Origin: Raillietiella orientalis
Lineage: Eukaryota
Direction of reading: 5' to 3'
NCBI GenBank assembly: GCA_036172245.1
Contig: JAYWIR010000043.1
Coordinates: forward strand, 1,736,001-1,800,000
Length of the DNA: 64,000 nucleotides
In this document: piece after piece, positions 1 to 64,000 of the stretch
How positions within the stretch are numbered: position 1 is the stretch's first letter
How the letters are laid out: the number at the start of each line of letters is the position of its first letter
Program-made: the position numbers and the translations under genes
The notes under the pieces: model-generated
Told to the model about the DNA's origin: nothing
What the model saw: the letters and a program-made list of their open reading frames with translations, nothing else
The model's database searches: none

Positions 1-975
1 TGCACGAAGGCAATCCCTCCTTCCGCCTCGGGCATTGCTATCCCTGGCACGGGGCAAAGGGCGGACAACAAAGAGAAGGTTGGTAAACCCGAATCAGTAA
101 GCCCCTCCCCGTCTGCAGGATCTGGGGAGAAGCATCGGGATGCAAGGCAAGTTCAGGATGTCTTGCGAAGCTGGTCCGGTCCTCACGCTGCCTCCGTCAC
201 ATCCTTACTTCTGACACAGGACTGAGAAGTGCACGCGCATTCGTGGCTGATCTTGTCCGGGGACGCGAAGTGAACGTTCCTCGTTCCGGAGGAGACCTCG
301 GTGCATCAAGAGAGATAGGGAAGGGAGGAGGAGTGGGCGGAGTAGCAGTAAATCCGCTTCTGGACCAGGACAAGTGTGGTCCCAAAAGCTTCCAGATGCG
401 GTGAAACGAAAATATTCCCAGAACCTGTTGACTGAAAGTACAGGAGTGTTTTGCTAAGGCCCTGAGATCTCCTGGGGGAACCTGAAAGACTCACTGGGAT
501 GCCCCTTCACGCTCAGTGTTGCCAGCGGGGGCGATCGCAGCCTTGTGCTGCCTTCGCGGATCCACGGAGGCGAGAAGTTGCGTCTCCAAAGACCAGACAA
601 ACATGGACCCCAGACCCATCGTGTCTTCCTTTCTAAGGATGGCGATGAGATGAACGCACTCCTAGAGCTACAAGGAAGAACTTGCCTGCATCCTCTACAG
701 GATGCTGAGGGCTGCAGGGAGATCACCATGATCCGTTTCTCTTCGCAGTTTTTTCAAAACGAATTTTCGCTTTTTTTTTCTTCCTTTTCTTTTCGTTTTT
801 TCATTTCCCCTTTCTCTCTCTGCGTGCAAACCTTGCTGAGCAATCTGCTTGCTGGAGGAAACGCCTCCCGGACACGCAGCGACCCAGTGAGACTGGTAAT
901 CTCACTGCAAAGGAATGACTTCATCCTGTAATTATTGATTGTTCGTTTGTATGCGATGAATGCCCCAGCGTGACC
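1..975 (+). mobile_element. Decayed 3' portion of an L1/Tx1-like non-LTR retrotransposon (ORF2 C-terminus, T-rich 3' UTR, degenerate terminal motif)
   Basis: Translated fragments SRCGETKIFPEPVD (~392-435, zf-RVT-like) and AALCCLRGS (~537-563) match the C-terminus of the better copy at 5551-7680. T-rich UTR at ~740-820; degenerate terminus GATGAATGCCCCAGCGTGACC at 955-975. Confidence 0.7.
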
Positions 976-999
976 TTCTCATCCTGAAGAGCCTGGCCA

Positions 1000-3900
1000 T
1001 TCATCTAAAATGAATAAATCAAATCGCACAGTCATGGACGGAGAAGAAACTATCTTCACAGGGAACAAAACAAGGGAGGAGTGGAGGGAGAGAAGGGTGA
1101 GGACAATGAATAAATAATTAAACAGGGAAGGGGATGAACCAGACTCACGGTATTCCACTGGGCTTCCGAGGCCCTGCGTCTGGCAGGGAATGGTCGGAAG
1201 GGAGAAGGTGCTCCTCTCATCGGTTTTGGGCTCGTCTGACCACAAGCGTTCTGAGATTCCCTCGTGCCCCACTTCCAAGATTGGGCCATTCCGTCGTCCT
1301 TCACATGTAGCTGTTTCATCCTCCAGTTTAAAAGTCGCCGTTGCTCGTTCATGGCAGAGCATATCCAGCGACAAGGCGATTTCCAGACCAGGAGGCGTGA
1401 TCATGGAACCAAAGTGCCTCAGAGAGGCGTCCCATCCCTGACGCAGCATCCCGCACTTCAGCAGAACGCGCAGGATTCTCCGCCGTACCGCAGTGGGAGC
1501 TCCCCTTGGACGGTCTCCCCGCTGAGACGCGGTGGCGGCGTTCCTTAGTACGAGGAAGTGCCCAGTGCACCAGCAAAATGGCAGACTGCTGGTGCCGGAT
1601 AAGGAGAGGGAGGCGTTGACGAGGAATCACGGGATCTTGATGTTCCCCAGGGGAATCCACATAGATTCCATCCGGGACCCTGAGCTAGAGCTTCTGAAGG
1701 GGCCTCTCTCTCTAGTCGAGAGGTTTTCCATTAACCAGTTGACAGTTCATCTCCCACGCTGCAGAAGCACTCTCTTCCCTCTAATCCCAACGGTGAATTG
1801 AAGGAGGCATGGCCCTCCTCGATGGTCACGCTCTGAATCGGGGGAGCAGGCTAACATAGTCCCTGCAAGGCTGAGTTTCTCCAGACGACTGGTGACGCTG
1901 TTGTTAGGAAGTGGGTTTGGACTTTCCACCCGTAGCCGCGTTCTCAGTAATTCCTGACGCCAAGCATTTTCGTTCCGTGAGGTTGTGCAGTCATGTCCTT
2001 CCATCAGCAGCGCATTCGGGCGAAGTGGGCGATTCTCAGCTCTCTCTCGCTTGCGGTTACGTGAGAGGATAGATGCCAATCCTCTGCAGTTTCTTGCATT
2101 CTTCAGGACGATGAGCGAAGGGAGACTCAAGCTAGTGCTCCACGGTCTTTTCAGGAAGGACAGCCTCTTGGACGATGCCTGCATCTGCAACCGTTCGGCG
2201 GAGGATAAGTTCAGGCTGCCGTGTTGGAGTGGGGAGGACCAAGTCTTTCAGTCGCACCTTGGATATGGAGGACTCTCACAAGGGCGCTCTCCATCAGGCT
2301 GGGAGCGTGACGGCGCACCCAACAGTCTCCGGGATACACAAAAAAAAATTTGGGGGGGTGGAGAGGGGTAGTGGAAACGGAAGAAGAGCGTCGCAAAAAT
2401 GTTCCACTCTTCTGCCCTCTCGGGCAGCAGCAGTTCGCTGTCTTGAAGGGGACCAGGGCACGTTGAAGCTTTCCCAGGTGCGCGGACTATACTTCCCTTG
2501 GGACTTCCCAAGTAAACTAGGGATCCTCCCACGGGAATTCCCAAATGAGGTCAGTCCACGTCCATCACTGAGTCCAAAGCCGTGATTCGCGACTTCTGCC
2601 TGTTCACCTGCACGCCGGCGTCCTCTGCGGATGAACTCGAAGTGTACCAGAGTATCTTTTGTATCAGAGAGGAATTAAGTGAAAATTGATATTTGATATT
2701 CGAATGTTAATGAGTTGAATAAATGTCACGAATGCTCTTGCTGGAATGCGCGTGAGCAGCAGAAGGATCAATTCGTGGGCGTAGGTCACCCCATCAGGCG
2801 TGCCATTGGAGCTGGACGGTAGGCAGGCTGGAGAGTGTGCTAGTACGCGTTCAGCACCGGTTCAAAGAGCAGGCTGATTCAATTCCCAGACCTGACTCTT
2901 CGTGTGACCTTACGCCTCCGGTGAGCGGACCGCCGAAAAAGATCGAGATTTTCGGATTGCACCGCTGCAAGCGCAGGTAGGCGAGGAAGCTGACTGGAGA
3001 GTCGGATCGTTCCAGCGGCTTGGAAAGGAGCTCCTTGTCGGAGTAGTCGACAGCCTTTTCAAGGTCGACTGGCCGTGTTCCCTTCTGGAGTGGAATCCCA
3101 CGTGGACCCTCAGCGGAGATCTTTTTTTTCGAAGCGGCCATGCCTTCTTCTTCCTGAATGAGGTGTCGACGTAGATCAGAATGGCTACCATGGTTTGACC
3201 TGAAATGGCATAGGTCTGCTTCGGGCTGACTATGGATCCATGTTCCCATGCTCTGCACCTTGGACTGCGCGACTCCAGCAGTGAGCAACCCATTCGAGAA
3301 GGAGTGCGCAGTGTTGGTAGAATAAATCCCGCCGACCTCAAACAGCAGCTCCGGCTTATACCCTTTAGAGCCCTGTAGTCCCCTTCTTTCACAATGGCTG
3401 CCAGTGATGGTGCGACAGCCACTGTGCTCTATGGCCTTTCTGTGGTGGAGGTCGATTCCGTGGGGAAACCTCTTCTCCCCGGATTTCCATTGCGGCGTTT
3501 CCCGGCACTGCTGCCTTCCAAGCACCTCCGAATCACCACACGACCCCAACAAAAGCAGAACTCAGCTGACGGAGCACCAACAAAACACGACTGCTCGGTG
3601 GGAACTTCTTCGACGGTTTTGCTTGAGGAGACACCCACTGCTTCGTCCATCGCGGGGCGCACCCGACCTGCACGGTGTTTCAACTCGGATTTACCCGCCT
3701 CAGCAGTCCAAGCGAGACAGCTGGAAAGGCCATGGACCTTTGCTGGCGATCCTTTTCGATTCGTCTGATGAGTAGTATCTTCGTATTTAGATTCCTTTTC
3801 CTGTCTAATATCAGTGGAAGCTGCTTTCCCGTTTTCGAACGGACAAGCGATTCCCAAATAAATCTGAAAAGCAATAAATCTTCTCACGAAATCTTGTCAG

Positions 3901-4900
3901 ACCCAATAAGAGTAATTCGCTGCTCTCATTTTCAGGTACTTTTGAGAGCGGACCCCTTAAGCATGCAGCTTCCAATTCGCAAAATTAACGAGCACCAGAA
4001 ATCTGGCTACATTATGTGCAAATCATTTCAGGAAATGGATTTGCATCCGAAAACGGATGAGCCCGCTTTAATTCATAGATCCAAAACCGATGTTAGAGAG
4101 TTCGGTGTTTGGAATGTCTCCAGAACAAAAAGTAAAGAGGTTCCATGCAGCTAAAGAGCTCATTCGTTCTCCAGTCATTCACATGAATTCGGGAACCATC
4201 AGAGGAAAAAGGCAAACACAGAGAAACACAAAAGGCCGTTCTCTCCAGAAACCACTTCTGGTGTTAGTTGTAAGCGGAAAGCATGTACACCCGTCCAATG
4301 TGGTAGCATTGATGTTGAGATTAGCAAGAAGAACTCCAGGCCATCTGAAGAGGAAGGCAGCTTCCGAATCCGAGGGAATCCATCAGGAAAGTATTTTTAA
4401 GGTTTAGATGAACAAAAAAGAAAGAATAGGAAAAGGGCGCATACATCTGATAGGTGCACTTCATGTGAAACTAAGGACGTTGCACATACGGAGCATCCAT
4501 CAGGACCTCAGCTTGCGGGATGTAGAATATCGTCCTTGGTGGGAAGTCGGTGATGATTTTCAAGAAAGAATGTCACAAGAATTTGTTTGGTAGGGAGAAG
4601 GGCTAAATCTTAAAAGGATCACGTTTGCTGTAACTGGAGTTCTGGATTCTACGGAAAGAAGTGAAACTGTAGAAGTTGACTGATCTCTGGATTGGAAAAT
4701 GGGGTGAGCTGTAGGACTCTTTCTGGGGCACTAGATTCTTGGCGTGTAGCAAAGATGTAGGGTCATGGAATAAGTGCAAAGTTTAGGTAGCAAATGGAAA
4801 GTCTCTTCTGTAAGTGTTCAGACCGGATATCCGAGCATGAAATTGACTGGAGCGGATGATTCGCTAGAGATGATTGGGGATAAATGGCAAGTGATTCAAC
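1000..4900 (-). mobile_element. Heavily decayed LINE ORF2 relics (APE endonuclease-like pieces and RT N-terminal motifs), probably more than one copy
   Basis: Minus-strand fragments: endonuclease-like ISGLNT..RQES, GVLLANLNIN and DGSRIH (4900-4000); RT-like IVSPKQTYAISGQT and VDLEKAVDYSDKELL (3250-3030); DH...RGR after an endonuclease-like segment (~1830-1750). Many stops and frameshifts. Confidence 0.55.
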
Positions 4901-5550
4901 AGCTGCATATCATATAAGCACTGTTTAGCTACTTCAAAGGCTGAATTTTACCTTGCGGGAATGCAGCCCTTGAGGAAACGGTGGCAAAAAAAACGAAAGA
5001 TCCCGACGGGGCATGCCCTCTGGACAAACCTGTTTTCGGGAATCCGAGGATACTGTTCATTGGCTTGGCTACAACGCGCGTAACCCTTCAACAACAAAAG
5101 CAACTTTCCCCCTCTAGACTGCGATTGGCCGCGGGATGCCTGGAACTGTGGTTCCCGGGGAAGCCGAGAGCCCACGGTAACTGCAACAAGACGGGACAAA
5201 CCTGAAGGGAAGGTGTCCTGAAACTAAACGTTCCTTTGCGGGCAGTTGGCACAGATACACCAAAAGAGACACACCGAATTCTGTGCGCCGCGGGGCAAAA
5301 TATAAAGACAAAGAATGTGCTCGCGGAAAGCACCGGTGAATCGAATGCCGACAGCGACCTGCATGGGAGCGAACGAAACTCGATCGCGATACCTCGGCAG
5401 AGGAAGACAAGCTGGGAGGAGCCGACCATGCGGGATGGCAGCTTAAGGTTAACGGAAAAGAAGGAAAAAAAACAAAGGAAAATCCTCGCGCCACCAGGAT
5501 GAAGGGCAGCGGAAGACGCGGATAAGGCCAGGTCAGGTAAGGGGCGTTGC

Positions 5551-7680
5551 CACCCGGATACGCCGGGACGTTTATTAAAACTCGATCTTGGTCAACAGAC
5601 TACGTGGTATGTGGCCCCACTAACGGCCACACAACACCGGACTTGCCGGGACACCGGGACCCAGCCCGGCCTGGCACTCCTCGACAGTGAAAGGGGAAGG
5701 GGGAAAAACAAAATCAAAAATAAAAATAAACAAACAAAAAGAAGTTGGAGGGCAGGGAAGGGATCACTGTTCGCTGAGAGGAGGGCCCATCCTTCGAAGG
5801 AAGCCCTCGAGGTCCATCCGCATTGGTCCCAGATGGGGCCATCCGGCAGCACTCTGCATGAAGCTTACTGCAGGCTGGATCGCATCCCTCTCGTTCGAGT
5901 CTCAATCTTCGTCGTTGGCATCGCTCCAGGCCGCCACGATGCCTCGAACGCAGCATAGTACTGCGAGGGCTGCGGCTGGCTGCAGGGCATCTTGCACGAA
6001 GAGGAGCCAGAAAACGTCTCTGGGCGCGCTGCCCATAGGGAGCCCGAGGGTCGTCCCAACCGTTCCCAAAGGGGTTGGAGGGCAGCACAATCAACGATCA
6101 GGTGGGGAAGCGATTCCCGCTCCCCACACCTGGCACACGCAGGATCCACCGCTCCCCTTGTCCAGTGGAAGCGGCGTGCGTTGCAGGGTAAACCCCAGTG
6201 CAACAGCAGCAACGCCGACTCTTGCCACTTAAGGGGCAGGATCCTGGATTCGTTCATCACCAGGGGCCCCTTCAGCACATCCATCGGGATGGTGAGCAGC
6301 TCTCCCCATCTCTTTAGTCCTCGCGGCTGGGCGCTCGGGGACGTGGCGTCCGCCAGTTGACCCATGGTCCAGCCGCTCATCATCTTCTCGGTGCCTGCGA
6401 TCCGGCAGGAGACTTGCCACCTCGCCGTCCGGCTGCCGTGAAGCGCCCTCCTCAGGAAGGGCATCGCCGTGGCTAGGGGGGTCGTCTCCGCCCAGTTGCA
6501 ACTCGGGGGAAATTGCAGTATTTCCCGCAGAGTGCGGCGGGCGTATATACCAGTGCGCAGACAGTTCCACGATTCGTAACTCCTCCGGTTCAGCTTTGCC
6601 CAGGTGCCAGCAGTCTCCTCCAACCAGGCGGAGGAGTTGGCAGGGCAGCAAACCATCCGGCTGTTCTCCTTCGCCAGGGTTGCCATGCGCCCGAGCAGTA
6701 GGCCGCATCTTCGGATCTTCCGGCCGCGGCACAGAAGAAAAGACGCGAGTCCATCGCACCGAGACACACGGCTGGCGAGGAGGCGGGCCGGAATGCACCA
6801 TGGGGTGCTCCACAGCTTCGATGCAATGGCCATGGTGCGCCATCGCAGCTGAATTTCGACGCGCTTCAGCGTCAGGAGGCTAAGACCGCCGTCCCGACGC
6901 GGAGCGCACAAGTCCTTCAAAGGGGCTCGGGGCCTCCCCTTGCCCCAGAGGGCGATGCGGAAGAGGTCCTTGGTCCTCTTCTTAATTTCCACGGGGACGG
7001 GGCAAACAAAAAGTAGGGGGCGGAGGATGGGGGCCGCGAAGGCGTTCCAAACCGCGGCCCGCTCCGGCAAGTGAAACTTGCCTTCCAGGAACGGGCCGAT
7101 CGCCAACTCCACTTTCTGGAGACGACCTGACCAGGATTCTGTTGGACAGAAGTCCCCCAACGGAACACCCAGGTACTTCAGGTACCTGGCCGTGGGGATC
7201 CCCAAGCGGATCCAGTCAGGCTGTCCTGCCCACGTCGCACCAACTGCCACCACCGACGACATCGCCTTGTAAACCTGCAGTCCGGTCCCGCGGCTAAGCA
7301 GGTCGAAGAAGTCCCCGACTGCCGCTGCCGGGGTGGACCTCGGCAACAAAAGCAGAAGATCGTCAGCATATGCTGCTACGGCGGGCGTGCCGGGGCACGA
7401 GCTCGGCAGGGGAGCCAAAGTCGCCCTGTATGCTCTCAGCACCAACTCGAAGTAGGTGCTAAAGAGCAGGGGACTGAGGCTATGGGCCCTGCAGCATACC
7501 CCGCCGCACCGGCACACCATAAACGTGCTAGCCTCTGAAATAAATGCTGATCAGTGGTTGCGCCAGTAGGAGTACAGATAGGTCGGGAAGATGACCGGGA
7601 AACCCATGTTCTTCAGGAGCTCCAGAAGAAGCTCATGGTCCATTCAGTCGAATACCTTCTGTAGATCGACTGCACTGCAA
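5551..7680 (-). mobile_element. 5'-truncated L1/Tx1-clade non-LTR retrotransposon, best-preserved copy in the window
   Basis: Carries RT motifs, a C-terminal zinc-binding motif, a T-rich 3' UTR (5700-5760) and the terminal AATAAA plus stem-loop at 5551-5576. Confidence 0.9.
5865..7680 (-). pseudogene. Reverse transcriptase / zf-RVT part of LINE ORF2 (551-aa open frame, disrupted at both ends)
   Basis: Motifs in order: VDLQKVFD*MDHELLLELLKNMGFP (7670-7597, premature TGA), SLSPLLF, AYADDLLLL, KYLGVPL, PRRDGGL, LLHWGLPCNARR, CARCGERESLPHLIVDC. A frameshift near 6085 moves the C-terminus (ALAVLCCVRGIVAAW) to another frame. Confidence 0.9.
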
Positions 7681-7919
7681 GGGCTTAGAATGATTTCCTG
7701 GAAGTGTGCACCAAAGTCTTTTGCTTTTAGAATCTATGCAATGCCGTGCAGCTTAACTTCGATAACAACTTCTCCCGAAAAGTTATTCCCTAAGCAACAT
7801 TCCTTCTGTACTTTCTTCACCTCCTCGAAATTGGCAAATGTGGGGTGCGGCACTTTATTGAGAGCAATACATGGTGACCTCCATTTAACCCCGAAGGGAT
7901 GCAGGACTATGAGTTAAAT

Positions 7920-8498
7920 AGGATGGAGCTATAGGTCCAGTTTAGGATGATGGCCTCGATGGCCCAGAACTGGATGAGGCATTGGTGCCTGCCTGCTCTC
8001 GAAATCCTTACGTGCACCTGCTTCTGGAATGCGATGACCCTCGGAATCGCAGCCACTCCACTTCGACCCGAAGATATCCCGAAGAGCTTCTGCGGTGCCG
8101 CTGCTTCAAGCGGGATGGGTATCCGCCTGCCTCCTCGATCACAATCTTCTACTGCATCAGAAGGATCGTGGCATCCCACAAGACGCGGGAGGCGCGCCAG
8201 CCAGGAAAGAAAACCACACGTTTCAATTCCGCAGTGATGTGGAACGTGGCAAAATGCCCTCCGAAGGAGACCGTAATGAAGGAGAACGCCATCTGCATCG
8301 CACGCAGGTTGCAAAAGAAGCGACGATCCCGGTCTCTTCCGCCCTTTTTGTTTATTTATTTATTGTTTCCTTCTTTTTGCTTTTCTTCCTCTTTTTCCCT
8401 CCTTCCTCTGATATCTCTTAGACTAGTAGACTTACTCATCCACATTGCTTGTTTATTTTGCTTTGTTTGGAAAATAAACTCCCCGTAGTAAACAGGTG
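7920..8498 (+). mobile_element. Short 3' fragment of an L1/Tx1-like element
   Basis: Fragments HLLLECDD and FYCIRRIVAS; T-rich UTR at 8340-8410; terminal motif AATAAACTCCCCGTAGTAAACAGGTG at 8473-8498 followed by AAAA. Confidence 0.7.
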
Positions 8499-9809
8499 AA
8501 AATGGTTTGGATAAGTGCTGGCCCAACGAGCCCCACGTAGCGGGGGTTAAAATCCTGCAGAAGAGATGCTATGGTTTTGTTTCCTTTCTTTTACAGGAAG
8601 TCTAGCTAACTGAAATTCGATGTTTTGAATCCTGCTTTGAAAAGCGTGACACAATTAATTGGAGGCTCGTGTGGCTTAGACCAGGGATATCTATTGGGCG
8701 TATCGACTAGGATATCCACCTATGGAGAACCAGGTTGACTTCCAGAACTCCACAAAGAATCATCGCATGCTGGAATAGTAGGATGTTAGGAAATCCCTCT
8801 GCAAGTTGAGTCAAATGAGTCTTCCACGTAATATGTTAGGCGACGCGGAAGTTGTCTGTGATAGAGGAATCGGAAGACCATAAACATTGACCACAGATCA
8901 CTGTTTCTTATGTTGCATCCTCTTCTCAAATGAAGATGGATAAGTTCTCCGATCTGTTAGCTCATGGAGTGAGATCAATTGAAAAATGCATACCTGCATT
9001 ATTCCATTGATCTCAGAAGACCCACCTACTGCCTCCTACATGCTACATTCTTGGACAAAAGAGCGAGATTTTCAAATGCATATTGCAGAACACAACTGAA
9101 TAGGTTTTTCCGACGCAAATTGGCCTTGAGATTCTGCGAGGTTTCTGCATTGCATGTTTCATATCCATTTGTTCTCTTTTTTTTTCTTTGTATGTAGGAA
9201 TTAGGCTATTCAATCGAACAATGAATTGGTTTACCATTGTGAAATGCTTGTCAAGTTGAATGATGGTTGATTTGCTTCCAACCTTGCTGATATCAAGTAA
9301 ATCTATGTTATCACTGAATATATATTCACGAACTGCTCATTTTGGAATCACGGAAAATCCTTAGATTTTGGGAAACTTGCACACTGGATGGAAGCTGAAT
9401 TGGTTCTTAGGAAACAACCATATTTTGCCAAGATGTTAAAGTTGGTATCAACATCAGGAACCTCTGAAGCTACCCAAGGAACCATATGCATCAGATTTAC
9501 CTAATTTATGTGCTTACAGATGATTGAGGTTTTATAATCCTGTTTCCAAAGCATTTCCTGGATCCTAAGATTGTGCTTTACACTTAATGAATCAAGGGAA
9601 CAAAAAACTGATGATACCAAACTATGCTAGGAATTTACTTGCCATTGGATTTACTTTTGGAAACAAGGTAGATAACTTGGCAAAACGTATTGGTCATCTT
9701 ACTAATAATTAATTCATGGTAGATTGATCTTGCACTAGTATGAGGTGGCACTGTTTGTCAAGAAGCCCATGAAGTCTCAACCTGTGACTTGCTGTAGAAC
9801 AGCAACAGG

Positions 9810-11950
9810 TTGAGCTGAGCAGTTAGTGCATGAATGACTGTGATTAATTCAGTGAATGTGAAAAATATTCATTGCTCCCTGAATCATGAACTTTGCCACG
9901 TTTTCCTTTGGGCCAGCAACACACATTTTTTAGTTTGTCATGTATTTCGCTAACATTGAACATTATGTTGAAATTAGTTGTTTTGTGAAAACGAACACCT
10001 GTGACATGTGCTGGTAAAATTTTCAGTTAGATGGATTCATGAAGCAGTGACCATGAAGACTCAGTTTTGTGGGCACTTAAATACCATTTTTAATTTTCAA
10101 TAATTAAGTTCTGAGCCCTGTTAAACTGAATGAAATTGATGGCATTGTATGGGAACTCGAGTCGTCACTTTTCTACATTGTTTTAGTATCCTTTTGCATT
10201 TGTTCTCAATATTCGGCTGCAATCTGCGAATTGGTTAGCGAATTTCCCCATGAATTTATTTGAAATTTGTTTGCTAAACGATTTTCTTTTGACGAAATTT
10301 GTGTATAACAAAATTATTATTTTTGCTACCATGGAGAAAAAAAGAGGGGATATGTCTTGCCATTTCTTGATCAATAATGACACAATAATGGCCACATGTT
10401 GGTACTGAAAGAATACAATGAGTGTAACTGGAGGCAGTGTTGGGAATTTGCCTGAACACTTGAAAACGGCACCCAACAGTCCGCTTGACCAGAATAACAC
10501 CACCTGGAAAAATGGCTGTCACCCATTCCAAGCACACAGGTTTCTTCTCCTGCCCTATCTAATTCAGAACCTTCTACTGTCACTTCAGCACCAGACAAAG
10601 TCGCAGAAATATTGAGTGAAATTTTTCTACCTGAGCCTTCTACCTCCAGCACACCAATTCCCTTCAGATAGAGCTCAGCATAACAATCATCCATAACATC
10701 TCTTTTATAGACATTACAAATCCTGTCCCTGTTAGAAAAAGCAGACTTACAAGTTGTTTACCAATTTCACTAATAAACAACTTGCAGAAATGACTTGGAA
10801 GAAATTCCATACATTTTCCCTGGTGGAAGATGTTCATGAATTCACAAAAGAAATTGATGCAAAAAAAATTAGTGACTATTACAAAAATCCTTATTTTGTC
10901 CAGGATCATCGCCAGAAACTTAATTACTATGTTACATATCACCCCAGTGATTGCCAAAATGAAGAAAGTTCTCTTAGAAAGGAATTAGGTTTCAGATTTA
11001 GCAGTGGTGATTTAGAGAAGCATCCCATTGTACGAAAAGAGTGTTACTGGGTCCCTGTTTGAAGAAACAAGGATTTTCCAATGATAACTGCTGTAAGGAG
11101 GTTGGAAATGCTGTAAAGCTCCTCTTGTACCTGTACCTTCTAAGCAGGAAAGTGCACCTACAGCTGCACCTTATTTATCCTTGTAGGATGAATTTGATGA
11201 GTCAGTTAGAAAGGTAAACATCATGGCATAATTCTTCTTTGTCCTTCAAATCAGCAGTTTGTACCTCATCTCCACTTCATTTTTAGTTTGCCTATCTAAT
11301 ATTCAGTACTTTTTTTGTTCTCAGTTTACTGGTGAAGCAAATCCACAAATAGCTGGCATAATTGAAGTGGACAAATATTTGGACGAACTCTTACTTCCAG
11401 TTTGGTGGAATGACCGAAAATTTTGCTAATGAGTAAATGCTCGGGAGACTTGGTGTGTCTGCCACTACAGTCCCCTGTGAGTTCTTTCCAAAGCAGGTTA
11501 CACTGTAAATGGGATGAGAACAAGGATGAAATCCTCTAAATTTGCAACGGTAGGTTTTTTAAATCATAATTTATAAATAAGGATAGTGTTTTCTTTGGTT
11601 GTTTAAATAAATACTATTTTGATCCATTATTGTTTTCAGCCACCCCTTCTTTTTTTTAATACCAATACAGGTATTTGGAAAATGGCTCCCATAATAGCTT
11701 AAGATTAAAAAAAAAACAAATTTCACAATTCTGAAGTACTCACACATTAATTATTGATTTTTGAGTGTATTCAAACGTCAATAATACCATCAGAAAGATA
11801 CATCTGGCACAGTAACACGTGACACCTATAAGACAATATTTCCCTATTTGCGTTATGCAAAAGGGAGACAACAGATTGAACTAGTTCATTGAACCGGTTC
11901 GTTACAGTGGCCGATCAAGATAATTCAGCTAACTGGGTTGCCCATCTCGA
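9810..11950 (+). mobile_element. Decayed hAT-superfamily DNA transposon (ends approximate)
   Basis: Contains a hAT transposase relic. Candidate right TIR GCCCATCTCGA at 11940-11950 and left TTGAGCTGAGC at 9810-9820 (8/11 match). Subterminal palindromes GAACTAGTTC (11878-11887) and GAACCGGTTC (11891-11900). No 8-bp TSD is recognisable. Confidence 0.6.
10331..11576 (+). pseudogene. ZBED1/Hermes-like hAT transposase pseudogene with internal deletions
   Basis: BED finger relic CHF...ATCWY*KNTMSVTGGSVGNLPEHLK; KQLAEMTWKKFHTFSLVED; LLGPCLKKQGFSND (LDPRFK-like); C-terminal dimerisation domain EVDKYLDE..WW..ATTVPCE..SKAG..RTRMK...GFLNHNL* ending at TAA 11574-11576. Confidence 0.85.
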
Positions 11951-14169
11951 GTCCGAAACATGGAACTGTTGCCAGGATTAACCTCATGGTTATCTTAGAA
12001 AATGGAAAAGATCAGTTATGATACATAATTTGGTACCGATGGCGCGTTAATCAAAAAAAAGGAAATGGAAAGGGAAATACAAAATATGCTTGTCTGTTCT
12101 CTCCACTGACTGTTAGTCAATGTGGCTTTGTGGATTTCTTGATGAATGATATCCGAGTACATATAGAATAACATGGAGATTTTTGAAGATTCATTGAGCA
12201 GTCTGAGTTTAACATTTTGAGCGTACACGCAAGAACTCAACGTAAAAATATTTTTCTAACACATTTATGAAATCATAAATGCTTACATTACGGAATCATT
12301 GACAGCACTTGTCCATATCTCTAAGAAGGATACGATGCTCATATTGGTCGCTCACTGTGGAGGAATGTATCTTTTATATTAACTTATGTGAATGCATCCC
12401 TAATAACAGCTTCTTGCGATTTCATCTATGGTGAACCACAAAAAGCCTCCTGTATTGCTCTAAATTCCAAAGCTATTACGATTTGTTGGAATATGAGAAA
12501 TGTACTGGATGCTCCGATTTTTCCGGAATCCATGGCGTGATTCGCATTAGACCATAAGTTGAGCGTATGCATGAATTGATTGGATTTTTTTTTACTAAAT
12601 GAGTATTATGGACTGTTTAATCAAATCTGCTAGCAGTGCATTTTACAATCAGTAGTTTCCTCAAGACTGAAATTCTGTTTCGAGAGATATACCTGAAGTT
12701 TGACATCCATCTGATACATCGCTGATGGTCCTATATTTTATTTAATTACATGTACCAAGAGAGATTTCATGCAAATGTTGGCGCAGACAGCCAGAAAAGA
12801 TAGCGCTACCTTCAGTTAGTTAGTCCAACGTTCACCGAGCAACTTTTATCATTACCTCGGTTATTAGAGGAAAATTTGGAGCCTGAAGACTGATCTGAAA
12901 TTGAAATATTGAAAACTGAATCTTATTTTCCAGTCAGGGAGCAGGGTGATCACTTACGAGGACTTCAAACTCATGCAGTAACCAAATCAGTTTTCACAAA
13001 GCAAGCTTAGATCTAAAATGTCACGATGAATGCAGTGCGCCAGCAAGTCCAAAGTTCAGTTCTGCAGCGGTTCAGAAGCTAAGATGACTTCCTATTGACT
13101 TATGAATTCCATTTACAAGCTTAAGGGTGCTGAGCCCCAGAATAGAAAATTTTCCAAACCGAAAAGGCTCACTCTTCAAATGCAGACAGATATCTTTAAT
13201 CTTTCCAGCAGAGTTTAAGAAGCAATGTGATGCGAAGATTAAAACTACAGATACTGAGAACACTAGAGACTTCTTCACTAGCCAGCACTGACTTCTCTCC
13301 AAAATGCGTTCTAATGAAATACCACTGAGAAGTTGCTGACTGTACTTTCTACCGAATTTCTATTTACATAAACGGCTGTGCAATATTACAGGGAATCTGA
13401 CATTTGTTTCTGTTTATCATGCATTTATGAATTTCATCCCAGTTACTGAGTCATCCGACAGAATTCACTACCTCTGAGGTCTGTGGATCAAAAAGGGTAA
13501 ATTCAAGATCCTGTTGAAAAAATGCTCCTTTTTGTTAAAAAACGAAACACTGATGGATTTCTTCAGGAATGGTAAAGAAGGTTTGGGAGACTACGAGTTC
13601 TTCGATTTGTCCAGTTCTGGCTTTTGCAAATTTCCTGGACAAACGAATTTTTGAAGCCATCACCCAGACGTAAAGTAGAAAATTCAGGAAAAGAATCTCC
13701 GCAAATCAAACTCACCACAAATTGTATGCAAATATATGTGAGCAATTGTATGCATTAAGAATGTGTCGTATCTCATTTAGGACACATGTTACATTTCACT
13801 GGGAGTATGCTTTTTAGTAATCATGTGTTATTGCTTCGATCATGTTTAGAATGGAAATTCTTATTGGGAACATTTGCTATTCAATGAATTTGTAATTAAG
13901 GTCTACATCAATGATGAAGTAGTGCTGTCAGCATAGAAGCTGGATCAGCAATTAAAGCGCAACGAGTACTCATTCTTTTATTTTCAGTGGCATTCTTCCT
14001 TCTAAAATTTGTGAAAATATACCCACAGAAAAGTACTCTTGAACGATCGTCATCCTAATATTGTAGATTTCCACTACCAAGTCTGTGTTACCCGAACGAA
14101 AAAAAAGAAAGCAAAGAAACCGTTTTTATTGTTTTCTGATGATTGATTTTGGGGGCCTGTGGTAGCTTT

Positions 14170-15650
14170 GGTTCCTACCAAAGTGGGGTTATGTAGAAGT
14201 GGAGTTCCGGTACGAATTAAACATTGGGTTCTGGTGTCCGCTGAAAAATGAATGAGATCCCATGAATTGCACTAGATCAATTAGGTATGGAAGTTCCCAA
14301 AGAGAGGATAGCAACTCATGTCACAAAGCAATCAGCTCTGAGAATGGGTTCCGCTCAAAATCCATCCCAAATTCAGAGGCATGACGTTTTCAGATCTCTG
14401 CATGCATCTCTCAAGAGTCCTCGGGAGATAAAAGGTCTGTCAATTCTGGAAAACAGCAAGGAGAACAAGATAAACGCCGAGTGGTTTGAGGTTGAGCTTG
14501 CTAGAAGTCACTGTTAACACAGATTTCGGTGTTAGTGGGAAACACTCCAGAGAGATTCTAAAGGACCAATATGGAACATTCTTTGAACATGGTTCAAGCG
14601 ACCATAAGACCCAGAGAATTTTTCTGCAGATTATCGTTTACAAACTGCTCGATTTGAGTTGAATGCATTCATGCCCAGGGCCTTCAGTGCACACGGAAGA
14701 TTGCTTCCATGCTGCCTGATGCACCATCAGCGAGATAGGCTCGCAAACACGGAGGCAATTTGTTTTTGTCAAAGACTTCTGGTTCATCACCATCCGTCAG
14801 CAGAGTTCTTTGATTCCATCGGTGGCGTTCTCAATGTTGAGGGACACGTAGAAGTAGTTGCTTGTTCCCTCTGACATCAAAAGAGTGCCAGTCTCATAAA
14901 ACTGCTCTTTGCGACTTCCTTGTCAAGGAACAAAGCGTCGCAGAGCAGTGATCTTCGAGCATTCGGGTGCACCTCATGCACATAAGCAGGCGTACCCAGG
15001 CTATACACAATCAGCAGCAGACTTGCACATTGCCGAATAGCTAGATCCTGCGCTCCGCCCTCACCTCTCACTTCACAAATGCTCTGGATTCTGCCGAGAG
15101 CGCGCAGGCATGCGGAACTTTCTAGAAAAAGGTCTTCAGGGGATGTCATGCCACCTAGGCAGGCTTGCATCTTCATCTACAGAGGCAAAGGCTCCGACAT
15201 CCTTTATCTCCACGGTATCTCGATGAGGCTCCTCGGCTTGAATATGCAGATGGACTCCTCCATCTGAATATTCAAGTTCTGTTCCCAATTTCTTGTGATC
15301 AGCAAAATAGGAAACAAGGTTGCTAAGAGATAACAGGAAGCTCATTGGTATTTTAAGCCAAGTACGTCTTTGTGAACTTAATGCTGCTACGCATGTCTCC
15401 ACATACGTATGTTGCCAAGGATTCACCATTATTGATTTTTTGCTCGAAAATGAGTTCGAAAAGTTTCCGCCGTTTCTTCTGTCGGCTATGCCCCTGTTTG
15501 AACATCCAGGTCGAATCTGGGAATGCTGTTAACCCAGCTCTAAGTACCCGACCCTATTCTGACGTACGTGCTGCCATCCTGGAAGGCACGTACGTGTCCC
15601 CTCCTAAGGAAAAAGAAGACCCTTTAGAAGGTATCCACTACCTCTTCATT
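14170..15650 (+). mobile_element. Highly decayed LINE ORF2 C-terminal relic
   Basis: Only PREIKGLSIL (PxxxGGL-like, ~14418) and a possible KYLGVPL-derived segment (~14215-14243) are visible. Confidence 0.3.
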
Positions 15651-16399
15651 TAGGTATTTATGTTTTCTGTGTTTATCCTGTGAAACTTGGAGAGCACTTG
15701 ATCTTCCGTGCTTCAGTCTAGAGTTCGCGAGAGTCAAACCATCACCTCCCGTGTTGAGTAACGGAACTGTCCGTGGTTGCAGCTCTGCCAGGAGAGCTAG
15801 CCCTCTAAGGGGGCCAGCTCTTTTGGGATGAAGGATGCTTCATTAAAAAATAAATAAATAAATATTTGTTTTTTTTTTTCAAAGATTACTTATTTAGGTT
15901 TGTAAAGGCGGAGTTTTCGTTCCTTCTGAGGACGACACCTCAGCAAGGAATGAATCCTCATAAATAAACCAGTTCTCTGAATTTGTTGACAGCATTCACA
16001 GCCCTATCGAGCCAGCTGTTCTCGTTGTCACAGCAAGATTGCTGGAAACAGTAAAGCAATGGTCATGGTTTCTGTGGATGTATTTCGAGAACTGAATGCA
16101 CTGATTAAAAAAAAATCGTATGACCATTGCTCTTCTGATTTTCAGAGACGTATTTTTTTTTAGGGCACCTTTCTACCTACAGAACTCGCATTTCGGAGAG
16201 CTTCCGATTGCAACGCACAAATTGGACCTTGCATACATCGAAGTTCGGATCATTTAGCACTTCAGCAGCGACCAAAAAGAGAAGGCTGATACTGATTAAA
16301 CGTTCGTTTACCGCCAGAGAATATAGATTACACTCTGATCTTTTTTGCTAGCACGTTTCACGAACAGTTTTGCAATACAGAGGAACATACTAATCGCCA

Positions 16400-16900
16400 T
16401 TTTGGACAAAAGATGCAGCAGCCCAAATCCATGCTTGCCAATCAAATTCACAGCATATCCATGTCAGCGAATATTGATTCACTTGCCTCGTTACCATGGA
16501 AAAGCAATCGCATGAAACTGCTGTATCCTCCTCACCCCTAAATATAAGGATGAGGAAAATTCTTGGTTCAGGCAACCAGGAAATCGCTGCTAGGGTTTTT
16601 CTCTCTGAAATGATTTCTTTGCCTATACGTTTCCTTCACTGCAGTCTGTCGATGATTTGGCGTATGCACAGTTACAAGCGATAAAGCGAAGGCTTCATCG
16701 CTTCCGTAATTCCAGAGCAAGAAGTGAGAACCATTCCAAGAAAATTTATGGCTTTGTGGAACATCCCGAGTGCTATGATGGGAAAAAAAAAAATTCGAAT
16801 CTGCAAGACCTTCTGGAATGCCTGTACGATAGGAAGGCTAATACAGAAGAAAAACGAAAGATTTAAATGAGGGGTAACTATAGCATTACGAAATGGAAAC
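16400..16900 (+). mobile_element. AT-rich LINE 3' relic (zf-RVT-like)
   Basis: PLNIRMRKILG...SEMISLPIRFLHCSLSMIW resembles the LP..R...C..C.E.E...H.F..C....W C-terminal motif. Confidence 0.4.
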
Positions 16901-18834
16901 ACATAAACAGAGATCAAGAATTTGGGGGCTGTTTGAGAAAAGAAAATTCTCAAGAAAATCACAGTCCCTAATTGTAAGAGCAATTCAAAGTGTTACAACT
17001 GCGGTGCACGCAATTGTGTCAATTTCAATTTCGCTATGCTACGGTTTTGGAACACCAGGTTTTCCGATCTTACGTAGGGCGCAAGCAACCAGTCTGCAGA
17101 CTAATATCAAACAGTCTGCCAAAATCAAAGAAATGATCTCTAACCAAACCTTCCGTTCGTTTGTCAAAAAAGGGGATTAATTTCTTTATATGACCTATGT
17201 GCTTCATTGCTTGGGATCTCGTTTTTTATTATTATCCTTACCATTATGTAGATTGCATGGACACTTATTGGTATCTGGTTTTCACTAAGTGCTTGGTTTT
17301 CATATATTCTTTAATAAATCAAATGTTTATATCCTGTGTTCATTTCATCTACATCCTAATTTATATATGATTCATCAATATATAATTCACTTGTAAATAA
17401 CACAGCAATTGCAAAACCACGATTCCTGATTTTACTTACAATACTTTGGCCAGCACAATAAATTTTTCTCGTAAAATTTTTGTGACTTTCCTGCTACTTC
17501 AGTTTGTCCCTTTGACCCTGACTAAAACACGATGATCATCACTACTAGCCTAATCGATCAATCTGATCATCTGATCTCTAAGGGATGATGACAGACTTCT
17601 CAATAAACTTTAAGGACAATCACATAAAATCGTGGTTGAGATCTCTGATGTAATTGAAAATTGCACACTACCAGTATCACCTATGAAGATCCAGATGAAT
17701 TTGAGTAATAATAAATTAGTGAATGAACCCATGCATTATAGACTCCTTATCATTGTTTTCCGATTTGATTCTGCTAAATTTAAAATAATGTTGAAGTTGG
17801 TTGGTCTAATTTTTATTTAGCTACAAATCTCATCTGTTCGTCCCTGTTCCCTTTTCTCACGTTACATCTCCAGATAGAAAAACTAAAACCAGTCTATCAT
17901 CGTTTCTAAGCTCCAGATTTCTTTTCTTTATGACCAGTACAATGGGAATCGAAGAATTTCTTACCAAATTTGGCTTCTTACTAAATTATCCTGGGATTGA
18001 GTTTTTTGGTAGAAGCTCGATTACAGGCGGTAAGGATTTGCTACTGTCCAGTTATTGCTTCAAGTCTATGACTGGGGCAAGGAATACAACAAAAAAACAA
18101 ATAATTTATTTCCAAATGTGAATAAGGGTACAGCTATGCAAATTCGGAGACGATATGTAGGCTTTTTTTTTTTTTTTTTTTTCTTTTTTTTTAAGAGTAG
18201 CGGAAATATGAAATTCTCTTGAAAGGATGACCTGCTTCGTCCCTGCTGGAATCGTTTGAGTTCTGATTATCTGCGAAATCACGAATGCATAGCAGCGTTT
18301 GGTATATTTATTTTTATCGTCATTGTACATTCGTTCCTCCGTGGGTTATGTAATTCAACTTGTACAAATGACTGCGTGCGCAACTCGGGGATAGGTCGCG
18401 TATAGGGTCTCACCGAGGGAATGCAGGTTAGCTGTTTGGAAACATTGGTCGGTTTGATGGCGTTGCCGGTTGTAGGTCTCACACCACCTATAAGGATTCA
18501 GACACACAAAGTTCAGGTAAACTTGGACCTTCCTATAAGAGTTTCTAATTTTGTAAATTAGGTATATCGCTATTACCAAACCTTGTCGGTTTTATGGTGT
18601 ATGATGTTTTGCACATATTCATGTTTGGCATTGTTCTCTATTCCATTCTTGAAGTAACCACAAAGGGATCCAATATTTTATGCTATATACCATGTTTTTT
18701 GTGTGCGTGCGCGTGTGTATACATTCATTTATATTCCTTTTTAGGATAAAAAAAAAAAGTAACGCATGAGAACATTTCAATTTCAGATTAATGATTGAGC
18801 AGATTTTCTCCACTTCGTGCTATAGAAGCCTCTC

Positions 18835-20834
18835 ATGATGATGTCATATAAGCAGAAATCCGGGCGCTGTGGTCGCTCAAAACTAAGTGAGATGTCCAAA
18901 CAGCAGCAGATTATTGAAGAGAAAAAACGGGAAATAGAAAGTAAAATGGCAGAAAAGAAAAGAAAGGAAGCAGAAGTGTTCAAGGAGTTATTTGAGGAAA
19001 AATGCAAAAAAGAAAATCAACAAAATGGGTCAATTGTTACTGGAAAGTAGGTGGACTTCATAACTTGGTTTGTGCTACCATGTGTAAGAAATTATGCTAG
19101 CTGCATTTCAGAATGCAACAGCACTTCTAATATATTTAAAAATGATGGCAGCTTCATGGAGCAATTTAAAAAGATGTCTGCAATGAAAGGTAAAGAATAA
19201 TTTAAGATCAACATATAGGGTGCAATAAAATTAAGGGTGAATGATGGTATTTTGGCAACTAAAATATTATGGGTGTTTGAGTTGCATATTGTTTTTCCAT
19301 CAGCTTCTATCTCCTCACTTATAGAAGTTTGCTAGTATCTCCAGCAGCAGCTGTGGATGAAATTTCCACATGCATTAGTAATGACAACTTGCAACCTAGA
19401 AGTGTAGATTTGGAGCTCAATCCACATGAACCATTGGTTGACTGGAAGGCTGCTTCCCAAATAGCAAAATTAATTGCCAAAGGAGGACCTGAAATGGAGC
19501 ATTTGGCCAAGCAGGATCATAAAAATAATGCTGGGTTGTGGTAAGAAATGGATGCAAGTGTATCCAAGATCAAAGTACAAGAGTTACTTCAGGTTCCTTT
19601 TTGATGTTGAAAGCAATGCATATCTAGCTTTTCGACAAAAAGTGGAAGAAGAAAAGAAAAAACGCATCTGTCAATCAGAAACCCTAGTTTTGAAACCATC
19701 CTCTCAGGATGAAAACTGCCATAAAAGTAAAGCAGATTTAGCAGAAGCAAAAGAAGTCAAAAAAAAAAGGACCAGTCGTTGGGGGCCAGAGTCATCAGGG
19801 GTGGATGGAATCCTTTCCACTTCTAGTTCTTTAATGGTGCCCACAATTCCTGTTGTACCAGGTAGTGTGAAGCTGGGGTATGCATAACATTTTCTTTACG
19901 TTTGTACTAAAGCTACCATCATACCTACTCATGCATCTCCAGAGGTGGTCAGCTATGCCATGCGAGTTTTTGGCAGCAGTAACTTAAATGAAGAACAGTG
20001 GAAGCAGTGCCAGGAACAGCTGAAGGTGTTTGGGGACTATCAGCCTGCTAATTGAGGTCCCTTCAGATGAATCAAGTGTACCAGGAACTTGTCAGGAAGC
20101 AGCAGGAACAGCAATGCCGGATGCAGCAGAACAAATTTAAATATGAATATGACAGTGATGAGGAGTGTGAAGATGGAACATGGGAGCACAAGATGCGTTC
20201 TAAAGAGATGGAAACAACAAGAAGTGAGTAGTCAAGAGATTAATAAATCCCAAATCATAATTACAGAATGGGCGGAGGAATTAACTGAGAAAGCAGAAGG
20301 CAAGCACCACATTGGTGATTTTCTACCTCCAGAAGAATTTAGTAAATTCATGAAAACAGTGAGTAGCATGGGTAAAAAAAAATAAATATGTAATATGGTA
20401 ATTTATTCCAGTATGAAGCATTAAAGGATGGCAAACAACCCCAGTTGGCTGACTATCAGGACTTTAAGCTAACTTGTGAGAACATTGGTTATCGGATGCT
20501 GCAGAAAATGGGTTGGAATGAAGGTGAAGGTCTTGGAGCAGACAAATCAGGAATAGTACAACCCATTCCCAAGTAGGTAGTTTGCATATGGGGTTTGTCA
20601 ATATTGAATACTAAGGAGCCAGAAAACTTCGGATCACCAAGGTTTAGGTGCTAGTGCTGTAGGTTCACTTCAGAAAGATGATGATGAATATGATGCCTAC
20701 CGCAAGCGGATGATGCTTGCTTATCGGTTTAGACCTAACCCACTGGTGAGCACTTAAGTGTAGCACTCATTTCAGCTTTCAAATTTGGTTTTTTTTGCTG
20801 TTTCCAGAACAATCCACGGAGGCCATATTATTGA
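18835..20834 (+). CDS. SUGP1: SURP and G-patch domain-containing protein 1 (splicing factor 4). Exons 18835-19046, 19101-19189, 19336-19540, 19593-19861, 19913-20025, 20067-20223, 20267-20358, 20412-20572, 20616-20745, 20808-20834; 484 aa
   Basis: All introns are GT-AG with consistent phases (1455 nt). Motifs: [27 protein letters not shown] ([13 protein letters not shown]...WFLFD..S.AY..FRQKV), [39 protein letters not shown]-patch [19 protein letters not shown], and C-terminal [24 protein letters not shown]. Confidence 0.95.
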
Positions 20835-21004
20835 GCCACAATGATTAATAAGTGCTCTTTAGGTGCTTATGAACAGACTGGCTATGTAGATATCAACTGC
20901 ACTATGAAGTTGAAACAGCTCTCATACCCCATAATGTTGAATGAGGTTATTCAGTTGGTACTGGTCTTTCCTGCATGCGCTCCAAGATACAGTGCATTCA
21001 ATGA

Positions 21005-21013
21005 TTTAATAAA
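21005..21013. terminator. Overlapping polyadenylation signals TTTAATAAA (AATAAA on + for SUGP1, ATTAAA on - for fucosidase)
   Basis: AATAAA at 21008-21013 (+) and TTTAAT at 21005-21010 (ATTAAA on -), lying in the 299-nt gap between the two convergent stop codons. Confidence 0.55.
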
Positions 21014-21133
21014 TCGGAAATGTTTATATTGAAATTAGCTTTCCTTGTATTTGAAGACTAAATCCAATTCAAGGATATCTTTTTTATGATTTAAAATTTT
21101 ATACCAAAAGAGCAACTTAATACCATGTGAAGA

Positions 21134-24100
21134 TCAGACGTTTGCTGCTCGCTCTATTTTGAGTGCCCATGCCTCTTGATTCAGCACTGTTTGTATAGCT
21201 GGCATCCGTACCATCAACTTATCTTGTAAAACAATCACCTGAAATAGAATGATGATAAGAAAGTTTAAATATTCTATATCAAAACAAAATCGTACCTCCA
21301 AATCAGTGTTTTCATTTCCAAGTAGTTTTACATTCGTTATTTTTGTGGTTTTTATACAATGTAGAGTGACTTCGCCAGTAGATGGCCATTTTAGCAAAAT
21401 AGCATATACGTTTATGGTGGTTCCATTTGATTTCTGTGTGTACCTTGTAAAGGCGAGATTTAACAGTTCCAAGACAATTAACTGTTGTTTGGTCGTAATT
21501 TCCTACCAGACATCAGGAGTGAAACTATCATTTTGACACAGCCATGGCTTTGTTTCATAAATGGCTTCACCATTTATCTTGAGCCAATTGCCCAAAAATA
21601 GAAGGCGCTCTTCGTAAATGGGCATGATCAGGCCTTCTTTTGTCGGGCCAACATTTAGTAGCAGATTGCCTGAAATGCAAAAGCATGTAGTTGCATTGGT
21701 GATGATAATTAAAGCATACCTCCACAGCTGACAGTGGTAACTAACTGGGTGAGCAATTCGTGCGTTGTCAGTATATCTTCAAGCAATGCCAGCTTGCGGT
21801 AACCCCAAGAGTGACGATCTATTGTCATGCAGTTTTCCCATTTATGGGGTTGCAAAACACCTATTTAAGGACACATATTTTCGATCTGTGAGATCCAGTG
21901 TATAATTTGCTAATGCAAGAACATGCAAAGTGGTTGCGCAAAGGAAGGGTACCCATTCCATTTGCTAATTTCTTGTACCAACCACTGATGAATTAGAGGT
22001 AAAATAGACAAGTGGCGTAACATCCACGTAAGTTATTCATCGGCCCTTTTTATTCCATTTTTTTTCTATTTTACCCAAACTAAATAAGACTGCAATAGGA
22101 ATACGGGGTCTCTAAGCTTGATGATATTAGGGCACAAATACTACACCTAAAGAGTACCGAAACTTACAGAATCATTAAGGTCACTACGTTCCCTGGGGTT
22201 AGGTTACCTCTAATCAGCATTCTATAATTCCAAGACTTTATTAGAACTGTATACCGACGATTTGTAGCGTACGAGTTTTTGCGAATACGATCGAGCTTGG
22301 TTAGATTGCCGGATTAATTTTGACAGCATGTATCAGAGCGGATTTGCGAAAGCTTGTGAAGCCAAAAGCTTGGAAGATTCGTCTTCATTACAGATCTATT
22401 AACATCAAACCAACTGTATTACAGTCAAGAGAACTCCCTGTCCTATCTGTGGATTGGAGGATTTCACATTCTGTATTGTCTCATGAAGTTTGATCGTCTT
22501 TTCTGAGGAACTCTTGTCTCATTCATTAAACCCCAAGGTCCAGCTTCTAGCCAAACCTTTTCACGTAGCTCCTGCTTGTTTTTCCGATCTGGTAACTCTC
22601 ATACTGTTCTGTAATGCTCTCATACTGGTTATTTAAATAATGCAACTTGATGAATCACGCACAGTTCCATCCTCAAGTCTTCTCTAATCCGAAGCTACCA
22701 AGAAAACAAAAATTTGAAGGCTGTTCCTCGTGGGTTCCGTGAATGTTATGCCAGTCGGCTTTTTTCTTCTTTTTGATCGGAACGTTCAACCACTTAGAAG
22801 CAGGCTGGAAAAGCAAAGCGATGTGGCTCTGAGACTCGTAGTCCACTTGCAATTTCCGAATCCAAGCTGCTGAAGAAAGGCATCCATTATGAAAAGAATT
22901 TTCAATGTGAACACAGAGATCCCAATTTTTATCTTCCATGTCTCAAAGACAACGATGATTTCTTCAAATGCTATGTATTCTCTTCGGAGATTATTACTAA
23001 TGCGATTATGCCAGGACGTCACATGTTCATGTTTCACCGTCGAATAGATGTCTGTTTTCCTCCTCTGAATTGCTTTAATGCCTTCAGTTCCATCATCTTC
23101 GTTTTTTTCTTGATTATGAGTTAAGCTGGGCGCATCCTTCGATGTGTTTTCGTTCTCTTTTTCATTCCTTCGGGAATCCTTCTCTATTATCTAGAATTCC
23201 ATCAACTCTGGGCCTAATGTTTGTGCTCTAAAAATCTGCCTTCCTTGCAGATTTTGATGGAAGGTTCAAACTGTCCATCTAGAAGCACATCGTTCTCGGA
23301 CTGTAGAGTCTCTCATGCTGAGCCATAGCTTTATAGAGAGACCAGAATACCCTTCGGAAGAAACTTGGGCTAGTTTGGTTTAGCTCTTTTCTGTTTACTT
23401 TTCTGGCGGAGAGTGATCCTGGCGTCTCATGCCACGGGGTGTATCGTGGGAATGAGGGATTTCTGTACATGCCGCTTGTAGACGCGCGCGCATATCGAGA
23501 GAGAAGTTGCTGTAAGACCTTCGCACGGCGAAGGAGTGCTGAGGAGAGGGGAATTCGTCTCTTCCAGAGGCTTCAGGACTTTGAATGTGCCCCGCATAGG
23601 CGAGTACCACGGCAGAGAGAGCTTTCTTCGGTGCTGCTTCACCGAAAAGCATGTCGTTTCCATGGCCACTGCCACAACCGCAACAGATCTGAAGATCCAC
23701 TCATATAGACCGCTCATCTTGAACAAGGACAAAAACAAAATACCAAGGGGGAAAGGTCAGTTCCTGACTCGAAAGTGCACAAAGGACATGGCTGGAGAGA
23801 GCAACTGCAAGAGAGCCTGCTCGCGCTTTATTAAGTCGAAACGGAAATGCCTTGCTGGAGGCACCACAGTGAAGCGTAACGGCTTATCTTGAGGCAGCTG
23901 GAGAGAACCTAGGATCCAGAAGCATCCTTTCGATGGGCGAAGGCTTGAATGGCTTTCATTCATTACCGATGAATGAAAGCCGGAACGGTTACGCTTTCAG
24001 TATGTATGCGAACCGGATATACGATGTTCGAAAATGCGCTTGTAGAAGGGGGCAAAAGGGGAGGGGAAGGAGCAAACAAGGAGAACAAAGATGCATGAGA

Positions 24101-27100
24101 TGTGCTCACCTGGATTATACCGGTCCTGGCAGGTGTAGAAGTCTCCGTGATTGCACAGGCAGTTTTGCCCCCATCTGTCGTTCACCACAACAGTGTCCTT
24201 GACCGGGCTGCTGTTGTAAAGCCAAGCAAGGAAGTGGGTTGAATTCCAGTACTCGTAGGGGGCTTCCCATTCCCCGTCCGACCACACAATCTCCGGCTCA
24301 TAGGTGTTCACCTGGAGGAGCAAGAGCAAAAATCAGAAACGAGCCTTTTTCCTTTCTCTCCCCCCGAGCAGCATCACATGGATGGTGGTTCACGAGATCC
24401 CGATGAGCGAAGAGGGTAGAATAAAGGACTGATGGGGGAAAAAGGGAATCCCACTTCCGAAGGGAGCCGGGATGAGTGAACTCAACGAGGCAACACCGGA
24501 GAAGTGCACCTACTGAGAGTCGTCTACTTTCTGCCCCTTCTCCTCCATCCTAAGCAAAAAGTCTTTCCGCAGTGCCCTGCAGGAAGGAGGACGCAGCGAA
24601 CAACTGAAGGGACGTCACTGAGGACCGTTAGCTTGAGGACTTGTAAGTAGCTCTCCCTCGGGATTGAGGGGAGGGAAGGAACGTGAACCGTGAGGGTGAC
24701 ATTGCACTCTGCTCATCGTATGTTCCTGCGATCGGCGATCTTGCTCCGGGAATCTCTAGAGCGCAAAAGGGGAAATGCAGATCCGAAGGCTTTCCTGGGT
24801 CCCTCCTCTTTCAATGTCATAAAATGCAGTCTGCTAACATTTCGCTTCGTTCACTGAGGAATCAGGAAGGACCGCCCGAGTGCTCGATGTCTGCGTCGGT
24901 TGCCTTCGTTTTCTCAAGTACTCTGCACTCTCCCGCTCTCGCATATCCGGAAGGTTTTCCCACGTGGGGAGGGGTTTGGCTGGCTGGATGTCAAGGGAAC
25001 GGGTGGCACTCTTGATCTTCGCAGTAGCTGCCCTTTCCATGCCTCTGGATGCCTTCCGGTCAGGAGACACCTCCGTTCTTCAATGACGTGAACTCGTGTC
25101 CCGGCGACAGCATTCGGGAGAGAAAGGGACGCTCACTACCCGTTCCGCCGGCCACGTGCAAGAGTGAGGGATAGGGAATAATGCCATCGACTCTTACTCT
25201 AATCGGACACCTTCGCCAATAGGGTCAGTCGGGATCCGTGTCCCCCAGGCAAAGGTCTGGCAAGCAGAGGAAAACGGTCTGATATTGTCCCGTACGGTCT
25301 GATATCCCTCCAAGCTCCTCTCCGAAGGAACGAGGGAATGAGATCCTTCATGTCCTGTCCGCCAAATTGGCGGAAAGGGGAAGGGGTCTCTCTCCTCGGT
25401 GGGTGGGACGGGGGAACGTCCAAGCAGGGAGAACAGCGCCACCCGCATTTCGAGCACTGCGCCATTCCCCGCGGCGCTGCGGGTGCATGTCCAGAACCCG
25501 CGTTCGCTCCCTCCTTTCGACACGCGACCTACCGGTGCAGGAGCCACAGGGCGGCACGATCCGCGCGAAACGAACCTGACCGGGCGGAGACGGGGATCGG
25601 TCCGTCGGAGTCCCTCCCGTCACTCCCAGAGAGATACCCTGGCGGGCGCAGCATTACCAGCTCGTACAGCTCCGGGAGGGTCTTGCTCGCCACAAATTGC
25701 TGCGTCGTCCAGTTGCTGTCCTTATCCATAAGGTACAAGGGGTGGAACCACTCGTACAGAGAGTGGTACAGGCCAAACTTCAGATCCGTTTGCTCCCGCA
25801 GGGCCGTCGCCAGTTCGCCTAGGCAACGAGCGATGCGCCGCCGGGCATGCAAAAACTGCGTGGGGGGGAACTCCCCTCGCCTTCCCCTCCTCACCGACTA
25901 GGTCGATCTTCGGTCCCACATCCATGGAGTTCCAGTTAGCACAGAACTCGGAGTCCCAGAGACAGAAGCCTTCGTGGTGCTTCGACGTCAGAACGACGTA
26001 TCTGCAAGAAGACGCACCGCATGCAGTCCCAATCCGAGGAGGGAGGGAGAGGGTGAGTAAAGGGCAGATGGTCCCGGATCACTCAGACGGGAAATGGGCT
26101 CCCAGGGGACCTACAGCCGATATGGAGAGGTTCTCGCACGCAGCACGTTCCTCTCCTCCCTCAAGAGAAAGGAGATTGCCGACAGGAGGACGTTTGGAAT
26201 CTCCAGGTCTCGGAAGGTTTCTTCCTGAGGGAGGGTAAGCTCCAGGAGGAGAACACGCACACCAGGAAACATTCGGAGGTGTGAAAACACCAGCGGCACT
26301 CATCCGTTCAGGATTCGCTTCCCGGGACGAGAAACGATAGGTCCTGCCGCGAGCAGCATGATCGCCCTGCTGCTGCGCTCGCCATCCCTGAGGCAGCTGT
26401 GGGTGTCTTTCGCTCAGCTCCTGCCGGAGGCTGCAGGCGACCGTTCTCAGGAGACAAACCGCCTTCCCAAAGTGGCAGCTCTCGTCAGCCCCGGAAAGAG
26501 ATGCGTCGCGTCGCTGTCCTACCTGGCTCCCGACGCCTGGAAAAGCCTGGCCCAGGATTCAGGGTCGAAAAATTCCGCCGTGAAGTCGGGTCCGAATTCC
26601 TGATACGAGAATCCTGGACGGAAGTTGTGCTCCATGAAGTTCACCAGTGCATCGTCTCCCAGGGCTGGAAGTGGAAGTAACGAGTGTCAAGGAGAGAGGA
26701 GACTGTGGAGAAGGCGGCTTGCAGTAAAGCAGCGCGCAGAGGCGAACAGCGCAGATGGCATCCTCTCTGCCTCCTTCCTCCACCTCCTTTTTTACTTTCC
26801 TGGGAATTCTCGTTATTACTTCGATGCTCTTTCTTCGAGCTCGTGACAGGCATGAGGACAAAGGGCCACCTGCAGGGTTTCCCTCAAGCACGCCGAGAGC
26901 ACCAGCAGCAAGAGATACAGTAGTTCGGCTCCATCCTTCCTGCCTCCGACTTCGAGCTGCATCTGTTCTTCGGCCTTTTGGCATTGAATCTTCCTACTTG
27001 ATGTCGTGCTGCATTTCTCCAGCGGCGGTTGCTCCGCTTCGCTGGTGATGTTGTTCGATCACTGTCTATCTCTTTGCCTGTTCCATAACACCGCTCGATG

Positions 27101-28011
27101 CGATCCCTTGCTGCCATTGGATCCGGAGAGTTCGTTACGATCTACTGCTGCGTCTCCTATTGTTCATCTCCTTTTCCACCGTGGGGTTTTTAAGCCTTGC
27201 TCTGTTTTCCTTGCCTTTCACCACGTCCTTTGGCCACGCCCAAGTAACCTTGGCGTCTGCTGTGATGCAATAGGACCGACTCCCCTTCCTGGAGCTGAGA
27301 ACTCAATGAGTCCCCAGGTCCAGGAATTCTCTCAGGAAGACTTTCGATTACTGTTCCTTGCCTCTCAGCTGTGGTCTCCCCTTCTCGATGTGCACAGTCG
27401 CATCCAAAAATAGTCCGATTCTCCTCCTAATCATTGATCTGCGGCTGCTCCACTTTTGTCACTGTGGTGCTCCCCCCTTCTCCGGGGTCTTCTATACTCA
27501 AGAATCTGCCGTAGCTGATCCCCTAGGAGTCTACAATTGCTCTCTGGGTGGAGAAGCGAGCCGAAAGGATGACCATGAGGCTTTCCGAAATGCTCATGCT
27601 TTAGCAAGAAGAACAGAAGAGGAAAAGGAAGTTGGCACCGAGCAGGGGTGGAGACCTTTCGCGCAGCGGGGTAAGATCCTGCGGTCAGGCAGCCAAGAGA
27701 GGTCTCTTTCTTTTTTCGTCATCATGCGCCCCCTCGTCCTCTCCCTGCTCAGAGGTGGCGCGCTCGGGACTTCGAACTTCGGGGGCACCCGAATCGCGCG
27801 ATCTCTCACCTTTCCAGTTGTACCAGAACCATTCTGAAGAGACCGCCGGCACGGAGTACACTCCCCAGTGGAGGAAGATGCCCATCTTAGCACTGTCGTA
27901 CCACGAGGGAAGGGGTCTCTTGTCCAGGGATTCCCAGTTCGGCAGGTATTCCGCGTGCAGTGAAGCCGGTGCTAGGCACGAGACCAGGACGACGGCTCTT
28001 AGGACCTCCAT
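21134..28011 (-). CDS. FUCA: Alpha-L-fucosidase (GH29, FUCA1/2-like). Exons 28011-27810, 26664-26523, 26001-25895, 25818-25658, 24311-24110, 21860-21720, 21669-21507, 21443-21296, 21238-21134; 456 aa
   Basis: All introns are GT-AG with consistent phases (1371 nt). Signal peptide [20 protein letters not shown], then [50 protein letters not shown], catalytic nucleophile [48 protein letters not shown]. Confidence 0.96.
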
Positions 28012-31000
28012 GCTCGCTTTCAGATAGCAACGCCTCTGAAATTACAGTATAAGAGGACAGTGCCTGATCCTGGACAGTGCCCTGCCCAGGATCTATGATC
28101 CTGGGCAGTGCCTACCCGAACTACCCTATCCACCAACCAACTTTCCCACCCCTTCCTCTCTTCTTCCCTTCCTTCAGACGGAGCGAAAACACTCCTGCGT
28201 CGATACCACGGCAAATCCCCTCGCCAGAAACAGCCCCCACTGACGATAGATGCACGGAGAAGGAGATCAGGAAAATACGAAAGATCCCAACCAAAAAAAT
28301 CCGTAGCTCTATGGGCAGTGGGAGCCGATTGACCAGCACATCCGCCACTCACCAGGGAAGTGTCGACTGGAAATGCTCTTCCCTGTCAGGAGCGCAATCC
28401 AACAGCTCCTCGTGCCCGAGGAGCTGTCTGCTGGGCGGCTTACTGTGCCTGAGGAGCTGTCTGAAGGCAGACCGTCACTACCTGAGGCTCGTCTGAGAGA
28501 GCATGGCACTTCCTCAGTGAAGGGTGCGGCATCGTACTAGTATTATTGATCCCTCTGAGTTTTGCCAGACCCCCACGTCTGAGTTTAGAAAACCAGACTG
28601 GTCCATTAGAACGCGTCTGTGTGTCCATGAACCGTCAGGGGCACCCACAAGAGTGCAGAGCATCTCGGTAATCCAACAGGGAGCCAGTGCGCCAAGAGTC
28701 CAGGTGAGAATTGAAACCTCCCTCTTAAGAAGAGGGCTTTTTTTGCAACTCCAAGAGGTTCCGTAGAAGAGAGGGAAAACGAGGAAAAACAGGCAGTGAT
28801 AGGTTCGTGCATGGCTCGTTCCTGACTCTGAGAGGCAGCTGAAGATGGAGGAGGTTACATCTCAAGCTCCCAAGATCGCGGGCTTCTGCTTCCAGAGACT
28901 TTCACCCTCCTTCCTCCGCCACCTCCTCCCCTTTTCTTTTTTTTCCTTTCGCTTTTCTTCCTCCGCTTTTTCGTTCATCTCTTGTTTCCTCGTGGGTGTC
29001 TTCAAGATTTTCAAAGTGTTTGCTTCACCTTCACCTTTCTTCTAAAAGTCACTTTGGGAATCCTATGAACTGAAAGGGTCGACTGATACCGACCTTTCGT
29101 CCCAAAACCTGTGCCTAAGCTGGTCGCTGCCTCGAACCGCCAAAGGTTCATACTTCCTGGTGGGCAAGAAAGCGAAGAACCAGGTGCTAGACAAGACGCA
29201 CCGTTCAGCCCTCGACTCCGACCTCAGGGGATGGAAGTGCACCTTGATTTCCGCAACAGCACCCCTTTTTTTCCCTACAGGAACTCTTGGTTGGCAGCAT
29301 TCACTTCTCCTGCTTCCTGCCTATCGGCTACGTTTGTATCTCGAATTATCCTTGGAGAAGGAGAGAGTTGGAAACAGGCGTGTCCTAAGTGTTCGTGTCG
29401 GCAAGCGCACCTGTTCCATCCTTCCTCTCCCTCCCTCTAGCGGGAGCGAAAGACGACGTCAAAAACAGAGGGAAAACAGGCAGGAGGCCGTCTCTCTCTG
29501 GAAGTCGGGAAGCCTTCCTTGGAGGCGCCCCCTGCATAGAACGCGGAACTGTACACTCCCCCGCATTTTTTTTCACCCCGGCAAATGGGTAAGAAAAATG
29601 CTGGCGGCAAAGGGAATCGCGCGCGGGCGACAGGAATTCCAACGGAAACTTCGACAGAAATTTCGACCTCCCTTCCTTGCCTTTCTATCACGAAATGCGC
29701 AGCTTCGTGTTGATGGGATGGTGATGACCTAAGGGAGAAGGGTGGGAGGAGTTGCATCCTCCTCCTCCTCACTACAAGAACACAATGAGCAGTGTTGTCT
29801 TCCCAGGCAGAGAACCAAAACCAGGAGAGGGGCTTCCTTCCCTATGCTGAGAGGCACCCGGCCCCGGGGTCGAGAAAAGGACATGCCGACTTTCCAGACC
29901 TTAGCGAAGCGCGGAGAGGCGGCTTCTCACTCACTTCATGGGACGTGTGAGCAACCACAGACTTCGCAGGAGAGCTGGCATAAGACACCTCCCCTCCCCT
30001 GTTCCCTTGTTTCCTGAGGCTTTCTTTATAAGGGCAGAAAGTTCAGAGAACACCCGAAGGCTCCGAATTACCTCTTACTAGGAGTCCGGAAGGAATTTCC
30101 TTTAGAAAGGCATTCACGGAAGTACCCGGATTTCAGGAGTAGAGGAAATACGGGATGAGTTCCCTAAAAAAAGAGGCCTCCGTGGACTTTTAGAAAGAGG
30201 ATGAATCGAGCACCACCAGTCGGCAGGAAAGCTCCACCGTACAACGCCAACATCCTAACGGCGGGCAATGAAGGAGCGAATGTAGGTCAGCACCTAGCAG
30301 CCCTCGTGACCTGGCTTGCCTCGGGATCTCCTCGGGATCTCTCTCGAAATCTCACCGGCGCGCTCCGACAGCAGCGCCATGCGTTCTCAGCAAGCCGGAC
30401 ACTGCCGCCTACCTCCCGTCCCGCGTCTGCTCCTCCAGCTGAGGAAAGCCTTCAGAGTGATCCATCAGCGCTGCGGAAGATGCCGTTGCCAAACCTCCCC
30501 AGTTCCATACGCGCTCCCTGCTCCAGAAGGTGACAGAACGGCCTAGAGTATGTGCTCTCCTGTTGTTCTTGCGCTGCTCTGAGGAGGAGGTGTGGGGACT
30601 CCGGAAGGGGGTCGATGAGCAGGAAAAGAGAGGAACGGCGACTAGAAAGCACGAAACACGGTAGGGATACTCCGTCGTTTCTCTTCGGGATTCTGGTCTC
30701 AGAGGTGTCACCGGGATGACTCTGAGCAGATGCTGTTTCTTTCTACTCCCCTCCTCTTTCGCGAACTGCAGAGAACGCCCCCCAGGAAAATGTCCTCACC
30801 CGTACAGTCGATCTTGGAAGCTTTTCGAGCCCGAAGAAAACAAAAAAGACGAATACCAATCCCAGAGAGCTTTCCTATAGGCGTTTGCTGACCTTAGGGT
30901 CATTCAAAAAAAACAAAAGAAAGAGGGAGAAAAAAAAGGGCAACCTTAAGCGAGGATGGTTCCGAGAAGATCTGTACGCTGATTTTGTACTCACTCGCGC

Positions 31001-33527
31001 TAATTGAGTCAATCAGGCATGAAGGCAGGAAACACTAGGAACAAGCGCTCCTATCCCCTCCCCCTCCCCCCCCGAAAAGGAGGTGAAAGAATTACTGTCT
31101 GCTGCCGTTACAACGGCGGGACCCGGATCAGGCTTGCCAGCACTCCCACAAGCTGAGGTCCAAGATGGAGGTCTGCCACGTGGAGTGTTGCGACCGGAAG
31201 GATCGGAGCGAAGACGATTCTCCCCGATGGCGGCAGCTCGGCAACAGCCCAACTCTTCCTTTTTTTTTTTTTTTGGACCCCCGTGAGTAGCAGACGCTCC
31301 TCCTCGCCCGCGAGGGCTCCTATCCTTCCATCTACTTTCCCCATCCCGTCCCTCTTTCGTCCCGGGGGAACATCCGAAAGGTTACTCACGCGAGAATTCC
31401 TGCTGGAAGCGATCACGGCGGCGACCAGACCGAGCTGCGTTACCCCTGCTCCTGCGCAGTGCGCGTGCACTCTGGGAAGAGGGAACGACCTCGGCTCTCC
31501 CTTCCCTGCCGTCCCATTCCCTCCCTTGGAAATTGAATCCGGTCTGTGACGAGGGAGTATCGCTTCTCCGCACCGTCAGAACGCGCCATCTGGAGAAGTC
31601 TTGCGGAGTGTCCGGATGCCCTGCGGACGACGAAGCTCAGGGGACAAAAGAGCAACGCCAGCGAGAAGCCCTACAACCGCGTTTCTCTCTCCGGGGAACC
31701 GGGAAAAAACCTTCTGTCGGAAGAAGTTCGTAGTTACACACACCGGGAGAGTTACACACAACGAGGAGGGAGTGCGATCCCCTACGAGTCCGAGAGACTC
31801 GCGCCTCTGACAGAAGGATAGCTGTCTGTAGCTTGTCAGCCTTAAGTGTCCACACAGCTGGAGGCGGAAGATGCATAGCAGTGGAGGTCTACGGATGTGC
31901 AGGCCACGCGTTTTGGAGGTGTCAATGTCTCCACCCACTCGTCCCCCGTCTCTTCCAGCCTGGACGTTTGGGTGAAAGCACCTCTGTCCAGGTCTCTTCT
32001 CGACTCACCCACTCTTCTCTTCGTTTCGTCCTTACCTCGCCCTAGCTCCAGGTCTTCTCTCTCCGTGGATCGCAGTGGTATCTGCAGTGCATCCTGTCAG
32101 AGCCCCGGAGTGACACGAGCACCTTCTGTCACGCACGCATGTGGGAACACCTGTACCGCGTGCACATGTAAATGCACACATCGCTTCAGGTAATGCGCGC
32201 CGCAACGCATCAACGGTGCTCAAGCACGCGTTGGTTTCACGCCCGAATACTGCGCACTTTACGAAGTCCGGGTGCACTTACGAGCGAACGAGCATCGCTC
32301 ATGGAGTGCGCGTGCGCGCGCACGGAAGTACGAACTTCCCTGTGCATTAGCACAACACTCTCTGCGTCAACACACTGCAGAGCACGCAGCACAAGTGGGA
32401 AAGACCTCGGGCAGAGGCGGGGAGGTGCCATGTATGACGCGCATTATCGGAAGTCGTCCTAGAAACCAGAGAGAGAGCCCACCTGAGGAGATAGCCACGA
32501 GAAGCTTCAGGTGGCCTTCTCTTCAGGTGTGAGAACCAAAGCTGCTTGCCCCATACTATTGGACTACGAGGAAACAACTTACCTCTGGAAGGGCGTAGGG
32601 GCCACCTTTCCTGGCTCCTGAGGGAAGGCAGTCATATGGCGACTGTACGCGTTCCGATGCTTTGTTTTCCGGCTTCCCTCGAAGCATGGGAGGTGCAATC
32701 TAAACTCTTCCATATGACGCAACCTCACGGGAGGGGGAGGAGAGGGGAACCGGGAATGCAAACCGAAGCGCCATCGTTCCGGCTGCGACCAAGCTCAACA
32801 TTTCTTCGGAAGCATTCAGACTCCACGAAGCCCATTCGCGTGCGGGAACTCGGTATTGCAGCATCCTACAGCTTCAGTCGTGGTTGCTGCTCATGTCTCC
32901 ACACCTGAATATTTGAATGCTGGGTAGACGGAAATCACTTTCCAGTGCCTGACTTGCTGCTTCATCGCGTCCATCATCATCCAAAAGTAATACTTGAAGA
33001 AGAGGACCCATTCCCCCCGATTCTCCAAATTTCCATTCCTACGACGAATCAACTTGAATGCATCAGTTATTCCCGAACTGCGAATCAATGGGCAAAAATA
33101 TGCCAGCGCATCTACGCCCATGTTCCCATTTCTTGAGACCAGCCCACCAGCGGAATGAAGTGTGATCGAGCCTTCCCTCCGGAACCCCGGAATTCAGCAC
33201 AGAACAAATGGTCGGAATACGAAAAGGCTCCTTATCCACGCAACTTGTCCTGCATCCTCCGAGCCAATGGAATGTCTGCCCCACCCAGAGGCAAGCAGAC
33301 TCGAAAACACAACCAAATCACAGATGCAGAGAACTCTTATCATTCCTTAGATCAGAAGAGCGAAGCTAGGCGAAAGAGGCAGACTCCTCAGGATCTCTCC
33401 CATGATCCCTGCATTGAGAGGATGCTGTCTCTTCAGCACCGAGAAAATCCTGTCGAAGCCATTGCTCGGCTGCAACGATGGTCAAGTTCCCTCATTCAAA
33501 AAGATGGCGTCTGGAAAGGTGGATTAT

Positions 33528-35000
33528 CACCCGGGTGCGCCGCGGCGTTTATTCAATATAAAAGTAAACAATCATAATCTCTCACGTCCATTTCAAAGCA
33601 AACCTGACCTGCCGCGTTACCGGTTATCAGACTGCTAAGGTCCGCCAGGGCAGCAGACAGAAGGGGGCAAACAAAAAAAAAAGCAAAAAAAAATACTTTG
33701 AAAAATAAATACTTGGAGGGGTGCGAGAAGAAATCACGTCCTGCTGGTGGTGGTCCTCTGCATTCTCTCGAGGATTCCGGCACGTTCTTGTTGCATGGTG
33801 CTCTTCAGGTGGGGCCATCTCGTTGCAATCCTCATGAAGCGGACGACAATCTGGATGGCACACCTCTCGCTCGGTTCTCTTCTTGCGTGGCTCCAGGCCA
33901 CTACAATTCAGCGTAGACAGCAGAGAGCTTCCAGCGAAGCAGCGGGCGGAAGGGCGTCTCGTAGGAGGATGGGTCTTAAACCATCCCTGGAGTTGCCGCT
34001 GTGGGTTGATAGGGTCGCAGAAAAGCATTCCCGAGGGGCTAGAGAGTCGGGAGGGATTCGCGCTACCCACACCTGGCACAGTTTGGGTTCACATCTCCCC
34101 GTGTCCAGTGATGTTGACGGGGGTTGCACGGGAGACCCCAGTGCAGCATCATCAACGCCGACTCCTGCCAACGAGAGTGTGTGTGCAAATCTTCCTCCGG
34201 AATATCCAGCAGCTCGTCCCAGCGCACAAGTCCACGTGGAAGGACACTTGTGATTGCAAAGCTGGTCAGCTGCACCATGGTCGAACCACACACCCTGCGG
34301 GCTGGACCACGAGGTAAGTTCTCGAGTAAGAGCACTCGGGGTCGCAGCATCTTTAAGCTGATCCGTCGTCCACTCTCCCAGTCCTCTTCTCTTGCCTGAG
34401 ATTTCCTTCTTTTGGAAAGATGGAGGTGCTTCCACCGAAGCAGCTACCCTTGGGGCTAGGTATTTTCTTCTCAGGACGCCACTTGGGGAAACTTCTGGCC
34501 ACAGGGCTTCTTGTTTGCACAATACTATTGAGGGAAGGGACCTGATCTTTAGCCTGATTGGATCTGGGAAGACAGAAGCGCCCCCCTCACCTTTACACGG
34601 TTCTTGATGTCACTCGAAAGTGATGGCCACAACATCTCTCTAATCAGCTCAGATGAAGAATTTCTATCCTGGGTGTTACAGAGGGTGTTCCAGCCAGCAA
34701 GGATGTCATGCACCGACTTAACACGAGTAGAGATAGTTCTTGACTGATAGTTCGCATAGCAGCGTGCGCAGAACTCACACCACCGCCGAGGGCCTGGACG
34801 CCTCTCGGGCACGGAACCTCATGAAATCTTACACTGGTTTCTCACTCTGCCTTGACTCGCAGAGAAGGAACTTTCGGAAAAGGAGAGAGCAGAGGGACTT
34901 TCTTATGGAAGGAGCAATATCTAGAGAAAGCAGATACAACAGCATCCTCGGTCCTTGTGAGACTTAAGACAGTGCATAGAAGATGCTTCTTCCTCCTCTT
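33528..35000 (-). mobile_element. 5'-truncated decayed L1/Tx1-like element
   Basis: PRGLVRWDELL...WQESALMMLHWGLPCNPRQHHWTRGDVNPNCARCG (34063-34350); T-rich UTR at ~33660-33715; terminal motif at 33528-33553. Confidence 0.85.
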
Positions 35001-35699
35001 TTTTCTATTTTGTCTTTTTCTCAGCCCGCTGAAGCTCTCGTTCGAGTGAGCTTTAACCATTTGCAGCGTGTTTCTCCCGCTGCTGTTCCCACTCAGCAGA
35101 ATGTCTCCTTGGATTCTTCTCTGTCCAGATGCTTTCGAAGTGTCCTTCGAGCATGCAAAGGAAAAGGAATTGGTTGGTTCTTTTTCTTGAGTCTTGTTGA
35201 CTCAACACCTGCCAAAGACTCTTGGATGACGCACGCGCTGGAGGCCGTGTGGCTGCATCTTCCTCTAGAGAAACCTGGCGTTGCGAGTTTGAATCCCCTG
35301 AAGGGTCGACCCCGAAAATGGGTGCATAAGGGGGTTTCGAGTCCCTCCGCAAGTCGCTGGTTGGCCCACAGCCCTCAGTGAGGCACTGAAATGACGCTTA
35401 TGCTCATTCGAAACGGGATACCCTCGTTGACTGGAGGAGGAATTGGAAATCGATTCTCCGGGGACCTTCCAGAAATCACTGAACAGGTTTTCTTCGAGGT
35501 CTCCCCTTCCAGTTGTGCACAAGGAGCCGACCCTACCCCTTGGGTAGGAGTGGGTGTCTCTTCGAACTGGTCAAACTCCTCAGGGGTTTCCTCTCCAGTT
35601 TCCTGGAAGCTCATTGCTCTCTTTGGGCAGCGCTCTTCAGAAAACATTAGAAGTATCCCAGCCGGTTCCCTTCGGAAAAAAAATCCCTAAGGGAGGTCA

Positions 35700-36501
35700 A
35701 TGGCAGCAGCCAGACGGTGGAGTGGGAAGTCTCCTGCGAGATCGCAGGCAGGGTGCGTGGTTGGGCCATGGGGCAGCTGAACAATGCTGCGATCACAAGT
35801 GATCACCTTCCACATGGACTTGTGCGCTGGAACGAGCTACTCAGCATTCTCAACGAAGACCTGAAATGGCCACCAGAGTTCATTAACAGCAGCACCTCTC
35901 CCTGGAGTGGCAGGGGATCGGCACTTCTGCTATTGCAATAGTCTTCCCTGCAACTCTCGCCGACACCACTATACACTGGGAAGAGTAAGACTGTCGCAGG
36001 TGCGGAAAACGGGTCTTTCTCTCACCTCCATGTGGACTATGTTGCCCTCCGGTCCATGTGGGAACATTCTGGGACGACCTAAGGACCCCAGCTGACAGTT
36101 CCAAGGACGTTATAAAAGTCCTCTTGCACGCAGGATGCCTTACAACCAGTCGCAGCATTGACAGTAATTTGCTCCATCCGTGGGATTATGGAGGCTTAGA
36201 GCGATGCACAAGGAGGACCGACCTAGACGGCATCCTGGAAAGGATGAAGAGGACATCTTCCAGTGGGTAATGACCCCTTCCGGGCCCTCCAGTCCTTTTT
36301 TTCGTTTTTGTTCCATGAACTTTCTTTTTTGTTTAGTTTGTTTTCCCCCTCCCCCTCCGCTGCCTAGGAGACCCTCGCAGGTCTGCTGCCGCAGACCTGC
36401 GAGGATCAAGTGCTGGCAACCCAGCAGGTCCAAGGACAAACTGAGCGTGGTAGGACCACGTGTCCTACCATAATGTAATAAATGCCTCGGCGTGCCCGGT
36501 G
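35700..36501 (+). mobile_element. 3' fragment of an L1/Tx1-like element
   Basis: GWAMGQLNNAA...PHGLVRWNELL...WQGSALLLL..LPCNSRRHH; T-rich UTR at 36295-36345; terminal motif AATAAATGCCTCGGCGTGCCCGGTG at 36477-36501. Confidence 0.85.
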
Positions 36502-37477
36502 GAAATCGGAAAAGAAATGACGAGTGGCCCCCCTCCTTCGGAGTTTCCCTCGGGAGAGAATAGGGAAGAGATTCCTTCTGGGGTTCCCTTCCAAGAGTAA
36601 GAAAGTCCGGACTCGTTTCTCCAGAACCTTCCTGGATTTTCATGGTGGTTCTTTCTTGGTTTCCCCCTGACTTAGTCACACGCGCCCTTGGGTGGCGTTG
36701 ACGATGTTTTCAAAGCACCCTGTGAGTCCCCATGCGGCGGCATCGTCGAGTCACTCCGATGTCCTCCTAAGGAGGCGGACGATTCTTCGGCCCTCAGAGA
36801 ACCAAAAAAAAGATTTTAGGATGGAAGTCTTTGGCCTCTACAGGAACTCCTCTAATAGCGGATTTCTGCAAACGCAAGGCGACGTACTTTGATGCTACCA
36901 CTCTTCTTCTTCCCTTTTCCTTCTCACACCGGTTGTCTGGCGTCCAATGAACCAAACGAAGCGAAGGGAATGCTCACGTATCTCCTTACAAGGAAGAAAA
37001 AAAACCTAGCGAACAGGAAACTCTTCTGGCAGCCAGGAAATCGTGCCAGTGAGTTTCCTAGGGAACGAGACGTAGCTGATGAAGACAGAAACCATGAAAG
37101 TGCAAAGCAGGAGTTTCGTGATAATCACACTCTATCAAAGATCCTGATGAAGTATGATTTCCAAAGCAGGACCAATCACGAGCTCGGTCTTGCCCACAAA
37201 ACGGCAATGCAAGTGTCCATAAGTCTCTCCCCACGGCTCAAGGAGGAAGTTCGCGATGTGGAAGTAAGTCACTCGCTTTTTCTTCAAGGGAAAATGAGCT
37301 CATGGAAGATTTACGTGATACCTGTGCCAGCGGGCTGGGAAGAATTTGCCTCTCTCTACGAGCCCCTTAGGGAACCCCTGCAAGGAGATGTTCCTGCGAC
37401 CCTTTTGGACAGTCGCAAGAATCCACTCGCTGGTATAACTCGTTGCTGGAAGGAGGGCGGAATGCCAACCGGTTTTC

Positions 37478-38930
37478 CACCTGATTTTGCCGTGGTATTT
37501 ATTATTAAAATAATAATAAGAGACATGTCAACACCAATAGAGTGGTAGAACACTTGGCTCTACCACGTTCTTGGAACTTGTCACGAACAGTATGTAGACC
37601 AGCGAGGACCGTTTCTGCGGCGGGAGGAAGGAATACCTAAAAAAACAGGAGCAAACAAGAAACACAAAAAAGGGGGGAAATGGTTTCTGGGAAGGAGGAG
37701 GCGGAAGAAGGGATCCTATTTCGCAGGGAGACGTCTCTACAACCTGTCCAGGATGCTGACAAGTTCTGTAGTTTTTATCCCAGGTGGGGCCATCTGGAGA
37801 AGGTCTTTAAGAAGATTGTCGCTTGGTGGATGGCATCCTAGACATTCTGGCCTCTTCTTTCCGCGTTTCACTCTGCTGCCACGATTCCACGGGAACAGCA
37901 GAGAACTGCTAAACTGTGCATGACGCGCACAAATAGGCATCGAAAAATGTCATTGAGACCGTCTACTGGGATTCTAGAATCGTCAACAGACGATCCCAGA
38001 AGAGTTAGAGAGCGGCACATTCCAGCAAAAGATGCGAAAAGCTCTCTTTTTCGCTAAGCCAGTCGCATTTGGCGTCCACAATTCCCCGTGTCCAGTGGTG
38101 AAGGCTTGCTTTGCATGGAATCTCCCAATGCAACATCAGCCACGCCAACTCCTGCCACTCTAGGGAGAGGGTGCCACTTTTCCAGCACGCTAGGGGCCAC
38201 TTCATCACCTCCGGAGGGGTTGCGGCAGCTCGCCCCAGCGTAAAAGTCCTTTTGGCGGGACACTCGGGGTCGCAGCTTTTGTGAGTACCGAGCTGCTCGC
38301 GCACTTAGCAGTTTCTTTCTTCCTGCAGTGTAGCAGGACACTTCGCACTTTGCCGCAAGGTAGCTGTCCTTTGCTTCCTTTAAGGAAGGCAGCACTGGGG
38401 CACAAGAGAGGTGAACGATGCCCACAGCAGCTTCCGTGGGTTGCACATGATCACTTGCAGCGACTGTCGAGCGCGTCTTATTTTCCGGAGGCAGGATGGC
38501 GACTAGTAGGGCGAGAAAACCGCGGCAGCTCTAGACCGCACTTCTGCTTCCAATGTAGTCGCTGAGAGTCCTTTCCCTGCGAGGAACATACGGAGAAGGA
38601 CCAGTCCCTCCATTCGACTGCGGAAGATTCGACAGTTCTCTCCCGTTAGGGGAAGAGGACCAGCAACTTCTATTTCCATCATCCTGCTCCACTCAAGCAT
38701 CTCAGAACACAGTCTCTGCATGCTCTCGGCATGTCCACGGCAACCTCCCATGGGCATGCTCCACAAGCCCTCTTCATCCACGACCTGTGGATGTTTCCTC
38801 CGAGTACATGTCGGTGGGGAAGGGGAAGCAGAAAAGACAGGTGCCTGAATTAAAGCTCGGAGCGAATAGTGTTTCCTGAGCAGTCGGGTCGCGAAACCAG
38901 TCTTTGCTTGCAAGAAAGCCAGCTGGCTCC
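37478..38930 (-). mobile_element. 5'-truncated decayed L1/Tx1-like element
   Basis: PKGLLRWGEL, LEWQELAWLMLHWEIPCKASLHHWTRGIVDAKC...ESFSHLLLECAAL; terminal motif AATAAATACCACGGCAAAATCAGGTG at 37478-37503. Confidence 0.8.
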
Positions 38931-39699
38931 GTGCTTCCTCACATCCCGTACACCTAGGGACTTGTGCTGAGGGTGTGCATCATTCCGAAAGCAGAAGAAA
39001 GTAAGGTATGTGTCTACCAGTGCCTAGCACGTCTTCCAGGCATCCCGGTAGAAAATCTTCCCTCTTGTACCCGTTACATGTCTACCTCTAACTCACCAGG
39101 TTCCCCGTCACGTGCTTTTAGAAATGCAATATGTAGCATCCTCTTCCTGTGGTGAGTCTCTTTTTTTTGACTTCGAAACGGCTTCTGAAAAAGAGCAAGC
39201 AGACATTTTTTAATTTCCCTCCTCCTCTCTTTCAGTTTCAGGAACGCATTTCGAGATGAAGATTCGTATCTCTGCTGTCTGACCACAATCTGCAAAATCA
39301 GAAGCCAAAAAAAAAGCATGAGAAAAGGACTTTTTTGGGTGGACTACTTCCACTGCTTGCACACGGGCAGAATCGTGGCCGCTGAACGAAAGAGAGGCGC
39401 GATTATTGCTAGTTGAAAACTTCGACTGCTGCTTAGGAATCCTCTCAGCATGACTATCGAAGCTGCTGTCGTGTGAACTTGCAACCTTCACAGACATTCG
39501 GTCCCAAGTGTTCTCGCAAATGCACATGAATGTGTGCCACATTATGTAAATGTGAAGGAAGATGGAATGGAGGGATCCTCTTGGGTTCATCGGGTTGTCT
39601 GAGCTCTCCGCTCCTATGGGGACAGCTTTTAGGCAAATCGAAACGGTCTCCACCCTACTGATCACTTGACCAGGCGACTGTTTCCATTTGGAACCATCC

Positions 39700-41450
39700 T
39701 TCTAATGGTAACACAGAGACGGAACAACAAAACGAATCTGATTAACACTGATTGTTTGAATGCTATGGACAGTAAATAGGTTGATGGTGAATGATCCGTG
39801 GGAACTGGCGTCCGAAATGCAGATGAAATTCCATTCGACTGACACGTCACCGTAGGTGAGCCAAGAAATCTTATCTCAGCAGGAAATACATAAGAATTTT
39901 CCCAATGGGTGAGAGATAGCAACCAGGTGCTCCAAAGATGAAAGTTCCTCTATCTCTTTTTAAAAAGGAGAGCATGAGTTGAAGCACCACATTAAACTGT
40001 CCTCTTGATCCGATCTTCGAATAAAATGTCTCCAGGAGCATTTCTTTACGATTACTCTTTCGGCCACCCTCACCGAAGTAGAAGTTATGAACGGATTTAC
40101 TCTTTGGAAAGCATTGGGCGTGCCATACTCATCCGAAAGAGTTTCTGCTCCGAATTTTCCCTGAAGTTTGAGCTGATTTCCATGTTCTCAGAGCTACCTG
40201 ATGTCTAAAGTTTAATATCCTCCTTATCTGCACTCAGTTCACATTGTGGAGACAATCCAATGCTTCGTCATGATCATTTCACCTAACCGCGGTACATACT
40301 TTCACTTTTCATATTGTGGTGGCTGTTTCTTTTCCCATCTGCAATCAAAATCCTCCTACTCTTTAAAGAGATTAAGCTGGATTGCTCTCCCAAGTAGCAG
40401 TGGCAGACTTCCTATCTCCTGTGTGAGACAAGATTCCTGTTCTCCTACATCGGCTAATGCCTGGGATAAGCTGGGAACCACCACAAATTTGGCTGTGCTT
40501 TTCTTCTGCTTCTGTTGCGAATGCTCTCTGCACTCGAATGGGCATCGGGGTTAGGGATTATGTTTTCTTGACCCGATTCGAGACACCTGTAACGAACACA
40601 GGACCATTGGAGTCTTCTTCTAAGATATACAGACGCGAGAAGTTCAAGAAATGAAGACCGTGATCGCTGATTAAATACGTTTTTTTTGTTCGTAGTACAT
40701 TTTCAAATCCTTATCTTCGCAGTGTAGCTCGAGGCAGTCCAATTACCGTCTGGTGTTGCAGTCCTGAACCTTCTCATCACACATTCTACTTAGGGATCAG
40801 GAAGGAATTTCGCTACTCATTTGAGACCTCTAAACTCTTCGTGGCTTATTTAGATTTTCCTCACTTCGCTTCTGCATCGTATCCTGACTTTTTTCTCCGG
40901 AACTTTCCCTTAAATTCTTTCCCTCAGCATCTCTGTTGCTACTCTGATGCCATGCAAGTCTTCCCTCCCATTAAATTCTCATCTTATTTACCTATCATCT
41001 TCAACGAAGCGACTTTTTTCCCTGCCTTCTTCTTCTGAGCATTTTATGTTTGAAAGGAGGAAGTTCAAGTGAGTACCAATCTCTCTACCTCAAGTCGCTT
41101 TTACCAAATTTCAGGCTCCTGAGTTCTCTTCTGTTCCTCGTTGAGGATGCAGCCTTCACGTACTCCTATCTCTCACACAGAATACACTTGATTTCCTGTA
41201 AGCTTCTTGGATATAGAGGCCCGCCTGCTATGCATTCGCTGTGATATAGTTCTGAATCTTATCTTTTCGATCTTCATCCGCTGTCCTATATGTTTCCTGA
41301 AGTCACTTTGGAAGTCGAAAATTGATGCTTCTTGTGCGAAATATCTGTGACTCTTCTTCGGTCATACGCTATGCTCTCACACATCTATGTCTGCATTCAC
41401 GTCTTGAAGATGTAGGGCCAAGTTTTGACATGAAAACGGTATGAAGTGTT
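39700..41450 (+). mobile_element. Very decayed LINE endonuclease-linker-RT relic
   Basis: RSRSYERIY (SRIDRIY-like, ~40073), NYR (~40741), AYLDF (~40844). Weak. Confidence 0.3.
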
Positions 41451-42863
41451 ATTTGAGTTTCATTGGATTCTCATGAGCTCACTGGCAGACAGTGGCTCAT
41501 CCAAGATCTGAGGATTTTTTATTTTTCACTTTCCGCCTACTGGCAACAGCCCTAAGAGATGGGCACCTGATGCTGCAGATCTCAGTTCTGGTGTAATGGG
41601 GGACAACTCGCAAGTTGCATCTCTGGTGTGCTCTTCCTCGCATCATCCAAAAACTTTTCTCACCACAGCTTACGTCCACTTTTTGCCATGGAACCTCTCT
41701 CCAAAATTTTTCACCGCTCCGGTATCCGTACGAATTAATAATTAGAACGCACAGATTTATACCAAACCTTCTTCACCAACACCTCAACTACTGGTTCGTG
41801 GTTCGACTCCAAAGGCAGAACCGGAGGAAGAATGGCCACTGTGAAAAGCCAGATGTGTTTACAAAATTACAAATTGAAATCGACAGTATACGTTGTATAC
41901 GCTGAGAACACTGCGGTGGCAATGAAATCCACTGCAAACCATCTCTGCGGAGCCAACGAGAGAAAAAAGTCATTCCCTTTTGTGCTCATTTTTCCAACAT
42001 TTTGGATGATGCATACGTTTGTGCGTAATGTTAATACTCATCAGAAAAAAAAATATCCTTTCTTTAGGCGCTCGTGAGTGTAGCGTAGCGATAATTACTA
42101 GCATTTCTATCGCAGTAATATTAAAATTTCTCCATATGCTGGAATGCAGAATAGGTGTTACATGTTTGGTCACTTTTACTGTCATGACCAAAATGTTAGT
42201 TTTTGGATGTATACCATTTCTTGGACATGTCCCAGTACGCCATAAGGTCATGCAATTTAGGACTCTCAATTATCCCCGTACTATCTTGTAAACTGACAAC
42301 AGCCAACATCAACATTTAACTCTTCATGTATCTACACTCACCTGTGCTGAATACCAATGTACAACTTAATTTTGCCCACACTTCGATTGCGCCGGAAAGC
42401 ATCTGATTTAAAATACCACTCTACAATGGATGGTTTAAAGAACAAAGAGCTTTATAAGACGAATTGGCAGTAATTTGTGACTATTTTTCATTTATTCATG
42501 ATTTGCATTTCATTAAACATTTAATGAACGATGTCAATGCTCAGGATGCCTTTGTAATGTACTGTACGGCTGAAGCACGTTTCTAATAAAGTACAAGCAT
42601 TTCAAGACTGCAATCATGTGTTTGGAATTAAAGGGTTTACACATACATAATTCTTTCAATCCTGATTCAATCCAACTTAGCTGTAATCCTTGAATTGAAA
42701 ATACTCAGAATTGTTTTAATTTAATGAATATAAAGTCATCCAATTCATAATAAATTATCATTTTTCGTGTGAACATTCCACCATTCAGCATTCTCATTAT
42801 ACAGTGGAACCTGTAAATATCATCTGCTGAGGAGTGTAAACTTGACTATGCAATGGTCAGGCA

Positions 42864-45800
42864 TCAGAGGGTGATCAGCTGCACATATTTTTTCTTCACG
42901 TTCTGGGTAGCACCTTTTGCACTGCTTTGGGGAGTTAACATTTCAAGCACACTCCTCTGTCTTTTATCACGATGCACAGAATCAGGATTTTCCCCTTCAA
43001 CTGAACATTTGGGAGTTTTGGGCTTTGAAGGTGGGCTAAGATCAGTCAACTTGGGGGGATTGTTACATTCTTTAGTTGACTCCAATAGTTCTGTCCGCAC
43101 TAACCAACATCTGCGGGCAAAGTCAAAGTTTGCAATTTCCTTGATTTTACGTTTTATTTGTCCCTTGGACAGATGCACTGACGGAAATTTTGGAGAGTCC
43201 ACTAATTTCTCTAGTGGCTCTTTATGCCAGTGAACCAAAAACTCGGATGCAATCATGGATCGATTCCGAGTGTTGCCATGGACTACTTGCAGCAAGGCAG
43301 AAAGAGCTGAGCAAATATCCATATATGATACAGATGTGCAATTGCTTACCAGCATCTGGAAATCTTGTCATTACCCTATGAGATGATTCTTCCGATGATG
43401 GGGATGTTGTAATTGGCAAAGGTGCCATTGGGACAGCACGATACATTTCCAATGCATTGACTTGTGGGGAGGATTCATGCTGATCTGACAGCCACACACA
43501 ACCAACAATGCGTGGTTTGAGCTGAGTTGTTAATTTACTGATCTCACTGTTAAATTCCATTTCTTTCAACTGCAGTTTAATCTTCTGCGCTTCTGGAGAC
43601 TTTTGAGAGGAATTGCACCTTTTTTCAAGCTACCCTTGTTTCCTCCCTACCAGTATCTCTTCATCTCCATTTTCGTCATCACTCAAGTAACCATGTGGTA
43701 CAAAGAAATCATTGTCCACTTCATATTCATCCTGGCTTTCTTTCTCATCATCGGAAGATACAATGCTTTCACCAGGCTCTTCATCATCTGCTTCCCACTC
43801 ATCATCAGAATCCACAGAATAATCAAAAAGCAACTGATAGGCCAAATGATTGTGAATATCTCGCTACCAAACCTTATCACAGGCGAAGGGTCTCCTCCCT
43901 TTAATAAGATTACTACACTTCCTCCAAGTTCCCCAGTATGGAGGTCGATGATTTTCTCTAAACTGAAGCAACTTAGGCTTAGCAGTTTTCTGCTGCTGCT
44001 TATTCTCCATGATACAGGTTTCGTTATCACCATCTGAATTTTGACAGATGCTTTCTTCGATCTTTTAAAACTCACCAAGAATTAGCATATGAGACTCCTT
44101 TTCCAAAGGAAAAGTAGAATTCGAAATTCCAGGAATGTAATTAGGGGATTGAAGCTCTGCCAAGTAAAGTTGGCAAGCAGGAGCATCTTGTGCTTGGAGA
44201 CATATTTCTATCTGTTGGATACTAGAGCGTGGCTTTTGACAGCGATGAATGGGTGCCAACTTCATGTTTTCTTTAACCTAAAGTTAACAGTCATGTTTCA
44301 GTTCCAACTTTTCTTCAGCTGCTTTTGCAAAAAAAAAAAAAGCCAACCTGAAATTGTTTGAATGGACCAACAGAAACATTGCTAGCATGTTCATCAATGA
44401 ACATAACATCATCTTTTTTGGAAAAAAAGCTAGCAAAAACAGCCTTTAATTTGAGCTTCTTCTTCTCTTCTTCTGCTACAATCTTCTGACGTTCGTGCTC
44501 TTTTAATTTTTTTCGCTCTTCTTTCTTCCGCTTTTCCTCTTCCTTCTTCTGCTTTTCTTTCACCTTTTCTTGTTCTCTACGTTTTCTGTCCTCATCTCGC
44601 TGCCTCCGCTCTTCCTCTTTCTTAATCCTTTTTTCTTCCCGCTGCCTCTTCTTTTCTTCCCTCCTTGTGTTTCTTTCTAGTAACCGCAGTCTGCAACACA
44701 TAAATGCTACCTACATATCGGAGAATTGCTTCCCCCTCACTCAGCATCTTGCTGATGCTTCAGCTTTTGTGATGATTTCTCCTTGCACTTCTGTTTGATA
44801 TCACTCCTCAGTTCTTCTGTCTGGCATCTCTTTTTTTTCAACTGAAAATAATTTCTTTAACTGCACTGCTTTCTGGGTAACAGAATCCAGAAATTCAAAT
44901 TAATCAACAGCGTTCTTAGAGAAAATTAATTCCAGAAGACTATTACCAACTTCAACACTTTTCTTTCTAAATAAAAGGAAAGAAGTAATTTTACATTCCT
45001 TTGAGAGCTCACAACTTCATTTGAAAAAACAGATGTCTTAATAACATGAAAAGAAGAAAAGCACTGGACTTAAAAGAATGATCGTGTAATTTACACGAGA
45101 AACCAAAGTGCCTTATATACCAAATGATTATTTGTAATCATAATCTTGTGATAATACTATGCAATAAACATCAGTAATAACATTGTAAAGGTTTATAAAA
45201 GTAACATGTAAAGCAACACGAAACAACTTCTAAAAACCAATCATGAAATGGTAGCATAAGATTGAATCCTTTGTTAGACTATTCAAATCTAACTGAACAT
45301 AAGAATCATCTTATGTTCAGTTAGAACATATTTTGAATGGAGGAATGCTATACCGTTGACAGAATCTCATCTTATTAAAAACATAAAATCAATCTTGGCA
45401 ATTGGAACTACAATAAAGATAACATACCACTCTGCATTTGTCTTTCACAGACTGCATCTTCCCTTCCAAACCAGGTAAATGCTTAGATACCAGGGATTCA
45501 TTTATGATGGGAATACAGGAATCCAATACTGGAGATCTCCTCGCAACTAAGACATCTTCACCTGGATCCTTGTTCTCATTAGGGATATGCAAAGTTTTAT
45601 GGTCCAAATGCCTTTCTTGAACTGACTGCTTGCAGTCTTTGGGAACTAGAAGTTGCAAATTAGAAGCAACTGCCACAGCAGAATTAGTATTATTAGATAA
45701 AGAAACCTGATCAGTTAACATTTGACATGCCGTTTTTTTTTGTTTTTGAAAACTCTGTGCAAGACAATAAATAGGCACACCTATATTTTCACTTTCAGAG

Positions 45801-46076
45801 ACTGGATTAGATACACCATTATTGCTGTCATCATTGTTGTATATAAACTTCTCAAAATATTTTTCAAAATTCTTATGAAGCATTACAGGCATTTGTCTAT
45901 CATCACGACTTTGTTGTTCTGGTTTAACATCTGAGGAAAATAAAATTTGCACAGCTTATGTTACAGTGTTTTCAACCTGATGCCACTGAATCCAACTTGA
46001 TTGCTTTGGCTCTGTTTTCATTTATTTGCCCTTTCCGTTTCCCAAGTAAGCACATTTTTCCTACTTCATCGTTCAT
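42864..46076 (-). CDS. CHAF1A: Chromatin assembly factor 1 subunit A (p150). Exons 46076(or 46055)-45977, 45930-45428, [unresolved 45427-44842], 44841-44741, 44690-44348, 44277-44076, 44033-43873, 43833-43651, 43599-43350, 43306-42864
   Basis: KER coiled coil ending in PIP-like KAVFASFF; FQVKENMKLAP; KLLQFRENHRPPYWGTW..RRPF; acidic DYSVDSDDEWE..EPGES...FFVPHGYLSDDE; QLKPRIVGCVW; C-terminal winged helix (LLQVVHGN...KGQIKRKIKEIA...CWLVR). Splice phases are consistent outside the unresolved interval. Confidence 0.92.
45288..45325. repeat. Perfect 17-bp inverted repeat with a 4-nt loop inside a CHAF1A intron
   Basis: TCTAACTGAACATAAGA-ATCA-TCTTATGTTCAGTTAGA; outer arms ATTCAAA (45281-45287) and TTTGAAT (45332-45338) can extend it. 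Confidence 0.95.
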
Positions 46077-49000
46077 TATAAGAAAATGATACCTTCAATG
46101 TATACGTATACTAGGGAAATACAACAAAGATTACATAAATTCTAAGCAATGATTTGTTTGAATTATAAACAAATATTTCCCCACCACTAACCCGTTTTAA
46201 GAATTTTCTTAAGAAAAATCGCTTACTTAGGCATTACTTGAAACAAAACAAAAACGCCGGTAATGAAAACTGAAACAATTTACACAGAATAGCAATAAAG
46301 AGAATCCATTTGGTGAATCAATAATGCTCTCGAATAATCAACAGTTTTTCATTGACCTATAGCTAGAATTTGTGCATCAAAATTAGCACTCGAAACTAAT
46401 TAACACATTGTTATATATCATGAAAAATGTAGAATTCGCATTTTTCGAACTCTTTATGTTGTTCTATGTGTTTCCTATGGCCTTAGATTCTTACACAGCA
46501 TATAAGATTTAGGATTCCCATACAGGATTTATGTAATGCTAAATGCTCATGATTCTCAATCTTGGAAAACTTTTATGTATCATAAAAAAAAAAAAAGAAA
46601 TAAAGAAACCTAAGACTTGTCCGCAAACTCTCGATTTTCACTAATTCACACGTAGCTACCAGGGTGAAGGAAAACAAAACAGCTGATTAAACCGCCAAAT
46701 CATTGCCAAATTCATTTTGCTTTGATGATCAATTGCTGAGTTTAAAATTATTAAGACAAGGAGATTTGATAACTTTTCATCATCTATTGTTAATTTTGTT
46801 CTTGATTATTTCCAAAATAATTATGACAAACCCCAATGTCATAGAACTGAAACAAGATGAAGAATGATTCATCTGCACAAAACCATTATCTTAGTGTTAC
46901 AAATACTCATTTTTAATAACCATTACATCATAATAATGAAACTAAATAACTTTAAGAAATACTTATTACTAAGAGAAAAATCAAATGGAAATATACATAT
47001 GAAGATGAAACATTCGAAGATGAAATTATTTTTGCATCATATTCTGAAATGTACAGCTTTAAATATTTAGTGGATTAATCAGCCAATGAAAAATTCCATA
47101 CTCTGTTAAGTAATCGATTAATGCGCTTGTTTCACAAAGTTTCTAAAATATTAAAATTGCTCTTTTAATTATTTTAATTGAAATAATAGTTCACGTGAGC
47201 TTCTTGGATTCAGCATTCTATATCAATTCAATCTTCTGAAAGATTTGTATCCCAAGATATTAAATAATTTTTGAGTAATTAATTCTTGCTTTTAATGACT
47301 AGTAATATTTACATGTTGAAGTTGATTGATGTTCTCATGTTAAACTCGTAATGCCATGTGAGGATGCAATGTTTTTCAATATCATGAAAACTCTTACCGT
47401 GATCAAGTGTAATATATTGTTTATTAATATACAAATATATATATATCCACTTTTAAAATGCATATTACATATTACTTTTCAGAATTATAAATGCTGCATA
47501 TGCTGTTCTTCTCATACTCCATCCATGTACTCACAAGTTAAGAAATCATGGATAAAGTGTTCAAGAAAATCCATTCTTATAGTTTTCTTGATGGATGATT
47601 ACTAATTAAAAAAGAAATAAAAATCCCTCTTTAAAATATAACCTTCGTAATAGACCCGTGTTTATTGGAGAAGTCAATTTTCCAAAGAAAAGAGGCAATC
47701 TTTTAATCCCCTTTGAATGAATTAACGGGTATTTCCCAAATACAAGCTTAAAAATGGTACGGAGAATTCGTTTATTCAAAATAAATGACTAGTACGACGT
47801 CTTGAGTGTATAGTTGTGTTCTGTGCAAAAAGAATATGGTTTTTACTCAAAAGCAGGAATGGATACATGGAATATGCATTTTTTACCAACGAGAAAAACA
47901 AAAATTCACATTACTGTTAATTAAGATTAATGAAACTGTGGAAAGGGTCTTCGGAACGAAATCGTATGAGAACTAAAGGATCCATAAATCAAATAGAATC
48001 AGAGCAATTGTGAAATGCTTCATTAACTGTAGCAATCATTTCTTTTGAAAGTCCAAATTTCCTACGAAAGAATTCGGGTGCATTCATGTCGTCATTCCTT
48101 CGCGGAAAGAAAATTTTTTCGAAAGGACATTTTGGTTATTAGGGTTTTCAAAATTTTATCGGAAGAACTGAAAGTCATGATTGAAATTATTGAATGTGCA
48201 ACTCGTTCTGGTATTCCGTGAGTCGGACGTGCACCCAGAGGACTTTGGTGCAGATCAAAATGAAGCTGCAAGAAGAATCCGCGTGCCCTGAAGAGCAAAT
48301 CAGCGTCTTTTGCAGTTTCCAGGAATCTCATCCTTCGGCATGAGAGTGTGGGAAAAGTGTGAAGAATGGGAGAAAAAATATTCTAATGTAGCACAAGCAC
48401 TAATTTATCAGCGTCGTACGAGCTATAAAAGAATGATAAATAGATCTAACTGTTAATCATAAGAAGGCTGAAAACTCCATTAAATATTAAGCGTTTACGT
48501 CTGATTTGCTTGCAGTCCGCAGCCCTGGAAAAATTCGTACGTCCATGGCGTACATTCTCCGAGTCGACTGATACGGGAAGTAAAATGTACACCGGAATGC
48601 AACGTGTATTTCGAAATGAAAGGGTACGTTCGTGAAATGTTTAGGGTGCTTATCGTTATACTTTTGGATCTGAAGAAGACGATATCTGCATGTGGTATTC
48701 AGATCATTCTTTAATTAGCTTCCGGTTCCCACTATTACCAACATTGCTATTCCTGCTGCTGCACACTCATGATTACCACTGTGATTTCCTGTTTGTCCCT
48801 GTTATTCCATTGAAGTAATTGAAAAATTTCACGGTGAAAAAAAAATTAAGATTAGCCAACTGTATTCTGTTCGAATCAGGATCAGCTCCTATCCGGAAGT
48901 GCTTAAGAGTTCCAGGATTCCGGGGACAGCGAGTTCCACCCACTGATGCGGTTAGACTTCTGAGTGAGCAGATTTCATGCCAACCTTCTGAAAGCGTTCT

Positions 49001-49699
49001 CGGCCCTCGAAATGAGAAACTTTATGAGCTCCTGGGTCAGTCTCATTACGTACTACTAAAGCAATTCCAATCCACTGGCAACGAGTGTGGTTGTCCACGT
49101 CCACTAAAGCACCCACAAAACGCTTGCATTGGTTACTGATTGCCTTCTCTCATATTTTCATTTGGAAAATTTGCATTTTAAAAATCTGCATTTTAAAAAA
49201 AAAATTAACGTTTTTGGTTTGAAACAATTCCAATTACTCATCCGGCATGAAGTTCATGGAAAGAAGTGCATCCTATTGTGAATTTCACCCCCTTAAAATT
49301 ATAACCTGATGATCTGTGGGCGGAAGAACTCTTTCGCTCTGCACCTTTCAATGCAGATGTAAAATGTTTTTTGTAAGATACGATTTTCTTCTGGGAGCAC
49401 TTCGAGAGTAGCAATCCAGAATTCCAATGCTTCCTGCTGCCAGGCATCCCAGTTCCTCGAACAGCAGGAGATTCAAGCATGGGCTTTCAGGGGTGGCGAC
49501 AGTCGCCTCGGGGGGACACCCGAATCCTCCCATCCTGTGCAGGCTGCGAGGAAGCCACGAGAGAGGTCCTTCTCTGCGGGCACATCGCCGAAGGATGGGA
49601 CGTGCCGGAACACGCCAAAGCGGGGTCCACAATTTGGCACGGAGTCTCAATAGACGGAGCTGAACTTGCAGTCCGAATTTCCGGATAGTCCGGATGTCC

Positions 49700-50230
49700 A
49701 AGTCAACATCCAGGCGTGGCACCACCAAGTGTTTCAGGCATATCCAGGACCTTGCAACGCCTCACAGGACTTCCCTGAGGAGTTGCTGCGCTCGAATCTT
49801 CACCGAATAAGAGGGTGGACAAACAAAAACAAGGGGTGAAAGAGGGGAAGATGCAAAAAGTATTCCAAATGATTGCCCGTCCCGGCAAGGCGAATTGCCG
49901 TCGAGGAACGGGTCGAGAGCCATCTCTGCCTTCTGAAGGCGGGCCGACCGCGCTTCTGATGCGCAGAAGTCACCCAACGGTACTCCAAAGTACTCGAAGT
50001 ACCTGTCCGCGGACATCTCCAAGCAGATCCATTTGGCCAGCCTCCCGCGAAGACGCCTTCAGAACCCCAATCAGTGCTAGCTTCCAGAATGGACCAGGAC
50101 CACAATGCACTTCACCCTCTTGGAGACCATAACTGCACCCGGATGCATCAGTTCGAAGAAGGCCACGAGCCCCGCTGCTGGGGTGGACGTAGGCAGCAAG
50201 AGAAGCAGGTCGTCCTCGTAGGTTGCCTGG
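49700..50230 (-). mobile_element. Internal RT fragment of the same L1/Tx1-like family
   Basis: ATYEDDLLLLLPTSTPAAGLVAFFELM aligns with AYADDLLLLLPRSTPAAAVGDFFDLL of the 5551-7680 copy; also YFGVPLGDFCASE..SARLQKAEMALDPFLDG. Confidence 0.85.
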
Positions 50231-51409
50231 GACGGCGCGAGTCACGGTGATGAACTGGTCCACGATCCCGGTCCAGATCCAGGTGGACGAAACAACGGTT
50301 CGCCTGTGGTGGCCCAGGTGTAAGAATCTCGCGCGAGCGCCGCTGAAGCGATGAAAAAGCCTCGCGTCTAGGCTTCCGAGGCACCAAAGTCTCCCGTAAG
50401 CCCGCTGGACGCGGCGAAGCCTGGTGAGCGGGCAAAGGAGGCGTCGACGAAGGCCACCATCGCAGCCAAGGCCGCTTAGCCAACCAGTGGCACGACGCCG
50501 GAGGCCACGCTGCTCCCGACCGCGCGCGCAGACGGAGCGCCCCTTGCGGATGTCAGGGAAACGGTGCATGCAGCCGCTGCGGAAGTGCCCCTGGCGGCCG
50601 CGACAGCAACGCTAAGCTCGTTCTCTGACACGGAGGCAGCACCTCTAGCGGCCGCAAAGGCGGCGCCATCTGAGAATGGGGGAGCAAACCACGGAGCAAA
50701 CGAGGAGGCATGGACGGAGATGAGGGGAAAGAAGATACAAAATGCGAATTCTCCTCAAGATTTCGCTCTAAGGGAGTGCTCGAAGAAAAAAAAAAAAAAA
50801 ACCCTGCGCAGAAGGAAGCCCAGAAAAAGGCTTCGGCATCTACTCCGTTAACCGGCATGATCACGGGTAGCGATCAGGTGGTTGCCTCTGGAGGAAAAAA
50901 GTCTCCTGCGGCTGCATCCCAAACGTTAAGGGTGAGGAAGCCAAAGCCTCCCAGCGTTCTCAGAGACAGGCAGAACGCTCCTCCTAGGCGCGGCAGTCGG
51001 ATTCTGAAGATGAATCCGGTTCCGTGGATGTAGAACGCGACACCCACGAGGAAGTGCGTTAGCGCCTGGCGAAGACGCGCAGGGGCGAGCTTGTTGCGTG
51101 CGACACCGCCGCGACAGCCTCAGAGGTTGAGATGGTCCTCTCTTCTGAGGAACCAGTGACGCGTAGCACGGCAGTGGCAGGACGCAAAAATTCTGCAAAA
51201 CCAGCCGCGCTGTATGTCGACCACTCGGCGCACGGGGAGAGAAACACGCCATTGCCTTCCCAGCATTAATGCTAGGAAGCGCGCCTCTCGTCTGTTTACC
51301 GCTATCTTCTGGAATGTCAACGGGCTGAGCGAAGAGGCGAAGCGTGGTGAACGCTCTGTGCCGTTTCGACATGTCACTTCTGCGGGGGATTCACATCTCC
51401 GACACTCCA

Positions 51410-52783
51410 ACTTTACGGGGAAAATGCTTTAAGTACCTCGGTGTCCCACTGGGCGACTTCTGTACAGGAGAAGAGTGGTCGGACTGGCTTCAAAATGCAG
51501 ACAACGCTCTTGGCCCTTCCCAATAGGTTACAATCTCGTCTTGCCAGAACGGGCGGTTATTTGAAACAACTTCGTGGCCCATCTCTTCCGCCCCCTCTTT
51601 TTGGTTTGTCTGCTTCCTTTCTCGGACAAGCTCCAAGCGCAACTCCTGTTGAGGAACTCTCTGTGAGGACCTGCAAGGTCCAGGATCCGTCTCAAGGACT
51701 TGGAGGCTGCGCTTTGAGATACCCGCTTGAGCATCCTGACGCTGGACAGTATCGTCCTGCAAGTGCAGTTTCAAATGCTACCACTTTGTACCAAGCTTTG
51801 GACGACTCCATGGTGTGCTTTCGCGTGCCTGCTGCTGCGGTGCTGCACCGAAAGCCAAAGTCCGCTTCCGTTGCTGCCGCACTCCCAGCATCCCACAGGA
51901 GGATTTCGCTTCCCGCTGAGACAGATCGTCTCGCCCCTGGAAGCGTATTCGTGGGCCTCCTGCAGCCCGACAAACTTTCACTCGTGGTGGCAGGAGATGC
52001 TCTTGTCCTGGGCAACGCATCAGGAAAGTGCTGCTTATATAGCTTCGTTGCGTGCACTTTTCCCCGCAGGTAGAAGATGTGCTGGAGGACCAGGAAGAAT
52101 GAACTCGCCTGGCCACCACGCTCCCTGCCTCAGCGCTGTCTGCCATCGCTTGCCTTAAGGGCAATTGCCAATCGGCGGAATAGAAGGTCTCCTGCATGCT
52201 TACTGGAGAAACAAGACCCTTGAGGGGCTGGGATACGAGCGAGCTGGTAGACGCTGCCACTCCTAGCAATTGTGTGAAGAGACTCCGTCGATGTAGCTAA
52301 CGAGTGTGCCTCCCGAAGAACTCGTGGTTCTTCCTTCGTGCGTGGACATCTCTGTGTTCCCCATTCGGTAGAAACAGGGCGTGCTCCTGCTGTTGCATTG
52401 GAGTTTCCATTGCAATCAGTGCGTGAACCTAGTTTCCGGGGAGTTGCATCCTCAAACTATGGAAAGTGCGGAGCAGTGGAATCGTTCCTGCTCTTCGACT
52501 GCCGTGCCCTCCAAGGACTGTGGAGGAGGCAGTCTTAGCGCTCCTGCACGAGAAGGACATCGCAATGAAAGTCATGCGCCACTTCACACGTGCCGGACTC
52601 TCGCTGTCAATCGCAACGCTCTGTGGCATCCGCGCCATCGTTATAGACCGCCAACTGTTCAAGTTGGAAACGATTCCCAGAGAGGTCACCATGATTGCAG
52701 ACGCCAACATGAAGACAGCTGCTCGGTGGCCTCATCTTAAAGAAGTCAGGAAGGAGATCTCCGACAGTCAGAGCCGGTTCTGA
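51410..52783 (+). mobile_element. Decayed L1/Tx1-like ORF2 3' half
   Basis: KYLGVPLGDFCTGEEWS.WLQ; LSILTLDSI..Q.Q...KLWTTPWC; LLLHWSFHCN; ATLCGIRAIV...AARWPHLKE..*. Confidence 0.85.
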
Positions 52784-53014
52784 GAAAAAGGGACGGTCGA
52801 TACCAAAGACCCTTTGGTTTGTATTTATTTATTGTTCCCACCCGTTTCGGACATTCAGTGTTCCTGAACTGCGTGTCAGGGAGTCCTCCCTTTGAACTTC
52901 TCTTCCATCTGCCTGGGAACATTGTTCACGGATGGTTTGTTTATTTGGAAATAAACGTTCTGGGGCAACCGGGTAAGAAGCAACACCTCCGATGAGCAGG
53001 TTGTCGAGCTTTGT

Positions 53015-53153
53015 GACCCGGTCACGCCTGGACGTTTATTAAAAAGCCAGTTAGGAGCACCGTTCCCATCCAAGATAACGTAGCCGAGCTCGAGCGGAGC
53101 TCGGGAGGGACTCTGCACCGGCAGCGAGGCTCCGCACGAACGTATGGGGTTGG
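53015..53153 (-). mobile_element. Very short (~140 nt) 3'-UTR-only copy of the element, downstream of another copy
   Basis: Terminal motif AATAAACGTCCAGGCGTGACCGGGTC at 53015-53040. Shares AACG(T/G)ATGGGGTTGGG with the neighbouring UTR (53139-53153 vs 53337-53352). Contains the hairpin CCGAGCTC-GAGCG-GAGCTCGG (53084-53104). Confidence 0.7.
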
Positions 53154-53210
53154 GTTCCTCGTGCATCGCGGGCTGGCGGGGGCGGTGCGTAGCGTTCGGG
53201 CCGATGTTTT

Positions 53211-53976
53211 CACCCGGTCAAGCCGGGGCGTTTATTTAAAAACTAACAGTATTTGCAGTACAAGGCCCCGCTGAGGCCAACAGTTCTATGGAGCTGTCGG
53301 GTGGTCGGTGCACAGACCGACTTAACACTCCACGTCAACGGATGGGGTTGGGGAAAAACAAAAATAAAAAAAATAAAAAGTAGACACACTGGTCATTTGG
53401 AGGGCCGGGAAGGGATCATTGTCCGTTGCGTGGAGCTTCCATCCTTTGCAGGATGCCGACGAGGTCCTGGTACAGATTTCCCAGGTGGGGCCATCGGGAT
53501 GCTATTCGCAGAAAGTGAACTGCATACTCCATGGCATCCCTTCCGTTAACATCGTCTGCTTCGTCGGATCCACTCCAAGCTGCCACAATACCGCGTACGC
53601 AGCAGAGAGCTGCTATTACAGCGGCTGGCTGAAGGGCGTCCCGCACGAAGAGAAGCCGAAAAACTGGGGAGCTACCTTCCAGGATCCCTAAGGTGGAACC
53701 GAAGCGTTCCCACAGGGGCCGGAGGGCAGCACAGTCAACTAAAAGGTGCGGGAGGGTTTCGCGCTCCCCACTACGGGCACAGTTTGGGTTCACACTTCCC
53801 CGTGTCCAGTGATGACGGCGTGCATTGCAGGGGAGTCCCAAGTGCAACAGCATCAGCGCCGACTCCTGCCATTTTAGGGGAAGGATCCTTGTTTGGGTTA
53901 TCACTGGGGACCACTTTAGGTCATCCGATGAGAAAGGGACAGTCAGCCGACTCGCCCTCGAGTGGTCGTGCTCCAT
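53211..53976 (-). mobile_element. Well-preserved 3' fragment of an L1/Tx1-like element (open C-terminal frame 53416-53976)
   Basis: RILPLKWQESALMLLHLGLPCNARRHHWTRGSVNPNCARSGERETLPHLLVDCAALRPLWER...AALCCVRGIVAAW...RWPHL; terminal motif at 53211-53236 followed by AAAA. Confidence 0.92.
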
Positions 53977-55089
53977 CGAACTCGTCGTGACGAACGTCTT
54001 CGCGCGCAGCGGCTACCATCGGCGTGCCGGAAAGCCAATGGCTCCCGAATTCCAAAGCTAGGGTGACGCAACTCGTCTCCATGGACTTCAACGTCCACCT
54101 GCTTTCCAACCAGACCAGATCCCTGGCAAAGAGGACGCACGCGAACGAGAGATGGGTGCAGATGGGATGATGCGTGTAAATTGCTCGCATGCGAGTCCGG
54201 AATGGAAGGGTCCGTGGACCACATTTTCATCGACGAACACTTGCTCCAAGGAGCAGGAAAAAAGAGGCAGAGTGCCATCCGCGCTTTCCTACCATTCCGG
54301 GCTGAAGATCGATCTTGTCCCTCCAGGTAGGAGACACACAAACAACGCCAGGAAGATGACGACTAAGCCATTAGGAGGCGGCGGTGCACATTAGCCAGTT
54401 CCTTCGCAGCCATCCTTGAACTCGCGGACTGCGACGATGGCTAAAGATCGTTTCGAGATTTCTGCTACCGTTTGCATCTGCTACCGCGCAGTTTCGATGA
54501 GGCCGTGGTTACCAACAGGACTTTTCCGCAGGCCAATACTTTCTCCAGATGCGAAGACGTCCGCCTCCTTGCAGAGTCCAAGGCGAGGGCCGAGCTCCAG
54601 GTCGGGGGGTCTGGAGCGGGGAGCTTGCTCAATGACCAAGACCATGGATGCTCGGCCCCTACTGATGTTCGCAGAACCGTAAAGCGCTACGAATCATCGC
54701 ACTACGCAAGATCCACGGTGGAGAGAGGTTGCTCGCAGCAACACTTGCCTGACGGTGCTCACACGATAGGTGAGGACGAACGACCACGTCTTCAGGAGTC
54801 TTCACTATGGGAGGAGTTACTTTCGCCATCACAGAAGTGAGAGACGCAAGGCGCCAGACGCGAGGACGCACTGCCAGCAGAGTTTACCCAGTTCTTCGCA
54901 AAGGAGATCCTCCCCCTGGAGCTAAGCATCTGGGTGCTGATGACGAATTCAGCTGGTATGTCCAAAGGTCTGTTTAAAAAACGAAAACCACAAGTCACAA
55001 GAAAACACTGCCCCTAAGATGCAGGAAACGTCACAAGAGGAAAAAAAAGTTCGTGGAGAATGGACAAAGGCACGCAGACCGACTCTTAT

Positions 55090-55380
55090 AAAAAAAAAAA
55101 ACGGAGGGAAGCGACAATAAATAAACAAAAGAAAAGAAAGGGTAAACATAGGGGAAGACGTATTTGGTGATATTCGTTCTTTCTTTTTAGAATAGCTTGT
55201 GTATGGTGGCGATCTGACTGCTGAAGTCTCCTGGAACATGGGGATACCATGCAGTATACCTGATGAACGCGAAAGACACGCTGAGGGCTTCATTCCAAAC
55301 AAACATTACGTCTTTATTTGCTTTCCAGGGTGTTACACACCCTACATATAAACCTTCTACCGTTTGCAACATTCCAAATT
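55090..55380 (-). mobile_element. Possible LINE 3'-end relic
   Basis: T-rich tract on the minus strand (55090-55140) follows a short frame containing FAFIRYTAW, positioned like the CCVRGIVAAW motif of other copies. Confidence 0.3.
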
Positions 55381-58300
55381 AGAACGTGAGACTGGCCACT
55401 TCGCTTCGACAGCCCACCGGCATTACAATGCTCCTTTTCTTCAGATGCAATTTAGATGAGTAGTGAATTACTCGTAAGAAACGGATCGCGAAAATTCGAG
55501 TACTCAACACGCGAGCAGGCTGGAGTGCGCAGTATTCGGACACCTTCGACGCAGGCATGTACACCGTATCATCACTATCAACTGCAGAATCACTCCTGCC
55601 AATGAACATATACTTTCCCTCCCCCTAAAAAATTGTCCAACCCTGCCGTTTTAATCAATCAGCCTTGTGCATAATTCCACATTCGACTCCTGTATCCGCA
55701 TTTCAACATCACATCCAATCTTTGAAGCATTCCACGCAACGGATATCTGTGTAAGGTGGACACTGAACCACGGAAACAGCCAGGAGTTGCGCAAGTGGAA
55801 TTCCAGTTGCGAATTTTCCTCTTTGCCAAGGCGGGAGCGCGTTAGCACGCATGCCTGCGCAGCGGCAGCGGCAGACGCAGGCAGCGACTTATACAAAAAA
55901 GCACGTGCTGCACACATTCTGACGAACTATCAGCAGAATGTGGGGAAGACTCCGGTCATTCACCTGACTCCTAAGATGCATTCGCTGTCAGAAAAAGGTC
56001 AATCCGGAAACCGAGGTTTCGGAACATCTGTGGTCACACATAAAAGGAGGAGCACATGAAATATTCAAGAGCACGCTTAACGATATTTCCGTTTCTCCAT
56101 GGGAACTTCGGATGCGAAATTCAATCCCAACATCCGGAAAGAATGCTGGACACTGCTCATGCAAATGTGGAAGTGCTCTCACCTATCAGAAGAGTCTCCT
56201 TGGCTCCCTGATACTGCAGGCTCCAGCCCTGTTTTACACGGAGGCCGAAGCCGAGGTTTCTCAAAAAAGCCCGTAGGAGAACACTCCGTACCAGAAAAGA
56301 CCTCCATTTACGAAACACACGAATGCGTTACAGCATCGATGACGTGTCGCGTCTTGTCACACAGGTAAACAATATGTCGATGCGAATGCGTCAACTGTGA
56401 CGCGCGTCACTGTTAACGCATGCGCATCCAGAAACCCTTTATCGCTTCTCCCGAAATCTGCACGCTGGGGGACGGTTGCGGGATGGGAAGAGGAATCGGG
56501 AATACGCAGGTCCGTCCTTATCGTTCGCGGTTGCGTTGCGCCGACGTGCAGACAGACCACCGCCGAGGAAGTGCGAAAAGTTCGGAAATCCGGGTGAGCC
56601 GCTGCTGCTGCAGAGTAGGATGAAATTACTGAGAGCGCTCGACGGGATGCTTGACGATGGCTTTCTACCGAGCAAGCGGCATCTTCGCTTTGCTGCTGCG
56701 TGCAAAAGTGCTCATTAGCACCACCTCCCAAAGGATTCAATGTAGACGGAAGAGAGGAGAAATGCGCTGCATAGTTCGTAGCTAAGCATCCTGCCTGCCG
56801 TGGGCAGTGAAAGCGAAACGGATAGAGAGTTCTCGAGTTTTCCTTCGTTGGTCACGGTGTCAGCTGAGCAGCGCATGTCGGTGGGATTTTTTACGCTTGC
56901 GTTCCCTGTACAAGTCCAGCATCCGAGATCCGCATGCAGGCATTGCTCGAACTGCGGACGCGCTGGGAGGATGTGTGTGAACCTGAAGTTCGGAAGCCAT
57001 CGCGTTGCCTTCTTGGACGCGCGCCTGGAAGAACACGACACCATGTGAGCTTGCGGGTGGTAGCGGAATGCCTGATAGGCGAAAGCGGATTTCGGTTCAT
57101 TCGCGCTGGGAATTCGCGAAACCGTATACAGAGGGTAGTGGTGGGGTATTGTCAACTTGAGACCAGCCCATGGGAATGGAGAGAGGAGATGGGAAGGTGC
57201 CGGTTGCCAACATCAACGAGCTGGCCTGCTAGATGGTGGTGCCTCCACGGTACGCTTGCCTTCGGTTGGGCTCTGGTCGGCTGCCTCAGCTACCCTTTGG
57301 TGCAACAAGAGATCCAAGGATTCGACAACGGAGCACGCCCATGCTTAAGGAAGAGCAACTCTTTTTAATTTCAGGAAGGAAGCACGTGGGAGCATGAGGG
57401 CGCCAGAAGTCTGCTCCGCCGCAGCCGACCGCTGGCGGCAACCTCGCCGGTGTGTTCAGCACGCCGAAAGCTCGCCGCCAAGGCTCCACTGGATGTGATC
57501 GATGTTGGTGGCCAGGGTCGTGAGGAACTTGTCGAAACCGCTTCTGCAGCGAAGACATATGATGCGGTGGAGGCGCCATGCACGAAAGCCATAGCTGCGG
57601 AAGGTGGGTGCCCTGCTCACTCGTATTCCGTGCGCTCATCCTGACTGCCCAGCATCGAACCAGCCTCGCAGGAGAACTGGAACGAAGAACTGTGAACGTG
57701 GGTATGCGAAGGAGGAAACGCATGGTTTTTGAAAGGCATCACTCCGAGGAGGGCGCACAGGCGAGGCTCACCTGCATCTCGCTCACCGCACCGCAGTCCG
57801 CCAGCAGCGCGCGGTAATCGAGCGGCAGCTGCTCCGCGCTGCCGTCTGGCTCTTGCGTACGAAACCTGAGGGAGCACCGTGCGACGAATTGGTGTTGTGC
57901 GGTACTCTTGGAAACCGCCAGAGGGAACCTCCGTCTTTCACCTCACTGTGCGGAGCACCGATTGTCCTCTCACCTGCCGGGTGCATCTTGCTCGTTCTCG
58001 CTCTGTTCGACGTCACCAAGCACCTGCGCGATCTTTTGAAGACTGAAAAAAGGTGCAGGAGGAGAGCGCAACATGGAAGGAGAGCACGCAAGAAGCGCTT
58101 GGCGACTGGACTCACCGGAGCGGGCAGACGTCGAAGAGGCGGGCCTGCGTCAGTTCGCTAGAGATCTGAAAGAAAGGGAGAGGGACCATGGAGCGGAGGA
58201 ACATAAGAGAGGATACAAGAGAGGATGCGCGAGGATGGTCGGCGAATGGATGCACACGCACAGCACCGAGGAGAGAGTGCGAGAGCGAGTGGGAAGGCGG

Positions 58301-60049
58301 CCGAGCTGACTGCGAGAGCTGAATAGGCGGTTTCGCTGCTACGCGAAAATCGAACCGCCACCGCGGCATTACGTGTTTAGAAGGGGCACGTTGGGCGCCC
58401 GGACGCACAGCAGGCTCGACGAACGGATGGATCGTCCTCCGGGCTTCGTTGGAAGTCCACCGTCAATGCTCTTTCTCCCAGCCGTCCATCTGCATTCTGC
58501 GATGCGGAAGAAGAATGAAAGGGATCTTCGAGTTAAGGATCGAAGAAAAAGGGAAGGCTGACCTCGTCTCCTGCCTGTCCGCCTCGTCGTGCTCCAACAG
58601 TCCGCCCATTGAGCTCGCGCTTCCTCGTCACCGCATCCTGAGACTTCACGTCCCCCGACTCGGCCTGCAGGATGTTCTGGGAAGAAGAGCGGGACGTGAA
58701 AAGCGCACATCTCTTCACCGAGCTTTCGGCCGGGAATCAACGATCAACGGCCTCACCAGGAAGCCGGCTTTCCTCGAGCGATGCTCATGGGCGTCCTTGG
58801 AGCGTGATGGGCTGGGGTGGGCCGGAGGGAAGATGGGTGTGTGTCGCATGTGGCAACCGGGAGTATTGAAGCGGCTCTTGTTGGGATGCTGCTTCTGCAA
58901 AAGAGTCCACCAAGCAGGTGGGCGTTAGAAAGTGCGATTCCATGTCGTTTCCAGTGGCTACGCCGAGCGTGGGCGCGAGGAAACGCGTGCAATCTTCGCG
59001 ACGGCGGCACGGGACATGCGCCGTCTTTCGCACCTTCTCCGAGCTACTGCCCGCCAGTTTCTTCACCTGCTGGGACACGTGGGTGCGATCCGGACGTCCC
59101 TTCCGTTCGATATGGGATTCCCGTTCTACCTGGAAAGACGTGAAACACGAAAGAATCTCCGAAGTGGACGTCAACGTCGCTCTAGCACGTCGCGGCGATC
59201 GGGTGCATCCACGTACCTGCAAGGAAACGCGCGTCTTCTTGGTTGCGCCACCGTTCAATTCGCTCCCATCGCTCTCCTTCCGATCAGCGGAGGAGGAAAG
59301 AGTCGAGGCTTCCTGCGTAGAGCGCAGGTCCCGGAGCAAGGGAAGGGCTTTCTGGTAGCGGGAGACGCTCGTTCGGAGACGGCCGCCCACCATCTCCGCC
59401 TGCGCATCCGTCGACGACTCGACCAACTGAAAGCGGAAGAGGCTTTCACGCTGCCCACCTCTCGCTCCGGAACCTACCGCTGTCAACAAGTCATCCTGCA
59501 AGGTGGTGTCCTGCAGGGGCGACAGGAACACTCGTTAGGCAAGTAAGCGTGCAGCGTCCCCCACCGCTCCGCTAGCTCGCTCGGCGCACCTTACCGCCCT
59601 TCCCAGAATGTCTCGGTTGCGGATATCGTGTGCGTCGTCTAGCCCACTATCTAGCACGACTGTGGAGACTGCCCTCACCATGGTCAGCAGTTGATGTGCG
59701 GTAGAGGACAAGCACTGCTGCTTGTCGGTAACCGCCAAAATGGCGACCAATTCCTGAGATGCAAAAATTAGTGCGAAGTTCAGGAAAGGCGGCAGTCTTG
59801 CGTGCCCAGCGGCCGAGCGCATGCTGCTGAACGCGCGTGGACACCGTTCGGCGCGGCTCTCTCACCTCCAATGCTCGTAGCATCCAGCGATGTGTTGAAA
59901 TGAGCCTGGAAAGGAACCAGGCAGCCGGTGGCGATCCCGCGCTTCTGGCTTTCTTCGCGAGTTCCCTGCTCACGTTTCCGTAATGATACAGCTCAGCGCT
60001 CATTCTGGAGAGAAAGCCTCGCTTCCTCTCCATTAGGCGGTTTCCATCT

Positions 60050-60143
60050 AGGATGTCCATCGGAGAGATGGACATCCTCGTTCTCGATTGAACCTTGATG
60101 CAGTCTATTGCGTTATCGATTCTGCTCCTAAGAAGGAGCAGAA
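60050..60143. repeat. Two adjacent perfect hairpins (12-bp and 10-bp stems)
   Basis: AGGATGTCCATC-GGAGA-GATGGACATCCT (60050-60078) and TTCTGCTCCT-AAGA-AGGAGCAGAA (60120-60143). Confidence 0.9.
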
Positions 60144-62731
60144 CAACCTTGTAGGTCGGACGGCAGCCTTGGCCGCCTTCGATGACCATCCTGGCACTGG
60201 GAATTTGGATTGCGGAATGAAAAATGCAAGCAGCGCAGGCGTTTCCATGGTTTCCTTTCTTTACCGATGAACAGCCACAACGAAAGGAGAGGCAGAACCA
60301 ATTTTTCTGGTTTTGCGCGATGCCGATCCTGCCGGCGCCGTTCATTTCTTGCAATTTCCCGATTGCGAGGCCGCAGCAAGCGACATGTTGTCGTGTTGCA
60401 TTTCGATACATTGCTCCCTAGAAAAAACGAATCGTAGGGGATTCCCTGGGGATTTCGGCACGATGTTGCCTGTCGCATACAGTTGCGAAATTTAAAAGGT
60501 CGAAGGAGGGGTTTGAGGGGACAGGATGAAAGGGATGGACTCGCTTTTTGCGTTCTTGCCCTCGATCCCCAAACGCGCAAAAGGGGAAAGATAGGGGCTG
60601 CTCCGCTGTAGAGCTGAGCAAATTTCCTGGAATACGTAATTTGCCTGGATGGGAACCTCTATGCGTATACGGGTGGTTGCTCGAAGGGAGAGAGAATAGA
60701 TGGTCTCACTGAAGCGGTTGCGAGGTGAGGTAGGGGAGATGTGCGGAAATCGAATTTTCTAGGGTTCATGGGTGGCGTTGTGACTTTTCGCAGAACAAGG
60801 GAGCATCGGAGGGCGATGGGAACGTGGTGGATGGATGCGCCACACTCGTAGATACAGGTTTCCAAGAAAATAGGATTAAAGTGTTCCAATTTCGTGGACA
60901 TAATGGATGTGCACTGTAAGAGGTACTGAGGAAAGGGCAGCGTTTTGCGGCTCGTGAGTAGGGTCGGTGTGACCAGGTACATTTGCAGTGTGTCGACAAT
61001 GGAGGTTAACTGAAATCCTCAGCAATTGCGAATGTATTCTTTGGCTACGTGGGCAATCTGAATGCGAGGAAAGTGCGGGCGCTGAGATGGGAAAACTGCA
61101 AGCAAGGAACCCTCCAGCAGGGCGGAGAAGAAAGAGAATTCTCAGCGGCAGTTCTAGTCATTGGCAATCTAGCTGCCTTGGATCGAGCCAATGTAGAAGA
61201 TGTGCTGCATATTGCAGGTAATGCTAAGAAGCACTCGGATAAGGTGTGCCAAATGATTGGGTGCGCTGACGTGCTTCCTACGGCACACGTAGGACACGTA
61301 TGCATCCAACGTCACTGGAGCCTGCGCCACGCACATACAGCCGGGGAAGTCCAGCAGGCTGCTAGCGCCAAGCAAAGCATACGCTGCCGAGGAAGAAACG
61401 TTCCGAAGTGTTACGAACGGCGTCATTGAAAAGAGAAGGAATGGCGATGGAATGTGCAAAGCCGCACTTGGGAAGCGAAGAAAAGTCGGAAAACCTAGGA
61501 AGATGACTTCAAGAATGGTGAACTGCGTACCGGCATATTGACGAAGTCGGTTATTAGATTGCGGTTCCGGAAAAGAGCAAACGTTACCACGAAGGAAGAT
61601 ATTTGAACGGACGTTTGGATAGAGAAGTAGTTGGACGTTGAGGAGTTTGACCAGGAGAAAAAGAAGAGCGCAGCCATGCTCTTGCAGAATGTATGGTAAT
61701 GTGGTCCGTATATTCCAAACCCTCAACACTGGCATCCGAACTACATCCACGTTTAAAAACACATGGAATGCAGGAATGAATGTTCAAGTGGATTGTATGT
61801 TCTTGACGAATGGTTCGAATGCGAGACCTAATACCTTCAATTGAAAAATGCTGAAAATAGTGGAAGTGTTGCCATCTGTTTGCAGGCTCAATTTGCAACC
61901 AGCGACGCAGAACTCTTTCTGCGTTTTCTTGAGGCCGAAGCTGGTGTTTCCTAAATTGAGTCGAGTCAGCACGGTGCGTTCCGGAAAATGCCTTCATTTT
62001 GGAAACACACGTATCTAGTATAGCAGTAACGTACTTTTCCGACTTGTCACATAGGTATTTTGCGGGACATCTACTGCTCCTTCCAGGCGAGAAGAGCACG
62101 TGAGGGCGACTTTGGGCAGCGTCTGCTTCCAGAGGGCGTGCCCTTATCGAGAAAGCAAGAGCAGAACAGCGTAAAGCAAGATTTGACGATGGCAGAGATG
62201 ACCTTCCCTATGGTCGATTGGAAACCGAGAAAGCACGCGTGTAAGATGGACTGCCTGCGTAGTCTAATCAGTGATTGGTGGCATTGAACGTCTCCTGGTT
62301 GCCTGTCGACCCAATGGCAGTATGGCTGATGTTCCGTGAACGATCTTGGATCGTCCTCAACTCGTATGGGTCAGCTATAGCACGACTCCGCTTCCAAGGT
62401 GGAGAACTGCGCAGGGGATGCAACTGTCGTCACATGATTGCAAGGGATGCGGTTGCAAAGCAGCTCGAAAAGCTCAGAAATGAGTGACAGAGAGGAATGG
62501 GGAAATCCGTGGATATTCATGAGAAGCGGACGGCTGTTCCCAAACTAACCATGTTGAAGCAAACCTGTTTTGCGCCGGCACCTTTTTGCAGTTGCAACAA
62601 GGCGATTCTGAGGTGTGACAAGAAAATCCTGCATTCTCTTCCGAAGGGAGGAACATGTGAATGGCAGGGTAGGAGGAGCGCCGTCCGGAGCCCTTGCAAA
62701 GGAGGTCGATTTGCAAGAAGCATTCGATTCT

Positions 62732-64000
62732 CACCCAAGTTTCGCCGTGGCGTTTATTAAAAGATGAACTTTACAAGGACGTGCTGCAGGTGGAGCAGTG
62801 CTCCAGACAGTCACGAAGATAAAAGGAGCCGGCAGGGTGACTGGTTCGAAAAACAGCACGGACCACCACGGCTGCAGGGTAAAGGAGGATAAAGACAAAA
62901 GGAAATAAATAAATTGGGAGGGCGCGGGAAAAAGGCACAGTTGATGCTAGGACCGCTGCATCCTTCGCAGGATGTCGGCAAGCTCTTTCTGCATTCCATG
63001 ATAAAGGTGAGGCCATGTGTACTCCTTGAAAAATTGGGCAGCGTGCTGGATGTCAACCTGATCGCGAGTGCCACCCGTTGCCTTGCTGCAAGCGGCGACG
63101 ATCCCGCGAAGGCAGCACAGGGCTGCTGACAAGGCCATATGCGGAAGGGTGTCCGCAACGAAGAGGGCTTTCAACACGTACCTGGGGTTGCCGCAGGGGA
63201 TTGCGATGACTACCGCCAAGCGTAACCAAAGAGGCCGGGGGGCAACACAATCGAGTAAGAAAAGGGGGAGAATCTTTCGTGCCCTGCAGCTAAGACAGTT
63301 GCGATCGTCCGCTGCCCAGGTCCTGTGGTGCTCGCGGGAGTTGCAAAGGAGTCCCCAATGCTGCAAAAGAAGATCCAACCCCTTCCTTTTTGAAAAGGAG
63401 GGTGGAAGTGTTGCTTAGCACCGGTGGCCACTTCAGATATTCAATGGGAACATGGAGCAGAGCCCCCCAGCAGAGAAGTCCATTGGGAGGCGTTCTCGGG
63501 GTCGCAGCGTCTGTTAACTGGCGCGTCTTCCACACTGCCTGCTTCTTCTCCTTGGCGGACATGGCTGCCTTGACCTCCCACTTCGCCGAAACATGGCTGT
63601 CCTATTCTTCCACATGAGAGGGCAACACAGAAGCGAGGGGGTTTCTTCCTGACCACGCTCTCTTCTTCGGCTCCTCCAGGGTCGTGCAACTTCTGCAGCA
63701 CCCAAACAGGAACCTTCGTTCCTGCTGGGCGCGTTGCATGCTGCACTGTGCACACATGGGGAGGGTTACCTGCAACCAGGCACTACCATTCGCGGGTCGA
63801 CAAGTGATCCATGTGTGACTTTTCCGAACCAAGGCTGCCACCCTCCGCAGCTGGAGCCTACATCTCTTGATGCGGCAGCGATGGAGTGAAACAAATTGCG
63901 TGAATCCCGTTTCCTTGGTGGCTTTCTTGACCAGGAGACGTGGAGGATTGCTCCAGGAGCTGCACCACAACTCCGGCACAACGGCCAACTTCGGGAACTG
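62732..64000 (-). mobile_element. Decayed L1/Tx1-like element running off the window end
   Basis: QLTDAATP..PNGLLCWGALL; LLQHWGLLCNSREHHRTW...NCLSC...FLLDCVAPRPLW...AALCCLRGIVAA...WPHL; terminal motif AATAAACGCCACGGCGAAACTTGGGTG at 62732-62758. Confidence 0.88.

Follow-up and report, generated by a model that had tools for sequence, protein, structure and literature searches.

A shared, precisely ending 3′ terminus in diverged L1-superclade-like retrotransposon copies and its possible role in poly(A)-independent reverse transcription

The 3′ UTR of R2 and SART1/R1-clade elements sets a precise start of reverse transcription, as our reading of the present locus would also have it, although those elements are site-specific and belong to other clades. 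SART1 needs its own poly(A) too (cited in PMC3472496). In the L2 clade, eel UnaL2 and zebrafish ZfL2-1 and ZfL2-2 are of the stringent type, according to the excerpted text of PMC4176376 and PMC1636434. An earlier, sequence-only reading of the DNA studied here had opposed stem-loop use by L2/CR1-type elements to poly(A) use by L1, a contrast that is too simple because stringent L1-clade lineages have already been published: the monocot LINE1-1_ZM group (with ZmSINE2/3) and Chlamydomonas L1-1_CR combine a conserved 3′ end with a hairpin of variable stems (Ohshima, 2012; PMC3472496). For human L1, which is of the relaxed type, a bulged 3′UTR stem-loop has been proposed (Grechishnikova and Poptsova, 2016; excerpts of PMC5135761).

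We searched a window of 64,000 nucleotides, the whole stretch of DNA analyzed, with a covariance model built on ten complete termini and run over its entire length, together with a pattern scan. In all there are 11 termini, ten complete and one truncated; the results on termini, conservation and hairpins rest on the copies inside this one 64-kb window. All nine termini proposed by the sequence-only reading are present, in place and on the proposed strand, and two had been overlooked:

5547-5576, minus strand: terminus c5576, AATAAA + GC box + GGTG + GCAA; covariance model E=6e-7
8473-8502, plus strand: terminus c8473, the most decayed, AT-rich; 3′ region ~8238-8504; leave-one-out nhmmer E=2.9e-8
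33524-33553, minus strand: terminus c33553; pattern and covariance model
36477-36505, plus strand: terminus c36477, box with a 1-nt deletion
37474-37503, minus strand: terminus c37503; pattern and covariance model
52950-52979, plus strand: terminus c52950, newly found; E=6e-6
53011-53040, minus strand: terminus c53040, of a UTR-only, 5′-truncated copy (~53011-53165)
53207-53236, minus strand: terminus c53236, top covariance-model match, E=3e-8
62728-62758, minus strand: terminus c62758, box with a 1-nt insertion
955-975, plus strand: terminus c955, truncated; hexamer GATGAA; box stops after ...GTGACC; 3′ region 626-975; leave-one-out nhmmer E=1.9e-15
976-1005, minus strand: terminus c976m, degenerate, GATGAA...GATG AGAA; newly found; E=9e-5

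The covariance model returned no further terminus in the window (next-ranked match E>1) and no SINE or other non-autonomous partner with the same tail. The pattern AATAAA-N16-GGTG with at most one mismatch has 15 matches where 4.1 are expected (sd 2.1), a count that none of 100 shuffles attained; 7 of the 15 are element termini. This fixed-spacing pattern misses 36477 and 62732 because each carries a 1-nt indel, and 955 because that terminus is truncated. Two pairs of copies meet tail to tail, c955 and c976m with 0 bp between them and c52950 and c53040 31 bp apart (52979/53011), and the end of one copy lies 41 bp upstream of another. All 11 copies in the window are old and 5′-truncated or broken, and no TSD was found at any of them.

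Ten termini lie ~220-300 nt downstream of ORF2 C-terminal remnants in the same orientation. The exception is c53040, whose alignable part starts at the C-rich UTR box (~155 nt), confirming that one copy is UTR-only. The following remnants were delimited:

5868-7550, minus strand: ORF2 remnant of c5576; its open frame of 561 aa has YADD and, C-terminally, CX2CX7HX4C; P0001 similarity reaches 7673
33847-34308, minus strand: ORF2 C-terminal remnant of c33553, broken by stop codons
35687-36073, plus strand: ORF2 C-terminal remnant of c36477
37987-38634, minus strand: ORF2 C-terminal remnant of c37503; at 38008-38304 zf-RVT matches weakly (E=3.2e-5, under the Pfam cut-off)
51419-52529, plus strand: ORF2 remnant of c52950
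53520-53946, minus strand: ORF2 C-terminal remnant of c53236; over 94 aa it shares 67% identity with c5576
63214-63988, minus strand: ORF2 remnant of c62758, continuing towards the window edge
~1379-3150, minus strand: ORF2 remnant of c976m

P0001, 62% identical and the sole close relative, matches residues 395-773 of human L1 ORF2p, the nearest solved RT, at 7e-40, and R2 proteins in PDB score far lower (1.5e-11 to 7e-17). This similarity supports an L1-superclade-like ORF2, either L1 or Tx1. A Tx1-named Atlas cluster resembles P0001 weakly (score 0.88), which serves as a lead only. Full-length distant relatives carry Exo_endo_phos, RVT_1 and zf-RVT; Exo_endo_phos has no match among the 413 ORFs of the window, and P0001 carries RVT_1 only. 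The element has an RT and a C-terminal CCHC domain; its putative APE endonuclease is drawn from the distant relatives only.

The terminus consists of AATAAA, a ~20-nt GC box closing in GGTG, and then exactly four bases, R-N-A-A. After GGTG, +1 is a purine and both +3 and +4 are A in 10 of 10 complete copies; the earlier remark that at most about four A follow was true (the longest A run is 4) but understated. The 9 non-A letters in these four bases are confined to +1 and +2, a pattern unlike that of a decayed A4 ((1/2)^9, ~0.002). From +5 onward the columns look random, with A making up 43 of 200 letters (21.5%) at +5 to +24 of the ten flanks. The copies share one precise end point and have no poly(A) tail. 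Since the motif is co-oriented with the ORF2 remnants, lies at a fixed distance from them and is followed by flanks that are unrelated from +5, it is element-borne, and the box belongs to the element.

In order, the 3′ region comprises the ORF2 end, a T-rich tract, a C-rich box, a variable middle, the U-rich spacer, the hexamer and the GC box. The GC box is better conserved than any other block in the last ~350 nt, and than any other non-coding block. Pairwise identity in A1 is 0.52-0.57 for the terminal block, 0.07-0.33 for the mid-UTR and 0.42-0.50 for the ORF2 C-terminal coding part; across the ten complete termini it is 0.67, and between copies only 63-85% (8 alignable coding pieces). The UTRs had been described as not aligning, and blastn among them indeed gives no mutual matches, but they have a common architecture and leave-one-out nhmmer recovers c8473 and c955. 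Variation had been placed at the bulge and loop of a hairpin drawn within the box: loop columns 27-29 and the bulge are the most variable (5-6 of 10 copies with the majority letter), but stem column 19 equals them.

Between 30 and 110 nt before the hexamer, long perfect hairpins of lineage-specific sequence (HP-B) are enriched (Fisher p ~5e-6 to 2.5e-5), as judged by comparing the longest perfect stem with 1000 dinucleotide shuffles. Over the 110 nt leading up to the hexamer the Fisher p is 2.5e-5, with five of the 11 copies individually at p<0.05; four control blocks taken from these copies yield 0.59, 0.69, 0.16 and 0.13. Restricting the test to 80 nt, with the U-rich spacer excluded, gives p=5.3e-6 (4 of 11 copies at p<0.05) and control values of 0.78, 0.43, 0.16 and 0.041, the last from a coding block in which 3 of 10 copies are <0.05. 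The terminal 130 nt fold with a mean z of -1.57, versus -0.19, -0.30, -0.80 and -0.83 in upstream blocks. The hairpins are:

5608-5633, minus strand: HP-B of c5576, 9-bp stem ending 31 nt before the hexamer; -15.2 kcal/mol
36373-36404, plus strand: 14-bp perfect hairpin in the c36477 UTR; -29.1 kcal/mol
36447-36471, plus strand: HP-B of c36477, 10-bp, homologous to HP-B of c37503
37542-37566, minus strand: HP-B of c37503, 10-bp stem ending 38 nt before the hexamer
53084-53104, minus strand: HP-B of c53040, 8-bp stem ending 43 nt before the hexamer
62791-62805, minus strand: HP-B of c62758, 6-bp stem ending 33 nt before the hexamer
885-907, plus strand: HP-B of c955, 8-bp stem ending 47 nt before the hexamer

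The 10-bp hairpin common to c36477 and c37503 pairs in 20 of 20 cells between diverged flanks; a double change has turned one G-C pair into A-U, and two single changes are compatible with wobble pairing. Being homologous, the two hairpins are not independent. HP-B is missing or weak in c33553, c8473, c976m and c52950, and the enrichment is carried mainly by 4-5 copies. The upstream hairpin is a better structural candidate than the mini-hairpin in the box.

We propose, with a probability of roughly 55%, that several lineages of an L1-superclade non-LTR retrotransposon, now diverged, share the motif as their 3′ terminus, and that a bipartite "stringent-type" tail makes reverse transcription begin at a precise point independently of poly(A). 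The first part of the tail would be a lineage-specific perfect hairpin of 6-10 bp, ending 31-47 nt before the hexamer in five copies, and the second the U-rich spacer, AAUAAA, the 20-nt GC box closing in GGUG, and R-N-A-A. AAUAAA would direct 3′ cleavage ~24 nt downstream, at the element end. ORF2p may then bind the hairpin and/or the GC box ("stringent" recognition), and its binding would place the first base to be templated in target-primed reverse transcription at one set position, with little or no poly(A) being copied. R-N-A-A could represent the final RNA bases used as template, or else a footprint of the site that the endonuclease nicks (TTNY, primer strand). An element-borne and most conserved box, precise ends and an L1-superclade-like ORF2 fit specific 3′ recognition or initiation better than poly(A) priming. 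Where a structured 3′ recognition element had been suggested by the sequence-only reading, its element-borne, conserved sequence and precise tail-less ends hold, and its mini-hairpin is unsupported.

Conservation of the box could equally serve 3′-end processing. It would then be kept as a poly(A) signal with a fixed cleavage context, replacing a downstream element that the LINE cannot carry, and the short tails would result from priming at the first A's of poly(A). Cleavage ~24 nt after the hexamer is the canonical geometry, and the element ends 24 nt past it; the hexamer is also the most invariant part (4 of 6 positions identical in 10 of 10 copies) and a U-rich stretch lies ahead of it. The sequence separating a poly(A) signal from its cleavage site is, however, usually unconstrained, and poly(A)-primed insertion of the L1 type leaves variable A tails, whereas here 10 of 10 copies stop alike and +1/+2 are often non-A. 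Two copies carry GATGAA in place of AATAAA and retain the box, which also speaks against this account but may be mere decay. We consider it unlikely.

It is likewise doubtful that the box itself folds into the 4-bp, bulge, 3-bp hairpin with a 5-nt loop that had been proposed, and that the RT recognizes this mini-hairpin. The structure can be drawn on the consensus, and its cells are paired at 82.9% in register versus 25-52% with the 3′ partner slid by 1-3 columns, a control that is biased because the structure was taken from the consensus. In the three copies that are best preserved it folds at -8.5 to -8.9 kcal/mol, and its stem columns hold 10 C>T changes, each leaving a G-U pair in place, versus 5 G>A, a weak asymmetry (binomial p ~0.06). 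Against shuffles, however, pairing (82.9% vs 81.8%; 200 of 500 as high), covariation score (0.267 vs 0.240; 129 of 500 as high) and double changes (only 1 pair vs 1.2 expected) are all near background, giving no covariation support. Nor is the stability unusual: the RNAalifold energy is -1.68 kcal/mol, single-copy z-scores (n=10) range from -2.2 to +0.7, with 9 of 10 in -1.2 to +0.7 and 7 of 10 within 0.7 of zero, and the hairpin is missing from the MFE structure of several copies (37478, 53015, 955). The G-C to T-A swap pointed out at 8473 is real, but the adjacent pair in c8473 is broken.

That the box works as DNA, for example as a putative CpG-rich protein-binding site or antisense promoter element at the 3′ end, is very unlikely: it has 4 CpGs in 20 nt and a near-palindrome, CCCGG...CCGGG, and CpG transitions account for only 9 of 51 differences from the majority, but an RNA-level role better explains the strict position at the end of an RNA-derived copy and the precise end. 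We give almost no credence to the motif being host target sequence, or another repeat specifically hit by the LINE, for although Tx1-clade relatives are often target-specific (excerpts of PMC4494074) and the copies cluster and abut, the motif is always on the element side of the junction, after a hexamer and U-rich spacer that can be aligned along with the remaining UTR, nothing is common to the ten flanks past +4, and the covariance model found no solo box without upstream UTR in the window.

The bipartite tail that we favor has counterparts in the LINE1-1_ZM group and L1-1_CR, where an L1-clade ORF2, like the L1-superclade-like ORF2 here, goes with a variable-stem hairpin upstream of a conserved 3′ flank. 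Their last ~45 nt are far more conserved (divergence 0.144 vs 0.570; PMC3472496), and here identity is 0.52-0.67 vs 0.07-0.33. Those lineages differ in ending in poly(A), whereas the window elements end precisely at GGTG-RNAA; in their hosts, plants and algae rather than an invertebrate-type animal; in their tail-sharing SINE partners, none of which was found in this window; and in their conserved letters, CGAG and UCU (PMC3472496). For UnaL2 and ZfL2, recognition of the 3′ stem-loop by their own ORF2p has been demonstrated experimentally, whereas here it is inferred only; close relatives discriminate their own stem-loops, matching the lineage-specific HP-B beside a common terminal box, but these elements belong to another clade and terminate in short tandem repeats, (TGTAA)n for example, unlike ours (excerpts of PMC4176376 and PMC1636434). 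Human L1 shares a poly(A) signal at the 3′ end and a proposed bulged stem-loop near it, like the one proposed here (excerpts of PMC5135761), but has long poly(A) tails, mobilizes poly(A) RNAs in trans and has no conserved box separating the signal from the RNA end. The Tx1 clade consists, like the present case, of animal L1-superclade elements, and the clustering and abutment of the copies here is a further likeness. Its families are recognized by their place in the RT phylogeny and, in many cases, by their target specificity, and the crocodilian SINEs thought to be mobilized by Tx1-Mar end in poly(A), unlike our elements (excerpts of PMC4494074). For plant and algal L1-clade LINEs the concept is already in the literature. 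The enzyme of the element described here may recognize a specific RNA end, as known in other LINE groups.

All nine 3' termini listed in the sequence-only reading were found in the window, and two more were identified at 52950-52979(+) and, in degenerate form, at 976-1005(-), for a window total of 11 termini. A terminus consists of an AATAAA hexamer, a GC-rich box of about 20 nt ending in GGTG and the bases R-N-A-A; it is complete in ten copies and truncated in c955 (copies are named by window position). A covariance model built from the ten complete termini recovers all ten from the whole window with filters off (E 3e-8 to 3e-4), the next match being no better than E=1.1. This search revealed no solo or SINE-borne box in the 64-kb window; only the ten LINE termini match, and no SINE or other non-autonomous partner with the same tail was found in this one window. 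The pattern AATAAA-N16-GGTG, with at most one mismatch, occurs 15 times in the window versus 4.1 expected, a number reached by 0/100 shuffles, and 7 of the 15 matches are element termini.

The termini sit in GC-rich blocks of 52-58% GC. The contrast across the window is sharp: its LINE-rich blocks (1-8 kb, 24-40 kb and 48-64 kb) have 50-58% GC, compared to 32-41% elsewhere. Two host genes were identified:

21137-28041, minus strand: intron-split alpha-L-fucosidase gene (GH29 and its C-terminal domain)
42867-44710, minus strand: pieces of chromatin assembly factor 1 subunit A (CAF-1 p150)

One fucosidase exon reaches at most 80-82% identity, to invertebrate proteins (e.g. leech and shrimp), so this eukaryotic window appears to derive from an invertebrate without a close representative in the protein set searched. 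Some of the LINE copies abut. In one tail-to-tail pair (955-1005), c955(+) is cut within its own box exactly at the end of c976m(-), 0 bp apart; in a second (52950-53040), the ends of c52950(+) and c53040(-) are 31 bp apart. Likewise, 41 bp separate the end of c53236(-) from the downstream 5' end of c53040(-). Such arrangements may be fortuitous where LINEs are dense, or may reflect preferential insertion at or close to older 3' ends. GATGAA replaces AATAAA in both c955 (955-960(+)) and c976m (1000-1005(-)), while the other nine copies read AATAAA; the UTRs of these two copies are otherwise unrelated, and the common GATGAA could be a subfamily variant, a coincidence or the result of local conversion. 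The GGGTG-RNAA end missing from c955 was sought upstream of c976m and nothing convincing was found.

The window contains an open ORF2 frame:

5868-7550, minus strand: open frame of 561 aa containing YADD and a C-terminal CX2CX7HX4C

With this frame as query, tblastn identifies broken, co-oriented ORF2 remnants upstream of c5576, c33553, c36477, c37503, c52950, c53236 and c62758, and a further remnant at 1379-2822(-). Leave-one-out nhmmer on the 3' region still finds c8473 (E=2.9e-8) and c955 (E=1.9e-15) over the end of ORF2 and the UTR. The single UTR-only copy noted from sequence is c53040, of about 155 nt according to leave-one-out nhmmer and direct alignment; by the same two analyses, an apparent ORF2 C-terminal remnant at this copy was an alignment artefact and was dropped. 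Using the 561-aa frame and its sole close protein relative, P0001, tblastn also located reverse transcriptase (RT) fragments from this or a related family at 49365-50283(-), 54625-54918(+) and 62155-62553(+), with no detectable terminus nearby. Every copy in the window has lost its 5' part and is decayed. Self-blastn aligns only 8 pieces, all coding, at 63-85% identity; as these few, coding-only pieces and the differing flanks show, the copies are independent insertions of diverged lineages.

An exhaustive search of 1.84 billion representative proteins returned 75 matches at E<=1e-3. One is close, P0001 (62% identical), which derives from an environmental metagenome contig of 2870 bp; the other 74 are at most about 35% identical to the window ORF2. 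The LINE family is thus essentially absent from protein-database sampling, P0001 alone exceeding about 35% identity. A word-index search for longer protein relatives found none, and the 561-aa frame has no match in PDB. Pfam detects neither RVT_1 nor an endonuclease (Exo_endo_phos) domain in the 413 window ORFs of at least 70 aa, and gives two weak zf-RVT matches that miss the Pfam cut-off (3.2e-5 and 8.6e-3); the CX2CX7HX4C (CCHC) motif behind the RT is directly readable in the window ORF. RVT_1 is the only domain of P0001 (4.7e-24). In PDB, P0001 matches residues 395-773 of human L1 ORF2p at 7e-40 versus 1.5e-11 to 7e-17 for R2 proteins, a comparison that is not exhaustive as it includes no CR1, RTE or I-clade RT. 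Distant full-length relatives (identity at most 31%) from ticks, lizards, frogs, plants and fungi combine Exo_endo_phos, RVT_1 and zf-RVT: zf-RVT was found in 7/9 scanned relatives aligning to the C-terminal region, and an APE endonuclease in 6/9 scanned relatives (identity at most 31%) and in most of the further relatives listed. Taken together, the RT match of P0001 to human L1 ORF2p and the domains of the distant relatives place the family in the L1 superclade (L1/Tx1), an assignment at superclade level that does not separate L1 proper from Tx1. An N-terminal APE domain is predicted for the family from these distant relatives. A Tx1-named Atlas cluster scores 0.88 against P0001, under the 0.9 lead threshold. 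Regarding Tx1-like target specificity, in this sample of only 11 copies the ten 3' flanks have just R-N-A-A in common, and some copies abut.

The upstream UTRs had been described as not aligning by eye. The 3' regions do have a common architecture consisting, in order, of the ORF2 end, a T-rich tract, a C-rich box, a variable middle, a U-rich spacer, the hexamer and the GC box. A sliding comparison gives pairwise identities of 0.52-0.57 in the terminal block, 0.42-0.50 in the ORF2 C-terminal coding sequence and 0.07-0.33 in the mid-UTR. Among the ten complete termini, the hexamer, box and RNAA together reach 0.67 versus 0.42 in the preceding 10 nt. As in stringent LINEs, the terminal sequence is conserved across diverged lineages much more strongly than the remaining UTR. 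A second conserved 3' UTR feature is seen in all copies, a T-rich tract of 30-60 nt straight after the ORF2 stop followed by a C-rich box (CCCCnCCCC.TCCGCTG-like), for example:

5690-5860, minus strand: T-rich tract and C-rich box
53340-53400, minus strand: T-rich tract and C-rich box
36260-36340, plus strand: T-rich tract and C-rich box

The GC box itself had been proposed to fold into a mini-hairpin with a 4-bp stem, a bulge and a 3-bp stem. In the ten-copy alignment, 82.9% of cells pair versus 81.8% after shuffling, with 200/500 shuffles as high; one pair carries a double change versus 1.2 expected, and the covariation score is 0.267 versus 0.240 shuffled. RNAalifold assigns the consensus -1.68 kcal/mol, z-scores for single-copy folds of the motif range from -2.2 to +0.7 and are mostly near zero, and several minimum free energy structures do not contain the mini-hairpin. 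In stem columns, wobble-keeping C>T changes (10) are in slight, non-significant excess over G>A changes (5). The mini-hairpin is possible but without positive support: the conserved thing is the sequence. A histone-type 3' stem-loop was dropped for want of an Rfam match; Rfam at gathering threshold gives 0 matches in the window.

When the last 130 nt of every copy were folded, long perfect hairpins appeared ahead of the hexamer. In an unbiased test, we compared the longest perfect stem (loop of 3-10 nt) with 1000 dinucleotide shuffles per copy, c36477 and c37503 not being independent within the resulting enrichment:

110 nt before the hexamer: Fisher p 2.5e-5; p<0.05 in 5/11 copies; same-copy controls 0.59, 0.69, 0.16, 0.13
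80 nt, U-rich spacer excluded: Fisher p 5.3e-6; p<0.05 in 4/11 copies; same-copy controls 0.78, 0.43, 0.16, 0.041

For the terminal 130 nt the z-score averages -1.57, and for the upstream blocks -0.19, -0.30, -0.80 and -0.83. Coding control block d, in the zinc-finger region, has Fisher p=0.041 with 3/10 copies at p<0.05; some perfect stems of 9-11 bp also occur in this ORF2 coding block, at approximate coordinates 6050-6130(-), 35960-36040(+) and 1500-1600(-). Five copies carry a perfect hairpin of 6-10 bp that ends 31-47 nt before the hexamer, with unrelated stem sequences:

5608-5633, minus strand: upstream hairpin
53084-53104, minus strand: upstream hairpin
62791-62805, minus strand: upstream hairpin
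37542-37566, minus strand: upstream hairpin
885-907, plus strand: upstream hairpin

The hairpin of c36477, 5 nt before its hexamer, is the homologue of that of c37503. Their flanks have diverged; in the hairpins, 20/20 cells pair, with one G-C to A-U double change, two wobble-compatible single changes and none disruptive. As 243/500 shuffles do as well, this two-sequence comparison allows no significance. A convincing hairpin is lacking in four copies (c33553, c8473, c976m and c52950). The upstream hairpins are a better structural candidate than the mini-hairpin.

We also searched for copies outside the window. The terminus pattern AATAAAYNYCNCGGCNNNNCCGGGTG has 0 matches in viral contigs, 5 in prokaryote genomes and 23 in metagenomes. 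These 28 loci are bacterial-looking, have no A's after GGTG and show no ORF2 similarity by tblastn; they were rejected as termini and taken as chance matches. A metagenome protein-pattern scan with the ORF2 C-terminal alignment gave 101 pattern matches, of which 0 were confirmed.

The copies end precisely. All ten complete copies stop at GGTG-RNAA and have no poly(A) tail. GGTG is followed by the four bases GCAA, AAAA, ATAA, GAAA, GAAA, ACAA, AAAA, AGAA, AGAA and AGAA, with a purine at +1 in 10/10 copies and A at +3 and +4 in 10/10. Because all 9 non-A letters fall at +1 or +2, R-N-A-A is not a decayed A4. Columns are random from +5, A accounts for 43/200 letters (21.5%) of the flank, and the longest A run at the copy ends is 4. 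The window copies accordingly lack the variable-length poly(A) tails of relaxed (mammalian-type) L1 elements. R-N-A-A may represent the last templated bases or, alternatively, be complementary to primer-strand sequence at an L1-like nick site (TTNY). A search for target-site duplications, using exact k-mers of at least 9 nt from the 3' flank within 7 kb upstream, returned three 9-mers of no evident meaning. Conservation of the box for 3'-end processing, the main rival to recognition by the element's own ORF2p, accounts for the hexamer and the spacing but leaves this fixed tail-less junction unexplained. That the box is target-site sequence is very unlikely, given that the flanks have only R-N-A-A in common and that no solo box was found in the window.

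For the stringent LINEs UnaL2 and ZfL2, PMC4176376 describes an ORF2p that binds a 3' stem-loop and starts cDNA at a defined place; SART1 is a further example, as cited in PMC3472496. In the L1 clade, the stringent mode is already known from one lineage of monocots and from Chlamydomonas, in elements whose last ~45 nt are conserved and whose hairpin has variable stems (PMC3472496). L1 families without a 3' repeat number 9/233 in plants and 5/15 in algae (PMC3472496). The monocot and Chlamydomonas elements still end in poly(A) (PMC3472496), whereas the window copies end tail-less. A bulged stem-loop has been proposed at the human L1 3' end (PMC5135761). Searches of open-access full texts returned no description of this box or of a stringent animal L1/Tx1 lineage, a scope that leaves Repbase reports, the likely place of record for such termini, and most subscription journals outside.

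Recognition by ORF2p would fit a pattern in four parts: a lineage-specific hairpin, a common terminal box, a precise end and an absent tail. By analogy with the known elements, this is the signature of stringent LINEs, and it is the reason for reading the box as the putative common part of a recognition and initiation site. The hexamer probably functions as a genuine poly(A) signal that directs cleavage to the end of the element. In a further-reaching reading, given a probability of roughly one in three (0.35), an animal L1/Tx1-superclade lineage would retrotranspose without poly(A), its ORF2p reading a bipartite tail and starting cDNA at one fixed base. The bipartite tail would comprise the lineage-specific hairpin, as identity element, and the universal GC box, flanked by the poly(A) signal on one side and the RNA end on the other. 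Of the earlier suggestion of a structured 3' recognition element, a specific 3' element is likely, and it is the mini-hairpin that lacks support. The evidence is a well-documented sequence pattern in 11 old copies within 64 kb, and the mechanism is proposed from it.

The textbook example of relaxed template choice, based on poly(A), is the L1-type element; this mode lets L1-type elements copy SINEs and make processed pseudogenes from mRNAs. A clean animal L1-superclade case with a fixed tail-less end and a terminal box would extend the stringent mode past plants and algae, bear on which of the two modes is ancestral and predict few processed pseudogenes from this LINE family. Its compact 3' tail of about 100 nt would serve tests of how an L1-like ORF2p chooses its template and the first templated base. 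If the far-reaching reading is true, stringent recognition is found among the L1-clade elements of animals as well as those of plants and algae, which would favour the published hypothesis of a stringent ancestral L1 and a derived poly(A) mode in mammals.
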